A stretch of DNA of 64,000 bases from Candidatus Omnitrophota bacterium (GTDB lineage: Bacteria > Omnitrophota > Omnitrophia > Omnitrophales > Aquincolibacteriaceae), in contig JBDRCT010000033.1 of NCBI GenBank assembly GCA_043821445.1, positions 5,391 to 69,390 on the forward strand, read 5' to 3'. Under the pieces are notes generated by a model, which saw nothing but the letters and a program-made list of their open reading frames with translations, made no database searches and was not told the DNA's origin. The position numbers and the translations under genes were made by a program. Positions 1 through 64,000 of the stretch are shown here, piece by piece (positions within the stretch are counted from its first letter, which is position 1; each line of letters starts with the position of its first letter).

Positions 1-180
1 CATCTCAGGCATAGCAATATCCAACAGAATAAGATCGGGCTGCCACATCTTTGCTTTTTCAAGAGCGCTTATGCCATCCGTTGCGATCTCGACAAGAAAT
101 CCGCGCGATGCGACACGGACCTTCAAGAGCGTCACCACCACAGGCTCATCATCCACAATCAGGATCTTTTTGGGCGCCAT
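1..180 (-). CDS. response regulator receiver-domain protein (N-terminal part only; gene runs off the window start)
   Basis: Minus-strand ATG at 178-180 preceded by AAGGAGG; translation MAPKKILIVDDEPVVVTLLKVRVASRGFLVEIATDGISALEKAKMWQPDLILLDIAMPEM has the CheY-like receiver layout (DD...D...K spacing). Confidence 0.7.
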   Translation of the reverse strand, partial: MAPKKILIVDDEPVVVTLLKVRVASRGFLVEIATDGISALEKAKMWQPDLILLDIAMPEM

Positions 181-183
181 GAT

Positions 184-264
184 CCCTCCTTAATTAAAAA
201 ATAAATCGAAAATTGGGACATTTCAAATCGCCGTTCGGAAAAAGAAAATAAAACTCGGGCGCCA
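184..264 (+). repeat. ~75-bp hairpin element, family CTCCTTAATTAAAAAA...AATTGGGAC...GCCCAAGTC...GACTTGGGCG (copy a, degenerate)
   Basis: Abuts the RBS/start codon of the response-regulator gene; 12-bp direct repeat GGGCGCCATGAT at 172-183 and ~253-264. Confidence 0.55.
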
Positions 265-327
265 TGATTCTTTTCAAATCTTGTTCTAAAGCCCCTCCAG
301 TAGGTTTCGGAATCCTCCTCCATAAAC

Positions 328-1002
328 TTAAAGCCTATTTCCAGCCCTTCGGGGGGCTGCTTTATATGCTGAGGGACACAAATCTTGAATCTCACAATGC
401 CAACAATCCGGCCGCCGGGCAAAACAACGGACACGGCCATGATGAATGATCAGATGCGCATAGAGCGTCCAATCCTTTTCCGGCACTAACTCCATCAAAT
501 CGAATTCGATCCTCACGGGATCCACGTGGCGCGTCGCCCCCAACAAACGATTGATGCGGATCATATGCGTATCCACCGGGATCCCGGGGATCCCGAAAGC
601 GTTCCCCAAAATGACATTGGCCGTCTTCCGGCCCACTCCCGGGATCGTAATGAGATCTTCCATCCGGGCCGGTACTTCTCCGCCAAATTTTTCAAGGATC
701 GCCTTCGCGGCGCCAAGAATATTCCTGGTCTTGTTCCTGTAAAAGCCCGTGCTCCGAACCGCTTTCTCAACCACCCCAGGATCCGCGGCTGCAAAGGCAC
801 ACATGTTTGGATACTTTTTAAAAAGAGCCGGCGTTACCCGATTCACGAGCTTATCAGTGCACTGGGCGGAAAGAACCGCCGCCACCAGAAGCTCCCACGG
901 TGTCCGAAAATAAAGGGCGCACCGGGTATCCGGATAAGACTTACGCAACCGGAGAAATATCGTACGCACGCGCCTTTTTTTGTCCGCAAATGTCTCTTTC
1001 AT
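328..1002 (-). CDS. nth: endonuclease III (DNA glycosylase/AP lyase)
   Basis: ORF 328..1023 trimmed to MKETFADKKRR; HhH-GPD motif (LITIPGVGRKTANVIL) and C-terminal C-x6-C-x2-C-x5-C [4Fe-4S] cluster loop. Confidence 0.9.
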   Translation of the reverse strand: MKETFADKKRRVRTIFLRLRKSYPDTRCALYFRTPWELLVAAVLSAQCTDKLVNRVTPALFKKYPNMCAFAAADPGVVEKAVRSTGFYRNKTRNILGAAKAILEKFGGEVPARMEDLITIPGVGRKTANVILGNAFGIPGIPVDTHMIRINRLLGATRHVDPVRIEFDLMELVPEKDWTLYAHLIIHHGRVRCFARRPDCWHCEIQDLCPSAYKAAPRRAGNRL

Positions 1003-1076
1003 GGATAATAATATACTACACACAAGCTTTAGTGTTGAAATCTATCCTGACTTTTATTTTCTTTTTTAAAATGGTG

Positions 1077-1128
1077 GTCAGGATTGCCCCAATTTCCACG
1101 CGGTAGAAATTGAAGAGGATTGGGACTC
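1077..1128 (-). repeat. GTCCCAAT(N)...GAAATTGGGGC repeat (family B), intergenic copy
   Basis: Reverse complement reads GAGTCCCAATCCTCTTCAATTTCTACCGCGTGGAAATTGGGGCAATCC; divergent promoter region of nth/adh. Confidence 0.5.
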
Positions 1129-1191
1129 AATGTCATCCGCATTGTCCTCTGTTTATATTTCAAGTATACTTCGCAAAGAGGAAGAATTTTT

Positions 1192-2229
1192 ATGGCAAAG
1201 ATGAAAGCTGTTGTTTTCAAAAAGCATGGTACGACGGCAGAACTTGAAGAAGCTTACGTGCCCATCCCGGAACTCGGGAAAAAGGACGTCCTGATCAAGG
1301 TCAGGGCTTGCGCGCTGAACCATTTGGATCTTTGGACGCTTGCGGGCATGCCCGGCATCAAGATCAGCATGCCGCATATTCTCGGTTGCGATATCGCGGG
1401 CGAAATCGTTGAAAAAGGCAAAAAGGCTCATGGGATCCCGCTTCATAAACCCGTGATCGTCGCGCCCGGCATTTCCTGTGGTAAATGCTCTTACTGCAAA
1501 TCGGGCTGGGACAGCCTTTGCGCCCATTATGAGATCGTCGGATTTCAGAACAATGGCGGGTTCGCGGAATATGTCAAGGTCCCTGCACGGAACATCATCC
1601 CTGTCGCCGGTAATCTTGGCCTGGAATCCTGGGCCGCGGTGCCGCTTGTGTTCTTAACGGCGTGGCATATTCTCGTGACACGGGCCGCTCTCCAGAAAAA
1701 AGAGACGGTGCTTGTTCAAGCCGGCGGAAGCGGGATCGGCAGTGCGGCGATTCAGATCGCAAAACTTCTGGGGGCACGGGTGATCACCACAGTGGGAAGC
1801 GAAGAAAAAGTCAAGCGGGCCAAAGCGCTCGGCGCGGATTCTGTTATCAATTATAAACTAAAAGATTTCCGGACCGAGGTCATGCGCCTGACCCAAAGTG
1901 AAGGCGTTGACGTTCTTTTCGAACATGTCGGAGGCCCCACATTCACCCAAAGCGTGTTGTGCCTCAAGAAAAAAGGCCGGATCGTCACCTGCGGAGCCAC
2001 CACCGGCCGCACCGTTAGTTTTGATCTGCGTTATCTTTTCACGCGCCAGCTTTCCGTCATGGGCTCTTACATGGGCGGCATTCCTGAGCTTCAACGCATC
2101 GTCCGACGCATTCAAGACGGTCGCTTGCGGCCTGTGATCGACCGGATATTCCCGTTGCGGGAAGCGCGCCAGGCCTTGAATCGCATGGCCTCCCGGGAGA
2201 ATTTCGGAAAAATTATTTTAAAACCTTAA
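1192..2229 (+). CDS. zinc-type alcohol dehydrogenase / medium-chain dehydrogenase-reductase family oxidoreductase
   Basis: MAKMKAVVFKKHG...; GHE-like Zn ligand region (CALNHLDL, GCDIAGEI), structural-Zn Cys cluster (CGKCSYCKSGWDSLC), Rossmann motif QAGGSGIGSAAIQ; RBS AAGAGGAAG upstream of ATG 1192. Confidence 0.85.
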   Translation: MAKMKAVVFKKHGTTAELEEAYVPIPELGKKDVLIKVRACALNHLDLWTLAGMPGIKISMPHILGCDIAGEIVEKGKKAHGIPLHKPVIVAPGISCGKCSYCKSGWDSLCAHYEIVGFQNNGGFAEYVKVPARNIIPVAGNLGLESWAAVPLVFLTAWHILVTRAALQKKETVLVQAGGSGIGSAAIQIAKLLGARVITTVGSEEKVKRAKALGADSVINYKLKDFRTEVMRLTQSEGVDVLFEHVGGPTFTQSVLCLKKKGRIVTCGATTGRTVSFDLRYLFTRQLSVMGSYMGGIPELQRIVRRIQDGRLRPVIDRIFPLREARQALNRMASRENFGKIILKP

Positions 2230-2309
2230 CAGCCGGATGGAGAATGACGGAGGACGGATGACGGAAACTTGACATCATCCGCCATCCTCGATCCACGACC
2301 CCTGCTCCC

Positions 2310-3203
2310 ATGAAACGCTCTAGACTTTATCTCTCTGGCATTCAATTGATGTCTCAAAGCGCGGTTTGTTTTTCCATCATGGCGCTTTGCGTCAAATATG
2401 CAAGCGTGTCACTTTCTCCGTTCCAGATCGTTTTTTTCCGGAGTTTTTTTGGTATGCTGATGGTGCTCCCCTTTATCTGGCGCAAAAAAGTACCGCTCTG
2501 GGGTAAAGAACGGTTCAAGTTGACGTCCCGCGGCGTCTGCGGCTTTGGTGCTCTGATCCTTCACTTTTACACCATCGCCAAACTTGATCTCGGGCTTGCA
2601 ATCATGCTCAATTACACGGCGCCCATCTTTACAGTACTCTTCTCTGTTTTCTTCTTGAAGGAGCGCCCGAGCCCCTCCCTTTGCTTTCTGATCCTTTTGT
2701 CTTTCGTCGGAGTGATCCTGCTGAATACCCGTTCCGGCACGGCGTGGAGCCCGGCAGTATGGCTAGCGCTACTCTCCTCGATCTTCGCCGCGCTCGCTTA
2801 TCTTTCGATCCGGACGATCCGGCAACGGGAGTCGCCCTACACCGTGATTTTTTATTTCACGCTAATCTCGACTGTGGGTTCGCTTTTTTTTCTGAAAGAA
2901 TGGAAGTGGCCGGACCTCGGGGCCTGGGGATTGATCGCCGGCGTAGTAATTTTTTCTTTCTTCGGGCAGGTCTGGATGACCACCTCTCTGAGACGCGCAC
3001 CCGCCTACCTGGTCACGCCATTCTCTTACCTTCATCCGGTGCTCTCGTTCGCGTATGGATGGTTGCTATGGGGGGATGCCATCACCTGGATCACTGCGGC
3101 TGGCATCTTCCTGATTGTGGGAAGTGGCTCGCTTATTTCCTACTTTGAAACAAAACGCGAAAAAAAACTCCCGGCATCCTTCGCGAGCGAATCCTGCCTC
3201 TAG
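2310..3203 (+). CDS. EamA/DMT-superfamily transporter
   Basis: 297-aa polytopic membrane protein with two EamA-like halves (~10 TM helices), typical DMT hydrophobic repeats. Confidence 0.75.
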   Translation: MKRSRLYLSGIQLMSQSAVCFSIMALCVKYASVSLSPFQIVFFRSFFGMLMVLPFIWRKKVPLWGKERFKLTSRGVCGFGALILHFYTIAKLDLGLAIMLNYTAPIFTVLFSVFFLKERPSPSLCFLILLSFVGVILLNTRSGTAWSPAVWLALLSSIFAALAYLSIRTIRQRESPYTVIFYFTLISTVGSLFFLKEWKWPDLGAWGLIAGVVIFSFFGQVWMTTSLRRAPAYLVTPFSYLHPVLSFAYGWLLWGDAITWITAAGIFLIVGSGSLISYFETKREKKLPASFASESCL

Positions 3204-3302
3204 CACAGCTTCGAGATTGAAATTGTGAGCGGCACAATTTCAATCTGCTTTATGTGCTGTACCGTTCTCACCGAAAAAATTATAAATGAAACGGTATTAA
3301 GC

Positions 3303-4118
3303 TTACATCTTGGCGTCTTCGACATCCGTTATTTTGAATGCAATGAACATATAAACCAAATTGACCAGGATCATGACCCCGAACGGCAGTGGCAGCTTCC
3401 GAAGAGGCGTCATGATCTGAAACCATGTCAGGGTGAAGGACACGGTCGTAGCAAAACACGTGAGAGAAAGAATAGCTCCGTAACGAAGTTTTTGCTTCCT
3501 CATTATGTTGAACAAAAGCCCGACAAGCGAATAAAGGAGGTCCGCGATCATGATGAAAAAGAAGAACAGGGCGATCATCACGGGCGGAACGATCACAAGC
3601 ATCGTGCTTTTGATAACTCTAAAGAGACCTCCCACGACTTCGCCGGTGATCCGGACCTTGGGCGGCAGTTGTTTCTCTGTCTGGATCCCCGCCTTGGTAA
3701 TATCCCGCTCTTCGATCTGCCCCGGTGCCCGTTTCACAAAAACTTTTGTCGATGTCACAAACAAGGGAGCCTTGTCCATATCCGCTTCACTCGCGGATGT
3801 TTTGGTCATATCAAAGGCAACGACTGGGCCGTACCGGGGATGGGACAAAAGGGCGGTCGTCTGACCATTCTCCAGAGAAATTCCCTCGGGCGTCCAGATT
3901 ACGACCGGCATGGTCTCCTGAGCCCAGGAAACAAATTCATTTGCGACGGGCAACATCCTGCCGAGCATCAAAACCGCGGTCAATACGCCGGCGATCACCG
4001 AAAGATAAAAAACATAAAGCACTCCCTTCCAAGCGGATCTCTTTGCGGCATCATGAAAAACGCGCGGATGGAAAAGCGCGGTAACGGGAGCGAGCCAAAA
4101 AGAGAGGATGTTATTCAT
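3303..4118 (-). CDS. hypothetical integral membrane protein
   Basis: 271-aa ORF with N-terminal and C-terminal TM helices flanking a soluble loop; overlaps greA stop by 8 nt (operon). Confidence 0.5.
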   Translation of the reverse strand: MNNILSFWLAPVTALFHPRVFHDAAKRSAWKGVLYVFYLSVIAGVLTAVLMLGRMLPVANEFVSWAQETMPVVIWTPEGISLENGQTTALLSHPRYGPVVAFDMTKTSASEADMDKAPLFVTSTKVFVKRAPGQIEERDITKAGIQTEKQLPPKVRITGEVVGGLFRVIKSTMLVIVPPVMIALFFFFIMIADLLYSLVGLLFNIMRKQKLRYGAILSLTCFATTVSFTLTWFQIMTPLRKLPLPFGVMILVNLVYMFIAFKITDVEDAKM

Positions 4119-4584
4119 AGTGGATCTCCATGATTTTGAGTTTGATCTTCCCTGCCGGAACTTGAATAATGGTTTCTTCGTTTAAAGATTTTCCCAGTAT
4201 GCCGCGGCCGATCGGCGAGCTCACCGAGATCTTCCCTTCGTCAAAATTCGCTTCATCCTGAGAAACAAGCGTGTAATCAAAAATATCGCCGCTGTCGAGA
4301 TTCTTCACTTTGACTTTAGCGCTCAAATAAGCTTTGTCCTGGGCGATATCCCCTTTATCGAGAATGCGCGCATTCGCGAGACGCGCCTCCAACTGACCGA
4401 TCCGGATCTCCAACTGGTGCTTGGCTTCTTTGGCGGTCTCCCAATCGGCATTTTCGCTGAGATCGCCATGCGCGCGGGCCTTTTCAAGCTGGTCGGCAAC
4501 TTCGCGACGCTTCTTAGTCTTAAGAAAATTCAACTCCTCATAAAGCTTGTCATAGCCTTGCTGCGTCAAGATCACTTTATCCGG
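4111..4584 (-). CDS. greA: transcription elongation factor GreA
   Basis: MPDKVILTQQGYDKLYEELNFLK...GDLSENADWETAKE... classic GreA coiled-coil and FKBP-like C-domain; ORF 4111..4641 trimmed to internal Met. Confidence 0.9.
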   Translation of the reverse strand, partial: PDKVILTQQGYDKLYEELNFLKTKKRREVADQLEKARAHGDLSENADWETAKEAKHQLEIRIGQLEARLANARILDKGDIAQDKAYLSAKVKVKNLDSGDIFDYTLVSQDEANFDEGKISVSSPIGRGILGKSLNEETIIQVPAGKIKLKIMEIHYE

Positions 4585-4670
4585 CATATATAAAATCCTT
4601 TGACGATTTGATTTAATCCGCCAAAGAACCCGGCGGATCAAATTCGCACCTGTAACTTACGTGCCGTAAG

Positions 4671-5756
4671 CTACGTGCTCATTTGATAAGAACTATCCAC
4701 TAAGCAGGGGTCAAACCCTGCATCCGCGGCACATCGGATAAGGTCGTCGGGATTTAACCCTTCGGGAGCATGGCTCCCCGCTTCATGCATGACCTTCTCA
4801 TGAAGATTCGTCCCGCCCATATCATCCGTGCCGAACGAAAGTGCGACTTGAACGAACTTCAAATCCGTCGCCGACCCGTGGACCTTGACGTGGGGGATAT
4901 TATCCAGAAGAAGTCTCGAAATAGAAAGTACTTTTAGGTCTAAAAAACCACTCTCCCGTTCCACGCCTCGGAGCACGTTATTCCCGGAATGATAGGCGAG
5001 CGGCACAAATGCGTAAAATCCTTGCGTTTCATCCTGAAGCTCGCGCAGCTTCAAAAGATGCGACACACGCTGCTCGTCGGTCTCGATGTGCCCGTAAAGC
5101 ATCGTAGCGTTGGTTTTGATCCCCGCTTTATGTGCGATCCGGTGAATCTCGATCCATTTTTCTCCCGATATCTTTTGGGGACAAATTTTAGCCCGCACCT
5201 CGGGATCAAAGATCTCGGCTCCCCCTCCCGGCATCCCGTCTAACCCGGCCGCTTTTAAGCGGCACAGGACCTCGGCCCAGGGAAACCCCGACTGATTGGC
5301 CATAAAATCGATCTCGGAAGCGCTGAACGCTTTAATAAAAATCTCTTTCGATATCCGTCGTATACACCGTATCATCTCCAAATAATAGTCGAACTCAAGC
5401 GCAGGATTATGACCACCCACGATATGGACTTCGTTGATCCGCCGCCGATCGACCGCATCCCGGACTTTTTGTTCGATTGCATCAAGTGTCAGCGTGTAGG
5501 CGCCGGGCGCATCCACATCGCGAGAAAAGGCGCAGAATTCGCAACGAGTCGAGCAAACGTTTGTGGGATTAAGGTGAAGGTTCCGGGCATAAAAAGCATG
5601 CCGGCCATGCATCCGTTCGCGGACCTGATGTGCCATCCGGCCGATCGCAAGAATATCCGTGCTCTTAAAAAGCTGCACGCCATCTTCGAAAGAAAGCCTT
5701 TCCTGATTCTGAACCTTCTGAAAGACATCCTTGATGGGATTTGAAGACCGCTCCAT
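4671..5756 (-). CDS. futalosine-pathway radical SAM enzyme (MqnC/MqnE family; menaquinone biosynthesis)
   Basis: CSTRCEFCAF radical-SAM CxxxCxxC motif with the MqnC/MqnE/CofH-type N-terminal region (ERLSFEDGVQLFKSTDILAIGRMAHQVRE). Confidence 0.75.
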   Translation of the reverse strand: MERSSNPIKDVFQKVQNQERLSFEDGVQLFKSTDILAIGRMAHQVRERMHGRHAFYARNLHLNPTNVCSTRCEFCAFSRDVDAPGAYTLTLDAIEQKVRDAVDRRRINEVHIVGGHNPALEFDYYLEMIRCIRRISKEIFIKAFSASEIDFMANQSGFPWAEVLCRLKAAGLDGMPGGGAEIFDPEVRAKICPQKISGEKWIEIHRIAHKAGIKTNATMLYGHIETDEQRVSHLLKLRELQDETQGFYAFVPLAYHSGNNVLRGVERESGFLDLKVLSISRLLLDNIPHVKVHGSATDLKFVQVALSFGTDDMGGTNLHEKVMHEAGSHAPEGLNPDDLIRCAADAGFDPCLVDSSYQMST

Positions 5757-5765
5757 GGGAAATGT

Positions 5766-6854
5766 TTAAGTTTTGCGGTTCGTGCTTTGCGTTCTGCGCT
5801 TTTCAATTTCTTTGAAAAGTTCGTCGACAAGCTTATCCTCATCGACCACGCGTTCCTGCTTGCCCTCCACGTAGATCATGCCTTTTTTCTGGCCGCCCGT
5901 GATCGCAAAATCCGCCTCTTGCGCCTCACCGGGGCCGTTCACCGCGCATCCCATCACGGCAATGGTAAGAGGTCCCGCAAGCTTCATCGCGCGCGCCTCC
6001 ACTTCCTGAGCGAGTTTGGCGGTATCGATCTCGGTGCGCCCACAAGTCGGACAAGAGATCACTCGCACCCCTTGACGAAGGTTTAAAGATTCAAGGATCA
6101 TCTTTGCGACTTTGACTTCTTCGACAGGATCCGCAGTAAGCGACACGCGGATCGTATCCCCGAGCCCTTCCTGGAGAAGCGTCCCGATCCCGATCGCGTT
6201 ATAAACACTGCCACGGATGAGCGTCCCAGCCTCGGTAACGCCAAGATGCAAGGGATAATTGAACTTCTGGCTTGCCAAGCGATACGCCTCGATCAAAGTC
6301 GGCACATCCGTGGTTTTAAGCGAGATCACGGTATCATGGAAATCCATCGCCTCCAGGATTGCCACATGCCGAAGCGCACTTTCGACCAAAGCCTCGGGGG
6401 TAGGCCCGTATTTTTCCATCAGATCTTTCTCAAGCGACCCGGAGTTCACCCCGATGCGGATCGGAATGTGACACCGCTTGGCTTTTTTCACGACTTCGGC
6501 CACGTGGTCTTTGTCGCCGATATTACCGGGATTCAGGCGCAATTTGTCCACACCTTCGTCGATCGCCATCAAAGCAAAACGATAATTAAAATGAATATCC
6601 GCCACAAGCGGGATCTTGATCCTGGACTTGATCTTCCCGAGGGCCTTGACATCCTCTTCGCCAGGACAGGCGACACGCACAATCTCACAGCCAGACTCGA
6701 CCAGACGGTCGATCTGCTCAAGCGTTGCTTGTACGTTACGCGTCGGGACCTTGGTCATGGACTGGATACGGATCGGCTGGCCGTCACCGAGAATAAGATC
6801 GCCAACTTTGACGGCTCTTGTGCTTTTTCTTTGGATCGTACTTGGCTTTTTCAT
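5766..6854 (-). CDS. ispG: 4-hydroxy-3-methylbut-2-en-1-yl diphosphate synthase
   Basis: Full-length GcpE: [33 protein letters not shown] motifs. Confidence 0.9.
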
Positions 6855-8254
6855 TTTTTCTTAGAAACCCGTTCCGTTTCTCCCGCCTTGCCCAACGGGT
6901 GCGGCTCGCCGCTTCGCAGGCGGCCTGTTTCCGTTAAACACTGCGAAAGATTCATAGCGCAAAATCCTTCCCCGCACATCGAACAATATTCCGCATGCCG
7001 CGCTTTCCCTTCCGGAAGGCCTTCATCATGCATTTTCTTCGCATTCTCCGGATCAAGCGACAGGGCATATTGCTTTTCCCAATCGAAATCAAATCGAGCC
7101 TTCGCGAGCATGTCATCTCTCTCCCGAACACCCGGCCGGTGGCGCGCAACATCCGCAGCGTGCGCTGCGATCTTATAAGCAATCACACCCTGCTTCACGT
7201 CATCGAGATTCGGAAGTCTCAGATGTTCGCACGGCGTCACGTAACAAAGCATGGCCGCGCCCGCTTGAGCGGCGATCGCCGCACCGATCGCGGAGGTAAT
7301 ATGGTCATACCCAGGCGCGATATCCGTTACAAGCGGCCCTAACACATAAAAAGGTGCGCCGTGGCAAACTTTGATCTGACGCTCAATGTTCATGGGGATC
7401 TGGTCCATCGGCACGTGGCCCGGACCTTCCACCATCACCTGCACGTCCTGCTCCCAGGCCCGTAAGGTCAAAGCCCCGAGCGCATCCAATTCCGCGAACT
7501 GTGCCGCGTCACTCGCATCGGCGAGACACCCCGGACGCATCCCGTCCCCGAGACTGATCGTCACGTCATATTTTTTACAGATCTCAAGTAACCGGGCGAA
7601 GTGCGTAAAAAGAAAATTCTGTTTTTGATGAGCTTTGCACCAGCGCGCGAGGATCGCCCCGCCACGGCTCACCACGCCCGTCACCCGGCTCTCGATGAGG
7701 GGTAGATGTTCCAATAACACTCCTGCGTGAATCGTCATAAAATCCACGCCCTGCCGGGCTTGATGTTCGATCACTTCGAACATGATCTCCGGCGTCAATG
7801 CCTCCGGTTTGCCATTCGCCCGTTCGAGCGCTTCGTAAATCGGCACGGTTCCCACCGGCACCGTGGTCTCACGGAGGATCGCCTCACGCGTTTCATCCAG
7901 CTGTTTTCCAGTCGAAAGATCCATCACGGTATCTGCTCCGAATTTGACCGCGAGCTTCACCTTCTCCACTTCCGTCTGAATGTCCGAACCCAACGAGGAA
8001 TTCCCGAGATTCGCGTTGATCTTGCAGCGAACACCTATTCCGATCCCCACCGGCCGCAGGTCCCGGTGATTTATATTCGCACAAATCACAAGCCGTCCGG
8101 CCGCCACCTCCTCCCGAATAAGCTCCGATGAGAGCCCTTCCTCGACCGCCACGTGGTTCATTTCTTCCGTCACGATCCCCCGGCGAGCGTAGTGCATCTG
8201 AGAACGGTTTGCATCTTTTTCTCTTTTTATCACCCAGGGATCCCGAAAAGCCAT
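6851..8254 (-). CDS. thiC: phosphomethylpyrimidine synthase
   Basis: 467 aa; ThiC hallmarks ([17 protein letters not shown]-terminal CSMCGxxFC cluster motif); overlaps ispG start by 4 nt. Confidence 0.9.
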
Positions 8255-8280
8255 TTGCCCCTTTCAGATCAGATCAATGC

Positions 8281-9435
8281 TCAATGAAATGCCGTTTCAA
8301 CAACATGGTGGTTCTCGCACCACCACACATCCAATTCCTTGGGAAAATACTTCATCGGCTTTTTTTTAAGCTCGCGAATTGTCACCAGGGCCCGGTAGGG
8401 CCACTTCCCGATACGCCCCTGTATGCGCTGCGCCAAGATCTCAAGCTCCGTCGAAGCGCTAGCACGGACCATTGTGTAAAGTGAGTACGGAAACTCCTTG
8501 AAGACCGGCCGCCGGTCCGCATAAAGCACTTCGCTAAATCCTGCGATCTCGGATCCTACCCGTTCGAGTTTTTCTTCTGGAATCTGCCAAACCACCAAGG
8601 TCCTCGTACCCGAAAGAAAGACCTCGGGTTTTAGAAAGCTTCCGATCCGTTTGAGATATCCTTTTTTCGCTAGCGCCTTTATCCGCTCCAGTGCTTGATC
8701 CTCTGAAATCTCGAGATCCGTAGCAATCTGCCGGTAAGGCGCGTCCGTAAGCGGAAACGGCTCCTGCAATCGCCGGATCATCTCGATCTCTTCCGCTGAA
8801 GGCCAGTCCTTCAGCGCGGCTCCAGTGGGAGCTTGATGCCCCTGTCCGATCCGTACCGTAAAATCTGGAGATCCTACGGCGTGCCGCCTCTCAAAGTGCT
8901 CATCCATGGCCGGAAATGTTTCCGCATCCAAAGAACTCAAAAGATCGGATCCCTTGAACACCTTGCGCACGGGCAGGAATAAGGTCCTCTGAATGCCCGC
9001 AAGTTTTTCAAGACATCTGACATGCAGTTCTAGATCATGACCCGCCGGAACTGTGATAAAAAACCAGAGATTGAACTCATGTTCGCGTTCGCAGCCATAG
9101 ACCACACCCGGATGCCGCCCAAAAACCTCCGCGCAGGATTCGAGTTCTTCAGAGCCGAGCTGCGCCGAAGGCCCATCCTCCGGCGCAGCTTCGCCGGGAG
9201 CTTGACGCTCCGGCCCGGCCCGTACCGCAATCCAGGCGCTTTGATAGTGGAATGCGCGCGGGTTCAGGATGGCCTTAATCCCTGCAAAAATCCCCTCCTG
9301 TTTAAGACGCTGGATACGAACCAGTAGTTCTGCGCTGTCCGTATCGATCTTCGCGGATAAAACATCGAAGGGCCGCAGAGTCAGCGAGAGCCCGTTCTGG
9401 AGATAAGTCAAGAGAAGACGATCTTTTTCATCCAT
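8281..9435 (-). CDS. fused AhbA/AhbB-like siroheme decarboxylase (tandem Lrp/AsnC-type NirD/L/G/H-like domains)
   Basis: Two consecutive NirD-like modules (DEKDRLLLTYLQNGL...; EEIEMIRRLQEPFPLTDAPYRQIA...); ORF 8281..9486 trimmed to MDEKDR. Confidence 0.6.
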   Translation of the reverse strand: MDEKDRLLLTYLQNGLSLTLRPFDVLSAKIDTDSAELLVRIQRLKQEGIFAGIKAILNPRAFHYQSAWIAVRAGPERQAPGEAAPEDGPSAQLGSEELESCAEVFGRHPGVVYGCEREHEFNLWFFITVPAGHDLELHVRCLEKLAGIQRTLFLPVRKVFKGSDLLSSLDAETFPAMDEHFERRHAVGSPDFTVRIGQGHQAPTGAALKDWPSAEEIEMIRRLQEPFPLTDAPYRQIATDLEISEDQALERIKALAKKGYLKRIGSFLKPEVFLSGTRTLVVWQIPEEKLERVGSEIAGFSEVLYADRRPVFKEFPYSLYTMVRASASTELEILAQRIQGRIGKWPYRALVTIRELKKKPMKYFPKELDVWWCENHHVVETAFH

Positions 9436-9567
9436 AGGAGCTATTGTTCGGGACCTCCGGAAGGTTCGCTCAACACCTGGAAGCATGATAACCGAGGGAG
9501 CGTGATTTGTCCATCAACGCAAGTCGCACTCAACGGGAGTAGAAGTCAGAAGATCTCTGAGGAAAAA

Positions 9568-9876
9568 CTAGAGCGCCAGGGCTGCGTATTTGGCGTAAGG
9601 AGCGCTGCCGCGGGCGACATCCACCACCCCGCCCACCACTCCCGTCACGGTCTGAACGGTCCCGCGAACCGCTCCGGTCACGAGCCCGAGAGGAAACATT
9701 ATGCGCCCGGAATCCTGAAACATGGCTTTAGGAATAGCGAACACACTTCCCACGATCTTGCCAACTCCACGCGTGGCGTAGGCAATGTCCTCACCCGTTC
9801 CGGCATAGACAGGAAAAGACGCGAGCAACACGCCAAAAATCAGTAAGAGAGCCGAGAAGGTTTTGAGTTTTTTCAT
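9568..9876 (-). CDS. small secreted protein (signal peptide), unknown function
   Basis: MKKLKTFSALLLIFGVLLASFPVYA signal peptide followed by Gly/Val-rich mature region. Confidence 0.5.
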   Translation of the reverse strand: MKKLKTFSALLLIFGVLLASFPVYAGTGEDIAYATRGVGKIVGSVFAIPKAMFQDSGRIMFPLGLVTGAVRGTVQTVTGVVGGVVDVARGSAPYAKYAALAL

Positions 9877-9949
9877 CGTCGGATACCTTCTTCTACTATC
9901 GGCATTAAAGATTTGAACTTTCGTGGATTTTGGTTATGATAACGCACCT

Positions 9950-10867
9950 ATGAAGAATATCCTCGTGACGGGCGGTTCCGGTTTTATTGGCTCGAACATC
10001 GTTCTTGAACTCCAATCTCGCCTCCCTGAAGCCAACATTACGGTCCTAGAGGACTTCCGCAGCTCCTGTTTTAAGAACCTCCTCGGCTTTAAGGGCGACC
10101 TGCTGGCTTACGACTGTTCGGACAAGGCCTGGATGAACTGGGCCAAGGGCAAAAAGCTTGACATAATTTACCATATGGCCGCCATCACGGACACGACTAT
10201 CCTCGATGAGCAAAAGATGATGTTTGATAATGTTGAAGGCTTTCGTAATGTCCTCGACCTTGCTGTCGAGAAGAAAGCCTCCGTGGTCTACGCCTCCTCC
10301 GCCGCAACCTATGGCTCGATCGACCGGCCCATCAAAGAATCTGACGCGGGTCACCCTAACAATATTTATGGCTACTCCAAATGGACCATGGACCAGCTTG
10401 CTCCCTCCTATTATGGCAAGACCAAAGTGGTCGGACTGCGGTTCTTCAACGTCTTCGGCCCCCGGGAATATTACAAGGGACATGCTGCCAGCATGATCTA
10501 CCAACTCGCGCTCAAAATGATGGAGGGCCACCGTCCCCGCATTTTTAAATGGGGTGAACAAAAGCGTGATCATATCTATGTCAAAGATGTCGTCACCGCC
10601 ACGCTTATGGCGCACAAGGCCAAGGCGTCCACCGTCATGAACCTCGGCACCGGCCAAGCAACTTCCTTCAATGAGATCGTAGACGCGCTCAATGAAGCGC
10701 TCGGAACAAATCACAAGCCCGATTACTTCGACAATCCCTACAGTTTTTACCAGAACTTCACGCAGGCGGACATGGGCCATCATGAAAAAATGACGGGCTT
10801 CCGCTGCCGCTACACCACTCGCGAAGGCATCCTCGATTACGTCCGGAACTACCTCCTTAAAAAATAA
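9950..10867 (+). CDS. NAD-dependent sugar-nucleotide epimerase/dehydratase (HldD/RfaD-like)
   Basis: N-terminal VTGGSGFIGSNIV Rossmann motif, YGYSK catalytic YxxxK; overall similarity to ADP-L-glycero-D-manno-heptose 6-epimerase. Confidence 0.8.
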   Translation: MKNILVTGGSGFIGSNIVLELQSRLPEANITVLEDFRSSCFKNLLGFKGDLLAYDCSDKAWMNWAKGKKLDIIYHMAAITDTTILDEQKMMFDNVEGFRNVLDLAVEKKASVVYASSAATYGSIDRPIKESDAGHPNNIYGYSKWTMDQLAPSYYGKTKVVGLRFFNVFGPREYYKGHAASMIYQLALKMMEGHRPRIFKWGEQKRDHIYVKDVVTATLMAHKAKASTVMNLGTGQATSFNEIVDALNEALGTNHKPDYFDNPYSFYQNFTQADMGHHEKMTGFRCRYTTREGILDYVRNYLLKK

Positions 10868-10975
10868 ACCCCATTACGGAAGGGTAAATCGCGTAAGAAA
10901 AATCCGTTATTTTTTTCCCGTTCCCCCACCCCTTGTTCTACTTGCTAAAATAAAGGAATCCGCTAGACTGAAGCC

Positions 10976-12028
10976 ATGAAACGCGAACAATTCATCTCTT
11001 TTTTCTTCATCGCTATCCTGGGTTTCATTATTTACGAGGTTTTTAACATCTTCGCGCCGTTCTTCACGGCTATTTTCTGGGCGGCGATCCTCGCGTTCGC
11101 GTTTTATCCTCTCTATGAAAAACTGCGCAAATGGTTCCCTAAACGGAACAATTCTATCGCACTCCTTATGACCGTTGCGGTATTCCTCGTGGTCATTCCC
11201 CCTCTCGTCTTTATTATTATCAACATGACCACACAGATCATCGAATTTTCCCAGTGGGCCTATAGTTATGTCCGCGATGGAAAGCTGGAACAACTGGTCG
11301 ACCAGGTCCGGGAGCTTCCCTGGTTTCAAAATATTCAGTCTCATATCTTCGCATCACAAACGCTCAAAGACAGCCTGTCTTCGTGGTCCCTCGGAACCAC
11401 CAAGACGCTCGGAAACCTCGCCGCGACTCAGGCCGGGGCTTTCACCAAAAACATCTTCTTTATCATTTTGAACGTTTTTTTCATGTCCTTTCTGACCTTC
11501 ATCTTTTTCAAACATGGGGAAAAGATCTACAATTTCATTTACGAGATTGCGCCGTTCGAGAAAGAGACCAAAAAGGCTCTTTTTAAACAGATCCATGAAA
11601 CGTTTGTCGCAGTCATCCGGGGACAGCTCCTGACAAGTGTCACACAAGCGGCCGTGGCGGGCATTACTTTTACAGCTTTGGGGGTCCCACTCCCGCTTTT
11701 TTTCACATTCCTGATCTTCCTGACCTCGCTCATCCCAGTCCTCGGCGCGGCAAGCGTGTGGTTCCCGATCGCAGTCTATCTTTTGATCATGCAGCTCTAC
11801 GGCAAGGCGATCGCTCTTTTCGTGGTGGGTTTTCTCGGGATCAGCTTAATTGATAATTTCATGAAACCGGCAATCATCGGAGAGAGAACCAAACTCCCCT
11901 ATTTTCTTCTTTTCTTTGGGATCATGGGGGGTATGAAATTTTACGGCCTGATGGGGATCTTCCTGGCACCAGCAGTACTTTCGATCTTTTTTGCGTTGAT
12001 CAAGATCTACCGCGAAAAATACGTCTGA
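10976..12028 (+). CDS. AI-2E family transporter (PerM/UPF0118)
   Basis: 350-aa polytopic membrane protein with AI-2E family topology and conserved central loop. Confidence 0.8.
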   Translation: MKREQFISFFFIAILGFIIYEVFNIFAPFFTAIFWAAILAFAFYPLYEKLRKWFPKRNNSIALLMTVAVFLVVIPPLVFIIINMTTQIIEFSQWAYSYVRDGKLEQLVDQVRELPWFQNIQSHIFASQTLKDSLSSWSLGTTKTLGNLAATQAGAFTKNIFFIILNVFFMSFLTFIFFKHGEKIYNFIYEIAPFEKETKKALFKQIHETFVAVIRGQLLTSVTQAAVAGITFTALGVPLPLFFTFLIFLTSLIPVLGAASVWFPIAVYLLIMQLYGKAIALFVVGFLGISLIDNFMKPAIIGERTKLPYFLLFFGIMGGMKFYGLMGIFLAPAVLSIFFALIKIYREKYV

Positions 12029-12039
12029 CCTTCCGGAAT

Positions 12040-12078
12040 ATTTTTCCTTCTTAAAGTCCCCCGCCCCGTCCGACGGGC
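12040..12078. terminator. GC-rich hairpin between convergent AI-2E transporter and pilT genes (candidate bidirectional terminator)
   Basis: GCCCCGTCCGACGGGC-type hairpin in the 77-bp convergent intergenic gap; no clean U-tract. Confidence 0.3.
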
Positions 12079-12105
12079 AAGGCAACCCGGGGAATTGACC
12101 CTCTC

Positions 12106-13212
12106 CTAATCTCCGAGGATCTTTGTCCCCTGACCGATCTGGATGCCTTTCATCAGAGATTGAAGATCTTCCGGCGATGGGCTCGCGGCGATCGCGGTCT
12201 CTTGGCTGATCCGCCCGGTTTTCCAAAGTTCCAAAAGCGACTGGTCCATCGTCTGCATCCCTCCTTCACGGGCATTGCGGATCGCCTGCGGGATCTTGTC
12301 GATCTTTTTTTCGAGGATCAACTGCTTGATCGTATAATTTCCCAAAAGCACCTCGACAGCCGGCACGAGTGTTTTCCCGTCTTTGGCCCCTAAAAGTTTC
12401 TGAACCATAATGCATGATATGTTGGCCGCAAAATAACGTAAGATTGCTTCTCTCTCCGGGGGGGGGAAGAACCCCAAAACGCGATCAAAAACCTGACTCG
12501 CGGATTGGGCGTGAACGGTGGAGATCACAAGCCTCCCTACCTCGGCCGCGGAAAGTGCGAAGCTGAAGGATTCCGCGTCCCGCATCTCACCGATCACGAT
12601 GACGTCGGGAGACTGACGCACCACGTATTTCAGGGCCGAACTAAAACTTTTTGCATCTCGCCCGATCTCGCGCTGCTGAATGAGACACTTTTCGTCTTCG
12701 TGTATATATTCAATAGGGTCTTCGATCGTGAGAATATGTTTCTGGACACTTTCGTTCATGGTCCGGATCATGGCCGCCACTGTGGTGGTCTTCCCGGAAG
12801 AGACCGTCCCCCCGATCAAAACAATACCGGATTTTTCGAGTGCGACCCTTTTTAGAATGGGAGGTAGCCCGAGATCTTCAAAACTCGGCATGCCTCTCCA
12901 AAGCAACCGGAACACCAGGGAGATCTCTCCCTGCTGGAAGAAGGCATTGGCCCGAAAACGGCAGTCTTTTTCGCGAAAGGAGAGGCCAAAATCCACACTT
13001 TTATTTTTTTGAAGGATCTCCTTCTGTAGGAGATCCAGAAGCTCACCCACAAGCTCACGGATCTCTGTTGCAGAAGGCGCCTTCAAGGGTAGCACTATCA
13101 CCTGTCCGCCAAGACGCATACGGGGGGGCGTACCGGCCTTTAAAAAAACGTCCTGCCCTCTTTGTTCAATGACCTTTTCAAGGTAGTATTTCAAGAAAGC
13201 ATTCGTGTCCAT
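12106..13212 (-). CDS. pilT: type IV pilus retraction ATPase PilT (twitching motility)
   Basis: GIVLIGGTVSSGKTTT Walker A, TIEDPIEY, PDVIVIGEMRD, Asp/His boxes; ORF trimmed to MDTNAFLKYY; no other pilus genes adjacent (orphan). Confidence 0.85.
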   Translation of the reverse strand: MDTNAFLKYYLEKVIEQRGQDVFLKAGTPPRMRLGGQVIVLPLKAPSATEIRELVGELLDLLQKEILQKNKSVDFGLSFREKDCRFRANAFFQQGEISLVFRLLWRGMPSFEDLGLPPILKRVALEKSGIVLIGGTVSSGKTTTVAAMIRTMNESVQKHILTIEDPIEYIHEDEKCLIQQREIGRDAKSFSSALKYVVRQSPDVIVIGEMRDAESFSFALSAAEVGRLVISTVHAQSASQVFDRVLGFFPPPEREAILRYFAANISCIMVQKLLGAKDGKTLVPAVEVLLGNYTIKQLILEKKIDKIPQAIRNAREGGMQTMDQSLLELWKTGRISQETAIAASPSPEDLQSLMKGIQIGQGTKILGD

Positions 13213-13295
13213 GAGACTCCTTTCATGCTGTGCACCCTTCAAAGCGGCGATTCATTTTAACAGTCTGACAAGGACACCGCAATAGTCCTTTCGCT

Positions 13296-14774
13296 TTGGA
13301 GAGAAAAATAGGTTTCCTTTTTATAGCGAACTTGGCTATCATGAGAACACTTTTGCTTGAAGGGACACATAAACCTTTGAGGGCGCGCAGCATGAGGATC
13401 ACGGAGAAGACCCCGGTCGGAGAGATTTACAAAAAAGCCTACCAGCTTTACCAACTCCGCATTCTCGCTATTCTCTTCCTCATCCCCCTTTATGTTCTGA
13501 CCTGCAAGTGGGGAAATTTCACGGTCGAAAACCTTTGGCCGCTTTATCTTGTGATCACGATCGAACTCTTCGTAAACCGTCCTTATAAGATCTTTTTCCG
13601 CGATTCCCGATCGGGGACCGAAGCCCTGGTCGGTTCGGTCATTATCGACTTCTTGGCAGAAACAACTGCTTTGCATCTTCTGGGGAACGTGGATCTTTTC
13701 ATTTACACTTCCTGTTTCTTCATCTCCATCGTTTACTGCGCGTTGAATCTACCGACCATCCTGACCCTGCAAATGGCCACGCTTGCCTCGGCCCTTTATG
13801 CGGGGCTGATCGTTCTCGGACGTTTTCATGTTATCCCTAATACCGTCTCGTTCGGCCCCGGCTTGAGTCCGGTCCAGGAAACCGCCATTATCTTCCGGCA
13901 CATCGCTTTCTTTTACTTGATCGCGATCTTTACAGGACTCCTTGCTTCGGCTCTTGTGAAAAAGGACGATCGTCTTGAGGAACTTCTTCGGGAACTCCGA
14001 AAAACAAGCGCTAGCGTCAAGTACGCTTACCACATACAAACCGATTATTTCGCCCGTATGAGCCATGAGATCCGGGCACCGTTGAACTCGATCCTAGGCT
14101 TTTCCCAGCTCTTACTCGAAAGCCAAACCGAACCGCTCACGGAAAAACAAAAGGACTTCCTTTCCCGCGTCGAGCGCAGCGCCAGGCATCTTCGCGAACT
14201 GATCAATGACATCCTTGATCTGTCAAAGATCGAATCCAAAAAAGCGCGGCTGGAACTCCGCGAGATCGAGCTCGTCAAGATCATCCATACAGCGCTCGAA
14301 GTTTTTAATGAAGAAGCTCTCACAAAACGTTTGCTCCTTGGATTTACAAAAAAACCGGCCAGTCTCCGAATCACGGCGGACGAACTCAAGATCAGGCAGG
14401 TGCTCTACAATCTCCTCTCGAACTCTCTCAAATTCACCCGTCAGGGCTTTGTCTCTATCGCCTTGGAAAAAGAGACCGATGGCGGAGCAAGAATCACGGT
14501 CGAAGATTCGGGACCGGGAATTGCCTCGAAAGATCAGGCGGCCATCTTCCAACCTTATGAGGTGACAGGGCGCATGCTTAGTGAGGGCGGCCATAAGGGG
14601 ACAGGATTGGGACTCGCCATCAGCAAACAGTTAGTGGAAATGCACGGCGGAAAAATCTGGGTCGAAAGCGAGTCCGGAAAAGGGGCCCGGTTCGTTGTCA
14701 CACTCCCCCCAACGCCTCCAGCACCGAAGCCCGAGGAAAACGCTTTGCCGGCAGACCCCACCGCGACCGCTTAG
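13296..14774 (+). CDS. membrane sensor histidine kinase
   Basis: N-terminal multi-TM region, HisKA H-box MSHEIRAPLNSILGFSQLL, HATPase_c N/G boxes (LYNLLSNSLKF, DSGPGI, GTGLGLAISKQLV); exact start uncertain. Confidence 0.85.
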   Translation: MERKIGFLFIANLAIMRTLLLEGTHKPLRARSMRITEKTPVGEIYKKAYQLYQLRILAILFLIPLYVLTCKWGNFTVENLWPLYLVITIELFVNRPYKIFFRDSRSGTEALVGSVIIDFLAETTALHLLGNVDLFIYTSCFFISIVYCALNLPTILTLQMATLASALYAGLIVLGRFHVIPNTVSFGPGLSPVQETAIIFRHIAFFYLIAIFTGLLASALVKKDDRLEELLRELRKTSASVKYAYHIQTDYFARMSHEIRAPLNSILGFSQLLLESQTEPLTEKQKDFLSRVERSARHLRELINDILDLSKIESKKARLELREIELVKIIHTALEVFNEEALTKRLLLGFTKKPASLRITADELKIRQVLYNLLSNSLKFTRQGFVSIALEKETDGGARITVEDSGPGIASKDQAAIFQPYEVTGRMLSEGGHKGTGLGLAISKQLVEMHGGKIWVESESGKGARFVVTLPPTPPAPKPEENALPADPTATA

Positions 14775-14792
14775 TACCGCTCGCCAGCAGTG

Positions 14793-15158
14793 CTAGACTT
14801 TTTTCATCCCTTCGCAGTAATGTTGACTTCTCTCTGTTTGCCAACTCAAAGGAAAGTCGCGGCACTGCGCGGGTCTCGCAGCATAGACCGTACATCCGTT
14901 GGCCCCCTCAAAAAGGCATGTCTCATTCGGACGCTTTTTAAGTGCGAGATGCTGCCGATCCATGAGAAGGCATTGCGCTTCCGTGAATTGGTAAATGTCC
15001 ATCTCGAGATACGCGGCAAGACGTTCGGCATCTCCCTCTTTAAGATAGACAAAGCCGGGCTGTCTGCAACAGGCGTTGCAACGCTGGCATTGGAAGGCGG
15101 CCATAGGAAAAGGATAGAGGAAGGATAGAGGATGGGGGATGGCATTAAACGGCTCCAT
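14793..15158 (-). CDS. YkgJ-family (UPF0153) Fe-S/Zn cluster protein
   Basis: CQRCNACCRQPG CxxCxxCC motif plus downstream Cys pair; start uncertain (GTG at 15224 or ATG MEPF at 15158). Confidence 0.6.
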   Translation of the reverse strand: MEPFNAIPHPLSFLYPFPMAAFQCQRCNACCRQPGFVYLKEGDAERLAAYLEMDIYQFTEAQCLLMDRQHLALKKRPNETCLFEGANGCTVYAARPAQCRDFPLSWQTERSQHYCEGMKKV

Positions 15159-15192
15159 CTTCCATCCACCGTCCACCGCCCCGTTTTCGGAG

Positions 15193-15534
15193 TTATTTCC
15201 CGAGTTGTTGTTCGACGAAATCACCGACCACGGGTAATTTGTAACGCTCGCCTTTGTAGGCCTTCACCATCAACACGATCCAGAGTACGATGCTGAGGGG
15301 CCAGAGAAGCAGGTTGGCCAGGACTCCCAGAACCGGAATGAACCCGATTACCAAAGTGATGATGAAAAGACCGAGAAACGTCACGAGAGACTGCATCGCG
15401 TGGAAACGTACGAAAGCGTTTTTCTGCTCAAGTAACAGAAAAACAAGCCCCGTGACCCATCCCAGAGCATAGCAGAAAAGCCCTTCGAGATTCTCCGTGA
15501 CACCCAAAACCGTATTTTTATTTTCGTCTGCCAT
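15193..15534 (-). CDS. DUF4870-family small membrane protein
   Basis: MADENKN... with conserved HAMQSL motif and 3 TM helices typical of DUF4870. Confidence 0.65.
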   Translation of the reverse strand: MADENKNTVLGVTENLEGLFCYALGWVTGLVFLLLEQKNAFVRFHAMQSLVTFLGLFIITLVIGFIPVLGVLANLLLWPLSIVLWIVLMVKAYKGERYKLPVVGDFVEQQLGK

Positions 15535-15555
15535 CTGGAACCCCCTTATTTTTTA

Positions 15556-15602
15556 GTCCCAATACCTATCAATCTCAAACTTTTTGAAATTGGGGCAATC
15601 CT
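15556..15602 (+). repeat. family B repeat, intergenic copy directly upstream of DUF4870 gene start
   Basis: GTCCCAATACCTATCAATCTCAAACTTTTTGAAATTGGGGCAATCC. Confidence 0.55.
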
Positions 15603-15833
15603 TGTCAATCATTTAGAAAAAAATACAAGACAAGGATAGAAGCTCATTGCGGAATATTGTACCTCACTTCCAGGAAAAAACGATACCCTTCTTTCTCTGG
15701 CAAGATTAAAATAGGCCCTGTTCCGCCGACAATGCTTCACATCCCGTGTTGTGAAATATGAGACTTGCATATCATGCGCCGGATGTGGAAGGGGTGGCCA
15801 CTTGCCCCCCTCATTCCAAAAAAGGAGACAGTT

Positions 15834-16229
15834 ATGCCTACCGTTTTCACCAAAATCCTCGCGGGAGAGATCCCCGCCCACAAGATCCTTGAAAATGACG
15901 CATATCTCGCATTCCTTGATATTCGTCCCATAAATCCAGGTCACACGCTCGTCATTCCAAAACAAGAGATCGATTACATCTTTGATATTGAAGATGACCT
16001 TTTGAAAGGACTTGTCGTCTTCGCTAAGAAAGTCGCCAAGGCCCTCGGCAAGACCATCCCCTGTAAGAAGGTCGGCGTGATGGTCGCAGGGCTCGAAGTC
16101 CCCCACGCACACATCCATCTGATCCCGATCATGGAAAGCCTTGCCGAACTTAATTTCGCGCGCGCAAAGGCCATGCCGCAGGAAGAACTCGCTGTGATCG
16201 CTGCAAAGATGCGAGCGAACCTAAGGTAG
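15834..16229 (+). CDS. HIT-family (histidine triad) nucleotide hydrolase
   Basis: HVPHAHIHLIP histidine-triad motif; ORF 15765..16229 trimmed to MPTVFTKILAGEIP with AAGGAG RBS. Confidence 0.85.
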   Translation: MPTVFTKILAGEIPAHKILENDAYLAFLDIRPINPGHTLVIPKQEIDYIFDIEDDLLKGLVVFAKKVAKALGKTIPCKKVGVMVAGLEVPHAHIHLIPIMESLAELNFARAKAMPQEELAVIAAKMRANLR

Positions 16230-16231
16230 GT

Positions 16232-16828
16232 TTAGACGGTTTTTAGGAAAGCCAAGAGGAGTTCGTCGTAGGTGTTCGTGACCGGAAATCTCGGAAATTG
16301 GCGAACGATCTTCTCAGGAGGACGAAAAAGTATCCCCTGGTCGGCGGCCCGGAGCATGGCGATGTCGTTATAGGAATCCCCCGCAGCGGCCACCTTGAAT
16401 CCAAGACTTTGGATCCCCCGCACAGCTTCTCTTTTTCCATTCTTTTGGCGTAAGTGGTAATTCGCAATAAAACCCCTTGGGTCTGTCGAAAGCCAATTGC
16501 AAAAAAGGGTTGGGTATCCCAGTTTTTTCATCATCGGTCCGGCAAATTCGTAATAAGTGTCGGAAAGAACGATCACCTGATATCTTTCCTGAAGTTTTCG
16601 CAAGAATTCCTTCGCCCCCGGAAGCGGATTCATGCGCCTGATCACAGCTTGGATAGTGCAAAGCTTGATCTCCTCTTTCTTCAGGATCGCAAGCCGGTAG
16701 CGCATGAGCTTGTCGTAGTCGGGCTCATCGCGCGTGGTGATCTCCAGCGCTTTGATGCCGGTCTTCCTCGCGACGTTGATCCATATCTCCGGGATCAACA
16801 CACCTTCCAGATCAAGACAACAGATCAT
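16232..16828 (-). CDS. HAD-superfamily phosphoserine phosphatase, ThrH-like
   Basis: N-terminal DLEGVL (DxD-type HAD motif I), motif II/III (VLSDT...AAGDSYNDIAML); overall ThrH/PSP-like. Confidence 0.75.
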   Translation of the reverse strand: MICCLDLEGVLIPEIWINVARKTGIKALEITTRDEPDYDKLMRYRLAILKKEEIKLCTIQAVIRRMNPLPGAKEFLRKLQERYQVIVLSDTYYEFAGPMMKKLGYPTLFCNWLSTDPRGFIANYHLRQKNGKREAVRGIQSLGFKVAAAGDSYNDIAMLRAADQGILFRPPEKIVRQFPRFPVTNTYDELLLAFLKTV

Positions 16829-16946
16829 GTTTTACTCCTCCGATCGGTTCGAGGCGGGAATTATATCCGAACGCGGAATCTTTGAGAAACAATCTTTTGC
16901 GGCATCTTACTTCAAGCAATCGATAATCCCCATGCGAGGACGCGCG

Positions 16947-17774
16947 CTAGGCAAAATGATTCACGGGTCCCACGCCATGCCCGAAGCCGGGACCCGTGCG
17001 AATGGCGCGTGTGATGAACTTTTTGGCAAGTGTGATCGCTGAAAAAAGGTCCTTTCCTTTGGCGAGTTCGGCGGTAATGGCGGCAGAGTACGTGCAGCCG
17101 GTCCCATGCGTATGCCGCGTCCTGATCCGGGGAGCTTTGAATCTATGGATATGCCCTTCGCGCCACAAAAGGTCCATGGCTTCCCCTTTCCGCCACAATG
17201 CGCTGGACGGATCCGTCCTCTGGCGGAGAAGATGGCCTCCTTTGATAAGCACTGCTTGGGGACCGAACCCGGCAATGATCCGCGCGGCTTCCTCCATGGA
17301 TTCCGGATCACGGACCTTGATCCCGCTCAAAACTCCGGCTTCACCAAGATTGGGCGTGACCAAAGCGGCGTAAGGCAGCAGTTCTTTGATAAAAATATGA
17401 ACATCGCTTCGCTTGAAAAGCGGCGCACCGTGCTTGCTCACCATGACCGGATCCACCACGAGAGGAAACCGGAATTTCCTGGCTGCCCTCGCGACCTCCC
17501 GGAGAATCTTTTCATCTCCTAATGCTCCCGTCTTGGCCGCTTGGGGCGGGATGTCCGCAAGCACGGCTTCGAGTTGACGGATCACTTGGGCAGGTTTCAT
17601 GACATAAACGGCCTGGACACCGCGTGTGTTTTGAGCCGTGAGAAGCGTGATCACCGCCATTCCGTAGACCTTATGCTGATGGAAGGTCTTGAGATCGGCT
17701 TGAATGCCAGCTCCGCCTGAAGGATCGGAACCGGCGATGGAAAGTGCTCTCGGGATGAGTGGTGCTGCGTTCAT
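16947..17774 (-). CDS. thiD: hydroxymethylpyrimidine/phosphomethylpyrimidine kinase
   Basis: ALSIAGSDPSGGAGIQADLKT... ThiD/PdxK ribokinase-fold motifs; trimmed to MNAAPLIP. Confidence 0.85.
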   Translation of the reverse strand: MNAAPLIPRALSIAGSDPSGGAGIQADLKTFHQHKVYGMAVITLLTAQNTRGVQAVYVMKPAQVIRQLEAVLADIPPQAAKTGALGDEKILREVARAARKFRFPLVVDPVMVSKHGAPLFKRSDVHIFIKELLPYAALVTPNLGEAGVLSGIKVRDPESMEEAARIIAGFGPQAVLIKGGHLLRQRTDPSSALWRKGEAMDLLWREGHIHRFKAPRIRTRHTHGTGCTYSAAITAELAKGKDLFSAITLAKKFITRAIRTGPGFGHGVGPVNHFA

Positions 17775-17842
17775 TTTATTTTTAGAGGATCGTGGTTCGG
17801 CAGGCATCCTCGATGGAAGTCATCAATTCCATGGGGGGCGCT

Positions 17843-18337
17843 CTACTCGAGGACTTGTTTGAAAAATTTGACGAACATTTCGGGGGTAACGCCAGTTGAA
17901 AGTTGTACGGCCCTGCCAGGCTGGGGCGGGTGAAGGAAAAAAGATGGATATCCGCGGACCCTGTATTGAAACGCGATATCATCCTCGCGTCTCCCGGATT
18001 CGGGATTGATATTGACTTTGATCATGTCCTTCATCATATCTTTGACAAGAGGCGACGACAGCACCCCTTTTTCGAACTTGCGGCAATAAGGGCACCACCT
18101 GACGCTCATATAAACGACCATCGGTCTATTGGTCTGCTTGTATTCTTCGACCGCCTGATCGTACCCGGAAGCACCCTGGTACCAACCCTCGGACCACTGA
18201 CCCGTAGCCGGTGCCCCGGCAGGCGTTGAAACGAATGGTGTGTACGATGCCCGTGGATCTTCGGCGTAGCATTCCGAACCCATGAGTAGAAGAGATAACA
18301 AAAAGAGCGAAACGATTTTTCTAGAATTCACATTCAC
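17843..18337 (-). CDS. secreted thioredoxin-fold protein
   Basis: Signal peptide; WCPYC CxxC active-site motif. Confidence 0.55.
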   Translation of the reverse strand: MNVNSRKIVSLFLLSLLLMGSECYAEDPRASYTPFVSTPAGAPATGQWSEGWYQGASGYDQAVEEYKQTNRPMVVYMSVRWCPYCRKFEKGVLSSPLVKDMMKDMIKVNINPESGRREDDIAFQYRVRGYPSFFLHPPQPGRAVQLSTGVTPEMFVKFFKQVLE

Positions 18338-18345
18338 CCCGTTAG

Positions 18346-18452
18346 AGATAGGAAACGTTTTTAAATAAACGCTTCCGTTTATGGCACAAATGCCCGCCTA
18401 AAGTTCATTCCCCTTCTATGGCAAATCGCCCGCAGAAAAATCTCTAACGGGG
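18346..18452 (+). mobile_element. MITE-like element, TIR family CCCCGTTAGAGATAGGA...TCTCTAACGGGG (copy 1, ~107 bp)
   Basis: Left terminus CCCCGTTAGAGATAGGAA, right terminus TCTCTAACGGGG (exact reverse complement); intergenic. Confidence 0.6.
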
Positions 18453-18615
18453 CAAGCCTCCCGAAATATTTTTTATATTCTAACATGGAGTCTCCCGGAA
18501 AATACGTTTCTTTTCAAACTCTAACCCCCTCATGCATTCGAGCGAGATTGCGAAGACATTTAGCCCTTTAAAAAAGCAGCGAAGTAGCGGGGTTTCTGGA
18601 TCCGAGGCAAACCCT

Positions 18616-19065
18616 TTACACCGTCTGAGCCGACTTCATGAGCCGTTCCAGGAACGAAGCCGTAAACGTCATGACCGCGATCGATAGAAGCGCGATACTA
18701 ATAACAACAACGGTCCAGACGATCTTCGATCGGTGCGAAAATTTCTGACTCTGCCATAAAAGAGGAAAAGCGAACGGACCGATCACGAGAAGCATAACAA
18801 TTACATAAGGAATCGCATCTTCTGAAAAAGTCCGCGGTCGACCTGAGGCAGTCTGGAAAGCATCCAAAGCCGCAGGGATCATCACGGCCAAATAGATCCC
18901 CCCCATTAAAAAGCAGGCCACTGCCGTGTGGCTGATGATCAGACTCACCGCGACCCCGACCCCCATACATAAAAAAGTCCATCCTTTGGCTCGTTCCCCG
19001 AGATAGATCTGACCGAGACCTGGAATAACCAATGAATAAAATAAGGCGAGACGGGGATCTTTCAT
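18616..19065 (-). CDS. hypothetical membrane protein (PGxGQxYLG motif)
   Basis: 149 aa, 4 predicted TM helices, VIPGLGQIYLGE motif near N-terminus. Confidence 0.5.
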   Translation of the reverse strand: MKDPRLALFYSLVIPGLGQIYLGERAKGWTFLCMGVGVAVSLIISHTAVACFLMGGIYLAVMIPAALDAFQTASGRPRTFSEDAIPYVIVMLLVIGPFAFPLLWQSQKFSHRSKIVWTVVVISIALLSIAVMTFTASFLERLMKSAQTV

Positions 19066-20117
19066 GCAGGGGCTTGAGTTCCGGTAGGTATTATTTTCTT
19101 TTCAAGGAATTTTCCGCTCCGTTCGATCTGGAATACTTGTACTTCCCCATCTTTTTGGGCCAGGATCGCACGGTAATAGTTCTTCCAGCCGTCGAGCAGA
19201 AAGTTATTCTGTTTGAGCAGGATATCCCCCGGCAAAAATCCTTCCCGTGCTGCCGGAGAACCGGCGCGCACCTCTGTGATCTTAAATCGGAGTGTTTTGG
19301 GATCACGCTCCACACGGAATCCCATATGGGGCGCATCGGAATTCAGAAAAAAAATGCTCACTGGCAATTCCATTTCTCCCTCCTCACGAAGGATCGTGAA
19401 TTTCTTGAGGGATTCGCCCTGAACATTCAAAAAGAACCCGAAGAGATTCCCGGGCGTCACGTCCTGACCCGCGATCTTCAAGAGAACATCCCCATTGCGG
19501 AGCCCCTGTTCGTAAGCAAGCGTTGAGGGATCGGCCCCTGCAATGAAATAATGCGCCGTCTTGTCATCATAATGAAGATCGCAACCCAAGATCACGCTTT
19601 TGATGGCCGGAAACTTCGCCTCCACAAGCCGTTCATGAATATTCTTGCCCAGCAGTCCTTCGAACCTGCCGCGAGACCCGTCCTTCTTCCGGAAGCCCTT
19701 GGATGAAAAACCGGTTTTCCTTTTAAAATAGGCTCGGATCCCCACGACGGTCATAGTCGGATCTTTTTCCACAATGCCGATCTCGAGCGCGCAAAACCCG
19801 CTTGAGGACAGGCTTGGGGCTTTGGCCCACTCTTTATACTCTTTTTTATACAGAGGAAATGTCGCGGATTGGATATAACCACGGGCTTTGTCGGCCGTGG
19901 CGAGCGGAATCTTCTCAGCCTCCAGCGTCGCGAGCGTGGCGTTCCAGACCTCTTCAAAATTCCCGGGCAACGGGAACGAGCGGCCTTCGGACTTCGAGGA
20001 AGAGAGGGAAAATCCGGAAAAAAGAAGGCATAAAAAAAGCAGGCCGCAAAGTTCCCACGGCCTGCTTTTTTTAAAAGAAAGAACGGATCCCAAAGAATTA
20101 ACGCTCGAGCGTCTCAC
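19062..20117 (-). CDS. PDZ-domain lipoprotein
   Basis: Lipoprotein-like signal peptide; C-terminal PDZ domain (GSPAAREGFLPGDILLKQNN); 4-nt overlap with downstream gene. Confidence 0.6.
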   Translation of the reverse strand: MRRSSVNSLGSVLSFKKSRPWELCGLLFLCLLFSGFSLSSSKSEGRSFPLPGNFEEVWNATLATLEAEKIPLATADKARGYIQSATFPLYKKEYKEWAKAPSLSSSGFCALEIGIVEKDPTMTVVGIRAYFKRKTGFSSKGFRKKDGSRGRFEGLLGKNIHERLVEAKFPAIKSVILGCDLHYDDKTAHYFIAGADPSTLAYEQGLRNGDVLLKIAGQDVTPGNLFGFFLNVQGESLKKFTILREEGEMELPVSIFFLNSDAPHMGFRVERDPKTLRFKITEVRAGSPAAREGFLPGDILLKQNNFLLDGWKNYYRAILAQKDGEVQVFQIERSGKFLEKKIIPTGTQAPA

Positions 20118-20475
20118 CCTTCATCGCCACCTCAGGCCCCACCGGAACCTTAAAAAAAGCGTCCGAGGCGCTCCAGATGTGGTTGAACATCAGGATCCCG
20201 ATACCGACCCAGATCACGGGATAACCGACGAGCGTTCCGAGAAGGATCGTGGTCACAATGCCCCCGATCTCGAGAACGATCATGGTACCGGTCTTGATCT
20301 TGCCGCTCTTGGTGTCCATTTCGTTGTTCAGGTATTGCCCCCAACCCGGCAGCACCAACGATGCCGCGCCGCGGGTCAAGCTTTTGTCCGCGTTGCCTTC
20401 TGCGGCATAAGCCACGCCGCTTACGGCCATGAACATGGCCACGGCCACCGTCATACTAATGATCTTCTTGAACAT
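20098..20475 (-). CDS. small secreted/membrane protein with PGWGQYL motif
   Basis: Signal peptide MFKKIISMTVAVAMFMAVSGVAYA; LPGWGQYLNN motif related to the 18616..19065 protein. Confidence 0.45.
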   Translation of the reverse strand: MFKKIISMTVAVAMFMAVSGVAYAAEGNADKSLTRGAASLVLPGWGQYLNNEMDTKSGKIKTGTMIVLEIGGIVTTILLGTLVGYPVIWVGIGILMFNHIWSASDAFFKVPVGPEVAMKGETLER

Positions 20476-20598
20476 AATCGCCTCCCTTTGTTTATTTCTA
20501 TGACGCCCCTAGTTATCGACCATTCCTCGAGAAGTTTAATTACAAGCCTACGCCGCGTCAAGAATCTCTTTAGAACAGAAGCCTGAAGTGCTGAAGGC

Positions 20599-22569
20599 CT
20601 ATTTGCTCGGTATAAGCCCGAATGCAAAACCTTTTTTTACCTTAGCGATAAGCTCGGGGAGAACTTCCTGATAATCGCGGACCATACCGAAATCCGCATG
20701 GCGAAAGATCGCGGCCTGAGGGTCCTGATTGATGGCGATGATCTTACCGGATTCTTTCATCCCCGCGAGGTGCTGGATAGCTCCGGAGATGGCGACGGCG
20801 ACATAGATCTTCGGACGGACGGTCTTTCCGGTCTGCCCGACCTGACGCGCATAGGGAGCATAGCCGTTGTCCACCGCGTGACGGCTCGCGCCCCAATCCG
20901 CGTTAATACCCTGATCTTGCAAGGCCTTCGCGAGTTCCTGGACCAGCTTGAAATTGTCGTGATCGCCGGCCGGCCGGCCCCCGGAAATAATGATATCCGC
21001 CACAAAGAGGTTGTCGCCGCCTCCCGCCTCGCGCTTGACTTCGATCACCTCCACCGCGAAATCACTTTCCCTGAAGGTGGGCATAAATTCGCGAACGGTC
21101 CCTTTCCGGTTTGTGTCTTTTGGCAATATTTTGAAAGTCCCGGCTCGCGCGGTCGCCATCTGCGGACACCAGAACCCGATGATGGTCGCAAGCTTACTTT
21201 CGCCGTAAGTCGGACGGATGGATTCAAGGCATGGATACATGATCGCTTTTCGAATGCGGTGCACATATTCCCCGACATTTAGGCTTGTGCAATCCGCCGT
21301 CACGCCGGCCCTCACGCGGCTCGCGAGCCTCGGTGCGAGTTCGCGGCCCGAAGTCGTTGCTCCAAAAAGCGCGATCTCAGGCCGTTGATGCTCCATCCAC
21401 TGCGCGAGAACAGCCGCCACCGGAAGGATCCTGTACTCTTTGAGGCGCGGATCATCCACGATCACGACCTCGTCGGCGCCTTGCGCGATGATCTCGGAAG
21501 CCACGTTCTTGATGTTATGCCCGGTCACGACCGCAGTCACCTGGGTCTGGAGTTGGTCCGCCAGCTTCCTTGCAGGATTCAGGATCTCAAGGGAAGAGCG
21601 TGCCGGTGTTTGTCCGTGCATTTCGATCCAGGTCAGAATGCCCCGTGCGCCGTTGCGGAAATCCACTCTTGGAAAGTCTACATCCGCTGTGGCCTTTTCC
21701 CCATCCGCACCTTTTTCATCTCCGGACCCCGCATGTTCTCCGTGGCCTCCGCTGATCGTGTCCTTGATCTTTTCGATCTCGGAGACAAAAGCCTCCACAA
21801 GATCTTTGGGCTCACGACCGGAGATCATGTTGACCGGCGGCCTGTCTTTTTGAATATCCACGACCTTCGACACGAGCGTCGGTGACCCATTGAGACCTAC
21901 CACGCTGGCGTCAGCCCCGGTTTGATCAAGCGTCCAAACCTCCGTCTGGGTGTTCTTCGCACGGATCGCTCCTTTGAGAGAGGGCCGGCGCGCCGGGGTC
22001 GCGGTCGGAGCAATAGAAATAAGACACGGGATGGGAACTTTGAGGACTTGATACCCCCCTTCGATGATGCGGCGGACCTTCAGATGGTCTCCCTTGAATT
22101 CTACCTTTTCTACAAAGGTCGCTTGAGAGATCCCAAGATTTTCCGCGGTCTGAGAAGGCACATGCGCCGTATCCCCGTCTGTTGTCTGGCGCCCGGAGAA
22201 AATGATGAAGGGATCCTTACTCTCTTTGGAGAATCCGAGCTTTTTGAGAAGCGAAGCGATCGCATGGCCGGTGGCGAACGTGTCCGACCCTCCAAGCTTC
22301 CTATCCGAGAGCAGTACCGCGCGGTCATACCCCATGGCCAAGGCCTTTTTAAGCGATTGTTCAAAACTCATGGGCCCCATCGAAACCACGATCAATTCCG
22401 CGTCCGGAACACACTTTTTGATCTGAAGCCCTTGCTCCAGGCCGAACGTACAGTCGGCATTGATCGAGGATTTCGCCTTGGTGCGGTCCATAAGCCCGTC
22501 GGCGCCCATCCGCATCTCGGTCGGGAGCGGCACTTGCTTCATGATGGTGATGATCTTTAAGCCCATATC
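20599..22569 (-). CDS. electron transfer flavoprotein, fused beta (N-terminal) and alpha (C-terminal) subunits
   Basis: Single 657-aa ORF: residues ~1-260 are EtfB-like (MGLKIITIMKQVP...VSMGP), a Gly/Asp-rich linker, then an EtfA-like domain with FAD-binding C-terminus (IYVAVAISGAIQHLAGM...IIAINQDPQAAIF). Confidence 0.8.
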   Translation of the reverse strand, partial: DMGLKIITIMKQVPLPTEMRMGADGLMDRTKAKSSINADCTFGLEQGLQIKKCVPDAELIVVSMGPMSFEQSLKKALAMGYDRAVLLSDRKLGGSDTFATGHAIASLLKKLGFSKESKDPFIIFSGRQTTDGDTAHVPSQTAENLGISQATFVEKVEFKGDHLKVRRIIEGGYQVLKVPIPCLISIAPTATPARRPSLKGAIRAKNTQTEVWTLDQTGADASVVGLNGSPTLVSKVVDIQKDRPPVNMISGREPKDLVEAFVSEIEKIKDTISGGHGEHAGSGDEKGADGEKATADVDFPRVDFRNGARGILTWIEMHGQTPARSSLEILNPARKLADQLQTQVTAVVTGHNIKNVASEIIAQGADEVVIVDDPRLKEYRILPVAAVLAQWMEHQRPEIALFGATTSGRELAPRLASRVRAGVTADCTSLNVGEYVHRIRKAIMYPCLESIRPTYGESKLATIIGFWCPQMATARAGTFKILPKDTNRKGTVREFMPTFRESDFAVEVIEVKREAGGGDNLFVADIIISGGRPAGDHDNFKLVQELAKALQDQGINADWGASRHAVDNGYAPYARQVGQTGKTVRPKIYVAVAISGAIQHLAGMKESGKIIAINQDPQAAIFRHADFGMVRDYQEVLPELIAKVKKGFAFGLIPSK

Positions 22570-24250
22570 ACAAGTTCTCGTATTCCGGTCCGTCGCCGCC
22601 ATACGGCACGGCCCATTCGATGTTCCCGAAGGGATCTTTGATGTCACAGGTCTTGCAATGCACGCAATTGGCCGGATGAAGATGAAGGTCTTTTTTCCCG
22701 GTCTTTGAATTTGTTACGATCTCATAAACCTCGGCCGGACAGAAATACTGGCACGGCCCGCCGTATTTCGGGATACAGACGTCCCGGCAAAGATTGAAGT
22801 CCAGTACCCGGAGATGGCACGGTTGCTCTTCGTCGTGCTTGGAACCGGAGAAAAAAACGTCGGTCACTTTGTCGAACGTCAGCTGTTTGTCAAAAATGAG
22901 TTCCTTCGCGAAATTCTTGCAAAATGGTTTTTTGACGTCCGAGAGTTTCCTGTAACAAGCCGCGTCCTCGTGTGTCTTCATCTTTCCCGAAGGCGTGATG
23001 CCGCGTCCGCCGGTCAATATCTGCATCGCGAAATGGAACGCCCCGAGGATCATCCCGTGCCCGAACCCGGCCCGGAAATTACGCGTGCGGGACAGGGTTT
23101 TGAATCCGGCGCTTTCCTTGAACAACTTCTCGTAAAGACCGAGTTTCTTCGCCGAGAAATCATTTTCCTTTAAGGCGCTGAACGCGGACTTCGCGGCAAG
23201 CATCCCGGACTCGATCGCGAGATGAACACCCTTCAGGCTCGGCATGCTGAGAAATCCCGCGGAGTCCCCGACGATCATGACCCCGTCATGGCAAAGCTTA
23301 GGCAAAGAATAAAGGCCCCCTTCCGGGATCGTCTTGGCACCGTAGCACAGAAGCTTCCCCTTTTCGAAGATCTTGGCGATGAAAGGATGTTTTTTATAGA
23401 CCTGGAGCGCCGCGTGGGAATCGAACGTGGGGTCCGTATAATCCAGCCCCGCCGCGATCCCGACCACGGCCTGGCGTCCGTTCAGGCCGTAAATGAAACC
23501 GCCGCCGAAGTGATTGAAAGAGAAAGGAAACCCGAGCGTGTGCATGATACGCCCGGCCTCAAAAGTCCCTTCCGGAAGGTCCCAAAGCTCCTTGACGCCC
23601 GTGGAATAAACCTGAGGATTGGAGTTTTCTTCCAAATTCAGTTTGCGGCAGAGCGCCTTGGTCAGACTGCCGCGGGGCCCTTCGGCCAGGATGGTAACCT
23701 TGGCGCGGATCTCGTTACCCGCCTGGAAATTATCCATCGGGTGTCCGTGCTTATCCACGCCGGTATCGATCGTCCTCGCCCCGATGACGCGGCCGTTCTC
23801 ATAGAGCATTTCGGAGACGCTGAACCCCGGATAAACTTGCACGCCCTTTTTCTCCGCGATCTCAGCCAGCCACCGCGTCATTTTCCCGAGAGAGACCACG
23901 AAATTCCCGTGATTTCCCATGAAAGGAGGCGTGAAAGGAGCTTTTAAAGCGAGTTTCGGGGTCAAAAAATAAACGCCTTCTTTTTTGACGGGAGATTCGA
24001 ATGGAAAATCCTTGGGGTCGACTCCGGGGAGGAGTTCCTTCAGCGTAGACGGATCGACCACAGCACCGGAAAGCGTGTGGCTCCCGATCAAACTTCCCTT
24101 TTCAAGGACCAGAATGTTCCAGGGAAGCTTGGCGTCCTCTCCTTTGGGAGCAGAGGCGGCCGCGAGGTCCGCAAGATGGATGGCAGTCGCGAGACCCGCA
24201 ACACCGCCGCCCACGATCAGAATGTCTGTTTCAACCACTTCGAACTTCGA
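22568..24250 (-). CDS. electron-transfer-flavoprotein:quinone oxidoreductase (FixC-like flavoprotein with C-terminal 4Fe-4S ferredoxin domain)
   Basis: N-terminal FAD motif ILIVGGGVAGLATAIHL; C-terminal CVHCKTCDIKDP ferredoxin motif; stop overlaps start of the EtfBA fusion gene. Confidence 0.85.
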   Translation of the reverse strand, partial: SKFEVVETDILIVGGGVAGLATAIHLADLAAASAPKGEDAKLPWNILVLEKGSLIGSHTLSGAVVDPSTLKELLPGVDPKDFPFESPVKKEGVYFLTPKLALKAPFTPPFMGNHGNFVVSLGKMTRWLAEIAEKKGVQVYPGFSVSEMLYENGRVIGARTIDTGVDKHGHPMDNFQAGNEIRAKVTILAEGPRGSLTKALCRKLNLEENSNPQVYSTGVKELWDLPEGTFEAGRIMHTLGFPFSFNHFGGGFIYGLNGRQAVVGIAAGLDYTDPTFDSHAALQVYKKHPFIAKIFEKGKLLCYGAKTIPEGGLYSLPKLCHDGVMIVGDSAGFLSMPSLKGVHLAIESGMLAAKSAFSALKENDFSAKKLGLYEKLFKESAGFKTLSRTRNFRAGFGHGMILGAFHFAMQILTGGRGITPSGKMKTHEDAACYRKLSDVKKPFCKNFAKELIFDKQLTFDKVTDVFFSGSKHDEEQPCHLRVLDFNLCRDVCIPKYGGPCQYFCPAEVYEIVTNSKTGKKDLHLHPANCVHCKTCDIKDPFGNIEWAVPYGGDGPEYENL

Positions 24251-24382
24251 CATAGGAATATGAGATCTCTCGAGAGGAAATTCTAAAAATTGAGGCGGTA
24301 TTTTAACATAAATTTGTCGGCGAAAAAGAGAAAAGTTGTTTTTTGCTCTAGAGAACAGCCACTGGAAGAAAATCAACCCCTG

Positions 24383-24488
24383 CCCCGTTAGAAAAAAACG
24401 GGATGTTGCTTTTGGTTATTTTACGCGTCTCTTCTCGCCACGCTTCTTCCTGTGTTCTGCAACAACCGGTGTCAGTTTTCTAACGGGG
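24383..24488 (+). mobile_element. MITE-like element of the same TIR family (copy 2, ~106 bp)
   Basis: CCCCGTTAGAAAAAAACGGG ... TTTTCTAACGGGG; right terminus provides the last three codons and the TAG stop of etfA. Confidence 0.55.
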
Positions 24489-25517
24489 TGAAGCGAGGAG
24501 CTCGTTCACCTTGGCCATAACGGCGAAGGCATCGGCCACGTAGAGCACATCGGCCTTCCCTTGGGCCCAGCCGCAATTGGCGTCCATATTGACCGCGCGG
24601 CGTTCGTTGATAAAGCGCCAGCCGACCACGTGCGGTTCTTCTCCGTGACAGCAGGTGGAAAGGCCCTTCGGATGACGCGGCGTGGCGCCGGTCTGTCCGA
24701 CCTGGTTGAGATGGCTCATGAAGGAAAGCACCGCTTCCCCTTCCGACCCCTGGTCCACGAGCGATTTGCTGCTCCCGAGCGAGGCCTTGGCGTGTTTCAA
24801 GAAATCAAGAATATGTTTTTCGGCTTCCTTGGCATGGATCTGGCCATCCACCTGTTTTTTGGTCCATCCGGCACCCGCTACGAGCAGCACCGCGGCCTCC
24901 GGGCGAATGGTCTGCGCGTCTGCGGAAGGCGCTTCAACACCCGTCACTTTTGTGCGCTTTTCCTGGTCCGTCACAGCAACGGCAACCGCTTCCATTTTCG
25001 CCGCGCCTTTGGCCCCCTGCCACACCTCGAACACGCCGGAATCCACGGCGAGGATCCACGGCCGCGCCGCGCGAGTCAGTGTCGCCAACATGCGCTGACG
25101 ATAGTACCAGCGCTGGACCTGCAAAACGCCGCCGGTGAACTGTAGGCCGCTCACATGCGTATCGATCGTGGCCTTTAAACGGAATGCCGCGCCGGGCAAT
25201 GCCCTGGAAAAACGGGACGTTGCAGGGGCAACGATGATCGTCGCTCCCGAAGCGGTTCCGATGGCTTCCGCGGCTTTCACATCCGTTGCGTAACGCGAGG
25301 TCCCGAAATCAGCACCGCTCACGCCGAGCATTTTTGCTGCGCCGCATGCCGCGATCGAATCCGCGGCGGCCTGGACATTCTCCCCGACAAGACCGACGGT
25401 AAGCGTGGAACCCGCGAGGCCTTTCTGGACCTCAAGCGCCGCGTTTAAGGTTTCAAGCGCGACCTTCGGAAGAAGGCCGTTTGCATCCGTATGAGCTAAA
25501 AAGAGTATTTTTTCCAT
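24480..25517 (-). CDS. etfA: electron transfer flavoprotein alpha subunit
   Basis: 345 aa, EtfA N-domain and FAD-binding C-domain; last codons (SPR-stop) are encoded by the terminal inverted repeat of a MITE copy. Confidence 0.85.
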   Translation of the reverse strand: MEKILFLAHTDANGLLPKVALETLNAALEVQKGLAGSTLTVGLVGENVQAAADSIAACGAAKMLGVSGADFGTSRYATDVKAAEAIGTASGATIIVAPATSRFSRALPGAAFRLKATIDTHVSGLQFTGGVLQVQRWYYRQRMLATLTRAARPWILAVDSGVFEVWQGAKGAAKMEAVAVAVTDQEKRTKVTGVEAPSADAQTIRPEAAVLLVAGAGWTKKQVDGQIHAKEAEKHILDFLKHAKASLGSSKSLVDQGSEGEAVLSFMSHLNQVGQTGATPRHPKGLSTCCHGEEPHVVGWRFINERRAVNMDANCGWAQGKADVLYVADAFAVMAKVNELLASPR

Positions 25518-25786
25518 TATAGCCGTCCCCCCGTTAGAGATAGGAAGCGCTTCAATCGATTCTTCAAAAAACGTTTCCCCATCCCTGTTTTTAAATATCG
25601 TTCCCTTACTACAGCATCATTGATATCTATACAAGCTTCGTAATAAATTACCTCGAAAGGACCGCGCCCTTTAGTTGAAGCAACCCTGCCCTGCGAATGC
25701 TCCTTGAAGCGCTTCCGTAAATCTTTGCAAAATCCGGTGTAGAATTTTTTATCCCTCTGACTTTGCAAAACATACGTATAAAACAT
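25517..25786 (-). CDS. small stand-alone GIY-YIG nuclease-family protein (YhbQ/UPF0213-like)
   Basis: MFYTYVLQSQRDKKFYTGFCKDLRKRFKEHSQG...GPFEVIYYE...ERYLK matches the GIY-YIG catalytic core; lies between etfB and etfA, inside a 281-bp element with CCCCGTTAGAGA/TCTCTAACGGGG termini; its TAA stop overlaps the etfA ATG. Confidence 0.75.
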   Translation of the reverse strand: MFYTYVLQSQRDKKFYTGFCKDLRKRFKEHSQGRVASTKGRGPFEVIYYEACIDINDAVVRERYLKTGMGKRFLKNRLKRFLSLTGGRL

Positions 25787-25809
25787 TCCTCAACCAATCT
25801 CTAACGGGG
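25529..25809 (+). mobile_element. 281-bp member of the same TIR family carrying the GIY-YIG ORF (candidate autonomous or cargo-bearing copy)
   Basis: CCCCGTTAGAGATAGGAAGCGCTTC at the left, TCTCTAACGGGG at the right; fills the etfB-etfA intergenic space exactly; internal 89-aa GIY-YIG gene with SD supplied by the terminus. Confidence 0.6.
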
Positions 25810-26619
25810 TTAACCTCTTATCCAGGTTACGATCTCTTGGGCGATCTCTTCGACCGGCGTATCTTTGACGATGCGTGTCTGGCGCTGCTGCTTCGGCAGC
25901 TCCACGCTTGCGAATTTGATGGCGTCGGTCTTGAGCGCCGCGGGGGTCGCCTTCTGAAGGGCCGGCATAATGGTACGCATGTTCGTCATCCCGACCTGAG
26001 GATTGTTCGGCGGTTCCGGAAGATTTCCGGTCGCCCATCCGATCACGGCCGGGGCCCCGGCGCATGTGGAAACCAGGTATTGCCCGCCCTCGATACGCTC
26101 GAGGACCCTGAACGAGCCGTCCGGCTGGACCTTGAGTTCGTCGGCTGCAAGAAATACGTCATGGATCCCGAGCTGTTCGGCGATCATCTGCATCGTGGTC
26201 CCCGCGTCACGCGAAGCGGAGGAACAGCCGCCGAAGACGAGAAGCTTCGTTTTATCAAGTCCCGGGATCTTCTCGATCGCCCCGGCCAGGGCCGCCGCGA
26301 CTTCCCTTGAATCCATAAAACCGCTCGCGGAACCGTCAAGGCACACAAGCTCGAAGGGGACCTTCTGGGCGATGATCATCATGAGCTGTTGGAGCTTGGC
26401 TTTGGGCCCGAGGCTTAGGAGCGTCACCTTGCTTCCCGGGTTCTGCTTCGCGAGATTTGAGGCCTCAAAAAGGGAGTGCCCCGCCCACGGGTCCAGCACC
26501 GAAGGCAGCATCATTTCATTCTTAAGAGCGGGTCCGGTCGCCCCCTGGATCGGCTCCAGCGTCTGGAGCGGGTCCGGCACCAGACTCCCGCAGACTACGA
26601 TGTTAAAAGCTGTCGTCAT
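25810..26619 (-). CDS. etfB: electron transfer flavoprotein beta subunit
   Basis: 269 aa, EtfB fold (MTTAFNIVVCGSLVPD...LLSLGP...). Confidence 0.85.
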   Translation of the reverse strand: MTTAFNIVVCGSLVPDPLQTLEPIQGATGPALKNEMMLPSVLDPWAGHSLFEASNLAKQNPGSKVTLLSLGPKAKLQQLMMIIAQKVPFELVCLDGSASGFMDSREVAAALAGAIEKIPGLDKTKLLVFGGCSSASRDAGTTMQMIAEQLGIHDVFLAADELKVQPDGSFRVLERIEGGQYLVSTCAGAPAVIGWATGNLPEPPNNPQVGMTNMRTIMPALQKATPAALKTDAIKFASVELPKQQRQTRIVKDTPVEEIAQEIVTWIRG

Positions 26620-26627
26620 AATTCCCC

Positions 26628-26697
26628 TCCTTAAAAAATCAATTGAAAATTAGGACTGCCCAAGTCGCCGTTCATTAAAAGAAAACCAAGACTTGGG
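26628..26697 (+). repeat. hairpin element of the same family (copy b)
   Basis: TTAAAAAATCAATTGAAAATTAGGACTGCCCAAGTCGCCGTTCATTAAAAGAAAACCAAGACTTGGGCG; flanked by 14-bp direct repeat CGTCATA(A/G)TTCCCC containing the etfB start codon. Confidence 0.6.
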
Positions 26698-26708
26698 CGT
26701 CATAGTTC

Positions 26709-26838
26709 CCCCGTTAGAGATAGGATGCGCTTCTACTTTAAGAGCGCATCCGCTTGTTAATGAAATATAACCTTTTAATCCTTTACCCTCCGATAGAAAT
26801 CTCTTTCAAAAATATCGTCAAACCGATCTCTAACGGGG
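26709..26838 (+). mobile_element. MITE-like element of the same TIR family (copy 4, ~130 bp)
   Basis: CCCCGTTAGAGATAGGATGCGCT... (9-bp perfect hairpin GGATGCGCT/AGCGCATCC) ... GATCTCTAACGGGG. Confidence 0.6.
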
Positions 26839-26929
26839 TAAACCTTCCCTATTGAATGATTTCTGGGGAAACCGCGTCTTTATTGGGTCACTGGGCGGAC
26901 ATTATAATGAGGGAACTACTTTTCGGCTA

Positions 26930-27012
26930 GTCCCAATTCCATTCAATCGAAGCGAAGCTGAGATTGGGGCAATCCTGGCTACCATTTTTCAAAAGAAAAC
27001 AAAAGTCAGGGC
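26930..27012 (+). repeat. family B repeat with downstream hairpin module
   Basis: GTCCCAATTCCATTCAATCGAAGCGAAGCTGAGATTGGGGCAATCCTGGCTACCATTTTTCAAAAGAAAACAAAAGTCAGGGCAG. Confidence 0.5.
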
Positions 27013-27108
27013 AGTATCTTTTTGTTCAAGTACGCTAAAGACCCGGTCTTAAAAGGCTCTCAAAGACCGGGTCTTGGAATGGGTGTGCGGGGACTCACCC
27101 GTCTCTGC

Positions 27109-27222
27109 CTAAAATTTTCTTTCCCTCCTTTTTTCTTCCTTGATCTTTCTCTTCTCCATCAGCGTATGTTTGGCAGCCTTCTTCTGCGAACCTCTTTCTT
27201 TTCCCTTGTCTTGCGTTCCCAT
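27109..27222 (-). CDS. candidate 37-aa highly basic small protein
   Basis: Not in ORF track (<60 aa): ATG at ~27220-27222 (minus) preceded by AAGGAGA at -8; MGTQDKGKERGSQKKAAKHTLMEKRKIKEEKRRERKF. Confidence 0.3.
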   Translation of the reverse strand: MGTQDKGKERGSQKKAAKHTLMEKRKIKEEKRRERKF

Positions 27223-27282
27223 AAATTTTCTCCTTGATCATTGGGCCATTAGAATTGAAAAGAAAACGTCGGCATATACATT

Positions 27283-27696
27283 CTATTCTTCCGCGGGCCG
27301 GGCGCGGAGTTTTTTAAGCGCGCCGTGTTTCTGCTTAGCGTCGAGCATTTTGTCTTTAGCCCGCTTGGAACGTTTCCGTTTCTGCCGCCGGACCTTGGCG
27401 GTCCGTCGGGCCTCCTCACTCTCCCGCCCCAGGACCCGCTCTTCCAGTTTTTCCGTCAACATCCGGCGTGCCCGGTACCGGTTCATGGCTTGCGTGCGTT
27501 CTTGCTGGCATTTGACGATCAGTCCGGTGGGCTTGTGTTTCAGAAGAACGCACGTGGAGACTTTGTTGACGTTCTGACCCCCCGGTCCCCCGGAGCGCAC
27601 GAACGATTCCTCAAGATCTTGCTCGCGGATCCCGAGCCGCTCCATTTTCCCCGCAAGCCCCTGTTGCTTCTTTTCAGATACCGGATAAATATTCAT
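27283..27696 (-). CDS. arfB: alternative ribosome-rescue factor ArfB (peptidyl-tRNA hydrolase, GGQ family)
   Basis: 137 aa, [14 protein letters not shown] motif and basic C-terminal tail, as in ArfB/YaeJ. Confidence 0.8.
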
Positions 27697-27883
27697 AGGA
27701 TCTTTGGGAGTTAAGTGATGTGACTCCGGAATTGAACGGGCTTACCTCTCCCCGCGGACGGCATCCGGTTTACTGTAGTGGGTCCCCCGAATTTAAAAGG
27801 GAGCTGTCCGAAATGACCAGCCCCCTTCATCAATGAAGCTAACAAACATTCCTTGAGCTTTATCGCTTTCCGTTTCTTATTTA

Positions 27884-28249
27884 TTACGTTTTAACTGGCT
27901 TCAGCTCCGCATAATAATGTTCATTTTCAAATCGATAAGCCGCCCCAGTAATTAAATCGATAATACTGCCAAAGAGCCAAAACCACGGGGATAGCTCATT
28001 TGCAACCAACATTGTCTTATCTTCATACCCTTCTTTCTTGAACGTAATGTATTCGTCCCTTTTTCTTTTTAATATCGCTGCCGTCGGCGTTTCGCCCAAA
28101 CCGACTCCTCCAGCACTAAAGATTTTGGCTCCAGTAGGGGCAGAATCAAAAGAAATTTGCTCCTTTCCTCCATTAGCTATAGTCATACAACCCGAAAAGC
28201 TAATTAGCACTATTGGAATCAAAAATACAGCTAACGCTCTCTTCATCAT
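27884..28249 (-). CDS. lipoprotein, unknown function (low-GC island)
   Basis: MMKRALAVFLIPIVLISFSGC lipobox; region ~40% GC versus ~57% for the window. Confidence 0.5.
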   Translation of the reverse strand: MMKRALAVFLIPIVLISFSGCMTIANGGKEQISFDSAPTGAKIFSAGGVGLGETPTAAILKRKRDEYITFKKEGYEDKTMLVANELSPWFWLFGSIIDLITGAAYRFENEHYYAELKPVKT

Positions 28250-28441
28250 ACGCCCCCCCTTGCTTTGTGATTTTTACAGTTAGATTGCATTTTACTCCCG
28301 CCTCCTAGTCCTGCCTATTCAAAAAAGTCGAATGGTACCCCGCCAGAGGCGGACAGGCGGGTTCACCACAGTGCTGCTTCGCTGCAAAAAGAGCGGCTAC
28401 TTTGGGATCACGTTATGCGCCTGTCCCCTTTTCGGTGACTG

Positions 28442-29452
28442 TCACCCGCCTAGAAGCAGATACCCTTCTGGAAGCTTTGCGGCACCTTCTATAATTATTT
28501 CTTCTTCACATGTAAAGGTTTGGGCTCCTTTGCTATAGTCTTTCCATCGTTTATCATAAATTTTGCGATCAATAAGAGATATGTCATCTGTGCGCTCTTT
28601 TGCTACAGTCTTGAGATGAAAACTTCTTCCGAGCAAAATTCCGCCACAATCTGTTAGTATATATCGGTTATGCAACTCATCGCCGCCTTCTCTCTTCCGC
28701 CATCTAATAAATGTAACTTTTAAGCCTTTGGGAATACATCGTGGCAGAAGCTTTTCACAACAATCCTTAAAATACTTAGGATCTTTGCTATTACAGGATT
28801 CGAAGTTAACATGCATTTCAACAACTATGTCTTTGAGACTTCCCTCTTCACGATATTTGCAAAGCTCTTCCAAAAAATGTTTTAAAAAAATTGTAATTTT
28901 AGAATCTTCTGGCGAAAAATGAGGATCAATAAATTTAACGAATTGACAGATTCGAAGCATTGGCGAAACTGCTTGAGCCATTGCTACCGGCTCCATATTG
29001 ATAGTTTCGCCCAGGGACATTTCCCATTTCGCAGATCCTTCATGCTTTAAATCCTTTGGATTAATAATGGCCTTTTCAAGATCCGTAGCAACTTCTGCAA
29101 CGATTGCTTGAAATGGTATGGATTCATGAGCCGATAAAGCATTTTCGAGCCAACTATCTCCTTCTCTCCAATTATGATAAACGCGCTGTACCATAACCTC
29201 ACAAACACTTTGTATAAATTCCGTTAAAGCATGTAACTCCTGCTGCCTCTTTGCTTCCTCTTGCGGATTTTGAGGGGGTGAAATTGAGACTTCTTTTTGG
29301 TAGGCTCCTTCAACTTTTTTTTTCCAGTCCTTAGGAAAACGAGACAAAATGCGCGGCTTCCCAATGCCGAATTCCCCCTTGAAATCTTTCGCAGAATTTC
29401 GGTGGTAACACTTGGCTGCTACGTTTGGATCGAGAGCGTATTCGAAAATCAT
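28442..29452 (-). CDS. uncharacterised 336-aa partner protein of the island ATPase (candidate effector)
   Basis: ATG 3 nt downstream of the ATPase stop (translational coupling); no domain confidently recognisable by eye; C-terminal ELHNRYILTDCGGILLGRSF loosely resembles an HxK/R(x)4D(x)6G HKD/PLD-type motif. Confidence 0.6.
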   Translation of the reverse strand: MIFEYALDPNVAAKCYHRNSAKDFKGEFGIGKPRILSRFPKDWKKKVEGAYQKEVSISPPQNPQEEAKRQQELHALTEFIQSVCEVMVQRVYHNWREGDSWLENALSAHESIPFQAIVAEVATDLEKAIINPKDLKHEGSAKWEMSLGETINMEPVAMAQAVSPMLRICQFVKFIDPHFSPEDSKITIFLKHFLEELCKYREEGSLKDIVVEMHVNFESCNSKDPKYFKDCCEKLLPRCIPKGLKVTFIRWRKREGGDELHNRYILTDCGGILLGRSFHLKTVAKERTDDISLIDRKIYDKRWKDYSKGAQTFTCEEEIIIEGAAKLPEGYLLLGG

Positions 29453-29455
29453 TGA

Positions 29456-31102
29456 TTAAAAGAGCTCCTTTGATCGTTCTGCAAAAAAACCTTCCGGCCA
29501 AGGCCTTAAAAATTCACCTTCCGCGTTAATCGGAATATGAATTATTTCGGATCCTTGCTTTCCTCTCTGAGCATATAAAACAGCCAGCTGTTCTGGTTTT
29601 AATGCAAACTCACCCTTAGATAACTCGCCATGCGTTGTCTCTCGGATGCGACGCAATAAACGGAGAATTAAATGTTCACTGTGCGTTTCGATTATAAAAT
29701 GATTGTTGCGTGGCTCTTTAATACTGCTGATGAGCAAATCTCCAAGATCGGCTTGTAGACGTGGGTGTATATGAACCTCGGGCTGCTCAATAGTTATAAC
29801 TTGTCTATCCGCTGCCAGACTTTGCACGATGAACGGAAGAATTTGGCTGATGCCAAATCCGACATCTTGAAGACAGACATCAACGCTCGGTTTTCTCAGG
29901 CTATCAACTAAACGAACTTCGAAAAGATCTTTAGCTCGTTTTGTTAGCGGAGAAACTTTTAGTTTATACCCAATTTCTAGCTGTTTCAGCCATTGATTGG
30001 TTTGTTTCAAAAGTTTTGGGTTCCTAAGCAAAAGATCGGGTAAGTGATCTCCTTTATATCCAACATTTTTTGGATTTGTACCCGTAAATATATACCACCG
30101 TTCCGGAGGCATCCTATAGGGCCCCAAGGGAAACACTTCCTGTAAATTATTTTGCAGTCCTCTTCCAATAATCGTGGCCATTCGTTCTAAGTCCAAATAA
30201 AATACCATATCAGTTTCATCCATCGTTCTGATGACATCTTGTTCGGGCAGCTCTTCGTTTGAAGAAAGTGGAATGCCAAATGGGATAAATCCGCTTAACC
30301 CTAGAATGGTTTTCACCTCTCGTTTTATTATTCTGTCTACAAATGCTTTATAATCAAAATTCCCGGAATAAAACTCAACGGCCGCATTGATCTCTTTTAT
30401 CCGTTTTTCGTAAATCTCGGAGCCCTCTTGCTCATCAACAATTCTTGAATCTTTCCTGCGCTGTTGAACTTTTAACGATCTTTGCAGCTCGGTAACGATT
30501 GTTTGAGCATTTGTTTTTGCATTTTTAAAAAAAGAATCCCATATTAAAGGATTGTCTGTAATCCAAGAACATTGGACGCCGCTAATATCCCTTTTTAATG
30601 TTTGCCGCTTTGATCGAGGAAAGAAGAGAAGTCCTCCCATTTCGTGTTGCTGTTCTGCTGTAAAGGTAATTGGAATAAGTTTTGCGAAATGCACGTCCTC
30701 ATTTTGGCAATACATATAAAGATCGATTTCTTTTAATTGCACTTCACTTTGTACTGAGCGTCGTTGAAATGACACCTTTATTCCACAGAGAGAAGATGGC
30801 CATTTTTTAACGTAACGCGTAGGCGGCATACTAAACCTTAAAAAGAATTTTAATTCTCTTTCTAAATCGTGATCAAATATCAACTCTTGAAAGCTTCCTA
30901 AATCAACCAGCCCATTTTCAGCTCGAGGCAATAATGTTGCATTGTCACGGTCTTCCACTGTTTGCTTCAATAAACTTATAGCCTGCAACACGGAGCTTTT
31001 GCCTGCACTATTCTGTCCAAAAATTAATGTTATGGGTGCAAATGGTATTCGAGTTCTTTCACCGAAAGCTTTGAAATTTTCAAGCTCCAATAATTCCAAC
31101 AT
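29456..31102 (-). CDS. ABC/SMC-type AAA ATPase (AAA_15/AAA_21-like; OLD/AbiL/PARIS/Septu-class defence ATPase architecture)
   Basis: N-terminal MLELLELENFKAFGERTRIPFAPITLIFGQNSAGKSSVLQA Walker A; C-terminal VITIEQPEVHIHP Walker B and IIETHSEHL H-loop; long central insertion; trimmed from ORF 29456..31189. Confidence 0.8.
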   Translation of the reverse strand: MLELLELENFKAFGERTRIPFAPITLIFGQNSAGKSSVLQAISLLKQTVEDRDNATLLPRAENGLVDLGSFQELIFDHDLERELKFFLRFSMPPTRYVKKWPSSLCGIKVSFQRRSVQSEVQLKEIDLYMYCQNEDVHFAKLIPITFTAEQQHEMGGLLFFPRSKRQTLKRDISGVQCSWITDNPLIWDSFFKNAKTNAQTIVTELQRSLKVQQRRKDSRIVDEQEGSEIYEKRIKEINAAVEFYSGNFDYKAFVDRIIKREVKTILGLSGFIPFGIPLSSNEELPEQDVIRTMDETDMVFYLDLERMATIIGRGLQNNLQEVFPLGPYRMPPERWYIFTGTNPKNVGYKGDHLPDLLLRNPKLLKQTNQWLKQLEIGYKLKVSPLTKRAKDLFEVRLVDSLRKPSVDVCLQDVGFGISQILPFIVQSLAADRQVITIEQPEVHIHPRLQADLGDLLISSIKEPRNNHFIIETHSEHLILRLLRRIRETTHGELSKGEFALKPEQLAVLYAQRGKQGSEIIHIPINAEGEFLRPWPEGFFAERSKELF

Positions 31103-31166
31103 AGGACACCTCTTTGTTTTGTAATAGGTACAGAAGGACTGGTGACAGTCACCTTTTGGGGGACAG

Positions 31167-31460
31167 TCATTCGCTAACGCGAACGGCATGTCCTTTTTCG
31201 ATGAGTTCGTTATTCAGATACAGATTGCTGCCGTTCTTTTGTTCTACGAAAACGTCACCCAGATATCGGTCGTACTTGTCGGACTTGACGGTTTTGATGG
31301 TTAGATAATCTACCCCTTTGAGGGTGGTTTCAACGAATTCCTTCGCTTCTATGCCGTCGCGGGTTTGGATCTCGGGGCAGTCGATACCGCGAACGGAAAT
31401 CGGAGGCGTTACTGCCAGTGCCAGGCTATTCCCCCACCCTAACTTTAGACTGCAGACCAT
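31167..31460 (-). pseudogene. 5'-truncated staphylococcal-nuclease (SNase)-like gene fragment
   Basis: Encodes only the C-terminal ~70 aa of an SNase domain (RGIDCPEI...KEAKEFVE...KSDKYDRYLGDVF...YLNNELIEKGHAVRV), paralogous (~75-80% nt identity) to the 3' end of gene 34331..35554; N-terminal VxDGDTI strands missing. Confidence 0.55.
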
Positions 31461-31641
31461 AGACCATCACCAAACCCCATTGGTTTGGTGCACCTTACGT
31501 GCCTGCCCTCCGATTTATCCGCCAAAGCGGTGTGGCGGACGCTTCAGTGGCGGGTCCCCGAGGCAATGGAATAGCACCGTGGTGTACCTGGTACCTTTCT
31601 ATTAGAAGTGCTTTTCCTGCCTTTGGATACGTTTAGCATAT

Positions 31642-31682
31642 CTTAGTATCCGTTAGTATCCGGTTGCATCCGGTTGTATCGA
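31642..31682. repeat. tandem ~10-bp repeats (TAGTATCCGGTTG-like x3.5) in the non-coding region at the island/purL boundary
   Basis: TAGTATCCGT TAGTATCCGGT TGCATCCGGT TGTATCG. Confidence 0.45.
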
Positions 31683-31878
31683 AATTAGCATAATTCTAGC
31701 ATAGTAGGAGGATCGGAAGAACTCTGGCCCATTCTGGGACTGGATGACTCCCCGAACTGGCCGGAAACATCATCTTCAAACTTTGGGTCAGAGTCCGTTA
31801 TAACCCCATCGCCTTATTTACATTTTGTATCAAGAAAAAGTGGTCTATTAAAACTTATCTCGTCTGTTTATCTTTTAC

Positions 31879-34209
31879 TCAACCCCAATGTTTGTTGATG
31901 TAATCCTGAATTTCATAGTAGAGGGCCTTCAAGTTTTTGCTGTTTTCTTTGGGCAAAGGAGCCGAAAGGCCCGTCTTCATCGGAATCGAACCGCGCCATA
32001 CATCACTTAAAGTCTGAATGGCAAGATCAATCACGTCCTTATCTTTATTCTTTACTACCAAATGATCACCCTCGACCGTTCCAAGCTTTAAACACGGCAC
32101 GGAATGTTTGGCTGCGATTTTTTCAAACTCGGCGAGATCCTCTGGGTTCACCGTTACCAGAATGCGCGACGGGGCTTCGCCAAATAAAATTTCATCGAGC
32201 CGGTTGCCTTTTTGAAAAAGTGCTTCTACTTGAATTCTGGCTCCGCGCATTTCCTTTTTGTTGCTGATACAGGATTCCGCCACACAGACGGCAAGGCCGC
32301 CTTCTGACGGATCGTGCGCGCTTTTTACCAATCCAGCCTGAATCGTTTCAAGACACGCCGTTTGAACCTTTTTCTCAAACTCGATATCGATCTCGGGATT
32401 ACCCCTCTTTTGTTTGTGGATCCGGTAAAGATACTCACTGCCCGCCAGGCTGCCTGAGGGGTTCCCCAACAATACGATCACGTCACTTTCCTTTTTGAAA
32501 TCCTGCGTGACATATTTCGTGGCGTCCTCGATCAAACCGACCATACCGACCATCGGCGTCGGATCCACCACCCCCTTGGGATTTTCATTGTAAAAACTCA
32601 CATTACCACTGATCACAGGCGTCTCTAAAGCGCGGCAGGCCGCCGAGAGTCCTTCGATGCACTTCTTGAACTGCCAGTAATTTTCGGGTTTCATGGGATT
32701 TCCGAAATTAAGGCCGTCAGTGATCGCCAGCGGCTGACCTCCGGAACAAATAACATTTCGTGCCGCTTCGGCTACAGCGAGCATGGCTCCCCGGTAGGGG
32801 TTCAAATAACAATAGCGGCCGTTGCAATCTACGCTGATAGCAAGCGCTTTGCGGGTTCCTTTGACCGAAATAACTGCGGCATCCGATCCCGCACCCACGA
32901 GGACGGCTTCCTTATCCCGGAACGTAAAACTCTGATAAGCAGCTTCTTTGCTGGCGATCGTGGGGGAATCAAGAAGCGCAAGCAATACGGTATTGCAATC
33001 TTCGGGCCCCGGGATTTTCTCAAGTGCCAAGCTCTGAGCTTCTTTTAAATAAGCGGGCTCCTGGTCTGGGCGATCGTAAAGCGGCGCGTTTTCCGTAAGT
33101 GCCTTGGCCGGCACTTCAGCCACGACCTTCCCTTTTTCTTTTATGCGGACCATGCCGTCCGGCGTTACGGATCCGATCTTCGCGACAGGAACGTCCCATT
33201 TCTTCAGAACTTCGATCGCCTCGTTTTCTTTTCCTTCTTTCAGGATCGCAAGCATCCGCTCCTGCGATTCGGAGAGAAGAATTTCATAGGGCGTCATCTT
33301 TGATTCGCGCTGCGGGACCAATGCAACGTCGAACTCGATCCCTGTGTTTCCTCGCGAAGCTGTTTCGCAAGTTGAACAAATAAGTCCTGCGGCACCCATG
33401 TCCTGCATCCCGACCACAAGTCCTTTTTCGATCAACTCAAGGCAGGCCTCTCTTAAGCGTTTGCCGAGTTCGGGATTGCCGATCGCCACCGCGCCCGAAG
33501 AAGATGAAGATTCTTCCGTGATTTCCTGGGAAGCAAAACTCGCGCCTCCCACTCCGTCGCGGCCCGTATCCCCGCCGATATAGTAAACCGCTTTCCCGGC
33601 GCCGACCGTCGTTCCGTGTATGATATTTTTTTGCTCCACAATCCCGATGACGAAGGCGTTCACCAAGGGGTTCCCCTCGTAACTTTCGTCAAAATAGGTT
33701 TCCCCGCCTACGGCATTGACTTCCGCCTTGTTGGCGTAATGCGCAAGTCCTCGGATGACTTCTTTAAACAGGTGTTTTACCTTTTCATTTTCGAGACTGC
33801 CAAAGCGGAGAGCGCCTAAAACCGCAATCGGCTTCGCGCCCATAGTAAAAATATCCCGCAGGCATCCGCCGATCCCGGTAGCCGAAGCCTCGAAGGGTTC
33901 GACTGCGGAAGGATGATTATGGGACTCGATCTTGAACGCAACGCCCATCCCGTCCCCGATATCCACAATGCCCGTATTTTCTTCGCCGGCACCGACCAGC
34001 ACCTGCTTCCCCTTGGTGGGGAAAAGTCTGAAAAGTTTTTTGGAATTTTTATAGCTGCAATGCTCCGACCACATGGCGGAAAAAAGTCCGAGCTCCGTAA
34101 AATTAGGGTCGCGTCCGAGTAGTTTTTGGATCATGATATATTCTTCTTTCGTGAGACCCAGCTTCTCCGCTAAACTTGCATCTGCCTTAACTTCGGTATT
34201 TGTTGTCAT
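31879..34209 (-). CDS. purL: phosphoribosylformylglycinamidine synthase subunit II
   Basis: FGAM synthase II AIR-synthase-related tandem domains (MWSEHCSYKNSK, GIVDIGDGMGVAFKIESHNHPS). Confidence 0.9.
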   Translation of the reverse strand: MTTNTEVKADASLAEKLGLTKEEYIMIQKLLGRDPNFTELGLFSAMWSEHCSYKNSKKLFRLFPTKGKQVLVGAGEENTGIVDIGDGMGVAFKIESHNHPSAVEPFEASATGIGGCLRDIFTMGAKPIAVLGALRFGSLENEKVKHLFKEVIRGLAHYANKAEVNAVGGETYFDESYEGNPLVNAFVIGIVEQKNIIHGTTVGAGKAVYYIGGDTGRDGVGGASFASQEITEESSSSSGAVAIGNPELGKRLREACLELIEKGLVVGMQDMGAAGLICSTCETASRGNTGIEFDVALVPQRESKMTPYEILLSESQERMLAILKEGKENEAIEVLKKWDVPVAKIGSVTPDGMVRIKEKGKVVAEVPAKALTENAPLYDRPDQEPAYLKEAQSLALEKIPGPEDCNTVLLALLDSPTIASKEAAYQSFTFRDKEAVLVGAGSDAAVISVKGTRKALAISVDCNGRYCYLNPYRGAMLAVAEAARNVICSGGQPLAITDGLNFGNPMKPENYWQFKKCIEGLSAACRALETPVISGNVSFYNENPKGVVDPTPMVGMVGLIEDATKYVTQDFKKESDVIVLLGNPSGSLAGSEYLYRIHKQKRGNPEIDIEFEKKVQTACLETIQAGLVKSAHDPSEGGLAVCVAESCISNKKEMRGARIQVEALFQKGNRLDEILFGEAPSRILVTVNPEDLAEFEKIAAKHSVPCLKLGTVEGDHLVVKNKDKDVIDLAIQTLSDVWRGSIPMKTGLSAPLPKENSKNLKALYYEIQDYINKHWG

Positions 34210-34330
34210 GGTTCGTTCTCCTTTGCACAAAAGTAGGCGTCCTACGCATGGACACCCTAGTTTTTAATTATTCCCTCACCCTGACGGCACTTGTACCTTT
34301 GTACAAGTACGGCAGAGTCACTCTTTAGTG

Positions 34331-35554
34331 TCAATCGTGTACCCTGACCGCCAACCCTTTTTCTAAAAGTTCGTTATTAAGGTAGACCTCTTGCCCTTTA
34401 GCGTCAATAAGGAAGACATCCGCGAGGTAGCGGTCGTATTTATCTGATTTGACGGTCCTTATCAGAACCGGAGTAGCAGAGAGGCCGGAGGCAAGAGGCA
34501 GAGATCTTTCTTGTTTCTTTGTCTCTGTGCTTCTCAGCTTCTGTTCTACGAACTCTTTGGCTTCTTTACCTTCTTTGCTTTCGATCTCAGGGCAGTCAAT
34601 GCCGCGAAGGCGCAGGGTCTGAACACTACGCACGCCAAAGCCAAGATCGATAACGGCTTCGATCGTGTCGCCGTCGAGAACGCGGGACACCCAGGCGTGG
34701 TAAGTATAGAGGTCCTCAGAGGTCCGATGCGAGAGTCTGATCAGGTCCGAAGGCGACGAGCCCGCTTCCGGGAACGCTGGCTTCACTTCGATGATGGCCT
34801 CTTCCTTGAAACGGAGGTCTTTGGACGTTCTGTAATAATTGGAGAACCCGAGGTCAATGACCACCTTCCCGGTCTCAGGGCCCGCGGTGGCCTTGACCAT
34901 CTTGTAAGTCCCGGGCTTCCCGGGCTTGGCCGTGAGCGGGGTCTCTTCTTCCGGTGCTTGCGTTTCATTCCTTGCAGCTTTGCGCTTTTTCACTTCTTCA
35001 CGAAGCTTTCTGACCGGCCATTTTTCTTTGGAAGCAAGCGCTTCGACTTCTTCTCTTTCCTGGGTGTCATTGAGAGCAAGAAGTGATTCATAATGACCCC
35101 ACGTCAATTCATCGGACGTCCGATAAATCGGGTAGGTACGGGCAAATTGAAGCATGTACCGGAGCTCGGTTTCGCTGGTCCCCAGGTCCCCGGCCAATCG
35201 GACGAGGGTCCGGTCCGCATAATCCGCACGCTCTTTATGTTGAAGGACATGTTCGTCGATGAGTTTGCCGGTTTCCCAAGCCTCCCGGACCTTCTCCTGC
35301 TCCACAGCTTTTTCGACCCGGGCCTGGCTCTCCGAGCGCACCCCGCGGATCGCGGCCACCAGCTGATCGTAAGTCCCAACCTTTGACCCTTCATTCCAGA
35401 CCGGGTCTGGAATGGGTATCGCGTCCTCGGCCTGCAAAGACGGAGCCACAAGGATCATCATGAGGAAAACAGCGAGGGCACCAATCCCCAGTCCCACAGG
35501 GACTGCTGGGGAACGCTGTAGATTGGTACTGCGATCTGGGATCGTCTTTTTCAT
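34331..35554 (-). CDS. membrane-anchored/secreted nuclease: DUF1016_N (YhcG N-terminal)-like domain fused to a C-terminal SNase (thermonuclease) domain
   Basis: TM/signal segment; KLIDEHVLQHKERADYADRTLVRLAGDLG...LRYMLQFARTYP resembles the YhcG/DUF1016 N-domain; C-terminus VLDGDTIEAV...RGIDCPEI...DRYLADVF is an SNase fold; start trimmed to MKKTIPD. Confidence 0.65.
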   Translation of the reverse strand: MKKTIPDRSTNLQRSPAVPVGLGIGALAVFLMMILVAPSLQAEDAIPIPDPVWNEGSKVGTYDQLVAAIRGVRSESQARVEKAVEQEKVREAWETGKLIDEHVLQHKERADYADRTLVRLAGDLGTSETELRYMLQFARTYPIYRTSDELTWGHYESLLALNDTQEREEVEALASKEKWPVRKLREEVKKRKAARNETQAPEEETPLTAKPGKPGTYKMVKATAGPETGKVVIDLGFSNYYRTSKDLRFKEEAIIEVKPAFPEAGSSPSDLIRLSHRTSEDLYTYHAWVSRVLDGDTIEAVIDLGFGVRSVQTLRLRGIDCPEIESKEGKEAKEFVEQKLRSTETKKQERSLPLASGLSATPVLIRTVKSDKYDRYLADVFLIDAKGQEVYLNNELLEKGLAVRVHD

Positions 35555-35582
35555 CGCGAAGGACCCTTCCTTTTTTTCAAGC

Positions 35583-35610
35583 GCAACGCTCAACGGGCAA
35601 CGCACAACGC
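35583..35610. repeat. second CAACGC heptad array
   Basis: GCAACGC TCAACGG GCAACGC ACAACGC, upstream of the DUF1016-SNase gene. Confidence 0.45.
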
Positions 35611-35669
35611 CGGCCGACAAGAAGGTAAAAACTAAAAACCCAGATTCAGAGCCAGGCTTTGAATTTCCT

Positions 35670-36050
35670 TTAAGCCCCGACCAGGGGGATCTCTTTTTCG
35701 ATCTTGAAAATGACAAGATAACGGTCCTTGCCGTCCGATTCTTTTTCTTCATTGCAGAGACAGCTGCGGCGCATCGTCTTGATGCGCTCGGAATTTTTTT
35801 CGTCGGAGATCTTCTTCAAAAAGAGCCTCTTCCCCTGGTACATCCCCTGGGTTTCGATAAAAAGATAAGCTGCCTGAGGATTGGACTGAAGATTGTGGTG
35901 CGTCAGGCGGTCCGCCATGATGAAAGCAAGCGTCCCGTCCTCAAGCATGTGGGGCCGCGCGTAAAGCGCCGCGTCCACCTTGCCGGAGCTGTCCGCCGTT
36001 GCAAGCACGCCGGTGCCTTTTGTTTTTTCGAAATATTCACGAAGGTCCAT
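35670..36050 (-). CDS. pyridoxamine 5'-phosphate oxidase-family FMN-binding protein
   Basis: MDLREYFEKTKGTGVLATADSSGKVDAALYARPHMLEDGTLAFIM split-barrel PNPOx-like pattern; upstream ORF extension is translation through REP-like palindromes. Confidence 0.6.
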   Translation of the reverse strand: MDLREYFEKTKGTGVLATADSSGKVDAALYARPHMLEDGTLAFIMADRLTHHNLQSNPQAAYLFIETQGMYQGKRLFLKKISDEKNSERIKTMRRSCLCNEEKESDGKDRYLVIFKIEKEIPLVGA

Positions 36051-36096
36051 GGGTGCCTCCTGAGAAATGGGTTGAGAATTAAAGCCATGCGCGAAT

Positions 36097-36165
36097 ATTT
36101 CCCTCTCCCTTGGGAGAGGGTCAGGGTGAGGGTTGCTCCCCCTCATCCCATCCTTCTCCCTGAGG
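36097..36165. repeat. cluster of three GC-rich REP-like palindromes
   Basis: CCCTCTCCCTTGGGAGAGGG, GGGTGAGGG...CCCTCATCCC, CCTTCTCCCTGAGGGAGAAGG; generate spurious PLPxGEG-type ORFs on both strands. Confidence 0.5.
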
Positions 36166-36175
36166 GAGAAGGAGA

Positions 36176-38029
36176 TTAATTGATATTGGAATGTAACCCG
36201 CCGGAACCGGCGCGGAAATCGACGTTCGTAAGATCGCATCCCTCTTCGCGCGCGTAGGCGCAATTCCAGAGGCAGGCCGCACAGTGGATGCATTTCTCGC
36301 GGTCAAAGAGGGGCACCCCGCCGTCGGAACCCGCGGTGATGGCCTGGCCGGAGCACATTTCGATGCAGATCTTGGTGCGGCATTTCTGGCACTTGCCGGC
36401 ATCCATGAAAATGATGTGGTCCGCATACCCGTCCGCGGCCTGGACTTTCCCGCCCAAAAGCAGCGCATCCTGGTGGGAGACCAAAAGCTTGCCGTCGTAT
36501 GGGATCTTGGGCCACCCGGCAGCGTCCATCAAAGCGTCATGCATCGAAGTATTCGTCTCGTTCGCTTCCTTGCAGGCTTTTTCGATCACTTCCGGAGTGA
36601 CCTTGCCTTTGTAATATTTTTCGAGCGAAGGGACCCGCGCGTAAACAGGTTTGAGTGTCGCGGGAATATTAAGGAGCCCGTTCGTGAACCCCGCCATTCC
36701 CATTCCCATCATCCCGAGCACAAAATTATGGCTGAAACCGTCGCGTGCTTTCTCGGCGATCTTGTTATCTTTCTCGACCCAGCTCGAGCGGCGGGCCTTT
36801 AAATACGTTGCTTCAAGATTTTCCTTGGTGAAAGGTTTCTTCTCTTTCAAAAGCCGGACCATGCCTTCTGCAAGCTGAACGCCTGTCGTCCAGGCCTCAT
36901 CGACCCCGGAGCCTTTGAGCATATTCGTACTGCCGGAACCTTCGCCGATACGGGCGAATCCGTCGCCCACGATGAAAGGCTCGCCGCGCTTGCCGGCTTC
37001 CTGAAGGCTCTTTCCGCCCCAGGACTTCAACGTCGCGCCCTCGAGATGTTTCCAGAGCTTGGGGTGCTGCATCCAATGCTGAAGATAACGGTAGGCCGAG
37101 CGCATCGGGTTATCGAGCCAGGACGGGACAAAAATACCGAGGGACGCCATCCGGTTGGGATAGACATAAAGAAAACCGAAGATCTCCGGCTCCGGAAAGC
37201 CGAACGTGTGAATGACGGTGCCCGGTTCGAGTTGGGTATTCTCAGGAAGTTCCACCACGGCCTTCATCCCGAGCGCCCACTCGCGCTGATGATTTCCTTC
37301 CGGGAGTCCGAGCTTCGTATCCAGGTTCTGCCCCACGGGCCCGTAAGGCCCGTCCCCGATCACGGTGAATCCCGCGTGAATATCCATACCGGGCATAAAA
37401 GACCCGGTGGGTTTCCCGGATTTCTCAACACCCTGGTCCGCGAGCCTGACCCCGGCCACACGATTGCTGTCAAAAAGCGGTTCCTTCACAGGCATCCCGG
37501 GCCACACCTGGACAAGCCCCGAGCCCATGAGATTCGACCCGAGCCACTGCGTGAACTGGCCCATGGAAAGCACCCACCCGCCGTGTTTGGCCATAAAAGG
37601 CGGGATAAAAGGGAGCCGGAACGCGTGATCTTTATACCAGGGAAGGATGAAACCGAAGGTGCGGAAAAACCAGTCGACGAGTTTTAAGACCCAGGAACGA
37701 CGGCTCGCGCCCACGGGATCGAGAAGATAATAGACCTCTTCATGCTTCACGGGATGCGCCATCGGGATCTGGGCAAGTTCCTCGGCCGTGAACGCGGCCT
37801 TGATCCCCTTCGCCTCGGTCACGATCCCTGAAACGCCGAACCCGATATCATCGGAGCGTTCATAACAGATCACCTGAAGCGGCATGCCGGGCATGGCCTT
37901 GCTTTGGAAATGTTCGGCCGCGGGGTCTTCCGCCATGGCCTTCGCGAGTGTGTGAAGAAATCCCGCGCTCGCCGGCCCGAACCCTACGCAAACAACATCC
38001 ACATCCATCTTCTGACGTTCAACGGTCAT
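36176..38029 (-). CDS. electron-transfer-flavoprotein:quinone oxidoreductase (ETF-QO) with 4Fe-4S domain
   Basis: 617 aa; N-terminal FAD motif VVCVGFGPASAGFL; UQ-binding region; C-terminal CQKC...CIHCAAC ferredoxin cysteines. Confidence 0.85.
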   Translation of the reverse strand: MTVERQKMDVDVVCVGFGPASAGFLHTLAKAMAEDPAAEHFQSKAMPGMPLQVICYERSDDIGFGVSGIVTEAKGIKAAFTAEELAQIPMAHPVKHEEVYYLLDPVGASRRSWVLKLVDWFFRTFGFILPWYKDHAFRLPFIPPFMAKHGGWVLSMGQFTQWLGSNLMGSGLVQVWPGMPVKEPLFDSNRVAGVRLADQGVEKSGKPTGSFMPGMDIHAGFTVIGDGPYGPVGQNLDTKLGLPEGNHQREWALGMKAVVELPENTQLEPGTVIHTFGFPEPEIFGFLYVYPNRMASLGIFVPSWLDNPMRSAYRYLQHWMQHPKLWKHLEGATLKSWGGKSLQEAGKRGEPFIVGDGFARIGEGSGSTNMLKGSGVDEAWTTGVQLAEGMVRLLKEKKPFTKENLEATYLKARRSSWVEKDNKIAEKARDGFSHNFVLGMMGMGMAGFTNGLLNIPATLKPVYARVPSLEKYYKGKVTPEVIEKACKEANETNTSMHDALMDAAGWPKIPYDGKLLVSHQDALLLGGKVQAADGYADHIIFMDAGKCQKCRTKICIEMCSGQAITAGSDGGVPLFDREKCIHCAACLWNCAYAREEGCDLTNVDFRAGSGGLHSNIN

Positions 38030-38048
38030 AGGAAAACCTCATTGGTAG

Positions 38049-38110
38049 CTCAACGCACAACGCGCAACGCTATGTTTTTGCGTTGACCGTTGAGCGTTGT
38101 ACGTTGCGCT
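38049..38110. repeat. heptad (CAACGC-N) tandem array folded as an inverted-repeat hairpin between acyl-CoA dehydrogenase and ETF-QO genes
   Basis: CTCAACGC ACAACGC GCAACGC tatgttttt GCGTTGA CCGTTGA GCGTTGT ACGTTGC. Confidence 0.5.
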
Positions 38111-38112
38111 TG

Positions 38113-40221
38113 TTAAAGCGGATAATCGAGCGCTTCCGGGATCATGATCTGCGCCACGGCTTCCGCGGCACGGTCTTTGGAAAAACGCAGCCCTGAGAAA
38201 CATGCGTCGGTCTTCGCGCGCAACTCCGCGAAAGCCTTAAGTTCCGGGCTCGCCGCGGAGCAACAACCGCTCGAAGCCTGATAGCCGTAAACAAGCTCGG
38301 CGCAGATCTTTCCGACTTCGCCTGCGGCCCGCGCGGACTGAACGCCGCTCAAGTCCGAATAAAAATTCACCACGCCGGCAAGGCCTTCCGCGAGCGTGGG
38401 ATTCTCAGGCCCCTTCTTCTCGAGCTCGAGCGTATCGAGGATGAGCTGGCGCGCGCCCAGGAGCCACGCAAGCGCATCGGTCATCGGGAACATGACGCCC
38501 TGGCGCTGACCGCCGTAAAGCGTTTTCCCGTTCACATCTTTGTGGGACTGGAGATACTCGAGGGACCAGAGCCAAAGTTCCATCGCCCCGGCGAGGGCGC
38601 AGGCGCCCATTTCCGGTTTGCGTTTTGCGATCTCGCGAAGGTCCTTGATCCAGTTCTTGAACTGAGCGAGGAAAATATCATTTTCCATCGTACGGCTCAT
38701 CTGGAGGCGCTGCACACATTCAGGCCCTTCGTACGTCGCCTCGAGCTGGGCATCCGACCATTTCTGCGTGAGGAATCCCGGGCAATCTTCCGTGATCCCG
38801 TAACCGCCCATCAAACTCACGGCCTCGCGCAACATGGTCGCGCCGTAGCCCGTATTCCAGAGCTTCCCGGCCGGGCAATACACATCCGCAAGCGACTCCT
38901 TGATGAGATACTGGACCAGGAGATCGCCTTCGAGTTCCGCCACGCGTTTTGCGTCACGTTTCGCTTCGGGCTGAGCCATGAGCGCGATATATTCGAGCGC
39001 TTTCTTGCGCGGCTCCGCGAACGCCTTCATCTGCGCGCGAGCGCCCTTGATCCCCTGCTCGGCGAAGATCTTGTCCTTTTCGTGTTCCATCACATCGAAG
39101 GCGTCGAAAAGCCGGGCCCCTTCGAATCCGAGGGACGCGCCCGCTTCCCCGGTCGCCCAAACATCGACGAGACGGTGGCAGGGGTCCTCTTTCTGCTGGA
39201 TCCCAAGATCATAGCGGGGCGTTCCGGCAGAAACCGAGCCTCCGCCGCGGAAACGCGTGCGCTGGTAACGGATCACGGGCTCGATCGCGGAAAGAAGCTT
39301 CGCGGTGGTCATGATCCCCACCGTGACGCGCGTCCTGCGGAAAACCGCTTCGATCACTTCGCTGTTGTTGAAATTCGGGATGATCACTCCGTCTTTAACG
39401 GTGTATCCGCCGATGATGCGGCTGGCCGGGACCTTCAAATTAAAGATCGGATCGTGGGTGCTGGAAAGCTGGTGCACAAGTTTCAGGGTCGGGGCGCCCC
39501 GGTCATAAAGTCCGGGATCATTTTCCTCGAGGATCACCATGCAGCTGGATTTGATGCGGGGGTCATCGCTGTCCACAGACGCGGTGACAAAATTCGCGTA
39601 GCCCATGTTCGTAATAAAACGGCCGCGTTTTTCGACTTGAAGGACCGGCTCCTGGCCTTCTTTCCACTCCGCGACACGGATACGTCCCGAAAGCATCCCG
39701 GCGTCCACACCGACATAAGGGAGCGGTTCGGTGAGCGCGAAAGAACCCCGGATGATCTTTCTTTTCTCTCCGGCTTTCGGAGGGACACAGCCGCCCATGT
39801 ATTTCTGGATCTGCTCGGGAGTACCTTTTTCATGGATGGGTTCAAGTGCGAGATTATTCGCAAGACTCGCCGTCGCGGCGCCCGCGTCCACCCAGCAAAG
39901 TTCGAACGCGATCATGGCAAGCACGAGGTTCTTGGGCCCCTCAATATAGCCCCCCTGTTCGGGTTCCATGAAAGCAGCCGTAATGCCGGCTTCGTCAAAA
40001 GACTTGAGCATGGCGGCCTTCTCGGGCGTCCACTCATGGGTGTGGCGCTGTTTGTCCGCCACCATACGGGCCACCACCCCGCGCGCTACGGCACGGGTCG
40101 ACTGGACCACCATCTGGAGGTCATAACGGTCCGTGAATCGCCACATGATCTGGCGGACATCGTCCCCCGGGAGCGTGCTCATCAAGGCTCTTTTCTCAGC
40201 ATTGGCAGTACTCATGGACAT
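38113..40221 (-). CDS. large acyl-CoA dehydrogenase-family protein
   Basis: 702 aa with ACAD N-, middle (beta-barrel) and C-terminal helical domains; adjacent to ETF-QO. Confidence 0.75.
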   Translation of the reverse strand: MSMSTANAEKRALMSTLPGDDVRQIMWRFTDRYDLQMVVQSTRAVARGVVARMVADKQRHTHEWTPEKAAMLKSFDEAGITAAFMEPEQGGYIEGPKNLVLAMIAFELCWVDAGAATASLANNLALEPIHEKGTPEQIQKYMGGCVPPKAGEKRKIIRGSFALTEPLPYVGVDAGMLSGRIRVAEWKEGQEPVLQVEKRGRFITNMGYANFVTASVDSDDPRIKSSCMVILEENDPGLYDRGAPTLKLVHQLSSTHDPIFNLKVPASRIIGGYTVKDGVIIPNFNNSEVIEAVFRRTRVTVGIMTTAKLLSAIEPVIRYQRTRFRGGGSVSAGTPRYDLGIQQKEDPCHRLVDVWATGEAGASLGFEGARLFDAFDVMEHEKDKIFAEQGIKGARAQMKAFAEPRKKALEYIALMAQPEAKRDAKRVAELEGDLLVQYLIKESLADVYCPAGKLWNTGYGATMLREAVSLMGGYGITEDCPGFLTQKWSDAQLEATYEGPECVQRLQMSRTMENDIFLAQFKNWIKDLREIAKRKPEMGACALAGAMELWLWSLEYLQSHKDVNGKTLYGGQRQGVMFPMTDALAWLLGARQLILDTLELEKKGPENPTLAEGLAGVVNFYSDLSGVQSARAAGEVGKICAELVYGYQASSGCCSAASPELKAFAELRAKTDACFSGLRFSKDRAAEAVAQIMIPEALDYPL

Positions 40222-40395
40222 TGATTCCTTTCGATTGATATTGTTCTATGAGATCAAACCCCGAAGAAGGGATTATAGGACCTGCTCCGCAGGAACAAAG
40301 TTACGTTATCTTATTCAGAGAAGACCTGTGAGGCAAGGGGAAAAACGGAGGGAATAGGGCTGAGTTTGGCCCCGGAAAACCGTGCGTAGCGGCTC

Positions 40396-41082
40396 TCAAT
40401 TTCTTGGATTCCCGATACCCGCCCCGTCACAAATGATGGCGCGCCGCCTCAATTCGAAGAAGCATTTCACGCAACAAAGCACATCGGACGCCGCATTGTG
40501 CTGATCTTCAAAATCCACATCGAACAGCTTGACATGAAGCTCGGATAATTTCGGCCACTTGTTGCCGCCCAAACTTTTCATTTCTTTTCCAGGATGGTAG
40601 TTTGGACGGCCCCAATCTCCGCTTTGCTTCGATTGATTGGTATTGGGACCGTACGACCTCGGGATCTTGCAAAACTTCGTCGAGCTTTTCATGGTGCATA
40701 TTTTTTTGATCGTCCGTAGCCCATCCGGCATTCCCCGGCGCAAAAGCTCCACCCGGACCATTTTTTCATCGAAATCCAGATTATGCGCCACAAGACACGC
40801 GACACCCGGGATCGCTCCGGAGAACTCCCTCAAAACCTCCGCGGCCGGGCGCCCTTCTTTCAATGCCCTTTCGGTGCTGATGCCGTGGATCGCCGTCGCG
40901 CTTTCGGGGATCACGAAACCTTCCGGTTGGATCATGTGATCGTGAAGCTCAAGCTGTGTCCCGTCTTCGTCAAAAAGCGCCCAGGCGATCTGAACGATGT
41001 GCGGCCAGTTCCCGAGATCGGAAACGGGGGCCTTCCAGCTTTTCGGCAATCCGGTCGTTTCCGTATCAAAAAAAAGATACAT
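40396..41082 (-). CDS. DnaQ-like 3'-5' exonuclease (DEDDh family) carrying an in-frame repeat insertion
   Basis: MYLFFDTETTG Exo I motif, HNLDFD Exo II, NAASDV Exo III; ~30-aa segment (GPNTNQSKQSGDWGRPNYHPGK) is encoded by a copy of the GTCCCAATACC...ATTGGGGC repeat. Confidence 0.7.
   Translation of the reverse strand: MYLFFDTETTGLPKSWKAPVSDLGNWPHIVQIAWALFDEDGTQLELHDHMIQPEGFVIPESATAIHGISTERALKEGRPAAEVLREFSGAIPGVACLVAHNLDFDEKMVRVELLRRGMPDGLRTIKKICTMKSSTKFCKIPRSYGPNTNQSKQSGDWGRPNYHPGKEMKSLGGNKWPKLSELHVKLFDVDFEDQHNAASDVLCCVKCFFELRRRAIICDGAGIGNPRN
40600..40649 (-). repeat. family B repeat inserted in-frame inside the exonuclease CDS
   Basis: Minus-strand GGTCCCAATACCAATCAATCGAAGCAAAGCGGAGATTGGGGCCGTCC translated as GPNTNQSKQSGDWGRP. 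Confidence 0.55.
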
Positions 41083-41193
41083 TTTTACACCTTTATTGAG
41101 ACGCGTTTTCCGGCATGACAATATTTGTAAGTAATCGCCTTCCAGGAGGGAAAACCGGAAAAGATATTTGCGTTTAAGAGATCTTTCATGACG

Positions 41194-41805
41194 TTACTTC
41201 CCGGCCACGAATTCGAGCACCACATCTGCTTGCTTAGCCGCGGCAACACTGACCCGTGGCGATAAAGCTGGTGCTTTTTCGATGTCCGACGCAAGGTCCC
41301 CGATCAGAATGAGGTTCGGTTTGAGCTTTCGGACCTTCAGATCATCACTGGAGCCCCATCCCCCCAGTCCGGAAGCGGAGACGATCAATTTTCCGGTCGG
41401 GAGTATTCCGGACACGAGCATGCTCTTGGCTTCGGCCCGGTCGAGACACTCCACCACGACGTCGCAGTTCCGGAATATTTCCGGGATATTGGCGGGTTCT
41501 AGCTTCACGGACAGCATTTGAAGTTCGAGCCCGGGATTGATGCGGAGGAGATTGGTCCGTAATGCTTCGACTTTTTCCATCCCGACCTGATCCGCGAAAT
41601 AGAATTGCCGGTCCAAATTGGAAGGATCGATGCGATCGAAATCCACGATCGTAAAATGCCTGAAACCGACCCGGACGAGGCAGGCCGCGCAATTGGAGCC
41701 CAGGCCGCCCGCGCCCGCAATGCCGATCTTCGCTTTTTCGATCTTCGCGAGCTTCGCTTCACCGAGCTTTTCAATAAGGTCCTGCCGGAACGCGTCCATC
41801 ATCAA
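41194..41805 (-). CDS. thiF: ThiF/MoeB-family adenylyltransferase (ThiS activation)
   Basis: IGIAGAGGLGSN Rossmann/ATP motif, E1-like fold; last gene of the thiS-G-H-F string. Confidence 0.75.
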   Translation of the reverse strand: MMMDAFRQDLIEKLGEAKLAKIEKAKIGIAGAGGLGSNCAACLVRVGFRHFTIVDFDRIDPSNLDRQFYFADQVGMEKVEALRTNLLRINPGLELQMLSVKLEPANIPEIFRNCDVVVECLDRAEAKSMLVSGILPTGKLIVSASGLGGWGSSDDLKVRKLKPNLILIGDLASDIEKAPALSPRVSVAAAKQADVVLEFVAGK

Positions 41806-42998
41806 ATTTGCATCCAGTCTTTCAACACCGGCTGGTACCCTTTGGCGACGAGCATCGCTTTGAACTCTTCGACGCTCCGCGGGTCCGAGATCTCAAACTG
41901 GGAAGCATCCTCCCCTTCCGCCCCGACTTTTATTTTCTTTTGATCAACGGTAGTCGGGACGGCCCCAATTTCAACCCCGTTAAAATTGATAGGTATTGGG
42001 ACCGGAGATCCGAGCGTGTGGCCGCCGACGCGTGTCGTCGAGCCCGCCGACATGCGCGTGACCCCGAGAGGCAAAAGATGCTCGCGCAGCGAAGCGCTTT
42101 CCCGCGTGGAAAGCGTGATCCCGATCCGCGGCAGGAAAAGCCTCAAGGCCACGATGATCTGCGTCATGTTCCTGTCGCTTACCTCCGTCATTTCTTTGAA
42201 ATCCCCGGCATGCGGCCTCAGACGCGGAAGCGAAACTCCGATCTCGACCTCTCCGTAGCGGTCCTGCAAATACCGGGCGTGAAGGCCCACCCAGAAAACT
42301 TCTTTCCGCCAATCATTCAATCCCAGAAGCGCCCCGACGTTCACGCTTCTCATTCCATTCTTCGCGGCGCGCTCCGGCGCGTCAAGCCGGAAGCGGAAAT
42401 CTTTTTTAGGCCCCGCCTTATGCACCTGCTCATAAACCTCCGCATCATAGGTCTCCTGATATAAGGTCAATCCATCGACACCTGAACGTACGAGGTCCGC
42501 GTATTCCTCTTCCGTGAGTGCGTAGATCTCGACGGCAAGAGAGCTGAAATATTTTTTGAGTACTTTGAGGCATTTTTTGATATAGGACAGCGGACTTTTT
42601 TCCCTCGAATCTCCCGTCAGGATAAGAAGATGCTCGATCCCTGTCGAAGCGATGAACGCGGCCTCTTTTTCCACTTCTCCCAAAGTCAGTGTTCTCCGAG
42701 GTATTTTGTTCAGGGTATTGAACCCGCAATAAGCGCACTCATTCTCGCAATAATTCGAAAGATACATCGGCGTGTAAAGCTGGAGGGTCCTGCCAAAGTG
42801 CATCAGGGTCAAGGCATGCGCCCTTTGCGCCATGGGCTCTAACAATCTTTCCGCAGCCGGAGAAAGAAGCGCCAAAAGACGCGCGGGATCTTGCGCGTCG
42901 GAATGGATCGAACGCTCAACGTCTTGGAGTGAAATCTCACGGAAGATCTTCTCGGAAGGAAGGTCCTTATATTTCAGAAGGGTATCGTAGTAGCTCAT
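41802..42998 (-). CDS. thiH: 2-iminoacetate synthase (tyrosine lyase, radical SAM) with in-frame repeat insertion near C-terminus
   Basis: CENECAYCGF radical SAM motif, ThiH-specific C-terminus (...QFEISDPRSVEEF...PVLKDW); ~25-aa insertion VPIPINFNGVEIGAVPTTVDQ encoded by repeat copy at ~41952-42003. Confidence 0.8.
   Translation of the reverse strand: MSYYDTLLKYKDLPSEKIFREISLQDVERSIHSDAQDPARLLALLSPAAERLLEPMAQRAHALTLMHFGRTLQLYTPMYLSNYCENECAYCGFNTLNKIPRRTLTLGEVEKEAAFIASTGIEHLLILTGDSREKSPLSYIKKCLKVLKKYFSSLAVEIYALTEEEYADLVRSGVDGLTLYQETYDAEVYEQVHKAGPKKDFRFRLDAPERAAKNGMRSVNVGALLGLNDWRKEVFWVGLHARYLQDRYGEVEIGVSLPRLRPHAGDFKEMTEVSDRNMTQIIVALRLFLPRIGITLSTRESASLREHLLPLGVTRMSAGSTTRVGGHTLGSPVPIPINFNGVEIGAVPTTVDQKKIKVGAEGEDASQFEISDPRSVEEFKAMLVAKGYQPVLKDWMQI
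41952..42003 (-). repeat. family B repeat inserted in-frame inside thiH
   Basis: Minus-strand GTCCCAATACCTATCAATTTTAACGGGGTTGAAATTGGGGCCGTCCCGAC translated as VPIPINFNGVEIGAVPT (different frame from the exonuclease copy). Confidence 0.55.
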
Positions 42999-43111
42999 GG
43001 CCGTCTCGTTGTGAGGTAAAAGAGAATTCTGAACTTTTTCGTTCTACTCCATGATGCATTAAGAATTTTCGGGGATCCGTAAACGCGCTCCGAAGGTCGA
43101 GCGGGCAAGGT

Positions 43112-43260
43112 GGCACTCAAAAGACCCGTCGTCACCGGCGGATCGATCCTTCCAGCGAGAATCGACCGCCTTCGAGTCTCGCTCCCGGGATCCGCCTACA
43201 AAACAAGGCGGAACCAAGCTCCCAGGAGCTCGAACGCTGCCTCTTGGTCTTTTGAGTGCC
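43112..43260. repeat. ~150-bp element closed by a perfect 15-bp inverted repeat, between thiG and thiH
   Basis: GGCACTCAAAAGACC (43112-43126) ... GGTCTTTTGAGTGCC (43246-43260); internal sub-hairpins GCGAGA...TCTCGC and CCGCC...GGCGG. Confidence 0.5.
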
Positions 43261-43354
43261 GAGCGAGACCAGAGGCGCGAATGAGTTTTTCCTCGCTGGG
43301 GAAAAACGAATGGCGGTAAAGGAGCCCCGGAAAATTCTCTTTTCCATTACTCGT

Positions 43355-44137
43355 TCATTTTGTTTCATGCAAAAAACCGGTCAAGGGCGAGGAGGCGCTG
43401 GCACCGCTTCCGGCAGAAGCAAGTCCTGCAAGATGGGCGGCACGACCCGCGCTTACAGCCTCCTTGAAAGCTCGGGCCATAGTTACGGGGTCCCGCGCGA
43501 TCGCGATCGCCGTATTCACAAGCACTGCCGCGCAACCCATTTCCATACATTCGCAGGCGTCCGAAGGACTGCCCAAGCCCGCGTCCACGATCACGGGCGC
43601 CTTGATCTCACGCACCAGGATCTCCACAAGCTCCCGGGTCTTCACGCCTCGGTTACTGCCGATAGGCGACCCGAGAGGCATGACCGCCGCCGCGCCCGCA
43701 TCCACCATGCGTTTGGCCATGGAAAGGTCCGGGCTCATGTAAGGAAGCACGATGAATCCTTCTTTGGCGAGGATCTCCACCGCTTTGAGCGTTTCAAGAT
43801 TATCCGGCAAAAGATATTTATGATCCTGAACCACTTCGATCTTGATCCAGTTCCCCTGCCCGCCCGCTTTTGCGAGTCTCGCGATCCGCACAGCCTCATC
43901 CGCGTTTCTTGCGCCGGAAGTGTTGGCCATGAGCATGCAGGCCTTTGGAATATATTCCAAAATATTGTCCGCCTGAGAACCGAGATCGACGCGCCGGAGC
44001 GCAACGGTCACGATGTCGGGTTGGGCGGCCTCCAGAGCTTTTTGCATGAGGGAATAGCTCGAGAATTTTCCGGTTCCGATCAAAAGACGGCTCTTAATCG
44101 AACGGCCGCCGAGCGCAAGCAGGTCTTCCATGGTCAT
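43355..44137 (-). CDS. thiG: thiazole synthase
   Basis: 260 aa; ThiG TIM-barrel motifs ([27 protein letters not shown]). Confidence 0.9.
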
Positions 44138-44334
44138 CCGCCTCCGACAAAACTGACGATCTCGACCCTATCCTGATCCTTGAGCGCGATCTTGGGCCAG
44201 TCCTCTTTGGAGATGATGCTGAAGTTGTGCTCGACCACGATCTTGTCGGGACACAATCCCTTGGCCGCGACAAGCGCGTCGAGACTCAAGGACTTATCGA
44301 TCGATTCTTGTTTGCCGTTCAGGGTGAGGATCAT
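44134..44334 (-). CDS. thiS: sulfur-carrier protein ThiS
   Basis: 66 aa ending in GG; overlaps thiG start by 4 nt. Confidence 0.8.
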
Positions 44335-44431
44335 GTACTCTTTTCCTTATTCGTGGGAACCATGTGCGTTATCTTAAACGAATTTTGTCTCTATTGAAAG
44401 GCCGCGGATACCCCCTGTGATTGTCGATATT

Positions 44432-45361
44432 TTAGATCTTTAATTTCGAGAAGTTAACACGCACGTCCTCCGCGGAGGCATGGAGCGCTTTCCGTTCACC
44501 GTCGCTTAACGGAATCTCGACGATCTTCTTCACGCCTTTGCGCCCGAGTTCCACCGGCACGCCGCAATAAACATCGCTCAATCCGTACTGCCCTTTGAGA
44601 TAAACACAGGACGGGATCACTTCTCCGGTATCCTGAAGGATCGCACGGACCATTTTCACGACAGAAGAAGATGGTGCATAATAAGCGCTGCCGGTCTTAA
44701 GGAGTTTTACGATCTCTGCCCCGCCGTCACGGGTCCTCTGGTTGATCTCCTCAATCGTTGCGGCGTCCAAAAGTGTGGTGACCGGCTTTCCGTTGACCTG
44801 GGTCAGCTCCGGCACCGGGACCATTTGATCGCCGTGCCCGCCGAGCACCGTCGCCCTGACATCGGAAGGTTTGCAGCCAAGTTTTTCCGCGATGAAATAA
44901 GCGTACCTTGACGAATCCAGTTCGCCGGCCATCCCGATCACGCGTTCGAAAGGAAATCCCGACTTTTTCTGAGCGAGCCAGGTCATCACATCAAGCGGGT
45001 TCGTGACCATCACCAGGACCGCATTCGGAGAATACCGGGCACACTCCGTCACGATCCCTCCGACGATCTCGGCATTCTTGAAAAGCAGGTCGTCCCGGCT
45101 CATGCCGGGCTTGCGGGCAAGTCCCGCTGTGATCACGACGACGTCTGAACCAGCCGTGTCTTGATAACTGTTCGTGCCGGTGATCTTGGAGAGAAATCCT
45201 TCGACCGGCGCGGATTCCATCATATCCAGGGCCTTGCCCTGCGGGAGTCCTTCCACAATATCGATAAGAACAACGTCCGCGAGATTTTTCTCGACGATGC
45301 GTTGCGCGGCTGTCGCGCCGACAAAACCTGCTCCGACAACGGTCACTTTGAAATTCGTCAT
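44432..45361 (-). CDS. mdh: malate dehydrogenase (LDH-like MDH family)
   Basis: VTVVGAGFVGAT NAD motif, substrate-binding Arg and catalytic His region (VLGGHGDQMV). Confidence 0.85.
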   Translation of the reverse strand: MTNFKVTVVGAGFVGATAAQRIVEKNLADVVLIDIVEGLPQGKALDMMESAPVEGFLSKITGTNSYQDTAGSDVVVITAGLARKPGMSRDDLLFKNAEIVGGIVTECARYSPNAVLVMVTNPLDVMTWLAQKKSGFPFERVIGMAGELDSSRYAYFIAEKLGCKPSDVRATVLGGHGDQMVPVPELTQVNGKPVTTLLDAATIEEINQRTRDGGAEIVKLLKTGSAYYAPSSSVVKMVRAILQDTGEVIPSCVYLKGQYGLSDVYCGVPVELGRKGVKKIVEIPLSDGERKALHASAEDVRVNFSKLKI

Positions 45362-45464
45362 AATACCATCCTCCGTTAAAAGCGCTCTTAAGGAACCAGG
45401 AACATGTTTTCGCGTTCACGGATCGCTCCGTGAAGACCTTTTTTATATCAAAAAAGAACAGGGA

Positions 45465-45704
45465 TTAGTAGTTAAAAAGGTCCCGGTGTGCGAATTTTTG
45501 TTCGGGGAGCGCGTTGTGCAAGGCGCTCAGGATCTTGGCCTTGGCCCGGACCGTAAGGCGCCTCCCCTTGCGTGCCTTTTGCACCACCTTGTGAGACAGC
45601 TGCTCGGTCGAGGCCGCAACAAGCGCGTGGTTTGAAAGCCCATGCTTGGCCATAAGGGCATCCAGGGGCTGCGCACCGAGGTCGTTCGTTCCCTTGATCG
45701 TCAT
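45465..45704 (-). CDS. small conserved hypothetical protein
   Basis: 79-aa ORF directly downstream of rho (4-nt overlap). Confidence 0.45.
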   Translation of the reverse strand: MTIKGTNDLGAQPLDALMAKHGLSNHALVAASTEQLSHKVVQKARKGRRLTVRAKAKILSALHNALPEQKFAHRDLFNY

Positions 45705-46720
45705 TGTAACTTGCTCACGGCAGTGAGAAGGTCTTTTGTCACAGGATATTTCTTGAACTGTTCGATCAACGCGCTGATTGCTTCGATGGGCTTAAGCCCG
45801 GCCAAGGCGCGGCGTATCCGGCGCGACGGTTCCAGTTCCTGTGGCGTAAAAAGAAGTTCTTCCTTACGCGTTCCGCTTTTGGATATGTCCACCGCCGGAT
45901 AAATACGCTGGTTCGAGATCTCACGCGATAGAAAGATCTCCATATTTCCCGTTCCTTTGAATTCTTCAAAAATGAGCTGGTCCATGCGGCTCCCGGTATC
46001 CACAAGGATCGTCGCGAGGATCGTAAGCGACCCTCCGTGTTCGATCTTGCGGGCCGATCCGAAGATCCGCCGCGGCACTTCCATGGAACGCGCATCCACG
46101 CCCCCGGAAAGTGTCCGGCCGCTGGAACGTTGTTCCGCATTATGCACGCGCGCCAAACGGGTCAAAGAATCGACTAGGACCATCACGTTCGCGCCGGCCG
46201 CAACCTCGCGATACACTTGTTGCATGAGCTCCCGGGCGGTCTGGATATGATGGTCATAAGTTTGGTCGGATGAAGACCACCGGACTTCGGCCGTCACGCT
46301 GCGACGGAAGTCCGTGACCTCCTCGGGCCTTTCATCGATCAAAAGACAATAAAGCTTCATCTCCGGCCGGCTTTTTGCCACGGCCTGACAAAGATGCTTG
46401 AGAAACGTTGTTTTTCCGGAACCCGGAGGCGCCACGATCAGTCCACGCTGACCCATCCCGATCGGTGTGATAAGATCCATGACGCGCATCGTAAGTTCCT
46501 GAGAGCCGTCTTCAAGCCGGATCCGTGGCGAGGGATCGACGGCCGTACTGGCAAAAAACTTCTGCTCATCTTCAGCCACCACGCGCTGAGGTTCCCCATG
46601 CGGCGGTCGGTGAGCATGACGATGGGAATGGGAACCCCGGTTGGGGCGACGCTCGCCGCGGTGTCTTTGATCGGTATTGGGACCACGCCCTGAACGCTCC
46701 CGGTGTTCAAAGTTTCTCAT
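45701..46720 (-). CDS. rho: transcription termination factor Rho, atypical (no N-terminal OB-fold RNA-binding domain; Arg-rich N-tail)
   Basis: Q-loop, Walker A GSGKTT, R-loop and C-terminal Rho motifs all present from LTMRVMDLITPIGMGQRGLIVAPPGSGKTT onward, but only ~75 residues precede them and they are Arg/His-rich low complexity; start overlaps ABC-F stop by 14 nt. Confidence 0.8.
   Translation of the reverse strand: MRNFEHRERSGRGPNTDQRHRGERRPNRGSHSHRHAHRPPHGEPQRVVAEDEQKFFASTAVDPSPRIRLEDGSQELTMRVMDLITPIGMGQRGLIVAPPGSGKTTFLKHLCQAVAKSRPEMKLYCLLIDERPEEVTDFRRSVTAEVRWSSSDQTYDHHIQTARELMQQVYREVAAGANVMVLVDSLTRLARVHNAEQRSSGRTLSGGVDARSMEVPRRIFGSARKIEHGGSLTILATILVDTGSRMDQLIFEEFKGTGNMEIFLSREISNQRIYPAVDISKSGTRKEELLFTPQELEPSRRIRRALAGLKPIEAISALIEQFKKYPVTKDLLTAVSKLQ
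46634..46684 (-). repeat. partial family B repeat forming part of the rho 5' coding region
   Basis: GGTCCCAATACCGATCAA... encodes GPNTDQ within the Arg-rich N-tail of Rho. Confidence 0.45.
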
Positions 46721-48524
46721 GCTTGAAATTTCCCCATTTTTTTTCTAAAGAATTCCACTCCGCCTCGGCAGCTTCGATCTGGATCTGCAGTTCTTTTAAG
46801 CGCACATTGCGCTCCTTAGAAAAATGAAGCGGGTTCTTCGCCATCTCCTCCAAGACCTTGTTCCGCTCCTCTGTGAAATGCCGCGCACGTCCTTCGGCTT
46901 TTTCCATGCTCTTGCGGAGCTTCGTAAGCTCGACCTTGTGCTCATTCTTCTTAGGCTGCTGAATTTCGACAGGGGGCTTGGAAGCCTTATGGGGGAGAGA
47001 CGCAGACGCGTTGTTTTCATCGCTGTCTTCTTCCTCGCCCCGGGCCACCTGCTCCAGGTGATAAACATAATCCTCATAGCTTCCGGGGTAGTGCAGGATA
47101 CGGCCTTTCTTCACTTCGAGAATGCTTGTCGCCAGAAGATTGACAAAAGTCCGGTCATGGCTGATGAAAAGCACGGTGCCGGAAAAGGCTTTAAGCGCCC
47201 GACCCAAGGCCTCCACCGTTTCGAAATCCAAGTGGTTCGTCGGCTCATCGAGAAGCAGGACATGGCTCTTGGAAAGAAGCAGTCCGGCCAGAACGAGACG
47301 CGCGCGTTCACCGCCGCTTAGAACCTTCACTTTTTTTGAAACGTCATCTCCTTTAAAAAGAAAGCACCCGGCCATGTTCAGCACATCCTGATTGCTGACC
47401 CCTGCCGCGCTTTCGCGCGAAAGATAAGTGTAAATATCATCCTCCGGGTCAAGCACCGCAAAGACATGCTGCGCGTAATAGGCCACTTTGAGCCCGGTTC
47501 CCCAACGAAAACTGCCCCCTTTGGGCGCGAGATCCCCCGCGAGCGTCATGAGAAAGGTCGTCTTCCCCTCACCGTTATTGCCGAGCACCGCGACATGCTT
47601 TCCCCGGTCGATCTCGACTTGGATCTTTCGCGCGATATCTTTTTCCGGATAGCCGATGACAAGATCTTCACAGCTGACCGCCACTCCCGCTTTCGGCTCC
47701 ACAGGCGGGATATGGATCTTAACCGTGCTCATGGGGTGTGCGATCTCGATCGTTTTAAGTTTTGCGAGTTGTTTCATTTTCGACTGTGCACGCGTCGCCG
47801 TGGAAGCCTTCGCCTTGAACCGGTCAATGAAGATCTGGAGTTGTTCCCGTTTCTTGTCGAGACCGCGGTTATAGGCCTGTTTCTGGGCGAGTTGCTCCTC
47901 CTTGAATTCGAAATACTCTTCAATGTCCCCGGGATAAAGGGCAAGCCCTCCGTTCTCGACCTCAAGCGTGTGATCACAGGTCCGCTTCAAGAATTCCCGA
48001 TCGTGGGAGACGACCAGATACCCGCCTTTGAAATCGAGCAGAAAATTTTCTAAAAGGATCAACGTGCTCAAATCTAAATAGTTGCTAGGTTCGTCAAGAA
48101 TCAGGAAATTGGGGTCGCCCAAAAGCATTGCCGCAAGCTTCACGCGCGTCTGAAAACCTCCCGGAAGATTCCGTACGGATTCTTCAAGGATCTCATTTTC
48201 AAGCTGGAACCGCGCGGCGATCTGCCCGCACTCCCAATGCTCGCTCCGCGTGGTGCGCATCAGGAAGTCCACCACCCGCTCCCCGGGCTTGAACGTATCA
48301 TGCTGTTCGAGATAGGAGAGGCGCAACGCAGCGTTGCGCGTGACGGTACCGCTTTCAGCCGATTCGTGTCCGGTGATGATACGGCAAAGCGTGGATTTCC
48401 CGGCCCCGTTGCGGCCGATCACACCGATCTTTTGATCATCTCCGAATGACGCGGTGGCGTTATCGAGGATCGTTACAGCGCCATAGGCCTTGTGCAATTC
48501 ATTGACTTGTAATAAGACGGTCAT
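46707..48524 (-). CDS. ABC-F family ATPase (two ABC domains, no TMD; Uup/YheS/EttA-like)
   Basis: Two Walker A (GRNGAGKST, GNNGEGKTT), two LSGGE signatures, C-terminal coiled-coil. Confidence 0.85.
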   Translation of the reverse strand: MTVLLQVNELHKAYGAVTILDNATASFGDDQKIGVIGRNGAGKSTLCRIITGHESAESGTVTRNAALRLSYLEQHDTFKPGERVVDFLMRTTRSEHWECGQIAARFQLENEILEESVRNLPGGFQTRVKLAAMLLGDPNFLILDEPSNYLDLSTLILLENFLLDFKGGYLVVSHDREFLKRTCDHTLEVENGGLALYPGDIEEYFEFKEEQLAQKQAYNRGLDKKREQLQIFIDRFKAKASTATRAQSKMKQLAKLKTIEIAHPMSTVKIHIPPVEPKAGVAVSCEDLVIGYPEKDIARKIQVEIDRGKHVAVLGNNGEGKTTFLMTLAGDLAPKGGSFRWGTGLKVAYYAQHVFAVLDPEDDIYTYLSRESAAGVSNQDVLNMAGCFLFKGDDVSKKVKVLSGGERARLVLAGLLLSKSHVLLLDEPTNHLDFETVEALGRALKAFSGTVLFISHDRTFVNLLATSILEVKKGRILHYPGSYEDYVYHLEQVARGEEEDSDENNASASLPHKASKPPVEIQQPKKNEHKVELTKLRKSMEKAEGRARHFTEERNKVLEEMAKNPLHFSKERNVRLKELQIQIEAAEAEWNSLEKKWGNFKHEKL

Positions 48525-48542
48525 TGTCTAAGATTCTTTTCC

Positions 48543-48679
48543 ATTAGGGTTGATGATAACCGCCCAATTTCCGCCCAAGTCTTTGTTTTCTTTTAATCAA
48601 TGGCGACTTGGGCGGCACTGATTACCTTCATTTTGAAACAGAATCAAGTGCCGCTACGTAGAAATTGATAGGTGTTGGG
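48543..48679 (-). mobile_element. 137-bp composite repeat element inserted at the pyk/ABC-F junction with a 26-bp flanking direct duplication
   Basis: Contains GCCGCCCAAGTCGCCATTGATTAAAAGAAAACAAAGACTTGGGCGG hairpin (reverse orientation) plus TCCCAACACCTATCAATTT module; flanked by ACGGTCATTGTCTAAGATTCTTTTCC (48517-48542) and ACAGTCATTGTCTAAGATTTTTTTCG (48680-48705). Confidence 0.6.
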
Positions 48680-48683
48680 ACAG

Positions 48684-49703
48684 TCATTGTCTAAGATTTT
48701 TTTCGGTAAATTTAATGATCTGGCTCATCATTTCAACGCATTGAACGGGATAAAGGCCAGCGGCAGATTCGGCGGAAAGCATCACGTAGTCCGTTCCATC
48801 GAGAATTGCGTTCGCCACATCACTGACTTCGGCGCGGGTCGGGATGGGATGTTCCGTCATGCTCTCAAGCATCTGGGTCGCCGTGATCACGAATTTCTTC
48901 GCCTTATTGCATTTCTTAATGATCTTCTTCTGAATCGAGGGCACTTCATAAATCGGAACAGAGATCCCCATATCCCCGCGTGCGACCATGATCCCTTCGC
49001 AAACGCTTATGATTTCATCGATATTTCGGATCCCTTCCCGGTTCTCAATCTTGGCGATCACGTCGCATTCGTGGGAGTGGCTTTTCAGATGAGACCGGAG
49101 ATCTAAAATATCCCTTTTATTCCGTACGAAAGATTGTGCGATATAATCCACTTTATGCTCGATGCAAAAATGAATGTCCTCCCTGTCCTTCCGGGTCAGC
49201 CCCGTGACATCCAATTGCACGCCAGGCATATTGATTCCTTTGCGTTCTTTGATCGCACCTCCAACGATCACGCGAGTCTTGAGATTTTTTTGATCACGAG
49301 CCTCGACTTTGAGGGCAATAAGACCGTCGTCAATGTAGATAAGCTGGCCTGGTTTGATAGGTCGCAAAGAACCCACCCAATCAAAGGGAATATGGGAATT
49401 TTCTCCGACCGTGTTTTCCGTCGTGAGCCAGAGAATCTGCCGCTTCTTGACCTCGACCGGCTTCTGCCCCTTCAGCTCACCAATCCTCATTCGATAACCT
49501 TCGAGATCTCCCAGGATTTGGATGCGGCGGCGATATTTTTTGTTCAGCGCTCTGATGAGACAGATCTTCTCCCGGTGCTCCGCAAGCGTTCCGTGGGAAA
49601 AATTAAGCCGTACCACATCCATTCCCGCACGCATCATCTGCCGCAGGACATTGGCCCGGCTTGAAGCGGGACCCAGCGTGCAAATGATCTTTGTGCTCGT
49701 CAT
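48684..49703 (-). CDS. pyk: pyruvate kinase (short form lacking C-terminal regulatory domain)
   Basis: [14 protein letters not shown]..., [16 protein letters not shown]+/Mg site motifs; 339 aa. Confidence 0.8.
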
Positions 49704-49727
49704 GGAGATGCTCCTTGGGTAGAAAAC

Positions 49728-50870
49728 TCAGACGCGGGAAGCAATGATCTTTGCCACGGCATCAGGCGTAATGTCGCCGTGTTCACCAAAAACAGAGTCT
49801 CTCTCTTTGAAGCGTTCACGCACTTTGCGAGCGGCCTCCTTGGCGGAGATCTTGTAGTCGCCAAGACGCGTCGGCATCTTCATGGAATGAAAAAACGTTT
49901 CGGTTTTCAGGATGGCCTCTTTCGCGGTCTTAACATTCCAAATGCGTTGCCCATACTGTTCCAGTTTTTTCTTTTTTGCGGTCAATTTATATTGCCAGAC
50001 CCCCGGAAGAACAATCGCCAGGGTTTCCGCGTGATCAAGCCCGTAAAAAGCGGTCAACTCGTGGGCGATCATGTGTGTCGACCAATCCTGCGGCACGCCG
50101 CAACCGATCAAAGTATTCAACGCAAGCGCCGCGCTCCACATGAATGTCGCGCGGGCCTCATAGTCCTTGGGCTTGTTCAAGGCCAAAGGCGCCACTTCGA
50201 TCAAGGTTTGAAGAAGCGATTCCGCCATCCGGTCCTGGAGCGGAGCATGCGCCGGATATGTCATGTACTGCTCCATCACGTGCACGAACGCGTCCACGAT
50301 CCCATTGCGCACTTGCTTGACGGGTAATGAAAATGTCGTTTCGGGATCCAAGACAGAGAACCGGGGAAACACGTGAGGCGAAAAAAAATAAAGCTTTTCC
50401 CGGGTCGCCCCCCGGGAGATCACAGAATTTCCGTTCACTTCGGAGCCCGTCGCGGGAAGCGTCAACACGGTGCCGATCGGGAGCGCTGTTTTGACATTGG
50501 CGCCGTCTTCCAGAAGAATAGTCCATGGATCTGCTCCGCTGAAGCACGCTGCGGCCGCGATGAATTTCGCGGCGTCCAGGACCGAGCCACCCCCCACCGC
50601 CATGATAAAACCGATCTTTTCCTTTTTAACAACCTCGACGGCTTTAAGGCAGGTTTCATAGAGCGGGTTGGGTTCGACACCGCCGAATTCGGTCACGCGA
50701 TGGCCTTTGAGCGCGGCCTTGACCTGCGTGTAGACGCCGTTCTTTTTGATCGATCCACCGCCATAAAGAAAAAGCACGCCGAGATCTTTGGGAACACGTC
50801 CCGTGATCTCGCGGATCATGCCTTTGCCAAAAAGGACCTCGGTGGGATTTTTGTAAATAAAATTTTGCAT
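49728..50870 (-). CDS. iron-containing (group III) alcohol dehydrogenase, YqhD/butanol-DH-like
   Basis: GGGSVLDAAK NAD(P) motif, His-rich Fe site (HxxxH...H). Confidence 0.85.
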   Translation of the reverse strand: MQNFIYKNPTEVLFGKGMIREITGRVPKDLGVLFLYGGGSIKKNGVYTQVKAALKGHRVTEFGGVEPNPLYETCLKAVEVVKKEKIGFIMAVGGGSVLDAAKFIAAAACFSGADPWTILLEDGANVKTALPIGTVLTLPATGSEVNGNSVISRGATREKLYFFSPHVFPRFSVLDPETTFSLPVKQVRNGIVDAFVHVMEQYMTYPAHAPLQDRMAESLLQTLIEVAPLALNKPKDYEARATFMWSAALALNTLIGCGVPQDWSTHMIAHELTAFYGLDHAETLAIVLPGVWQYKLTAKKKKLEQYGQRIWNVKTAKEAILKTETFFHSMKMPTRLGDYKISAKEAARKVRERFKERDSVFGEHGDITPDAVAKIIASRV

Positions 50871-50956
50871 GAATAGCTCCTATCAAAGTGGACGCAAAGC
50901 CACAAACCATTGCCGGAGGGCTAGCTCAGGATGAGGCACCGCGACAACCCGCCTGT

Positions 50957-52396
50957 TTAATATTTATAATGCTCGGGTTTGTAGGGACCATCGAGAGGAA
51001 CGTCAAGATACTCGGATTGTTTTTTCGTAAGCCTTGTGAGCCGGGCGCCCAGTTTTTCCAAATGGAGCCGGGCCACTTCCTCATCAAGCTTCTTCTCAAG
51101 GCGATAAACGCCGGGCTTTTTAGGGTTCATCACCAGATCGATCTGCGCGAGCGTCTGATTCGTGAAGGAGTTCGACATCACAAAGCTCGGATGGCCCGTG
51201 GCACAGCCAAGGTTCACGAGACGGCCTTCCGCAAGAAGAATGATCGAATGCCCGTCCGGGAAAACATATTTATCGACCTGCGGTTTGATGTTGATCTTTT
51301 TGATGCCCGGCCACTTTTGAAGCTGAGCGACCTGGATCTCATGATCAAAATGTCCGATGTTGCAGACGATAGATTCGTCCTTCATCTTGGACATGTGTTC
51401 GGCGGTGATGACGTCGATATTGCCCGTCGTGGTCACATAGATATCCCCGATATCAAGCACATCCTCCAGTCGCGCGACTTGAAAACCGGCCATTGTCGCC
51501 TGGAGCGCACAGATCGGATCGATCTCGGTCACGATGACGCGAGCTCCGAAACCGTGCATGGCCTGGGCGCTGCCTTTGCCCACGTCCCCGTAGCCTAACA
51601 CCACGGCAACCTTGCCCGCGATCATTACATCGGTCGCTCGTTTGATGCCATCCGCCAGGGATTCGCGGCACCCGTAGAGATTATCAAATTTGGATTTGGT
51701 CACAGAATCGTTCACGTTGATTGCCGGGACCAGAAGTTTCCCCTGTTCCTGCATTTTGTACAGGCGACGAACGCCCGTCGTCGTTTCCTCGGAAACGCCT
51801 TCCCATTCCTTGACCACTCTGTGCCATTTCCTGGGATCGTCCTTCATGACCTTTTTCAGAAGTTTGAAAAGTTCGATCTCGTCCTGAGTGCCGACCTTCT
51901 TGTCGAGGATCTTCGGATCTTTCTCCGCGTCATAACCCAAATGGATCATGAGCGTCGCATCGCCCCCGTCGTCCACGATAAGATTCGGGCCCTTGCCGCC
52001 CGAAAAGTTGAGCGCCTGGAGCGTACACCACCAATATTCTTCCAGAGTCTCTCCTTTCCAAGCGAACACCGGAATGCCCTTCACGGCCAAAGCGGCCGCG
52101 GCATGGTCCTGTGTGGAAAAAATATTACAGGAGCACCAACGAACATCGGCCCCAAGCTCGATCAAAGTCTCGATCAGTACTGCGGTCTGGATCGTCATGT
52201 GGAGACTGCCCATGATCCGCTTGCCCTGAAGAGGTTTCTTGGGCCCGTACTTCTTGCGGGTCGCCATCAGCCCCGGCATTTCTTTCTCGGCCATATCGAG
52301 TTCCTTACGGCCCCAGTCGGCAAGCGAAAGGTCCGCGACCTTGAAATCGTTCTTCACTTTGAAAGCATGGACTTTCTTTTTGCCTTTTTTTGTCAT
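50957..52396 (-). CDS. ahcY: adenosylhomocysteinase
   Basis: SAHH motifs ([16 protein letters not shown]-like N-terminus, [13 protein letters not shown] motif); trimmed to MTKKGKK. Confidence 0.9.
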
Positions 52397-52412
52397 GGTC
52401 TTTTCTTCTAAG

Positions 52413-53597
52413 TTAAGCTGCACAGACGACTTTTCTGCAACCACAGTTGTCTTTGAGCTTCAGCGCTTTTCGAAGTTGATCGACCGCATCCGTTTTTTCC
52501 CATGTAAAACCGGCTTCCGAACGGCCAAAATGCCCGTACGCGGCGGTCTTATTGTAGATAGGACGGCGAAGATCCAAGGTCGCGATGATGCCTTTAGGCG
52601 TAAAATCAAAAACTTTCCGGACCGCTTCCACGATCTCTTCGTTGTCGAACTTGCTGGTCCCGAATGTTTCCACGCGGATCGAAACGGGTTCTGCCACGCC
52701 GATCGCGTAGGAAACCTGGATCTCACAACGCTTGGCGATGCCGGCGGCAACGATATTTTTTGCGACATAACGGGCAAAATACGCGGCCGAGCGGTCCACT
52801 TTGGAAGGATCCTTACCGCTGAACGCGCCGCCCCCGTGACGGCCCATGCCGCCATAGGTGTCCACGATGATCTTGCGACCCGTAAGACCTGTGTCTCCAT
52901 GTGGTCCGCCTACCTCGAAACGTCCGGTCGGATTGATGAATATCTTGGTGTTCTTGTCCATCAAGTTGGCCGGGATGACCTTCTTGATGACTTTTTCGGT
53001 CAGGTCCTTGGTGATCGTCGGAAGCGTCACATCCCCATCATGCTGAGAACTAAGCACCACGGCATCCACGCGCACCGGCACATCGCCATCGTATTCCACC
53101 GTAACTTGGCTCTTCGAATCCGGCCGAAGATACTTGATCTTGCCGCTTTTACGAACGGCGGTCAAATAACGGACGAGTTTTTGAGCGAGCATGATCGGAA
53201 GCGGCATAAGTTCTTTTGTCTCATTTGACGCAAACCCGAACATCATGCCTTGGTCCCCGGCGCCGCCCGTATCCACGCCCATCGCGATATCGGGCGACTG
53301 GGTATGGAGCGCAATATCCACCCGGCAGGTCTTATAATCGAAACCGATCTTGGGATCCACATAACCGATCTTCCGGATGATGTTTCGCGCAACTTTTTCG
53401 GCATCGACCTTGGTTTTGCTCGTGATCTCGCCGGCAATGGTCAAGCGGTCAGTCGTGGCCAGACATTCGCAGGCCACGCGCGACGTAGGATCTCCCGCAA
53501 GGTAGGCGTCCAGGATCCCGTCCGAAACCTGGTCGCAAACCTTGTCCGGATGTCCCTCGGAAACAGATTCAGATGTGAAGAAATAATGCCCTTTTTT
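52413..53597 (-). CDS. metK: S-adenosylmethionine synthetase
   Basis: [28 protein letters not shown]-terminus, [19 protein letters not shown] signature; the 510-aa track ORF is a spurious 5' extension through the upstream gene. Confidence 0.9.
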
Positions 53598-53607
53598 CAT
53601 AGTGGTG

Positions 53608-54366
53608 TTACTCCTTTGGATTTGTTGGGGTATTAACAATGGCGTTGGCTTTCCGATAAGAGTCGAGGTCACCGATATCCAACCATTTTCCCTTAAGAGA
53701 AGAAGCAAAGAGGCCTGACGTTTCAGCCAGCCAACGCATATAATGGCCGGGTTGGTCGGTATTATGGCCGCTTGTGATATACCTGTCAAGCAGGCTCCAA
53801 GTCTCCCGGGGAAGCCAATAGATACCGCTCGAGGCCAGCGTGGTGGCGGGTTGGGGCGGTTTTTCCTGAAATTCCAGGATCTTTCCCTCCTGATCGATCC
53901 TGACAAGACCGTAGCGCTTGGCCAGCTCTTTATCCCCAACATCATAGGCCGCGATCACTCCGTGTGGCCGTTTTTTTATTCCAAAATCAACGAACGATGC
54001 CAGGTCAAAATCGAAGAAATTATCTCCTGCGATCACTAAAAGATCGCAAGGACTGACTTTCTTGATCCTGATCACATAAGCCAGGTCCCCGATGGCCCCA
54101 AGGCGGGTCTCATTACTCATCGTGTGGTCGTTCACGACCTCAAGCGGCCAGGGATATTTCATTTTCGCCGCCCAAGCTTCAAAATGCCCGGCGAATTTTT
54201 GATTGCTCACGAGATAAACGGCCTGAACACCTTGAACTTTTTGGACGCGCTCCAGGATCCATTCCAGAATAGGTTTATCCCCCACTAAAAGCAGAGGCTT
54301 CGGCATATTCTCGGTCAGCGGGTAAAGACGCGTCGCATATCCCGCGCAAAGAACGATGACCTTCAT
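53608..54366 (-). CDS. sugar-phosphate nucleotidyltransferase (NTP_transferase family)
   Basis: [27 protein letters not shown]-x-G-T-R motif. Confidence 0.75.
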
Positions 54367-54373
54367 AAGTTCA

Positions 54374-54488
54374 CCCCATTAAAGGCAGGAAGCGCCTGCG
54401 GCACTTCCGTATGCTTCGAAAATCTCATCCGCGTATCTCTCCTTGTTTTCTGCAAACCCAAGAATTCTACCGTTGATTTCTAACGGGG
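54374..54488 (+). mobile_element. degenerate member of the same TIR family (copy 5)
   Basis: Degenerate left end CCCCATTAAAGGCAGGAAGCGCC; right end TTTCTAACGGGG overlapping the stop and C-terminal codons of the PGI/PMI-family gene. Confidence 0.45.
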
Positions 54489-55459
54489 CAGGCCTTTTTG
54501 ATCCGGTCGATTACCTCGACCGACATGGGATCAACCTTGTAGAGCTTTGCCAACTCGCAACTCGTCCAGTCCCCCAGCATGATCATAGAAAAAATCCGGG
54601 CAAGGACCCCCTCGCCTCGGGCCTTGACCTCCACAACCTCGGCACCATGTTCCAGGATCGCCTCCATCGCAACCTTCTTTTTCTTGCGAAGCCACTCCGG
54701 CTCGTTCCGATCCGTCAGAAAAATAGCCGCCGAACGCTTGATCTTGAATTTCGGAAAAATCCAACCTTCGACCTCATGGTGGAACATCTCAGGCAGCGCT
54801 TCGCAAGAAGCAAGCGTCTTTGCGTTCTCAGCGAATTGAGTGCGCCACCGGAGCGCCACGGATTGCATCAACCCTCCACCGTAGATCGCGATATTCTTGT
54901 CGACAAGTTGCTTCGCGAGTTTGCGTGCCTCCATCTCTGGAAAGTGACGGCTCCCGCGAAGCACTTCCCCGATCTCCTTGTCGGAGACTGAGAACCACCG
55001 GCAACGCATAAAAAGAAAAAGAAGCGAAAAAGCCGTGTATCCGATCGTAAAACGCGGCGGGTACCCCTGGGGCAAACGGAAAAACGGGATCTTTCTCTTG
55101 AGAGCCTCCTCCGCGAGCCGTCCCCCGGACGCCACGATAAGAAAATGCGCTTTGCGCGCGACCGCTTGTTCAAAGATCGATTCGACTTCATCCGTATTGC
55201 CGGAGTAGCTTGAAAGGATCACGACAGTTTTAGAATCGACCCATTCGGGAAGCCGCGAGGTCCGGTTCACCGTCCAATGGATGCGCGAACGGCTTTGGGC
55301 AATGGTCCCAAGAATATCTCCACTGATGGCAGAACCGCCCATCCCGCAATAAAGGACCTCCTCAGGCCTTCGGATGAACGAGGACGGAAGGCTGATGCCT
55401 CCGGCGATCACGCGGGCCTTCATGACCTGATTGGCCAAATCCTTCAGATAAACTTCCAT
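54467..55459 (-). CDS. bifunctional phosphoglucose/phosphomannose isomerase-family protein (SIS domains)
   Basis: Tandem SIS domains (CGMGGSAISGD, SYSGNTDE); C-terminal PVRNQR-stop encoded by a repeat terminus (CCCCGTTAGAAATC). Confidence 0.7.
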   Translation of the reverse strand: MEVYLKDLANQVMKARVIAGGISLPSSFIRRPEEVLYCGMGGSAISGDILGTIAQSRSRIHWTVNRTSRLPEWVDSKTVVILSSYSGNTDEVESIFEQAVARKAHFLIVASGGRLAEEALKRKIPFFRLPQGYPPRFTIGYTAFSLLFLFMRCRWFSVSDKEIGEVLRGSRHFPEMEARKLAKQLVDKNIAIYGGGLMQSVALRWRTQFAENAKTLASCEALPEMFHHEVEGWIFPKFKIKRSAAIFLTDRNEPEWLRKKKKVAMEAILEHGAEVVEVKARGEGVLARIFSMIMLGDWTSCELAKLYKVDPMSVEVIDRIKKACPVRNQR

Positions 55460-57222
55460 TATTCGTCGGCAAGCTCCGCGCAAACATTTTTGAGCTTCTC
55501 TTTTAGAAAAGCATAGGACTCTTTACCGGTATGGAACGCGAGGGCCTTTTGGGCGATCTCTTTGGCGTCGGAATAGCGGATCGAACGGATCGCCTTCTTG
55601 ATCTTGGGCAGCATGACAGGACTGGCGCTGATCTCGTCAATCCCAAGCCCCACCAGGAGGATGGCGATCGCCGGATCCGAGGACATTTCTCCGCAGCTTC
55701 CCACCCAAATATTGTGGCCGTGCCCGTTCCGAATCGTCAGGTCGATTAGACGAATGATCGCCGGATGGGTCGGCTCATAAAGATGCGCGATCTTTTCGTT
55801 CATGCGATCGATCGCAAGTACATACTGGATCAAATCGTTCGTCCCGAGGGAAAAGAAATCCACTTCCTTGGCCAATACGTCGCTGGCCAATGCCGCCGAA
55901 GGGATCTCGATCATGGCCCCGACAGGAATGTTCTTGTTGAAAGGAATGCCTTCGTTTTCGAGTTCGGCTTTCGCTTCATTTAATATTTTAAGTGCAGCAC
56001 GGATTTCGTAAACGCCCGTGATCATCGGATACATGATCTTCAAATTTCCTGGGGCACTTGCCCGGAGGATCGCCCGAAGCTGGGTTTTAAAGATATCTGT
56101 GCGCGTCAGACAGAAGCGAATAGCGCGCCAACCCAGATAAGGATTCATCTCGTGGGGGATCTCGAGCGTGGAAGCGAATTTATCGCCTCCAAGATCGAGG
56201 GTGCGAATGATCACCGAATGCGGGTGCATCGCTTGCGCGATATTGCGGTAGGCCTCGTATTGTTCCTGTTCGGTCGGAAGCGTCGCCCGGTTCATGTAAA
56301 AATATTCCGTGCGGAAAAGCCCGACCCCTTCGCCGCCATGAGAAATGACAGACGATGCCTCGTGATGAAATTCGATATTGGCGGCCAGCGCGATGCGTTT
56401 TCCGTCCAGCGTTTCGGCCGGAAGGTCGCGCAACTTATCCAACTCCCCCGTGAGCTGAATAAAACGGTTCCCTTGGGAGTTGAATTTGTCGATGGTCGCT
56501 GGATCGGGATTGATAATCACGACTCCATGCAGCCCATCCACGATGATCGTATCGTCATCCTGAAGTTCATTGACGATCTCTTCAAGTCCCACGACGGCCG
56601 GGATCTCAAGCGAACGCCCGAGGATCGCCGTATGCGATGTCGCCCCGCCGATCTCGGTCATGAACGCCATAACTTTGCTCCGATCAAGTGAAGCCGTATC
56701 CGACGGCGAAAGATCGTGGGAAGCGATGATCACTTTTCCTTGGAATTCCTCTAGGCGTTTTTTTTCTTCGCCACAAAGATTCGCGAGAAGACGTTTGCCC
56801 ACATCGCGGATATCTGAGATGCGCTCTTTGAGGTATTCGTCATTGATCTGGGAAAAGGCCTGAAAGTAGCGCTGGATTACAGCCGCGAAGGCGTATTCCG
56901 CTCCAACCTTTTCGCCCTTGATGACTTCGATCACATCTTCAATCAGGGTCCGGTCTTCGAGAATCAAAAGATGCGCCGTAAAGATATCCGAACTCTCCCG
57001 ACCGATCTGTCCCGAAAGTCTCCGGCGAATGCCGAGAATCTCGGTACGGGTGCGCGTAAGAGCTTCTTCGAACCGGGCGATCTCGTTGGAGATCTGCTCG
57101 GGACCCACGGAACGTTTGGGAAGATTGAAAGAGCCTCCGCTATGCAGGATAAACACCTTCCCGATCGCGATGCCGGGAGATACCCCGATCCCTTGATACT
57201 CTTTCATTATTTTATTCTCCAA
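55459..57222 (-). CDS. ptsI: phosphoenolpyruvate-protein phosphotransferase (PTS Enzyme I)
   Basis: 587 aa; phospho-His region (GGATSHTAILGRSLEIPAVVG), PEP-utilising C-terminal TIM barrel. Confidence 0.9.
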   Translation of the reverse strand: MENKIMKEYQGIGVSPGIAIGKVFILHSGGSFNLPKRSVGPEQISNEIARFEEALTRTRTEILGIRRRLSGQIGRESSDIFTAHLLILEDRTLIEDVIEVIKGEKVGAEYAFAAVIQRYFQAFSQINDEYLKERISDIRDVGKRLLANLCGEEKKRLEEFQGKVIIASHDLSPSDTASLDRSKVMAFMTEIGGATSHTAILGRSLEIPAVVGLEEIVNELQDDDTIIVDGLHGVVIINPDPATIDKFNSQGNRFIQLTGELDKLRDLPAETLDGKRIALAANIEFHHEASSVISHGGEGVGLFRTEYFYMNRATLPTEQEQYEAYRNIAQAMHPHSVIIRTLDLGGDKFASTLEIPHEMNPYLGWRAIRFCLTRTDIFKTQLRAILRASAPGNLKIMYPMITGVYEIRAALKILNEAKAELENEGIPFNKNIPVGAMIEIPSAALASDVLAKEVDFFSLGTNDLIQYVLAIDRMNEKIAHLYEPTHPAIIRLIDLTIRNGHGHNIWVGSCGEMSSDPAIAILLVGLGIDEISASPVMLPKIKKAIRSIRYSDAKEIAQKALAFHTGKESYAFLKEKLKNVCAELADE

Positions 57223-57457
57223 AATTAGATCCTATGAGTTTGGCCAACGTCTCCATGGCCTCCGCGGCGTCCTTGCCGGTCACGCGCACCGTGATCGACG
57301 ATCCCATTTCGGCCGCAAGGGTCATAATGCCCATGATCGATTTACCATCGGTCTGGATATCTTCTTTTTGAACCTCGACCGACGCCTCAAACCGGTTGGC
57401 CGTCTGGACAAAAACGGCGGCGGGCCGGGCGTGAAGGCCCAGTTTGTTGCTGATCAC
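57212..57457 (-). CDS. ptsH: phosphocarrier protein HPr
   Basis: LGLHARPAAVFVQ His-15 region, Ser-46 region (KSIMGIMTLAA); apparent GTG start, preceded by an A10 homopolymer and a repeat element. Confidence 0.8.
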   Translation of the reverse strand: MISNKLGLHARPAAVFVQTANRFEASVEVQKEDIQTDGKSIMGIMTLAAEMGSSITVRVTGKDAAEAMETLAKLIGSNFGE

Positions 57458-57518
57458 AAAAACTCGCTCAATCGATTCTTGTTTGATTTTTTTTTTGTCG
57501 CTTCGGCATGATCTTCCT

Positions 57519-57589
57519 TAATTAAAAAAATGAATTGGAAATCATGGCTGCCCAAGTCACCCTTATTAAAAAAAACAAAGACTTGGGCG
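57519..57589 (+). repeat. hairpin element of the same family (copy c)
   Basis: AATTAAAAAAATGAATTGGAAATCATGGCTGCCCAAGTCACCCTTATTAAAAAAAACAAAGACTTGGGCG; flanked by CATGAT(C/T)TTCCTT 13-bp direct repeat; between yvcK-like and ptsH. Confidence 0.6.
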
Positions 57590-57618
57590 TCATGATTTTC
57601 CTTGATCAAAATGGGCAA

Positions 57619-58878
57619 TCATTCTTCCGTTCGCTCGGTATATTCCCGGTAATGCTCTAAAACAAGCTTCATCAAAAGCTCGGCATCATGGCGAACCTGC
57701 TCGCCCGCCTGAAGCACATCCCCTTGGATGATCTGATAGCCTTTTTCCCGGATCTTTTCGACATCCAGTTTCACCGGCGCCGCGCCCTGTTGGGCATAAC
57801 GCCGGAGCATCGCCTCTGGAATGGTCGCCGTGTTCACAAAACAAGCATCGATGATCCTCGGATCCGTATGGTCCAAGATCACGTTCAGATGATCCCACGC
57901 ACTCATCCCTGTTGTCTCACCGGGTTGCGTCATCGCGTTCATGATATAGACCTTGTACGCATCGGACCGAAGCACCGCATCACAAATATCCTTGATCAAA
58001 AGATTCGGCAAAATACTGGTATAAAGACTTCCCGGACCCATAAGAATGAGGTCCGCAATCTCGATCGCGTCCAAGGCTTCTTGGCACGCCCTGCAATCGT
58101 CCGGCCGGAGACGGATGCTACGAAGCGGTCTTTTCAGATCCGTGATGTTCGTCTCGCCTTCTACCGACGTCCCGTCCATGAATTCGCCCACAAGTGTCAC
58201 TTTTTCAAGCGTCGACGGAAGCACCCGTCCTCGGATGGCCAGAACCTTGCTGGATTCTGCGATCGCTTTTTCAAAATCGCCCGTCACTTTCGAAAGTGCG
58301 GTAATAAAAAGATTCCCAAAACTGTGTCCCTTCAGTCCTTCCCCAAGCTCGAAACGGTACTGGAACAAATCACGGATGAGCGGCCCTGCGTCGGCGAGCG
58401 CCACTAGACAATTGCGGATATCGCCCGGCGGCAGCATGTCCATTTCATCGCGCAAACGGCCGGAACTCCCGCCTGTGTCCGTTACCGTCACGATCGCAGT
58501 GATATTGCTCGTAAATGCTTTGACGCCCGAAAGTATGGTGCTCAAGCCGGTTCCGCCGCCGATCGCCACAACACGCGGTCCATGTAACAGGGACTCCACC
58601 CGGCGCTTCTGGTAAACAATATCCACAAGCGAATCGTGCCCGTTCAAGGGCATCAGCGCACGCACGAAGATCCGGACCATATTTTTGATCGAGGTATAGA
58701 TAAGAAAAATCCCGAGGATTAAAAGCGCCGTCGCGAACGAGGCCAGCAACACGCTCGTTTTGGCCATGGTCTGCACGGTCAAAAGAGCCACTAACACGAT
58801 AAATCCAAGCCCCAACGCACAAAGAACGATCCATCGTTTGATCCCGATACCAGGATAGAACCACTTAAAGAATTTCAT
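57619..58878 (-). CDS. YvcK/CofD-like (UPF0052) gluconeogenesis-factor-family protein with N-terminal transmembrane extension
   Basis: VVAIGGGTGLSTIL...GGSSGRLR... YvcK core preceded by ~80 aa containing 2-3 TM helices. Confidence 0.75.
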   Translation of the reverse strand: MKFFKWFYPGIGIKRWIVLCALGLGFIVLVALLTVQTMAKTSVLLASFATALLILGIFLIYTSIKNMVRIFVRALMPLNGHDSLVDIVYQKRRVESLLHGPRVVAIGGGTGLSTILSGVKAFTSNITAIVTVTDTGGSSGRLRDEMDMLPPGDIRNCLVALADAGPLIRDLFQYRFELGEGLKGHSFGNLFITALSKVTGDFEKAIAESSKVLAIRGRVLPSTLEKVTLVGEFMDGTSVEGETNITDLKRPLRSIRLRPDDCRACQEALDAIEIADLILMGPGSLYTSILPNLLIKDICDAVLRSDAYKVYIMNAMTQPGETTGMSAWDHLNVILDHTDPRIIDACFVNTATIPEAMLRRYAQQGAAPVKLDVEKIREKGYQIIQGDVLQAGEQVRHDAELLMKLVLEHYREYTERTEE

Positions 58879-58905
58879 AGAGAGTTGCTAGAGAGCCGGT
58901 CCTGA

Positions 58906-59370
58906 TCAGACCTTGCGGCTCTCTTCTTTTGCGATCAAATCAAAAATGTCCTTCGGGGTTTTGCACTTTCTGATAAGTTCGCAAAAATAAGTGTCCCGGA
59001 GAAGTCTCGAGATTTGCGCCAATGCTTTGAGATGCGGCCCGGCGGTGTCCTTAGGTGCGACAAGCAGGAATAGGATATAGACCGGTTCACCGTCCAAGGC
59101 TTCAAAGTTCACGCCTTTGCGGCTTACGCCGAGCACGGCCACGAGTCCGTCCACTTTATCGGTCTTTCCGTGCGGGATCGCGATCCCCTGCCCGATACCC
59201 GTAGAACCCAGGTTCTCGCGCTCAATCAGAGCGCGAAGGATGTTTTTTTTATCCCCCACGTCCTTGACCTCGGCCAAAAGGTCGACCATTTCTTTGAGAA
59301 TACCTTCTTTGTCGGTCGCTTCCAAATCGACTTTGATACCCTTGATGTTGAGAAAATCGGTGATCTTCAT
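58906..59370 (-). CDS. ptsN: PTS EIIA-Ntr (PtsN) family protein
   Basis: 154 aa, GIGQGIAIPHG phosphorylatable-His motif. Confidence 0.75.
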   Translation of the reverse strand: MKITDFLNIKGIKVDLEATDKEGILKEMVDLLAEVKDVGDKKNILRALIERENLGSTGIGQGIAIPHGKTDKVDGLVAVLGVSRKGVNFEALDGEPVYILFLLVAPKDTAGPHLKALAQISRLLRDTYFCELIRKCKTPKDIFDLIAKEESRKV

Positions 59371-59405
59371 GGATGTATTCCTCCTAATTGAAAAAGGTTG
59401 TGGGA

Positions 59406-59963
59406 CTAGACTCCCGGCTCGATCAGCCCGTGATCCCCGTCCTTGCGCTTATGGATCACATTCACACTATTGGTATTTTGATTTAAAAAAACAAGGAAGG
59501 TCTCAGGAGAGATCTCGAGCTGGAGACTGGCCTCTTCAGCAGACATCGGCTTGAGCGCGAACTCCGAGGAACGAACGATCTTCGGATGATCTTCGGGCAA
59601 AACGCTTTCCGTTTCAATCATGCCGAGTGCCCGGGCGATCTTCGCCGAAGCTTTGGCGTTTTTTGTGTGATGCCCCTTGGATTTCGAGCGGAATTTTTTT
59701 AACTGTTTCTCAACGCGCTCATAGGCCTCGTCGATCGCCGCGAAGATATTGTCTTTAGCCTCGCCCATCCCGAAAGCATGGAAGTCCTTGGCCGCAAGAG
59801 TGATCTCCGCCTTAAAGATGTATTTCTCTTTTTTGAGGAATATATGTGCTTCTATGATCCGCGGAGCGTACTTTTCGAATCTGGGAAGTCTTTCCTCCAA
59901 GTGCTCCTTCATCCCCGCGGTGATCTTAAGATTCTGTCCCGAAAAACGAATATCCACTATCAT
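59406..59963 (-). CDS. hpf: ribosome hibernation-promoting factor (long form)
   Basis: S30AE/RaiA N-domain plus C-terminal dimerisation domain. Confidence 0.8.
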   Translation of the reverse strand: MIVDIRFSGQNLKITAGMKEHLEERLPRFEKYAPRIIEAHIFLKKEKYIFKAEITLAAKDFHAFGMGEAKDNIFAAIDEAYERVEKQLKKFRSKSKGHHTKNAKASAKIARALGMIETESVLPEDHPKIVRSSEFALKPMSAEEASLQLEISPETFLVFLNQNTNSVNVIHKRKDGDHGLIEPGV

Positions 59964-60012
59964 TTCCTCCTTGAGGGTCTTTAATGAATCGATGCAAAGC
60001 GCGGATGTCGGA

Positions 60013-60738
60013 TCAAGCTAAGGTGAACCTCTCCCCAAGATAGATCTCCCTAGCCTTGGAATCGGAGGCAAGAAACTCCGAGGTCCCGGAGACCTCGACC
60101 TTGCCCTCAAAAAGAAGGTAAGAACGGTCGGTGATGGAAAGCGTTTCGCGAACGCTATGATCCGTCAACAAAATACTAAGGCCTTGGGCCTTGAGCCGCT
60201 GAAGGATCTTCTGCACCTCAAAGACCGCAATGGGATCCACGCCGCTAAAAGGTTCGTCTAAAAGAATAAGAGACGGATTTGTCACGAGAGCGCGCGTGAT
60301 CTCAAGCCGCCGCCGTTCGCCTCCGGAAAGCGTGTAGGCCTTGTTCTTCGCAAGATAGGCGATATCGAGGTCGTTTAAGAGCCGCTTGAGGCGACGGTCG
60401 CGCTCTTCCTGGGGGATCTCCAAAGTTTCCAAAATGGCCATGATGTTTTCTTCTACGGTCAATTTGCGAAAAACGGAGGGCTCCTGGGAAAGATAACCGA
60501 TCCCAAGCCGTGCCCGCTCAAACATCGGAAGATTCGTGATCTCTTCACCCCGGAAAAAGATCTGTCCGGATTCCGGACGGATGACCCCGACCACCATGTA
60601 GAATGACGTAGTCTTTCCGGCGCCATTGGGACCCAAAAGCCCTACGATCTCGCCACGCGACATCTGGATATTCACACTGTTCACGACCGTGCGACCTTTG
60701 TAACTTTTTGTCAGCCGTTTCGTCTCAAGCAAATTCAT
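60013..60738 (-). CDS. lptB: LPS export ABC transporter ATP-binding protein
   Basis: GPNGAGKTT Walker A, LSGGERRR signature, LLDEP Walker B, H-loop. Confidence 0.9.
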   Translation of the reverse strand: MNLLETKRLTKSYKGRTVVNSVNIQMSRGEIVGLLGPNGAGKTTSFYMVVGVIRPESGQIFFRGEEITNLPMFERARLGIGYLSQEPSVFRKLTVEENIMAILETLEIPQEERDRRLKRLLNDLDIAYLAKNKAYTLSGGERRRLEITRALVTNPSLILLDEPFSGVDPIAVFEVQKILQRLKAQGLSILLTDHSVRETLSITDRSYLLFEGKVEVSGTSEFLASDSKAREIYLGERFTLA

Positions 60739-60740
60739 GA

Positions 60741-61625
60741 TCAGACAACTCCCTTCCCAAGGCCTTCGGGAGCATCCCCGCCAAAATAAAGGGCTTCTGT
60801 ATCCCCGCCCAAAATAATCCGCCCTTCGTCTGCCAGATAGATCACGCTATCCGAGTAGGTCTTGTTCCCGTCGGGGTTTTCGATCACTACATCGCCTGCG
60901 GATACAATCTTTGAAACATGACGACTCACACGGTTGTAATAAACGTCCATCGTATCGGCCGTAAGCTTCCCACGGGAATCCTGTGCCACGACATTGTCTT
61001 TGAAATGCGCTATATTTTTTTCGTAATCGACCACAAGAGGCCCGTCGCAAGTAATGGTCGTCGGCCCGGTTTCTTTATCCTCGGTGTTTTGTACCACCAC
61101 TGTTACGTTTTTTTGAAATTTCACTTTTTTCAGGTTTGTTTCTGCCCGGGCGCCGGTGCCTTCCACATTAATATTGTCCTTCTTAACTTGTGTCGGGAGA
61201 TCGGTTTCCACAATGTGTTCAGAAGGGCTCATGTCCAGAGCCTCGGTCACAAGGCGCGTTCCGTCATCGGTCGTGGCCACCACATTTTTTTCAAGATGGA
61301 TCTTGTTCTTTTTCTTGTCGTAATTGCCGCGATCCGCCGTAACGGTCACGGGAACCTCTTCGGCGTACGCCTTGGCCATCACATTCATCAGCTGTACCGT
61401 GTTAGAAAGGATGTCCGCGGAATCGCCTTCGATCTCGATCTCGCGCTGCCCTTCGATCGTATACTTGGTGAATGAAAAAGAGAGGACTTTCTGCGGTTTC
61501 TGCTCGGAGGGTTGCACGGTCCCTTGTTCGGCCCTTTGCTTGCGGGTGATCACCACCTGCATCTGCACGAAAAACACATAGAACACCACCAGCACGGCAA
61601 AGATAAAAATAAGACGTTTAATCAT
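60741..61625 (-). CDS. LptC/LptA (OstA-like) family LPS-transport protein
   Basis: N-terminal TM anchor followed by beta-jellyroll-like repeats; located between lpxL-family gene and lptB. Confidence 0.6.
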   Translation of the reverse strand: MIKRLIFIFAVLVVFYVFFVQMQVVITRKQRAEQGTVQPSEQKPQKVLSFSFTKYTIEGQREIEIEGDSADILSNTVQLMNVMAKAYAEEVPVTVTADRGNYDKKKNKIHLEKNVVATTDDGTRLVTEALDMSPSEHIVETDLPTQVKKDNINVEGTGARAETNLKKVKFQKNVTVVVQNTEDKETGPTTITCDGPLVVDYEKNIAHFKDNVVAQDSRGKLTADTMDVYYNRVSRHVSKIVSAGDVVIENPDGNKTYSDSVIYLADEGRIILGGDTEALYFGGDAPEGLGKGVV

Positions 61626-62566
61626 GCGTGTTTCACTGTCTCCTTAAGTTCCGCTGCGGCAACCTCGTCGGGTTTCGTTTTCCAGCGGTCATGCATCCAT
61701 CCCCATTGCTCCGGGTAACGGCGAATCATTTCTTCAAAATCTTTCATCCAGGCTTCCGTGTATTTCCTGATCGAGGCCGTCCGATCATAGTCTTTGATCT
61801 TCGGCCGTATCAGATTACCCAAAAAGAGCTTGTAGCGATTTCCGGGCATCCGGATCATAAAAGCCGGTAGGATCGGTGTTCCTGAAGCTATGGCAAATTT
61901 CACCGGCGCCACGGACGTATAAGCCGGTCTCCCAAAAAAATCCACGAAAATGCCCCGGACATTATCTCGATCTTGATCCGGTAAAAGCCCGACGATCTCA
62001 CCCGTCTTCAAACAAGTGTGAATTTGCCTAACGGCCTCATCTTGATAGATAGTCCGAACGCCCACGGCGCTCCGCAAACTTACGATCCACCGGTTGTACG
62101 GTTCATAATAGATCCGTCGGCCGACCACGGCGCCCCGGAAACCCTGCAGGCCAAAAATCCCGGCCAAAAGTTCCCAGTTGCCCATGTGCGCCGTCATTAT
62201 AATGAGCCCTCTCCCTTCTTGCAAAATATCTTTGCAAAAAGAATAGGCATCACCTGCTTCCACGAACGAGGCCGCCTGGTCACGTGAAAGTGTGGCAAAA
62301 CGCAGGAAATCTACGGCCGTCTGGAGCATATGCCCCATCACCCGCCGGCCGATCGTTTCCAATGCCGCAGGACTTTCCGTATTGCCGTAAGCAAACTTCA
62401 GATTTTCAAGGATTTTGGTCCTTTGGCGTGAAACGATCCAGTATCCTAAATACCCGACCCCGTTCGCGAGCGCCAACGCCCAGCTTCGCGGCAGGACCAG
62501 CAGAAGCCCCGCTCCGAACCTTGTTAAAAGATAGAGCGGATAGCGATAAAATCTGCGCTTGGCCAT
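61622..62566 (-). CDS. lipid A biosynthesis (Kdo2-lipid IVA) acyltransferase, LpxL/HtrB family
   Basis: HMGNWE acyltransferase HX4D-type motif; true start MAKRRFYRY (~62566); track ORF start at 62623 is read-through of a repeat element. Confidence 0.75.
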   Translation of the reverse strand: MAKRRFYRYPLYLLTRFGAGLLLVLPRSWALALANGVGYLGYWIVSRQRTKILENLKFAYGNTESPAALETIGRRVMGHMLQTAVDFLRFATLSRDQAASFVEAGDAYSFCKDILQEGRGLIIMTAHMGNWELLAGIFGLQGFRGAVVGRRIYYEPYNRWIVSLRSAVGVRTIYQDEAVRQIHTCLKTGEIVGLLPDQDRDNVRGIFVDFFGRPAYTSVAPVKFAIASGTPILPAFMIRMPGNRYKLFLGNLIRPKIKDYDRTASIRKYTEAWMKDFEEMIRRYPEQWGWMHDRWKTKPDEVAAAELKETVKHA

Positions 62567-62567
62567 A

Positions 62568-62680
62568 GTCCCAATACCTATCAATTTTAACGAAGTTGAA
62601 ATTGGGGCTGCCCTGATTACCATTTAGGAAAAGAAAATAAAAATCAGGGCTGTCCCAACTACTCTTTATATAAAAAAATC
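62568..62680 (+). repeat. family B repeat plus hairpin module, abutting the lpxL-family start codon
   Basis: GTCCCAATACCTATCAATTTTAACGAAGTTGAAATTGGGGCTGCCCTGATTACCATTTAGGAAAAGAAAATAAAAATCAGGGCTGTCCCAAC; three GTCCCAA/TTGGGAC-type units. Confidence 0.55.
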
Positions 62681-62699
62681 TAAAGTTGGGATAGGCGGA

Positions 62700-63671
62700 T
62701 CAAACCCGTCCTGCCCTCATAAGGTCCTGAACATCCAAAAGGCCTACGACACGCCGGGCTTTGTCCACCACTGGCAATTCATCAATGCGAAGGGATTCCA
62801 TGATATGGAACGCTTCTTCTGCAAGTTTTTCCCTCTGAATATAGCGAGGTTTGAGCGTGGCCAATTGGACCACAGGCCGGTTCAGAATCTTTTCGCCCTG
62901 GGATCTCAGGTGACGCCGGAGATCTCCGTCCGTAAAGACACCCATCAATTTTCCGCGCCCATCGACGATCGTACAACTTCCAGCCCTTGAGGCCGTAATC
63001 TTAAGAAGTGCCTGACGCACCGTAGTCTTCACCCCTACGAGTGGATTGGCCTTTCCGGTGCGCATGATCTCCCCAACCTTCAGCAGCCGTCTTCCAAGAC
63101 TTCCCGCCGGATGCAATTCTGCGAAATCTTCGGAACAAAAATCTTTTTTCTTAAGAAGCGAAAGCGCGAGCGCGTCCCCCATCGCAAGCGAAGCGGTCGT
63201 TGAAGCGGAAGGCGCCAAGTTCAAAGGGCAGGCTTCGCGCCGCACGCCGAGATCAAGCACCATGTCCGCATTTTTCCCAAGAGTGGAGCCCGGAACACTT
63301 GTCAATGCGACAAGTTTCACTCCTTTTTTCTTCATCAAAGGGAGAAGCCTCACGATCTCTTCACTTTCCCCGCTTTGCGAGATCGCGATTACAAGATCCT
63401 TGGAAGTCACCATCCCAAAATCACCGTGTACCGCTTCGGCAGGATGAAGAAAAAAAGCGGGCGTTCCCGTTGAGGCCATGGTCGCGGCGATTTTACGGGC
63501 GATAAAACCGGGTTTTCCCATTCCGGTAAGTATCACGCGTCCTTTGCAATCCGCCATCCATTGAACTACCGTCTCAAAATTCTTGCCGATCCCGGAACGA
63601 AGCCGCGAGATGGCGCGGGCTTCGATCCTGAGAACCTCTTTGGCAAGTCTTACCACATTCGATGTTTTCAT
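62700..63671 (-). CDS. kdsD: arabinose-5-phosphate isomerase (SIS + tandem CBS)
   Basis: SIS domain (GMGKPGFIARKIAATMASTGTPA) and two C-terminal CBS motifs. Confidence 0.85.
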   Translation of the reverse strand: MKTSNVVRLAKEVLRIEARAISRLRSGIGKNFETVVQWMADCKGRVILTGMGKPGFIARKIAATMASTGTPAFFLHPAEAVHGDFGMVTSKDLVIAISQSGESEEIVRLLPLMKKKGVKLVALTSVPGSTLGKNADMVLDLGVRREACPLNLAPSASTTASLAMGDALALSLLKKKDFCSEDFAELHPAGSLGRRLLKVGEIMRTGKANPLVGVKTTVRQALLKITASRAGSCTIVDGRGKLMGVFTDGDLRRHLRSQGEKILNRPVVQLATLKPRYIQREKLAEEAFHIMESLRIDELPVVDKARRVVGLLDVQDLMRAGRV

Positions 63672-63675
63672 AATC

Positions 63676-64000
63676 TTAGTTTTCCTTGTCGACGCATGCT
63701 TTGAGTGCGATCAGTTTTTGGAGCAAGGGGCCCAATTGAGAGAGAGCGAGGGCATTCGGCCCGTCCGAAAGCGCCTTGTCCGGAGTCTCATGGATCTCCA
63801 TGAAAATAGCATCCGCCCCGGCCACGACCGCGCAGCGCGCGAGCGTGGGAATGAATTCCGACATACCGCCAGAAGCCGTGCCCTTCCCGCCCGGGATCTG
63901 TACCGAATGGGTGGCATCATAGACCACGGGATACCCGAATCCACGCATGATGGGTATCGCGCGAAAATCGTTCACGAGGTTGTTATATCCGAAACTCGTG
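63676..64000 (-). CDS. kdsA: 2-dehydro-3-deoxyphosphooctonate aldolase (3' part; gene starts beyond window end)
   Basis: C-terminal KdsA sequence (...[14 protein letters not shown]...[17 protein letters not shown]...). Confidence 0.85.

Follow-up and report, generated by a model that had tools for sequence, protein, structure and literature searches.

A family of modular two-hairpin interspersed repeats in Candidatus Omnitrophota, with a subfamily placed at translation starts

Background

Small interspersed repeats as such are common. REP, BIME and REPIN sequences are short, high-copy hairpins with compensatory stem changes, which are lineage-specific and mostly intergenic, and the attC sites of integrons have a GTTRRRY core and an RYYYAAC inverse core, with intI and attI adjacent. 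In the BOX elements of Streptococcus pneumoniae (boxA-boxB(n)-boxC), boxC can supply the start codon for adventitious ORFs, which are hypothetical and without good Shine-Dalgarno (SD) sequences, and Correia elements are bounded by terminal inverted repeats of 26 bp and duplicate a fixed TA (PMC3049150). Rickettsia palindromic elements (RPE) are palindromic repeats lying in frame in conserved protein-coding genes, according to a 2024 review of prokaryotic MITEs, in which start codons and ribosome-binding sites are never mentioned (PMC10969869). We found no described small interspersed repeat that sits on start codons and supplies the SD, AUG and codon 2 to conserved genes, and no description of the present hairpin repeat family in the literature searched.

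Here, we analysed a 64-kb stretch of Candidatus Omnitrophota DNA (the window), in which a first-pass annotation had recognized three short hairpin elements and a reversed fourth copy. Like BOX, the family to which they belong consists of small modular repeats in which a module may be duplicated or absent, is strongly folded and often co-transcribed with its neighbours, and has no known transposase. However, there is no sequence similarity, the phylum is different, and conserved housekeeping genes (etfB, ptsH and a response-regulator gene) take their SD, ATG and codon 2 from one subfamily (E-type). The family shares with REP/BIME/REPIN all the properties listed above, but it lacks both a GTAG-type invariant (the hairpin-1 loop has GGTAG at its 3' end in part of the copies and GGTAA, GGTGG, GGCGA or GGTGA there in the rest) and a linked RAYT gene, and its flanking direct repeats, head-to-tail tandem arrays and in-frame coding insertions are not REP features. 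The in-frame insertions (thiH, a DEDDh exonuclease gene, polA and an Fe-S protein) recall RPE in behaviour only, whereas the sequence and the host are unrelated, only a minority of copies is intragenic, two reading frames are used and a start-codon subfamily exists. Correia/NEMIS elements and classical bacterial MITEs are also small non-autonomous repeats flanked by duplications, and Correia/NEMIS-like MITEs, in a further likeness, are co-transcribed with genes and able to alter their expression; the present family, in contrast, has neither the 26-bp terminal inverted repeats nor the fixed TA duplication of Correia. The topology is that of an integron cassette with its attC site: both boundaries carry a core, the interior holds an inverse core that pairs with the right-hand copy of the core in a hairpin conserved in structure rather than sequence, and units form head-to-tail arrays. 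The boundaries, however, are GGGACNN or ATYATGRCG instead of GTTRRRY, the copies are dispersed at gene starts and inside genes instead of forming one array, no intI or attI was noticed in passing, and the units of 82-88 nt contain no ORF. We take the attC likeness as a resemblance that may point to a way of working, not as membership.

The repeat family and its distribution

The first-pass annotation placed E1, E2 and E3 on the minus strand, directly 5' of gene starts, and we found all three there, in front of real genes. The reversed copy, E4, was confirmed between pyk and an ABC-F gene, at the junction of the pyk stop and the ABC-F start. Seven family members beyond these four, absent from that annotation, were also found in the window, giving a density of 11 copies in 64 kb. 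The copies are listed below (host genes of E1-E3 identified with Pfam; scores of E1-E4 from a covariance model of R-type copies).

E1, 172..268, minus strand: E-type, 5' of a response-regulator receiver gene (ATG 180-178); boundary repeats ATCATGGCGCCC (minus strand, 183-172 and 268-257); 21.8 bits, E = 0.0096
E2, 26614..26711, minus strand: E-type, 5' of etfB (ATG 26619-26617); 35.1 bits
E3, 57507..57603, minus strand: E-type, 5' of HPr/ptsH (ATG 57509-57507); 29.1 bits
E4, 48516..48704, plus strand: composite copy, body 48542-48678, antisense to the genes; 50 bits
R1, 1041..1128, plus strand: canonical two-hairpin R-type, in the divergent intergenic region of endonuclease III and alcohol dehydrogenase; 97.9 bits
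R2, 15554..15640, minus strand: R-type, ~20 nt upstream of a DUF4870 gene start; 87 bits
R3, 26928..27015, minus strand: R-type, preceding the etfB leader, with a conserved TCATTATAAT box just 3' of it; 102.8 bits
R4, 40564..40651, plus strand: R-type, a 29-codon in-frame antisense insert in a DEDDh exonuclease gene (40396-41121, minus strand); 92.3 bits
R5, 41917..42004, plus strand: R-type, a 29-codon in-frame antisense insert in thiH (41802-42998, minus strand); 101.3 bits
R6, 62566..62690, minus strand: hairpin-1 module H1a (62690-62654), then hairpin-1 module H1b and hairpin 2 (62653-62566); 104.4 and 21.9 bits; last base is the A of the likely ATG of a lipid A acyltransferase gene

The likeness of E1-E4 is not due to chance, since the exact 9-mer of the hairpin occurs four times in the window, a covariance model built from only six other (R-type) repeats of the window recovers all four copies (E from 5e-6 to 1e-2), and the same model had no match at E<=0.01 in ~78 unrelated control loci. 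In family-positive loci, the R-type model found 45 plus 34 copies. E1-E4 are one subfamily, the E-type, of a modular two-hairpin repeat family. The canonical unit of ~88 nt consists of hairpin 1, with a stem of 7-11 bp that differs in sequence among copies yet stays paired and a conserved T-rich loop of ~24 nt, and hairpin 2, with the outer stem CCCCAAT/ATTGGG and an end formed by GGGAC and two further bases. The stems covary: 93.9% of cells are paired and double changes occur in 18 of 19 pairs, and the observed pairing values were reached by none of 500 shuffles. Copies occur in both orientations and also as 82-nt tandem arrays at 100% identity. At least eight labelled Candidatus Omnitrophota MAGs bear the family, and among the loci sampled it is restricted to this group. 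No Rfam family matched anywhere in the window at the gathering thresholds, and a permissive Rfam scan across E2 and R3 returned only noise (15 bits, E >= 3). The best explanation, to which we give a probability of about 0.62, is that these sequences are modular, small, non-autonomous, hairpin-forming interspersed repeats, of which the E-type is a version rebuilt as a translation start.

E-type copies as translation starts

In the E-type, the loop of hairpin 2 holds TTAATTAAGGAGG, which comprises stop codons in two frames and an SD, and the ATG within the 3' arm AATYATG is the start codon of the downstream gene. In an alignment of 25 E-type copies (A5), an ATG stands at the left end in 21 and at the right end in 24, and the second codon is NCG in ~20. 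The start-codon arm (R) pairs with an internal segment, X' (CATRATT), in 96% of cells (17 G:C and 6 A:U; covariation, Fisher p = 1.7e-5), and the left flank (L) follows X' loosely (76% paired). The YCATRAT motif, previously read as a target preference, is instead this start-codon arm. In E2, hairpin 1 is GCCCAAGTC/GACTTGGGC (26698-26658), X' is GTCCTAATT and the tail bears AAGGAGGGG; in E3, hairpin 1 lies at 57588-57550, X' is CCATGATT and the tail is TTTTTTTAATTAAGGAAGATC. In E1, the tail reads TTTTTTAATTAAGGAGGGATC and the response-regulator ATG comes next; the position and repeats of this copy stood as annotated, but its hairpin 1 did not, being degenerate and no better than shuffled sequences (z = +0.65).

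The lengths of the N-termini are kept on comparison with empty orthologous sites (E2, MTTAFNIVVC versus (V)TTAFNIVVC in locus L170; E1, MAPKKILIVDDE versus MLKKKILFIDDE in L120). The left ATGs open upstream ORFs (uORFs) of 23 codons in E1 (ATG 266-264), 17 in E2 (26703-26701) and 23 in E3 (57593-57591); among E-type copies, the uORFs have 5-25 codons, run through hairpin 1 and stop 11-69 nt before the main AUG. The stops fall in or just before hairpin 2. Ribosomes probably reach the downstream gene either by initiating directly at the new SD or by terminating on the uORF and reinitiating, as inferred from the sequence. With its own ribosome-binding site and start codon, a copy would probably be tolerable at tight operon junctions without silencing the gene.

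An attenuator or a weak outward promoter had also been proposed for the elements, and neither found backing. An intrinsic terminator has a GC-rich stem, a short loop and a U-run that follows at once. No terminator-like site was detected within E1, E2 or E3; the hairpin loop is ~24 nt long and the U-run begins ~9 nt after the stem. No promoter-like match was present in E2 or E3, and the one in E1 was at chance level.

The E2 fold, which buries the start codon and part of the SD in hairpin 2 (z = -2.7), would also suit a conserved leader RNA that regulates in cis (as a riboswitch, a hairpin bound by a protein or a translational switch dependent on the uORF), in which the repeats would serve as the alternative pairings L:X' and X':R. 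The strong stem covariation and the location of the uORF stops are consistent with such a leader, and so is the conservation of resident copies: hairpin 1 of E2 is identical at 47 of 48 positions to that in L146, against 60.7% at third codon positions of etfB, and hairpin 2 of R6 is ~98% identical between orthologues, against 72% at synonymous sites. However, the genes adjoining E-type copies are functionally unrelated, the hairpin of E1 has decayed, Rfam gives no match, the family occurs in both orientations, in frame within coding regions and in tandem arrays, and the element is missing at the orthologous etfB, response-regulator and pyk/ABC-F sites of relatives; we consider a leader unlikely. 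For interspersed repeats, conservation exceeding that of synonymous sites is unexpected if the insertions were purely selfish, and may point to a function at the level of the host or to gene conversion.

Presence, absence and mobility

The proposal of a dispersed repeat family, gained and lost between relatives, was borne out. The E1 site is empty in L120, the E2 site is filled in L056/L146 and L160 and empty in L167-L170, and the E4 junction is empty in L171 and L172 (the source genome of L171 bears the family elsewhere). The E3 copy is present in the orthologous region of L128, R1 is missing from that of L120, and relatives have copies at sites that are empty in the window (L097, L032 and two in L128). 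The first-pass annotation had named a lack of further copies, direct repeats confined to the first ones and a leader conserved in all orthologues as grounds against its reading. Instead, additional copies exist (seven in the window and others in relatives), the flanking repeats recur and the orthologous sites of E1, E2 and E4 are empty, so that none of these grounds applies.

Modules also differ in presence. The R6 orthologue in L128 has H1a and hairpin 2 only, indicating that a hairpin-1 module of ~45 nt was gained or lost independently. In-frame insertions were found in thiH and the DEDDh exonuclease gene in the window, and in polA and an Fe-S protein in L166/L151. A long reading frame runs through ~10 of 47 R-type copies, 4 or 5 of these ~10 being confirmed by host-protein motifs, and the intragenic copies use two reading frames. 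The ExoIII motif HNAASD lies downstream of the R4 insert in the same frame, and the ThiH structure 7pd1 aligns with query residues 2-328 and 362-396 across a contiguous stretch of its own chain (339 to 341). These cases would show that the essential proteins PolA and ThiH tolerate inserts of 29 residues. The presence/absence pattern, the 82-nt tandem arrays and the in-frame insertions together indicate that the family behaves as mobile DNA and not as a conserved leader.

Flanking repeats and a possible insertion rule

The direct repeats noted around the first copies recur at other copies, as the ATG counts at both ends show, but their lengths, anywhere between 6 and 31 nt, are not those of simple target-site duplications of fixed length. 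The core that they share, ATYATGRCG, marks boundaries throughout the family and also links the units of the 82-nt tandem arrays. The repeats of E1 (GGGCGCCATGAT at 172-183 and 257-268) and E3 (CATGAT(C/T)TTCCTT at 57507-57519 and 57591-57603) are exactly as annotated; the E1 repeat contains the 5' arm of hairpin 1 and is therefore element rather than host sequence. The left flank of E3 has ~18 nt resembling a partial extra tail. At E2, the repeat CGTCATA(A/G)TTCCCC is present at 26614-26627 and 26698-26711, but the outer-end CCCC of its upstream copy does not count as repeat, being part of the terminal inverted repeat of a different, later-inserted element; without this element the repeat is ~11 nt in the window. 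In the orthologue L056, the repeat is ~19 nt. Only E4 shows a pure host duplication, in which 26 nt (GACRGTCATTGTCTAAGATTYTTTTC, 48516-48541 and 48679-48704) comprise the last pyk codons and the SD and ATG of the ABC-F gene. Most of the "target duplication" is boundary sequence belonging to the element itself.

A classical MITE, that is, a deletion derivative of an insertion sequence that is moved in trans by a DDE transposase and has terminal inverted repeats and a target-site duplication of fixed length, would also be small, AT-rich, highly structured, dispersed, flanked by direct repeats and present or absent between relatives. We regard this origin as very improbable, because the repeat length varies, the core of the repeats belongs to the element and also links tandem units, and single hairpin modules differ in presence independently. 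The ends share only ~5-7 nt of inverted similarity, G(C/T)CCC(AA), which is the foot of the two hairpins, and the E-type ends (ATGRCGYCC... and ...AAGGAGAATC) do not form an inverted pair. In the window and ~1.3 Mb of fetched loci, searched with two HUH queries (IS200/IS605 and RAYT), no transposase or recombinase was linked to the family, and no parent insertion sequence with matching ends was seen.

In the cleanest filled/empty pair, GGAAC[TATCC...GGGAC]TAAAAT in L128 versus the empty window site GGGACTAGAC, the copy lies immediately 3' of a short sequence equal to its own 3' terminus; other filled sites are less clear. Module H1b, present in the window and missing in L128, is preceded by a GGGAYWG-like sequence and agrees with insertion 3' of an own-end-like sequence. 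Of 39 R-type copies, 20 have the same trinucleotide at their 5' and 3' termini. Variants peculiar to one copy are found in both its left and its right repeat (self score 10.7 versus cross score 8.0, permutation p = 5e-5), which fits terminal redundancy or gene conversion better than a simple guide model, and the 26-nt host duplication of E4 is left unexplained by a rule of insertion 3' of the own end.

Such insertion recalls REP/REPIN-type or IS200/IS605-like palindrome-associated elements, in which a HUH Y1 transposase (RAYT or TnpA) would recognise the hairpins in single-stranded DNA and insert the element 3' of a short target that pairs with an internal guide. The compensatory changes in the hairpins, the high copy number, the one clean insertion and the complementarity of X' to the target-like flank and the 3' end are all compatible with them, and a RAYT-like remnant occurs in one family-positive MAG. 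This remnant, the sole Y1/RAYT-like match in a family-positive MAG (L086, 7841-7984), is a C-terminal piece of 41 residues, and no family hairpins lie beside it. Moreover, the invariant GTAG-type tetranucleotide of REP/REPIN is absent, the two hairpins are unlike each other whereas IS200/IS605 elements have similar subterminal hairpins at both ends, and both the E4 duplication and the terminal redundancy are unexpected from peel-and-paste transposition. Membership in either group is improbable in our view.

In the reading that we favour, an E-type copy with the 3' terminus ATYATGRCG would insert right after the ATG and codon 2 of a gene, and insertion 3' of a sequence matching its own end would regenerate both in frame. 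It would also supply a fresh SD, leaving the old SD and ATG upstream as the beginning of a uORF of 5-25 codons. X', the complement of the element's own 3' end and of the target-like left flank, may match the element to its target, akin to guide-directed single-strand transposition or attC-type recombination. If this rule holds, it would account for the spread of selfish DNA through compact genomes in which genes overlap, give a reason for the odd uORFs and the recurring 'MAP/MTP' N-termini in the annotation of Omnitrophota genes, and be a natural example of sequence-programmable insertion. A bolder reading, which we consider possible but less likely than not, is a hitherto undescribed kind of self-targeting mobile hairpin, in which each module would use X' to pick insertion sites resembling its own 3' end. 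One lineage would have had this end and its complement retuned to SD-N-ATG-RCG and would home to first codons, restoring the translation start that it breaks, as a portable translation-initiation cassette; the enzyme might be an unrecognised one or might be unnecessary (circle integration or template switching).

The family is a practical marker for Omnitrophota MAGs. The tandem arrays are located at contig ends, and the family is thus an assembly hazard for these MAGs as well.

Hairpin elements at gene starts in the window

The first-pass annotation had described three hairpin elements on the minus strand (E1-E3), each ending on a gene start and flanked by direct repeats, together with a fourth, reverse-oriented copy (E4), and we found all four at the expected places, the direct repeats of E1-E3 agreeing exactly with that description. 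Self-comparison of the window added six repeats of about 88 nt each, here named R-type (R1-R6). Genes next to E1-E3 were assigned by Pfam.

E1, minus strand: ends on ATG 180-178 of a response-regulator receiver gene; direct repeats 172-183 and 257-268
E2, minus strand: ends on ATG 26619-26617 of etfB; direct repeats 26614-26627 and 26698-26711
E3, minus strand: ends on ATG 57509-57507 of HPr/ptsH, followed by ptsI; direct repeats 57507-57519 and 57591-57603
E4, reversed orientation: body 48542-48678 at the pyk / ABC-F junction; 26-nt repeat 48516-48541 and 48679-48704
R1, 1041-1128, plus strand
R2, 15554-15640, minus strand
R3, 26928-27015, minus strand
R4, 40564-40651, plus strand
R5, 41917-42004, plus strand
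R6, 62566-62653, minus strand

Four instances of the perfect hairpin GCCCAAGTC...GACTTGGGC are present in the window, and E1 has only a decayed version of it. RNA folding was good against shuffles for E2 (z = -2.7) and E3 (z = -3.0), and was no better than shuffles for E1 (z = +0.65).

Exact-protein look-ups for the EtfB, HPr and pyruvate kinase of the window returned no record; the pyruvate kinase is 100% identical to the NCBI protein 'MAG: pyruvate kinase [Candidatus Omnitrophota bacterium]'. This protein (48684-49703) has 339 residues and the barrel domain only, a length common to homologues in the clade, and therefore it was not truncated by E4. At ptsH, a run of ten A (57487-57496, a T-run on the plus strand) leaves ATG 57509 out of the HPr frame, and a stop follows after 13 codons. 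A run of nine A would give the product MPKRQKKIKQESIERVFVISNKLGLH..., matching the orthologue MTKRQKKIKQNLLERVFVIGNKLGLH in L128 (L-numbers denote fetched loci of related or other genomes), so that the run reflects either an assembly error in the homopolymer or a genuine frameshift.

Structure and distribution of the family

The R-type copies align to E1-E4 end to end. The stem sequence of their hairpin 1 varies among copies with the complementarity kept (CCTGAC/GTCAGG, CCAAACT/AGTTTGG, CCCGACT/AGTCGGG and CCCTGATT/AATCAGGG) around a conserved T-rich loop (TTTTATTTTCTTTT..AATGGT), and hairpin 2 is CCCCAATTTC...GAAATTGATAGGTATTGGGAC. A covariance model trained on the six R-type copies alone recovered E4, E2, E3 and E1 with 36.6, 35.1, 29.1 and 21.8 bits, respectively, as well as a solitary hairpin 1 at 62654-62690, giving a family total of eleven copies in the 64 kb of the window. 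With this model, 45 copies were detected in the window and the family-positive loci taken together and 34 more in metagenome contigs, and about 78 unrelated loci from the perfect-hairpin scan gave zero matches at E<=0.01. In the alignment of the 45 copies, which had been fitted to the covariance model, 93.9% of the cells were paired and 18 of the 19 pairs showed changes on both sides; none of 500 shuffles and no slid register approached the observed values.

The perfect-hairpin scan covered one genome per species, and the taxonomic range of the family is a lower bound: family-type matches were found in at least eight MAGs labelled Candidatus Omnitrophota or Omnitrophica and in at least four unclassified MAGs. 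Genes of the window share 81-87% DNA identity with those of several family-bearing MAGs. The family is not represented in Rfam at gathering or permissive thresholds, full-text literature searches found no paper tying repeats of this kind to Omnitrophota, and viral contigs gave a single chance match and no family member.

Additional modules accompany the family, either solitary or next to hairpin 1 and hairpin 2, including 'GTAC-type' hairpins such as GTACCGTTAACCC..AACGGTAC and another kind, ATACCGCAT..ATGCGGTAT (L097 5390-5540, L032 1200-1350, L128 2377-2450, L044 and L017). One solitary example is the 74-nt insertion of two hairpins in L128; the corresponding window site, 55461, is empty.

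Gain and loss at orthologous sites

The family behaves as mobile DNA and not as a fixed leader, as its occupancy differs between orthologous sites. The possibility, raised in the first-pass annotation, that the element is a leader conserved in all orthologous 5' untranslated regions is contradicted by empty sites in relatives at etfB, the response-regulator gene and the pyk / ABC-F junction. At etfB, E2 is present in the window, L056/L146 and L160, and the site is empty in four relatives with EtfB identities of 86, 83, 76 and 75% (L170 reads cacAGGAGGtatttcGTGACAACAGCTTTT). The E1 site has no element in L120, which also lacks R1, and the E4 site has none in L171 and L172, the L171 MAG bearing family copies elsewhere. 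Conversely, L097, L032 and, at two sites, L128 have copies that the window lacks. Synteny between L128 and the window extends over 11 kb at about 88-90% identity, and E3 and R6 are present in both. Head-to-tail arrays of E-type units, with an 82-nt period and 100% identity, were located at contig ends.

R-type copies were also found inside genes, as 29-codon in-frame inserts. R5 interrupts thiH, where the alignment to a solved ThiH structure continues on either side of the insert with no gap in the structure itself, and R4 interrupts a DEDDh exonuclease gene with the HNAASD motif past the insert. In relatives, such inserts occur in polA and in the gene of an Fe-S (RnfC-like) protein (L166 9758-9845 and 3229-3316; L151 1250-1337). 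The element is always antisense to the gene, and two reading frames are used (GPNTNQ..GDWGRPNYH..KSLGG and VPIPIN..EIGAV..KKIKVGA). A long reading frame crosses about 10 of the 47 R-type copies, always on the strand opposite the element, and four or five of these are backed by host-protein motifs.

The E-type element carries a translation start

In the family alignment, the R-type terminus ...ATTGATAGGTATTGGGAC corresponds to the E-type terminus ...ATTAAGGAGGGATCATGGC. The consensus of 25 E-type copies from many loci is ATGRCGYCCAAGTC - loop - GACTTGGGC - WG - YCATRATT - ..TTTTTAATTAAGGAGAATYATGRCG, in which the internal CATRATT segment (X') pairs with the AATYATG holding the start codon (R), with 96% of the cells paired. 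The variable position of this pairing is G:C in 17 copies, A:U in six and mismatched in two (Fisher p = 1.7e-5, with three of the A:U copies being mutual orthologues). Hairpin 2 therefore has the start codon as its 3' arm and the Shine-Dalgarno (SD) sequence in its loop.

At about 11 independent loci, the ATG of the element is followed by a frame of 60 codons or more, or by one that reaches the contig end; in the remaining approximately seven copies, further repeat modules come next. The genes so started are functionally unrelated (CDF transporter, nuclease, HPr, methyltransferase-like protein, deacetylase), and a regulon was rejected on this ground. The N-terminal lengths of EtfB and the response regulator are those of orthologues without the element.

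On the left side, a second ATG, mostly with its own SD-like run, starts an upstream frame (uORF) of 5-25 codons across hairpin 1, with stops falling 11-69 nt upstream of the real AUG. A conserved leader peptide was rejected, because the peptides vary in length and stop position and share only the M[TA][PS]KS[LF]F forced by the DNA consensus. Translation of the downstream gene probably starts at the new SD or resumes by reinitiation once the uORF has ended, and this would probably explain why E-type copies are tolerated in such tight junctions as yvcK-ptsH and pyk / ABC-F.

R-type copies too can adjoin start codons, since R6 ends on the A of an in-frame ATG (62564-62566, GGGACTATGGCCAAG) and this junction is conserved in L128. 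As the Pfam match begins seven residues further on, the lipid A acyltransferase gene probably starts at this ATG.

Flanking repeats and a proposed insertion rule

The direct repeats reported in the first-pass annotation are real and recurrent, with an ATG in the left repeat of 21 and the right repeat of 24 of the 25 copies. They are not host duplications of constant length, however: they span 6 to 31 nt, and their common core, ATYATGRCG, is the unit-unit junction within the tandem arrays. In E1, L003, L119 and L141, the right repeat reaches into what on the left side is the 5' arm of hairpin 1, and this portion of the repeat is element sequence. Codons 1-3 of the response regulator (ATG GCG CCC) are identical to the 5' end of the element, whereas its empty orthologue in L120 starts ATG TTA AAG. 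The repeats also have a copy-specific part, since left and right repeats are more alike within the same element than between different elements (10.7 vs 8.0; permutation p = 5e-5). Campbell-type circle integration as the sole mechanism was rejected, because it leaves these copy-specific variants common to both sides unexplained. The left flank of E3 has about 18 nt of extra tail that is absent from the orthologous copy in L128. E4 is the exception, as its 26-nt repeat is pure host sequence (the last pyk codons with the SD and ATG of ABC-F) duplicated around the insert.

Another mobile family in the window, unrelated to the first, has the terminal inverted repeats CCCCGTTAGAGATNGG:

25527-25811: copy with an ORF, between etfB and etfA
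26706-26841: miniature copy without the ORF
18337-18452: miniature copy without the ORF
about 54375-54490: miniature copy without the ORF

The ORF encodes a GIY-YIG nuclease of 89 residues (25517-25786, minus strand; Pfam E = 5.7e-14), and the etfB-etfA spacing in relatives is 4-12 nt. The miniature copy at about 54375-54490 is not in L128. The one at 26706-26841 is not in L056 and adjoins the upstream repeat of E2. A simple target-site duplication at E2 was rejected, because the upstream repeat comes partly from this later insertion, to which its outer CCCC belongs; L056, without the second element, shows the older repeat AGGAGATGAAATTTATGACG / AGGAGGAGAATTATGACG.

The cleanest filled/empty pair is in L128, where the window has the empty site GTTGTGGGACTAGACTCC and L128 reads GTTGTGGAAC[TATCCTGAC...GTATTGGGAC]TAAAATCC, with the element directly after GGRACTA, identical to its own 3' end. 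Similarly, R6 in the window has an additional hairpin-1 module of about 45 nt that ends GGGCAG and follows a GGGAC-type foot, and L128 has GGGATTG and then hairpin 2 directly. Among 39 R-type copies, 20 have the same trinucleotide at positions 2-4 and at the very end (about nine expected), an agreement which could also arise by subfamily descent. The left flank of R-type copies is often another module's foot.

E-type copies under the same rule have ATYATGRCG both as left flank and as 3' end, and we infer that a copy inserted right behind the ATG and codon 2 of a gene re-creates the two in frame. The left flank pairs with X' in 76% of cells, more loosely than the right end, and has T in six of the eight copies with X'=A compared with three of the 17 with X'=G. 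This complementarity between X' and the target might be used for target choice.

Comparison with known repeat systems

The family is modular like BOX elements; as in REP/REPIN sequences, its hairpins carry compensatory changes, and like RPEs it inserts in frame. Its arrays and its core / inverse core / core topology recall integron attC sites. It differs from classical MITEs in having neither real terminal inverted repeats nor a fixed duplication, from REP-RAYT in having neither the invariant tetranucleotide nor a linked RAYT gene, and from attC in the absence of a GTTRRRY core.

A link to HUH transposases was searched for by tblastn with TnpA(IS608) and RAYT queries, and the matches were cyanobacterial IS200/IS605 copies and one 41-residue remnant in an Omnitrophota MAG. 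We rejected this link, as the cyanobacterial copies carry an unrelated hairpin with the same 9-mer and the Omnitrophota match is only that remnant. The cyanobacterial hairpin shares the 9-bp stem (GCCCAAGTC..GACTTGGGC, with ATTAAT flanks) and occurs in filamentous Capilliphycus, Lyngbya and Limnoraphis (L015, L019, L049, L060, L068 and L105); in three of these loci (L015, L049 and L019), an IS200/IS605-type TnpA-like coding sequence is no more than about 1 kb away. The shared stem is a coincidence of sequence, and the cyanobacterial hairpin does not belong to the Omnitrophota family.

We found no described repeat that gives SD, AUG and codon 2 to housekeeping genes, and the full-text searches gave no paper on a repeat supplying a translation start. 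The nearest described case is boxC, which gives start codons to hypothetical ORFs without good SD sequences (PMC3049150). The mobilising mechanism is the likeliest place for something new.

Conservation of individual copies

The first-pass annotation had suggested that the elements could act as attenuators or carry a weak outward promoter. A consensus terminator scan found none in E2 or E3; likewise, no promoter was found in these two, and E1 gave one promoter-like match, at chance level. These consensus scans thus lend support to neither suggestion. Some copies are well conserved. Hairpin 1 of E2 is identical at 47 of 48 positions between the window and L146, compared with 60.7% at third codon positions of etfB, which argues against pure junk. 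In hairpin 2 of R6, about one of 44 positions differs from L128, and ptsI third positions are 72.4% identical (counted on printed sequences). Either these hairpins of E2 and R6 matter to the host, or copies homogenise one another. The rate of change in E3 is close to neutral (83% and 71%), and E1 is decayed.

Between R3 and the etfB leader, directly after R3, the window has a TCATTATAAT box (26890-26915) that is conserved at the equivalent places of L056 and L160, and thus in three genomes. The box is a candidate -10 element, in which case E2 and the miniature GIY-YIG-type element would both lie within the etfB 5' untranslated region.

Follow-up and report, generated by a model that had tools for sequence, protein, structure and literature searches.

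Inverted-repeat units of an Omnitrophota genome are probably very small transposable elements, with a GIY-YIG nuclease gene in the long form and MITEs as short forms

Bacterial MITEs (e.g., Correia/NEMIS, ERIC, RUP, MITEAba12), which have parent insertion sequences, are short non-coding copies at gene boundaries, co-transcribed with host genes and sharing their ends with a longer, gene-carrying form. The units described here have the same organization, including terminal inverted repeats and target-site duplication. However, their longer relative measures ~280 bp and encodes an 86-aa GIY-YIG protein, not a DDE, serine, tyrosine or HUH transposase; furthermore, an internal helix is formed by coding sequence, and the copies are not near-identical within a genome, while the termini are nearly the same over many phyla. 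REP/REPIN sequences with their RAYT (TnpA-REP) and the IS200/IS605 elements likewise have short inverted-motif doublets folding into a hairpin and, between inverted copies of these motifs, a gene for a small nuclease, and a folded single strand is likely to be what is recognized in both cases. On the other hand, RAYT and TnpA are HUH Y1 enzymes with covalent intermediates and our protein is of the GIY-YIG type, and REPINs are lineage-specific, vertically kept and without target duplication, whereas our units carry 4-bp duplications and cross phyla.

The catalytic domain is shared with free-standing GIY-YIG homing genes (phage T4 seg; I-TevI catalytic domain), which are likewise selfish genes between co-oriented host genes and depend on host transcription. 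Their products exceed 200 aa, whereas the protein studied here has 86 aa and no DNA-binding domain, and its element has, unlike those genes, terminal inverted repeats, target duplications and ORF-less mobile derivatives. Rickettsia palindromic elements are short palindromic units which can insert in frame into protein-coding genes, and this resembles the insertion of a 47-bp unit in locus L184 (see below); no associated gene is known for them, and their sequences and host range are unrelated to ours. Closest by sequence and fold are the stand-alone Slx1-like proteins (UPF0213: BH0048/1zg2, EF2693/1ywl; E. coli YhbQ group), which are equally minimal in size, with a single domain; branched DNA structures are the substrate of eukaryotic Slx1. 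We know of no function of UPF0213 proteins and of no report of flanking repeats. Our family differs from UPF0213/Slx1 in having a conserved basic C-terminal helix ending KRFLSLTG. Stand-alone prokaryotic Slx1-like proteins are described in the literature as representing the GIY-YIG domain in its minimal form (PMC1564403), and eukaryotic Slx1, partnered by Slx4, acts as a structure-selective nuclease (PMC7017083).

In the window, i.e., the whole stretch of 64,000 nucleotides that was analysed, the motif CCCCGTTAGAGA is found nine times with at most one mismatch (0.14 expected; none of 100 shuffles reaches nine). With three mismatches allowed, the whole window contains 51 matches against 49 expected, so that there is no halo of weaker copies. 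Five inverted-repeat units are present, all on the minus strand and between minus-strand genes (Table 1), and nhmmer with the full-length DNA profile detects no additional copies in the window. The five units occupy five different junctions inside 36 kb of one genome. The preliminary description was right as to the inverted pairs and their intergenic location, but counted five short copies plus a gene-bearing one where there are four plus one; its pair coordinates hold except for the first pair, which starts at 18337 and not at 18346, and the hairpin which it placed at each left (plus-strand) arm is seen in units 1, 4, and 5. As it had proposed, the 5′ repeat of short unit 2 is the source of the etfA residues P-R and of the stop codon (...LLASPR, stop), while EtfA ends ...LLAKG in most close relatives, and the repeat of short unit 5 ends the product of the SIS-domain gene (named there PGI/PMI-family) with ...PVRNQR. 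This gene and a 252-aa ORF resembling a nucleotidyltransferase are the neighbours of short unit 5, whose left arm is CCCCATTAAAGG; those of short unit 1 are a 149-aa membrane-protein gene and a thioredoxin-like gene.

The 3′ 37 nts of short unit 1 match positions 231–277 of the full-length profile (E 7e-4), and short unit 4 matches positions 254–277. The interiors of the window short copies are nearly unrelated, being only marginally more alike than shuffles (z ~2–4), and an intact 4-bp duplication is found at none of the five window copies. Such interiors are atypical for a recent MITE burst. Either the window short copies are of old age, or there is some other reason why their ends are maintained. 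The termini stay perfect where the interiors have diverged to near-randomness.

Table 1. Inverted-repeat units of the window and features of the gene-bearing unit.
Feature	Position	Strand	Remarks
Short unit 1, 116 bp, no ORF	18337..18452	-	exact 12-mers; hairpin ~18350-18377 adjoins 3′ repeat
Short unit 2, 106 bp	24383..24488	-	AGAAA/TTTCT repeat variant; immediately after etfA
GIY-YIG nuclease ORF, 89 aa	25517..25786	-	ORF list and Pfam PF01541
Full-length gene-bearing unit, 281 bp	25529..25809	-	exact 12-mers at both ends; 13-bp terminal inverted repeats
3′ repeat of 281-bp unit	25529-25541	-	
P2 3′ arm TTGAAGCGCTTCC	25543..25555	-	inside codons L-K-R-F-L, 1 nt from 3′ repeat
P2 5′ arm GGAAGCGCTTCAA	25704..25716	-	inside codons D-L-R-K-R-F
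5′ repeat of 281-bp unit (sense orientation)	25797-25809	-	
Short unit 4, 130 bp	26709..26838	-	upstream of etfB leader; 9-bp hairpin 26723-26751 adjoins 3′ repeat
Short unit 5, degenerate, 115 bp	54374..54488	-	3′ repeat decayed to CCTTTAATGGGG; hairpin 54388-54407

The 281-bp unit matches the profile over model positions 1–277 (E 3.5e-67) and is almost wholly taken up by the GIY-YIG ORF. The 5′ repeat lies ~15 nts upstream of the ATG, while the 3′ repeat provides the codons for the conserved C-terminus L-S-L-T-G, beyond which three more codons lead to a TAA abutting the etfA ATG. An AGGA Shine-Dalgarno supplied by the terminus had been suggested for this ORF. However, the TAGGA end lies at the 3′ end of the minus-strand ORF, where TCC-TAT-CTC-TAA-CGG-GG reads in frame ...F-L-S-L-T-G, and is therefore not a Shine-Dalgarno; a GAGG upstream of the ATG is found in the non-repeat leader adjoining the other terminus.

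The encoded protein matches PF01541 with 52.6 bits (E 5.7e-14; cut-off 22.6), is 100% identical to P0001, a protein from an Omnitrophota MAG, and has 1746 homologues. Its AlphaFold2 model (pLDDT 92.8) finds its best fold matches in UPF0213 (1zg2) and Slx1 (7cq3, rmsd 1.9 over 72 columns), and also matches the I-TevI and UvrC folds. Among 60 sequences, Y5, R26, H30, and E50 are invariant, while conservation reaches at least 90% at Y3, Y16, and N76; by I-TevI numbering, these positions would correspond to the catalytic residues (two Tyr, Arg, His, Glu, Asn). Profile, conserved residues and fold all place the protein in the GIY-YIG nuclease superfamily. Asn76 is conserved here, while the Slx1 lineage is said to lack it (PMC1564403). 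The catalytic domain and one helix fill the 86–89 aa, leaving no DNA-binding domain of the homing-enzyme kind. An I-TevI-type homing endonuclease was rejected, as no sequence-specific DNA-binding domain is linked and the TIGR01453 match scores 23.2 against a cut-off of 56. A REP/RAYT or IS200/IS605 identity was likewise rejected, as there is no HUH Y1 transposase and the sole Pfam family matched besides GIY-YIG is T5orf172, below its cut-off.

Relatives of the protein with 70–85% identity occur in Omnitrophota, Patescibacteria and Flavobacteriales. Among 80 metagenome loci with long copies, chosen as the best by protein similarity, nearly all have the same 13-bp termini (N-CCCGTTAGAG-NN) in register with the ORF, and every C-terminus fetched ends ...KRFLSLTG, encoded by the repeat. 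The long form measures ~277–290 bp, with an ORF of 86–89 aa and the 5′ terminus ~10–15 nts before the ATG, and the repeat variants co-segregate with the gene lineages. The gene-bearing form is therefore no isolated case but what is regularly found in a conserved GIY-YIG family. Entropy at codon positions 1, 2, and 3 is 0.57, 0.40, and 1.26, and the last three codons do not vary at their third positions; therefore, the ORF is under purifying selection and, in addition, under a constraint at the DNA level.

Seventy full copies have two covarying helices, P1 and P2, on which RNAalifold and explicit pair counts concur. P1 is the pairing between the two termini; P2, which stacks directly on it, pairs the codons RKRF with KRFL (codons 24–27 with 79–82; columns 101–113 with 262–274 of alignment A2). 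Overall, 96% of the P1/P2 cells are paired, as compared with 88% in shuffles and 30–50% with the partners slid, and double changes occur at 13 pairs. Within the 13-bp termini, 12 of the 13 positions are paired in 96–100% of the cells and five covary. The compensatory changes of P2 include changes at synonymous sites, and the wobble-wobble positions keep Watson-Crick pairs in 40/41, 41/41, and 38/41 cases (21, 28, and 21 expected). Since the codons of the element pair in P2, the coding sequence also acts as a structural signal. Mismatches of the G.U type (10) are no commoner than A.C (17), which, with these small numbers, weakly favours DNA pairing over RNA pairing. Folded as single-stranded DNA, the 281-bp unit forms P1 and P2 (z -4.7). 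Single-sequence folds of the units mostly have z of -4 to -6, including short units 1, 2, and 4 (-4.7, -4.0, and -5.0, respectively), with short unit 5 reaching only -2.1.

In loci taken without length selection, the short units measure 45–145 bp, have lost the ORF and keep P1, usually with a local, covarying hairpin where P2 would be. Of 134 short units, 42 have a perfect hairpin (≥6 bp) adjoining a terminus, two of these units having one at either end, whereas shuffles give 3.6; 38 different stem sequences occur in these hairpins. Some short units are visibly internal deletions of the gene; for instance, those of L123–L129 consist of profile positions 1–107 joined to 252–277.

Mobility is shown by the insertion sites in related loci. 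A 4-bp duplication of the target (TNNA, often G|TAAA) flanks 87 of 157 short units (14.8 expected; maximum of 25 in 500 shuffles) and 18 of 75 long units (5.3 expected), corresponding to 55% and 24%, respectively. In L184, a 47-bp unit is nested inside the gene of another copy, to which it adds, with its 4-bp duplication, 17 codons; removal of the unit and of one CTTG restores the conserved ORF, so that the empty site can be reconstructed. Because ORF-less units of 45–47 bp have their own 4-bp duplications, one being nested in a gene, they inserted as short units. Units are inserted within coding regions, namely in prepilin and ORF6N-like genes. Finally, orthologous junctions are devoid of units in relatives with 89–92% identical EtfA. 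The junction of short unit 1 is empty in L213, that of short unit 2 in L213, L211, and L216 (L217/L218 hold a comparable unit), and that of short unit 4 in L217, L211, and L213. The family thus has the terminal inverted repeats, the small size without coding capacity and the target-site duplication of MITEs. The MITE reading of the preliminary description is supported by the duplications, the empty sites and the gene-bearing form with shared ends; moreover, a gap-limited scan for the inverted-motif pattern finds it beyond the window, in at least 119 stretches of DNA distributed over many phyla.

Nearly all gene-bearing copies that persist do so within operons and in sense orientation: the host ORFs flanking long units are co-oriented in 69 cases and not in 2, a bias inflated by the choice of the 80 long copies by protein similarity, which enriches expressed, intact genes. 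For short units the counts are 29 and 12. Gene-bearing units have no room for a promoter; the GIY-YIG stop codon often overlaps or abuts the start of the next gene, and the 3′ end of the unit often gives GGGG(T)GA right before the next start codon. L124 has its PGK/TIM junction occupied, as have L134, L149, and L157 to judge from the flank sequence; the etfB/etfA junction is occupied in the window, L217, and L216.

The motifs thus probably serve as terminal inverted repeats for a family of very small transposable elements, with a long form carrying the nuclease gene and short forms that are non-autonomous MITEs. Alternatively, the units could be MITEs of a conventional transposon (e.g., with a DDE transposase elsewhere), the GIY-YIG gene being a passenger or a homing endonuclease gene which has colonised the MITE and passes from units that are occupied to units that are empty. 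A 4-bp duplication at A/T-rich TNNA and short termini starting with CCC are what classical cut-and-paste transposases make, the ends possibly resembling the piggyBac/IS1380 style, and duplications are rarer at long than at short units. Homing endonucleases are known among the GIY-YIG enzymes, and our protein weakly matches PHROG homing-endonuclease families in addition to TIGR01453. We nevertheless consider this explanation unlikely. The ORF is built in, as the terminus consists of its last codons and P2, in which compensatory synonymous changes occur, is made of its codons, which is unlike what is expected of a passenger gene; the repeat variants go along with the gene lineages, and the protein is without a DNA-binding domain such as homing enzymes use. 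Furthermore, the sole long form found carries the GIY-YIG gene: in ~1.3 Mb of related loci (8-kb genome pieces), these termini bound no larger element that has a different transposase, and none of the repeat pairs 340–7000 bp apart encloses one. As the other genomes were sampled in 8-kb pieces, they may have an unlinked transposase whose termini are the same.

It is very improbable that the gene is a free-standing homing endonuclease gene spreading only by double-strand-break repair between alleles, with P1 and P2 as mRNA structures throttling translation and the short units as decayed remnants. Like phage free-standing endonuclease genes, it lies between co-oriented operon genes, its stop codon often meets the next start, and single junctions (PGK/TIM; etfB/etfA) are occupied in several genomes. 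However, the ORF-less 45–47 bp units with duplications of their own do not fit this explanation, against which the nested insertion in L184 argues strongly, as do the five units at five junctions within 36 kb of one genome. In addition, the perfect termini despite near-random interiors and the lack of RNA-type wobble tolerance speak against it.

A role as host-serving operon punctuation, i.e., structured RNA like REP/ERIC/BIME or RNase III sites kept for stabilising, processing or coupling messages and not for mobility, would agree with the location at gene boundaries, the sense bias of the short units, the conserved ends with interiors free to vary and the GGGG(T)GA before the next start. It is highly unlikely, as the same junctions lack units in close relatives, target duplications and insertions within coding regions are present, and near-identical termini in distant phyla indicate horizontal spread. 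Rfam gives no match in the whole window at gathering thresholds and, for 18200–27000 up to E = 10, only chance-level matches, all outside the units. The units are not terminator-like either: region 18000–27400 has 15 terminator-like sites against 13.3 expected, none being the sense-strand hairpin of a unit, and an intrinsic terminator (G+C-rich hairpin plus U tract) was rejected. Finally, the units are almost certainly not integron-type attC sites (57–141 bp, with variable interiors between conserved inverted cores), which they resemble in size range, in variable interiors and in the likeness of GTTAGAG/CTCTAAC to the GTTRRRY/RYYYAAC core sites, because the core order is reversed on both strands (GTT core 5′ and AAC core 3′, where attC starts with RYYYAAC), the neighbours are housekeeping operon genes, direct 4-bp duplications are not an attC feature and the units enclose their own nuclease gene.

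As a very small transposable element, the long form would consist of one minimal 86–89-aa Slx1/UPF0213-like GIY-YIG gene between two 13-bp termini, and the ORF-less units would be its non-autonomous MITE forms. We infer that the Slx1-like protein may be the transposase, presumably expressed by read-through transcription and translational coupling. Having no DNA-binding domain, the nuclease would not recognize a long sequence but the P1/P2 hairpin or a branched DNA structure. It could cut the target and the base of P1, and the move would then be completed by repair or ligation on the part of the host. GIY-YIG enzymes hydrolyse DNA and, to our knowledge, are not known for strand transfer, so that the full transposition pathway would have to borrow host functions. 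We found no prior description of this transposable-element family, which is apparently a widespread and hitherto undescribed family of jumping DNA.

Searching the window for CCCCGTTAGAGA with at most one mismatch returned 9 matches against 0.14 expected, a number reached in 0 of 100 shuffles; when 3 mismatches were allowed the count did not exceed expectation, which indicates that the copies form a discrete set. The inverted 12-mer pairs of the preliminary description are therefore real, with minor errors: the first pair begins 9 bases away from the 18346 given there, and the gene-bearing copy is accompanied by four short units rather than five. A profile of full-length relatives found no further copy in the window. 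The check for a known structured RNA was negative, as an Rfam scan at gathering and E-value thresholds gave no match at the units, and a tRNA scan detected none in the window.

Inverted-repeat units and neighbouring features of the window
Feature	Positions	Strand	Remarks
Unit 1, inverted pair	18337-18452		
682-aa ORF, EtfB-like and EtfA-like halves fused	20599-22647	minus	adjoins ETF-quinone oxidoreductase-like gene
Unit 2, inverted pair	24383-24488		
281-bp long unit, inverted pair	25529-25809	minus	
17-codon ORF	26650-26703	minus	between unit 4 and etfB
Unit 4, inverted pair	26709-26838		
Low-G+C segment	28001-32000		starts just downstream of unit cluster
Unit 5, degenerate inverted pair	54374-54488		SIS-domain gene on one side, 252-aa nucleotidyltransferase-like ORF on the other

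The host genes of the cluster all lie on the minus strand, on which unit 4 is followed by a small leader ORF, etfB, the 281-bp unit, etfA and unit 2, and then by an ETF-quinone oxidoreductase-like gene, a fused EtfB-EtfA gene, three small genes, unit 1 and a thioredoxin-like gene. The fused gene, conserved in the related loci L213-L215, adds a second ETF system to the one formed by the separate etfB and etfA genes. The sequence and position of the 17-codon ORF (MTPKSWFSFNERRLGQS, then stop) are kept in the relatives L211 and L217, which suggests a leader peptide or upstream ORF of the etf operon. The segment of low G+C (0.42 vs about 0.52 in the rest of the window) was possibly acquired horizontally.

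The 281-bp unit reads from CCCCGTTAGAGAT through a 15-nt leader to an ATG and an 89-codon ORF, whose 3′ end (...AAG CGC TTC CTA TCT CTA ACG GGG) is itself the second repeat. The ORF encodes a GIY-YIG domain (Pfam E 5.7e-14). Its product is 100% identical to a protein from a Candidatus Omnitrophota MAG; looking up the GIY-YIG and EtfB proteins by exact match returned no record. At E < 1e-5 there are 1746 homologues, the best 120 of which are 70-85% identical, mostly 86 aa long, and belong to Omnitrophota, Patescibacteria and Flavobacteriales. Since all fetched C-termini end in ...GMGKRYLKNRLKRFLSLTG, the 3′ repeat is the coding sequence for L-S-L-T-G; the TAGGA formerly read as the Shine-Dalgarno sequence of this ORF is actually the antisense of codons F-L at its 3′ end. 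Across 80 metagenome loci encoding relatives, N-CCCGTTAGAG-NN and its complement bracket nearly every gene in register, and terminus variants alter both sides jointly (CCCC/GGGG, TCCC/GGGA, CACG/CGTG, AGAGCC/GGCTCT and others).

The boundary of the element was fixed by a nested insertion in the related contig L184, where a 47-bp unit interrupts a GIY-YIG gene. Removal of this unit and one CTTG joins ...YYEAC to VDKQDA..., which is the family consensus; the target duplication is thereby defined as 4 bp long, and the 13-bp termini mark the limits of the element. Two other units of this contig have TTTA/TTTA flanks and lie within the codons of prepilin-like genes, between G and FTLIEL. In L184:2460-3340 units occupy identical codon positions in two neighbouring prepilin-like genes, and the long-unit ORF of this contig continues in frame from ...LSVTG into FTLIEL..., re-creating a prepilin-peptidase-like G-F junction. 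Overall, the outer 4 nt are identical in 87 of 157 short units (shuffled-pairing mean 14.8, maximum 25 in 500) and in 18 of 75 long ones (mean 5.3, maximum 10). The sites duplicated around short units are TAAA (21), TTTA (21), TGAA (10), TTCA (8), TTGA (4) and TCAA (3), giving the target consensus TNNA, often TAAA preceded by G. The idea that the flanks are inverted extensions of the repeats (TTTA..TAAA cases, and a 10-bp case in L177) failed statistically, inverted 4-mer flanks numbering 5 vs 7 expected for long units and 2 vs 17 for short ones.

Empty sites were seen where the window has units, in relatives whose EtfA is 89-92% identical; at about 90% identity such comparisons prove presence or absence and are too diverged to give exact boundaries. 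A 4-nt spacer separates etfB from etfA in L213, L215 and L211, while a long unit occupies this junction in the window and in L217, and a remnant in L216; likewise, the unit 1 site is empty in L213 and the unit 4 site in L217 and L211. EtfA ends in ...LLAKG in most relatives and in ...SPR or ...QPR if a unit follows, in agreement with the preliminary description, in which the terminus supplied the C-terminal end of EtfA and of the SIS-domain (PGI/PMI-family) gene; host C-termini are indeed rewritten. None of the five window units retains an intact duplication, so they are probably old. The 4-bp duplications in related loci, the empty sites and the nested insertion support and extend the earlier interpretation of the units as a MITE-like family.

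Further insertions deserve mention. About 16 long units of the L131-L201 group (L146:1511-1787, L160:1895-2171 and L172:2438-2714 among them) sit in one host gene family that looks ORF6N-like (C-terminus ...FDAIRQLM..PKKRIGF..EEP.VPYK..), at several different positions in the 3′ coding tail; they replace the tail of the host protein, and some nuclease ORFs read in frame into leftover host codons. A splicing or intron-like reading was rejected, as excising units from the ORF6N-like genes leaves the frame unrestored. At the etfB-etfA junction of L216 (2200-2330), a second palindromic repeat, GTCATTCCCGCATGCTTTAAGCGGGAATC, accompanies the remnant 3′ end of the unit and looks like a different repeat family.

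The occurrence of the motif outside the window was also borne out. When one genome per species was scanned with the pattern, the gap being limited to 80-110 nt, at least 119 DNA stretches matched; among the matches listed are Omnitrophota, many Patescibacteria lineages, Planctomycetota and Deltaproteobacteria/Thermodesulfobacteriota, as well as Nitrospirae, Elusimicrobiota, Clostridia and others. In loci that were not selected by length, units are either short (45-145 bp) or long (260-290 bp), with almost none between. Some short units are evidently the gene with its interior deleted: in L123-L129, the genes for PGK and TIM enclose a long copy, and after it comes a 144-bp unit that combines profile positions 1-107 and 252-277. 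Most short units, including units 1 and 4, keep only the last 25-45 nt (hairpin and terminus), and the interiors of the window short units are barely above chance similarity. A perfect hairpin of at least 6 bp, 1-2 nt from the terminus, occurs in 42 of 134 short units vs 3.6 in shuffles, 2 of these 42 having it at both termini. The hairpins have 38 different stem sequences, which indicates that P2, the helix within the GIY-YIG coding sequence, survives as a covarying local hairpin. The window short units fold with z of -2 to -5 and are not terminator-like.

Some arrangements of short units are unusual. The 5.5-kb contig L155 carries one long and five mini units of 60-102 bp (242-5397), of which those at 242 and 1105 are identical with near-identical flanks, and thus lie inside a longer stretch of host sequence that is itself repeated. 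A tRNA is enclosed by only 2 of about 150 units: at L116:1610-1723 (Ser-CGA) and L035:5057-5166 (Ala-CGC), the repeat pair surrounds the complete tRNA with almost no spacer, and the sequences immediately outside resemble a degenerate, similar tRNA split in two, as though a tRNA-carrying unit lay within an older tRNA gene; the 4-bp duplication is absent at both. A tRNA-His(GTG) with a 167-nt insertion in its anticodon loop, called by ARAGORN in Wildermuthbacteria (L065:5260-5512), is unrelated to the units.

The fold of the long form was analyzed on an alignment of 70 full-length elements by RNAalifold and by explicit pair counting, which agree on the same two helices. P1 is the 13-bp pairing of both termini; P2, one nucleotide away, pairs over 11-13 bp the codons for R-K-R-F (residues 24-27) with those for K-R-F-L (residues 79-82). 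Paired cells amount to 96%, vs 88% in shuffles and 30-50% with the partners slid, and two-sided changes occur at 13 pairs; one P2 pair is A-U in 27 cases, G-C in 22 and C-G in 17. In four P2 pairs both partners are codon third positions; three of these pairs vary, and in them Watson-Crick pairing is kept in 40/41, 41/41 and 38/41 sequences, vs 21, 28 and 21 if codons were chosen independently. The entropies by codon position (0.57, 0.40 and 1.26) show that the gene is under purifying selection, and the invariant third positions of the last three codons show an additional constraint at the DNA level. Mismatches comprise 10 G.U and 17 A.C; G.U is not commoner, hence the wobble tolerance expected of a sense-strand RNA is lacking, and the counts weakly favour pairing in DNA. 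The window long unit folded as single-stranded DNA forms P1 and P2 (z -4.7).

The AlphaFold2 model of the protein (pLDDT 92.8) consists of a bare GIY-YIG domain and a long basic C-terminal helix. Its nearest solved relatives in sequence and fold are the uncharacterised UPF0213 proteins 1zg2 and 1ywl, eukaryotic Slx1 (TM ~0.6) and the catalytic domains of I-TevI and UvrC. Stand-alone prokaryotic Slx1-like proteins have been described as the minimal version of GIY-YIG (PMC1564403), and Slx1, together with Slx4 as its partner, acts as a structure-selective nuclease (PMC7017083). Because the nuclease has no DNA-binding domain, the most economical reading is that it would recognise the P1/P2 fold and not a long sequence. 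A role in defence was discarded: PADLOC gave nothing for the window protein and, for a homologue, one weak homing-endonuclease match (E 0.0035). A plasmid or phage vehicle was likewise rejected, with no plasmid match and only 4 distant viral relatives.

Orientation was called from ORFs and perfect hairpins, hairpin energy alone being too noisy. Host ORFs flanking long units are co-oriented in 69 cases and opposed in 2, a ratio that partly reflects the choice of the 80 loci by protein similarity; for hairpin-oriented short units the figures are 29 and 12. The long form leaves no room for a promoter. A stop codon directly follows L-S-L-T-G in 51 of 75 long units, and in one subfamily the end reads GGG-ATGA, so that the element stop overlaps a re-created host start codon; there, the original host ATG can start the nuclease ORF. 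Expression would probably occur by read-through transcription and translational coupling, and gene-bearing copies would remain intact only if expressed.

Taken together, the units probably constitute a tiny inverted-repeat element family with a GIY-YIG gene and miniature derivatives, an identity that is well supported. The mechanism of transposition we infer; abutted element ends would read ...TCTCTAACGGGG directly followed by CCCCGTTAGAGA... in circular or hairpin intermediates. We give about even odds to the further proposal that this is the first prokaryotic transposable-element family with a minimal 86-aa Slx1-like GIY-YIG transposase, which at ~280 bp would be smaller than any described autonomous element, its enzyme reading a DNA fold made partly of its own codons and not a sequence, and which would have spread over Omnitrophota, Patescibacteria, Planctomycetota, Desulfobacterota and other candidate phyla, seeding 45-145-bp hairpin MITEs, some in frame in genes. 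Alternatively, the units could be moved by a conventional transposase encoded elsewhere, and the GIY-YIG gene would be a passenger or a homing parasite. The 4-bp duplication is consistent with this explanation, which we nevertheless consider unlikely: both the terminus and P2 are structural parts of the gene, the GIY-YIG form is the only long form found, and in about 1.3 Mb of related loci these ends were not found around another transposase. A purely homing gene that leaves decaying remnants is contradicted by the short units, which bear their own duplications, and by the nested insertion. An RNA punctuation element serving the host is contradicted as well, since units are absent at orthologous sites, insert inside genes, and have near-identical termini across phyla. 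Integron attC sites are excluded by the core-site order.

The GIY-YIG element would behave as a MITE does together with its autonomous partner, and resembles the REPIN/RAYT pair in its hairpin doublets and in having these motifs on either side of a small nuclease gene; however, its enzyme is not HUH. Pfam finds no DDE-type domain in the GIY-YIG protein, and the protein scores below the cut-off of the homing-endonuclease model; the comparison failed on the enzyme for every family tested. Inverted-repeat elements that have miniature derivatives are a familiar kind; unfamiliar are the class of enzyme, the size, and the way in which coding sequence overlaps cis-acting structure. To our knowledge, prokaryotic transposon enzymes have so far been of the DDE, DEDD, serine, tyrosine, HUH or Cas1-type classes, and we know of no autonomous transposable element smaller than ~280 bp. 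The novelty claimed in the preliminary description held in literature searches by sequence and by topic (GIY-YIG with inverted repeats, transposase, MITE, UPF0213, Omnitrophota), which found no description; a groundwater study, which does not analyse it further, lists a GIY-YIG gene among those that other bacteria received from Patescibacteria (PMC12455944).

For annotation, the termini matter as they rewrite host C-termini (e.g., those of EtfA and the SIS-domain gene product) and produce spurious N-terminal extensions; whole units can also insert in frame into genes. A very small structure-guided nuclease with defined DNA ends may also be of practical interest. If the GIY-YIG protein mobilises the element, it would represent a new catalytic class of prokaryotic transposon enzyme, and would show that an autonomous element can be as small as one 86-codon gene doubling as terminal repeat and internal helix. 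This would offer a testable function for the large, uncharacterised UPF0213/Slx1-like family of stand-alone nucleases, and the element traces a path by which genes move between uncultivated phyla.

Follow-up and report, generated by a model that had tools for sequence, protein, structure and literature searches.

The window analyzed here is a 64,000-nt stretch of DNA from a Candidatus Omnitrophota bacterium (contig JBDRCT010000033.1 of assembly GCA_043821445.1), in which the etfB-like and etfA-like genes, encoded on the minus strand, are split by a 281-bp unit with perfect 13-bp inverted termini and a single ORF encoding an 89-aa GIY-YIG nuclease. The etf genes were identified by their matches to Pfam ETF (E 1e-9 for etfB and E 1e-19 for etfA), and an ETF-QO gene lies at 22568-24376 on the same strand. 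The features of the locus, together with four short non-coding copies found elsewhere in the window, are as follows.

25810-26619, minus strand: etfB-like gene, the upstream neighbor.
25529-25809, minus strand: full-length element E3 (281 bp), made up of the 5' terminus, a 10-nt spacer, the GIY-YIG ORF, and the 3' terminus inside the ORF.
25797-25809, minus strand: 5' terminal inverted repeat CCCCGTTAGAGAT (minus-strand reading), abutting the etfB stop codon TAA (25810-25812).
25517-25786, minus strand: GIY-YIG nuclease ORF of 89 aa, consisting of the 86-aa family core plus a 3-codon read-through (GRL) to a TAA that overlaps the etfA ATG.
25543-25578, minus strand: coding counterpart of the subterminal hairpin, in which GGAAACG (codons of G-K-R) can pair with CGCTTCC (codons of K-R-F-L), next to the 3' terminus.
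25529-25541, minus strand: 3' terminal inverted repeat ATCTCTAACGGGG, the last 12 nt of which encode the invariant SLTG (TCT CTA ACG GGG).
24480-25517, minus strand: etfA-like gene, the downstream neighbor.
26709-26838, minus strand: short non-coding copy E4 (130 nt), about 90 nt upstream of the etfB start, with perfect termini and a 9-bp subterminal hairpin (ssDNA fold z = -5.0); it is absent upstream of etfB in the relative L129.
24383-24488, minus strand, although the strand is uncertain because there is no hairpin: degenerate short copy E2 (106 nt; fold z = -3.9), whose termini CCCCGTTAGAAAA / TTTTCTAACGGGG are still 13/13 complementary.
18337-18452, minus strand: short copy E1 (116 nt; fold z = -5.0), sitting between a GGAGG SD and the GTG start region of ORF 17843-18337.
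54374-54488, minus strand: short copy E5 (115 nt) with a decayed 3' terminus; the upstream ORF (54467-55483) ends inside it, and the downstream ORF (53608-54366) starts 7 nt after it.

The arms of E3, CCCCGTTAGAGAT and ATCTCTAACGGGG, are 13/13 complementary (16 nt at 94%), and this is far above chance: CCCCGTTAG occurs 9 times in the window against 0.34 expected, and 0 of 100 shuffles reach 9. The TAA of the nuclease ORF shares one base with the etfA ATG (TAATG at 25515-25519). The earlier note proposed that the SD of the ORF is supplied by the element terminus, but this is doubtful, as the sequence in question is a GAGGA directly abutting the ATG, which is probably too close for a canonical SD, and only 4 of 69 family members have any SD core between terminus and ATG.

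The 89-aa product matches Pfam GIY-YIG (PF01541) with E 5.7e-14 and 52.6 bits against a cut-off of 22.6. Residues Y3, Y5, Y16, G18, R26, H30, E62, and N76 are invariant in 17 diverse members, and their order suggests correspondence to the Tyr of GIY, the Tyr-x-Gly of YIG, and the active-site Arg, His, Glu, and Asn of I-TevI. The AF2 model (pLDDT 90.5) predicts elements in the order E-E-H-E-H-H, consistent with the core GIY-YIG fold, and places the stretch encoded by the hairpin counterpart in a long C-terminal helix (residues 68-85); Foldseek matches are 1zg2, Slx1, and the I-TevI catalytic domain. The best sequence and structure match is the UPF0213/YhbQ-type stand-alone protein BH0048 (PDB 1zg2; E 3e-9 by sequence and Foldseek E 2e-4), which is of similar size. 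No function or mobile context is reported for the solved proteins of this type, whereas the family described here has a distinctive basic C-terminal helix ending ..KRFLSLTG that is encoded by the element's own terminus. An exact-sequence look-up of the 89-aa protein found nothing on record.

Comparison with relatives establishes that the unit is a discrete insertion between two normally adjacent genes. Relatives with 96% and 91% identical EtfB have a 3-nt gap between etfB and etfA, which reads TAA-CCC-ATG in the 91% relative, whose DNA was read, and which was inferred from gene coordinates alone in the 96% relative; in our handles, the site is empty (etfB-TAA-CCC-ATG-etfA) in L129/L130, and a 3-nt gap is present in P0121. 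In contrast, the junction is filled, with termini, in the relatives L228 and L128. Three relatives carry the insert at this junction, so it is old and under purifying selection (dN/dS about 0.1). The insertion is not recent, being shared with lineages at pS of about 0.6. The two observations that the earlier note had offered as refuting its reading, namely the same gene at this junction without inverted termini and an ORF not conserved as coding, were not borne out.

The same architecture with identical termini occurs in four other loci (L002, L005, L128, and L228) and in 69 unique metagenome copies. An exact 16-mer scan found more than 117 genome stretches in at least 10 phyla, the same unit occurs in Omnitrophota, Planctomycetota, Patescibacteria, Elusimicrobia, and other phyla, and 543 of 600 metagenome candidates were confirmed as relatives. 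At the protein level, 1,747 clusters match, and 2,429 clusters at 50% identity reach E<=1e-10. Nearly all sources are metagenome-assembled genomes, and assignments to phyla, especially of the Methanosarcinales bins, could include binning errors. Carriage by phages or plasmids is not supported: cultured phages gave no hit and plasmids one weak unrelated hit, and only 2 hits were found in 2.9 million viral contigs. PHROGs and PADLOC searches gave no hit.

The earlier note left open whether the nuclease gene is the autonomous parent of the short copies or a hitch-hiker on a MITE. Several lines of evidence indicate that the termini are part of the gene family and favor the former. The 3' terminus encodes the invariant C-terminal SLTG and lies inside the ORF in every member. 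Its synonymous sites are frozen, with pS of 0.22 in codons 81-86 against 0.68-0.88 elsewhere (whole-gene pN/pS is 0.25), and codons 83-85 are fixed as TCT/CTA/ACG in 65-66 of 66 protein-ascertained copies. The two termini co-vary, 889 of 897 terminal pairs across the 69 copies being Watson-Crick, with compensatory changes at positions 1 and 13. A second subfamily, in which the protein ends in YLTG, has its own matching termini, CCCCGTGAGATA / TATCTCACGGGG. Finally, no element longer than about 420 bp with these termini was found in about 227 loci.

Non-coding relatives of about 65 nt and about 120 nt accompany the coding unit, and they keep the termini plus a subterminal hairpin that is conserved as structure. 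Of 86 short copies, 68 have a stem of at least 6 bp, against 7% of shuffles, with 56 distinct 3' arms, and in the 65-nt class the covariation score is 0.273 against 0.123, with 0 of 500 shuffles as high. Half of the short copies are flanked by an exact 4-nt TNNA duplication (43 of 86, against 5.5 expected and a maximum of 16 in 1000 shuffles), as are 17 of 68 coding copies (5.4 expected). The possibility that the flanks merely extend the inverted repeat was rejected, because direct repeats outnumber inverted ones 43 to 1. None of the five copies in this window has a perfect duplication, however, the flanks of E3 being TTAA and GGAC. Two short copies elsewhere are demonstrable internal-deletion derivatives of the gene, but a search with nhmmer found coding remnants in only these 2 of 86, and the internal regions of most short copies are unrelated to the gene and to each other, such that a parent-to-derivative relation is shown for no more than these two.

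Coding copies lie in sense orientation at operon junctions (10:1; short copies about 45:23) and usually have no SD and no stop codon of their own. Most use a flanking or duplicated TGA/TAA, and in the common NTGA configuration this rebuilds a stop/start overlap with the downstream gene.

Taken together, we consider with moderate confidence that E3 is a full-length member of a large family of miniature, inverted-repeat-bounded mobile elements of about 277-281 bp, whose single gene is a single-domain, 86-aa GIY-YIG nuclease apparently of the UPF0213/Ssn type. We found no description of this family, or of any bacterial GIY-YIG element with inverted termini, in the literature that could be searched; PMC12455944 merely lists a GIY-YIG gene among horizontally transferred genes. 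That the nuclease drives mobility is inferred rather than shown. In this view, it would recognize the folded, single-stranded form of the ends (terminal stem plus subterminal hairpin), as SsnA recognizes its NTS hairpin, and cut at the element boundaries, mobilizing both itself and the short derivatives. Joining would be carried out by host repair or ligation, or by a strand-transfer activity not yet known for this fold, and expression would depend on read-through transcription and translational coupling from the host operon. GIY-YIG enzymes do not appear to carry out strand transfer or re-joining, so the 4-nt duplication has no worked-out chemistry, and its lower frequency in coding than in short copies (25% against 50%) also counts against this interpretation. 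In this window, the copy is an old resident of the etfB|etfA junction, kept intact by purifying selection.

A bolder proposal, which we regard as possible but somewhat less likely than not, is that the 86-aa protein is itself the transposase of a new class of DNA transposon that, at about 278 bp, would be the smallest autonomous mobile element known. It would work on folded single-stranded ends and insert at TNNA sites, slipping into NTGA stop/start junctions of operons while carrying no promoter, SD, or stop codon, so that translational coupling of the host genes is preserved; spread across phyla, including Patescibacteria and possibly archaea, would follow from this minimal design. If the nuclease does mobilize the unit, it would add a sixth catalytic class to those of prokaryotic transposons, alongside DDE, HUH, serine and tyrosine recombinases, and DEDD. 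A small nuclease with a self-encoded, structure-defined recognition site could also be useful as an ssDNA tool.

The closest published system is that of the Ssn nucleases (cd10448) with their NTS/SRM hairpin repeats (Chenal et al. 2025, PMC11893778), in which a single-domain GIY-YIG enzyme of roughly 94 aa cuts ssDNA next to its own flanking hairpin repeats. There, too, the gene is bracketed by inverted, hairpin-forming repeats that occur many times elsewhere in the genome, mostly between genes, protein and repeat appear to co-evolve, and the authors themselves remark that NTS-ssnA-NTS looks like an insertion sequence, a speculation for which the present family, if the nuclease mobilizes the unit, would provide a testable system with clear ends, target sites, and natural non-autonomous partners. 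Here, however, the repeats are the two halves of one 13-bp terminal inverted repeat enclosing the gene, rather than two complete hairpins beside it, and the 3' half is coding. The published SRM consensus matches none of 107 elements, with one chance-level hit elsewhere in the window against a shuffle mean of 0.37. Discrete 65-, 120-, and 280-nt units with 4-nt target duplications, empty sites, and tandem arrays are not reported for Ssn, and the hosts of the present family are mostly uncultivated phyla.

REP/BIME repeats with RAYT (Y1 HUH) transposases, and IS200/IS605, likewise pair a small nuclease gene with flanking inverted hairpin repeats; dispersed intergenic doublets (REPINs) resemble the short copies, and structure-conserved hairpins imply recognition as ssDNA. 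The enzyme fold here is GIY-YIG rather than HUH/Y1, Pfam finding only GIY-YIG, so no covalent intermediate is known for re-joining, and IS200/IS605 and REPINs generally lack the terminal inverted repeats and target duplications found in this family. Bacterial MITEs such as Correia/NEMIS, ERIC, and RUP resemble the short copies in being units of 65-130 nt bounded by inverted termini, intergenic and co-transcribed with neighbors, with a short target duplication and the ability to fold as one long hairpin. Such MITEs typically derive from IS elements of 1 kb or more with DDE transposases, whereas here the only coding relative is 280 bp and encodes a GIY-YIG nuclease, and the internal sequences are highly heterogeneous while a subterminal hairpin is conserved only as structure.

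Of the alternative explanations, the one that survives best, although we consider it unlikely, is that of a domesticated Ssn-like host system, in which the nuclease is a host-serving, site-specific ssDNA nuclease and the dispersed hairpin units are its genomic recognition sites, for example to police incoming or replicating ssDNA, as proposed for Neisseria SsnA/NTS, the transposon-like features being relics. Beyond the Ssn precedent, this is favored by the observation that at the etf junction the gene has diverged in step with its neighbors (pS 0.61-0.72 against 0.48-0.73) at dN/dS 0.07-0.11, and by the presence in the window of only one coding copy against four short ones. Against it, presence or absence of the whole unit differs among relatives with 91-96% identical EtfB, decayed pseudogene copies, tandem arrays, and target duplications exist, termini are near-identical across phyla while synonymous sites are saturated, YLTG copies interrupt tyrosine-recombinase ORFs, and the SRM motif is not matched.

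More doubtful is the hitch-hiker explanation, in which the unit is a MITE moved in trans by an unlinked conventional transposase, for example a DDE enzyme that makes 4-bp duplications, and the GIY-YIG gene is cargo. A 4-nt duplication together with short inverted termini would be typical of DDE-type transposition, GIY-YIG enzymes seem to be hydrolases only, and most short copies share nothing internal with the gene. This is countered by the lack of any longer element with these termini among the loci examined, by the position of the 3' terminus within the ORF, by the concerted change of termini and protein between the SLTG and YLTG subfamilies, by the construction of the hairpin stem from the G-K-R / K-R-F codons, and by the fact that the family thrives in small Patescibacteria genomes.

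An RNA-level element is less likely still. Here, the selected feature would be a folded RNA in the operon transcript, whose terminal stem would loop the insert out and keep the upstream stop or SD next to the downstream start, or create a processing site, the nuclease being secondary. The bias to sense orientation, the location of copies between SD and start codon (as for E1), the co-varying helices, and several non-duplicated flanks that would extend the stem with G-U pairs on the sense strand are in keeping with this. However, target duplications and empty sites prove a DNA-level insertion, SsnA does not act on RNA, and covariation fits ssDNA equally well. A strand-specific wobble test gave G-T against A-C mismatch counts too small to decide (13 against 8, and 5 against 2), and no Rfam family covers the units, whether searched at E<=1 around the locus and in eight loci with 65-nt copies or at gathering score over the whole window.

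A free-standing homing endonuclease gene, akin to the phage T4 Seg proteins or the I-TevI family and spreading by cutting empty etfB|etfA junctions (GGGCTAACCCATGG) and being copied in by recombinational repair, is very unlikely: although GIY-YIG is a classic homing-endonuclease fold, insertion is between conserved co-directional genes, and the junction is filled in three lineages and empty in two, with an empty lineage nested among filled ones (the EtfB tree being too shallow to decide between gain and loss), there is no DNA-binding domain, all 86 aa belonging to the catalytic domain plus one helix, TIGR01453 scores only 23 bits against a cut-off of 56 and covers the catalytic part, the family occupies many unrelated insertion sites, flanks differ among the three filled etf junctions, and inverted termini, target duplications, and non-coding derivatives would not be expected of homing.

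The family gives a candidate function to part of the large UPF0213-like 'GIY-YIG nuclease family protein' annotation class. It also explains a recurrent source of odd gene calls in metagenome-assembled genomes, namely C-terminal extensions ending ..PR*, read-through fusions, and split operons; in this window, the terminus of E2 supplies the last two codons and the stop of etfA (..ASPR*), where relatives end ..LLAKG*.

The relevant genes are all located on the minus strand and, together with the five bounded units discussed below, are as follows:

25810-26619, minus strand, etfB-like ORF
25517-25786, minus strand, ORF of 89 aa
24480-25517, minus strand, etfA-like ORF
22568-24376, minus strand, ETF-QO
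18337-18452, unit E1, a short copy
24383-24488, unit E2, a short copy
25529-25809, unit E3, the 281-bp unit in which the 89-aa ORF lies
26709-26838, unit E4, a short copy
54374-54488, unit E5, a short copy

The 89-aa ORF matches the Pfam GIY-YIG profile at E 5.7e-14, well above the curated cut-off, and the ends of the unit in which it lies, CCCCGTTAGAGAT and ATCTCTAACGGGG, are 13/13 complementary. The 9-mer CCCCGTTAG occurs nine times in the window against 0.34 expected, a number reached by none of 100 shuffles, and the sites pair into the five units E1 to E5. The TAA of the ORF shares a base with the ATG of etfA. The arrangement described in the earlier note, in which a GIY-YIG gene within an inverted-repeat element separates etfB from etfA, is confirmed. 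The only weak detail is its claim that the element terminus supplies a Shine-Dalgarno sequence: GAGGA abuts the ATG directly, and only 4 of 69 family members have any SD core in the 5-15-nt spacer.

A homology search found 1,747 protein clusters. The identical protein comes from a Candidatus Omnitrophota MAG, and others come from Flavobacteriales and Patescibacteria bins. Members are typically 86 aa in length and all end ..KRFLSLTG, where SLTG is encoded by TCT CTA ACG GGG, which is the 3' terminus itself. The last 12 nt are TCTCTAACGGGG in 52 of 73 and TCTCTAACGGGA in 17 of 73, and a matching 5' terminus with at most 2 mismatches lies 5-15 nt upstream of the ATG in 71 of 73. Synonymous differences are near saturation along the gene (pS 0.68-0.88) but amount to only 0.22 in codons 81-86, with an overall pN/pS of 0.25. 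The two termini co-vary: at position 1 the pairs are C-G 49, T-A 17 and G-C 1, at position 13 they are T-A 47, A-T 13 and C-G 6, and in all 889 of 897 pairs are Watson-Crick.

A second subfamily of 87 aa (1,932 clusters) ends ..YLTG and has its own termini, CCCCGTGAGATA and TATCTCACGGGG, so that protein and termini change together. In this subfamily the element is also found inside tyrosine-recombinase ORFs (loci L221:1485-1761 and L213:1484-1760), at two different positions of the conserved box II region, with GYDI and TVQELLGH on either side in one case and LLGHS and KNVATTMIYTHV in the other. The reading frame is restored if A-CCCC...GGGG-T is removed (TTC^AAA), with no duplication. Small genes with the 23S_rRNA_IVP domain (PF05635) lie immediately upstream of YLTG-type GIY-YIG elements in several soil contigs (L214, L217, L218 and L220, about 996-1352, minus strand). 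No element longer than about 420 bp was found to carry the termini of the family in about 227 loci.

The bins in which the family occurs are labelled as Omnitrophota, Planctomycetota, several Patescibacteria lineages, Elusimicrobia, Riflebacteria, Nitrospinae, Ratteibacteria, Stahlbacteria, Desulfobacteraceae, Cyanobacteria and Methanosarcinales. These are MAG labels, and some may therefore reflect binning error; the occurrence of the exact 16-mer terminus in contigs binned as archaeal (L023 and L065, Methanosarcinales MAG), for example, is either cross-domain transfer or a binning error. A profile search of 1.84 billion representatives gave 2,429 clusters at E<=1e-10. The family is essentially absent from cultured phages and plasmids and has only two matches in IMG/VR.

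In the genome loci, the units fall into three size classes of about 65 nt, about 115-130 nt (the most common) and about 277-285 nt. Short units keep both termini and have, directly 5' of TATCTCTAACGGGG, a hairpin that opens with GG, closes with CC and is preceded by AC. A stem of at least 6 bp is present in 68 of 86, against 7% of shuffles, and there are 56 different 3' arms, so the structure is conserved but the sequence is not. The 65-nt class is a compact three-helix fold: on an unforced alignment, 91.6% of cells pair, against 83.6% in shuffles (0 of 500 as high), and the covariation score is 0.273 against 0.123 (0 of 500 as high), whereas slid controls give 38-47%. The window copies E1 and E4 fold as ssDNA with z of about -5. 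In coding copies, direct reading of the sequence shows the same stem to be made by the codons of G-K-R and K-R-F, a stretch that encodes the long basic C-terminal helix of the AF2 model. Two short copies (in loci L005 and L061) retain recognisable 5' coding sequence and are internal-deletion derivatives, while the other 84 share only ends and hairpin.

There are signs of insertion at the DNA level.

Exact 4-nt duplications flanking the elements (set; copies with the duplication; expected from shuffled flanks)
Short copies; 43 of 86; 5.5 (maximum 16 in 1000)
Coding copies, protein-ascertained; 17 of 68; 5.4 (maximum 11 in 2000)

In the short copies the repeat abuts both termini, a 5-nt repeat occurs only twice, and shifted offsets give 0-2. 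The repeat has the form TNNA or YNNR (TTCA, TTTA, TAAA, TTGA, TCAA, CTAA), and direct repeats outnumber inverted ones 43 to 1. An equivalent description is a 2-nt duplication, with an element-borne A and T that rebuild TNNA at both junctions. None of the five window copies has a perfect duplication. Head-to-tail arrays of two or three units also occur (L057:about 3350-3634, L032:2012-2579 and L005:2982-3411), separated by the same 4-nt spacer as the outer flank (TTCA, TTTA/TAAA) or by 5 nt.

Coding copies sit between co-directional genes in sense orientation, at a ratio of 10:1 where both neighbours could be called, and short copies are biased about 45:23. Examples are found between pgk and tpi (L005), between a methyltransferase and a glycosyltransferase (locus L002) and between etfB and etfA. 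In 47 of 68 coding copies a stop codon follows SLTG immediately, so the ORF has no stop of its own. Thirteen upstream ORFs terminate at the TAG inside the 5' terminus, and 16 downstream ORFs start at the G/ATG formed by the last terminal base plus the TG of a following TGA. In the TCCC..GGGA subfamily, by direct reading, ATGAA before the element and TGAA after it rebuild the ATGA stop/start overlap on both sides. Unit E1 lies between a GGAGG and the start region of a secreted-protein ORF. These features read as adaptation to translationally coupled junctions, although this is an inference.

Two host ORFs of the window end inside elements. At 24480-24488, E2 terminates etfA in the manner of those upstream ORFs, giving ..ASPR and a stop where relatives have ..AKG and a stop, and at 54467-54488 the 338-aa ORF 54467-55483 runs 7 codons into E5, ending ..PVRNQR. 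The element's lack of a stop or SD of its own causes a recurrent annotation artefact, seen in gene calls that fuse the nuclease to neighbouring ORFs or that translate the termini (N-terminal ..MNPVRD.., C-terminal SLTGVNPVRD), namely the predicted proteins P0255 (600 aa), P0248 (237 aa), P0051 (104 aa) and P0086 (92 aa).

The etf junction was compared among relatives, of which the filled ones carry the inverted termini.

The etfB/etfA junction in the window and in relatives (lineage; EtfB identity to window; junction, with el denoting the element)
L129/L130; 91%; empty, GGC-TAA-CCC-ATG
P0121; 96%; empty, 3-nt gap
L228; 95%; filled, TAA-GCCCTGA / el / TGAAC-ATG
L128; 86%; filled, TAG / el / TAAAC-ATG
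Window; not applicable; filled, TAA / el / GGACGGCTATA-ATG

P0002, the nearest homologue of the nuclease, has the same gene spacing. Between filled lineages the nuclease gene has pS 0.61-0.72, like its neighbours (0.48-0.73), and dN/dS 0.07-0.11. An EtfB tree, which is shallow and weakly resolved, nests the empty P0121 with the window and L228. Thus, at least two gain or loss events happened at this junction, and the window copy is an old, selectively maintained resident rather than a fresh jump.

The AF2 model of the protein has pLDDT 90.5, with the order beta-beta-alpha-beta-alpha-alpha. The nearest solved proteins are the uncharacterised UPF0213 proteins BH0048 and EF2693, followed by Slx1 and the I-TevI catalytic domain. 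The motif residues are invariant, and there is no DNA-binding domain.

Full-text literature searches found no description of a bacterial GIY-YIG element with inverted termini. The closest published system is the Ssn family (PMC11893778), single-domain GIY-YIG proteins of about 94 aa (CDD cd10448) that cut only ssDNA next to a hairpin repeat (NTS/SRM), which flanks the gene and occurs in hundreds of copies. The authors of that study note its IS-like look and the analogy to RAYT/REP, but report no termini, duplications, empty sites or non-coding derivatives, and their SRM consensus matches none of 107 elements here. We therefore regard the present family as one that is inferred to work like an Ssn/repeat pair but that has the anatomy of a transposon.

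In terms of mechanism, we infer that the nuclease recognises the folded single-stranded ends and cuts at the boundaries, that it mobilises the short copies in trans, and that joining is performed by the host or by an unknown activity. We hold the overall account with moderate confidence, it being more likely than not, whereas its strong form, in which the GIY-YIG protein is the transposase, is put forward only tentatively. The main alternative, a domesticated Ssn-like host function, appears unlikely, and mobilisation in trans of the gene as cargo slightly more so. An RNA-level role and, last of all, homing are considered improbable.

A hairpin of about 100 nt at L121:7252-7356 weakly matches miRNA-precursor models on both strands (E 0.015-0.5), but is probably another long palindromic repeat and is not one of the elements studied. 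The window itself contains a second, unrelated dispersed repeat family of about 50-90 nt, found in both orientations, at 210-259, 1042-1128, 15552-15628, 26647-26703, 26928-27010, 40565-40651, 41918-42004, 48572-48623, 48645-48704, 57568-57593 and 62566-62650. Its core is GTCCCAATACCTATCAAT..AATTGGGGC..CCTGACTTTTATTTTCTTTT, with an internal hairpin (CCCAAGTC..GACTTGGG), and two copies bracket E4 upstream of etfB.
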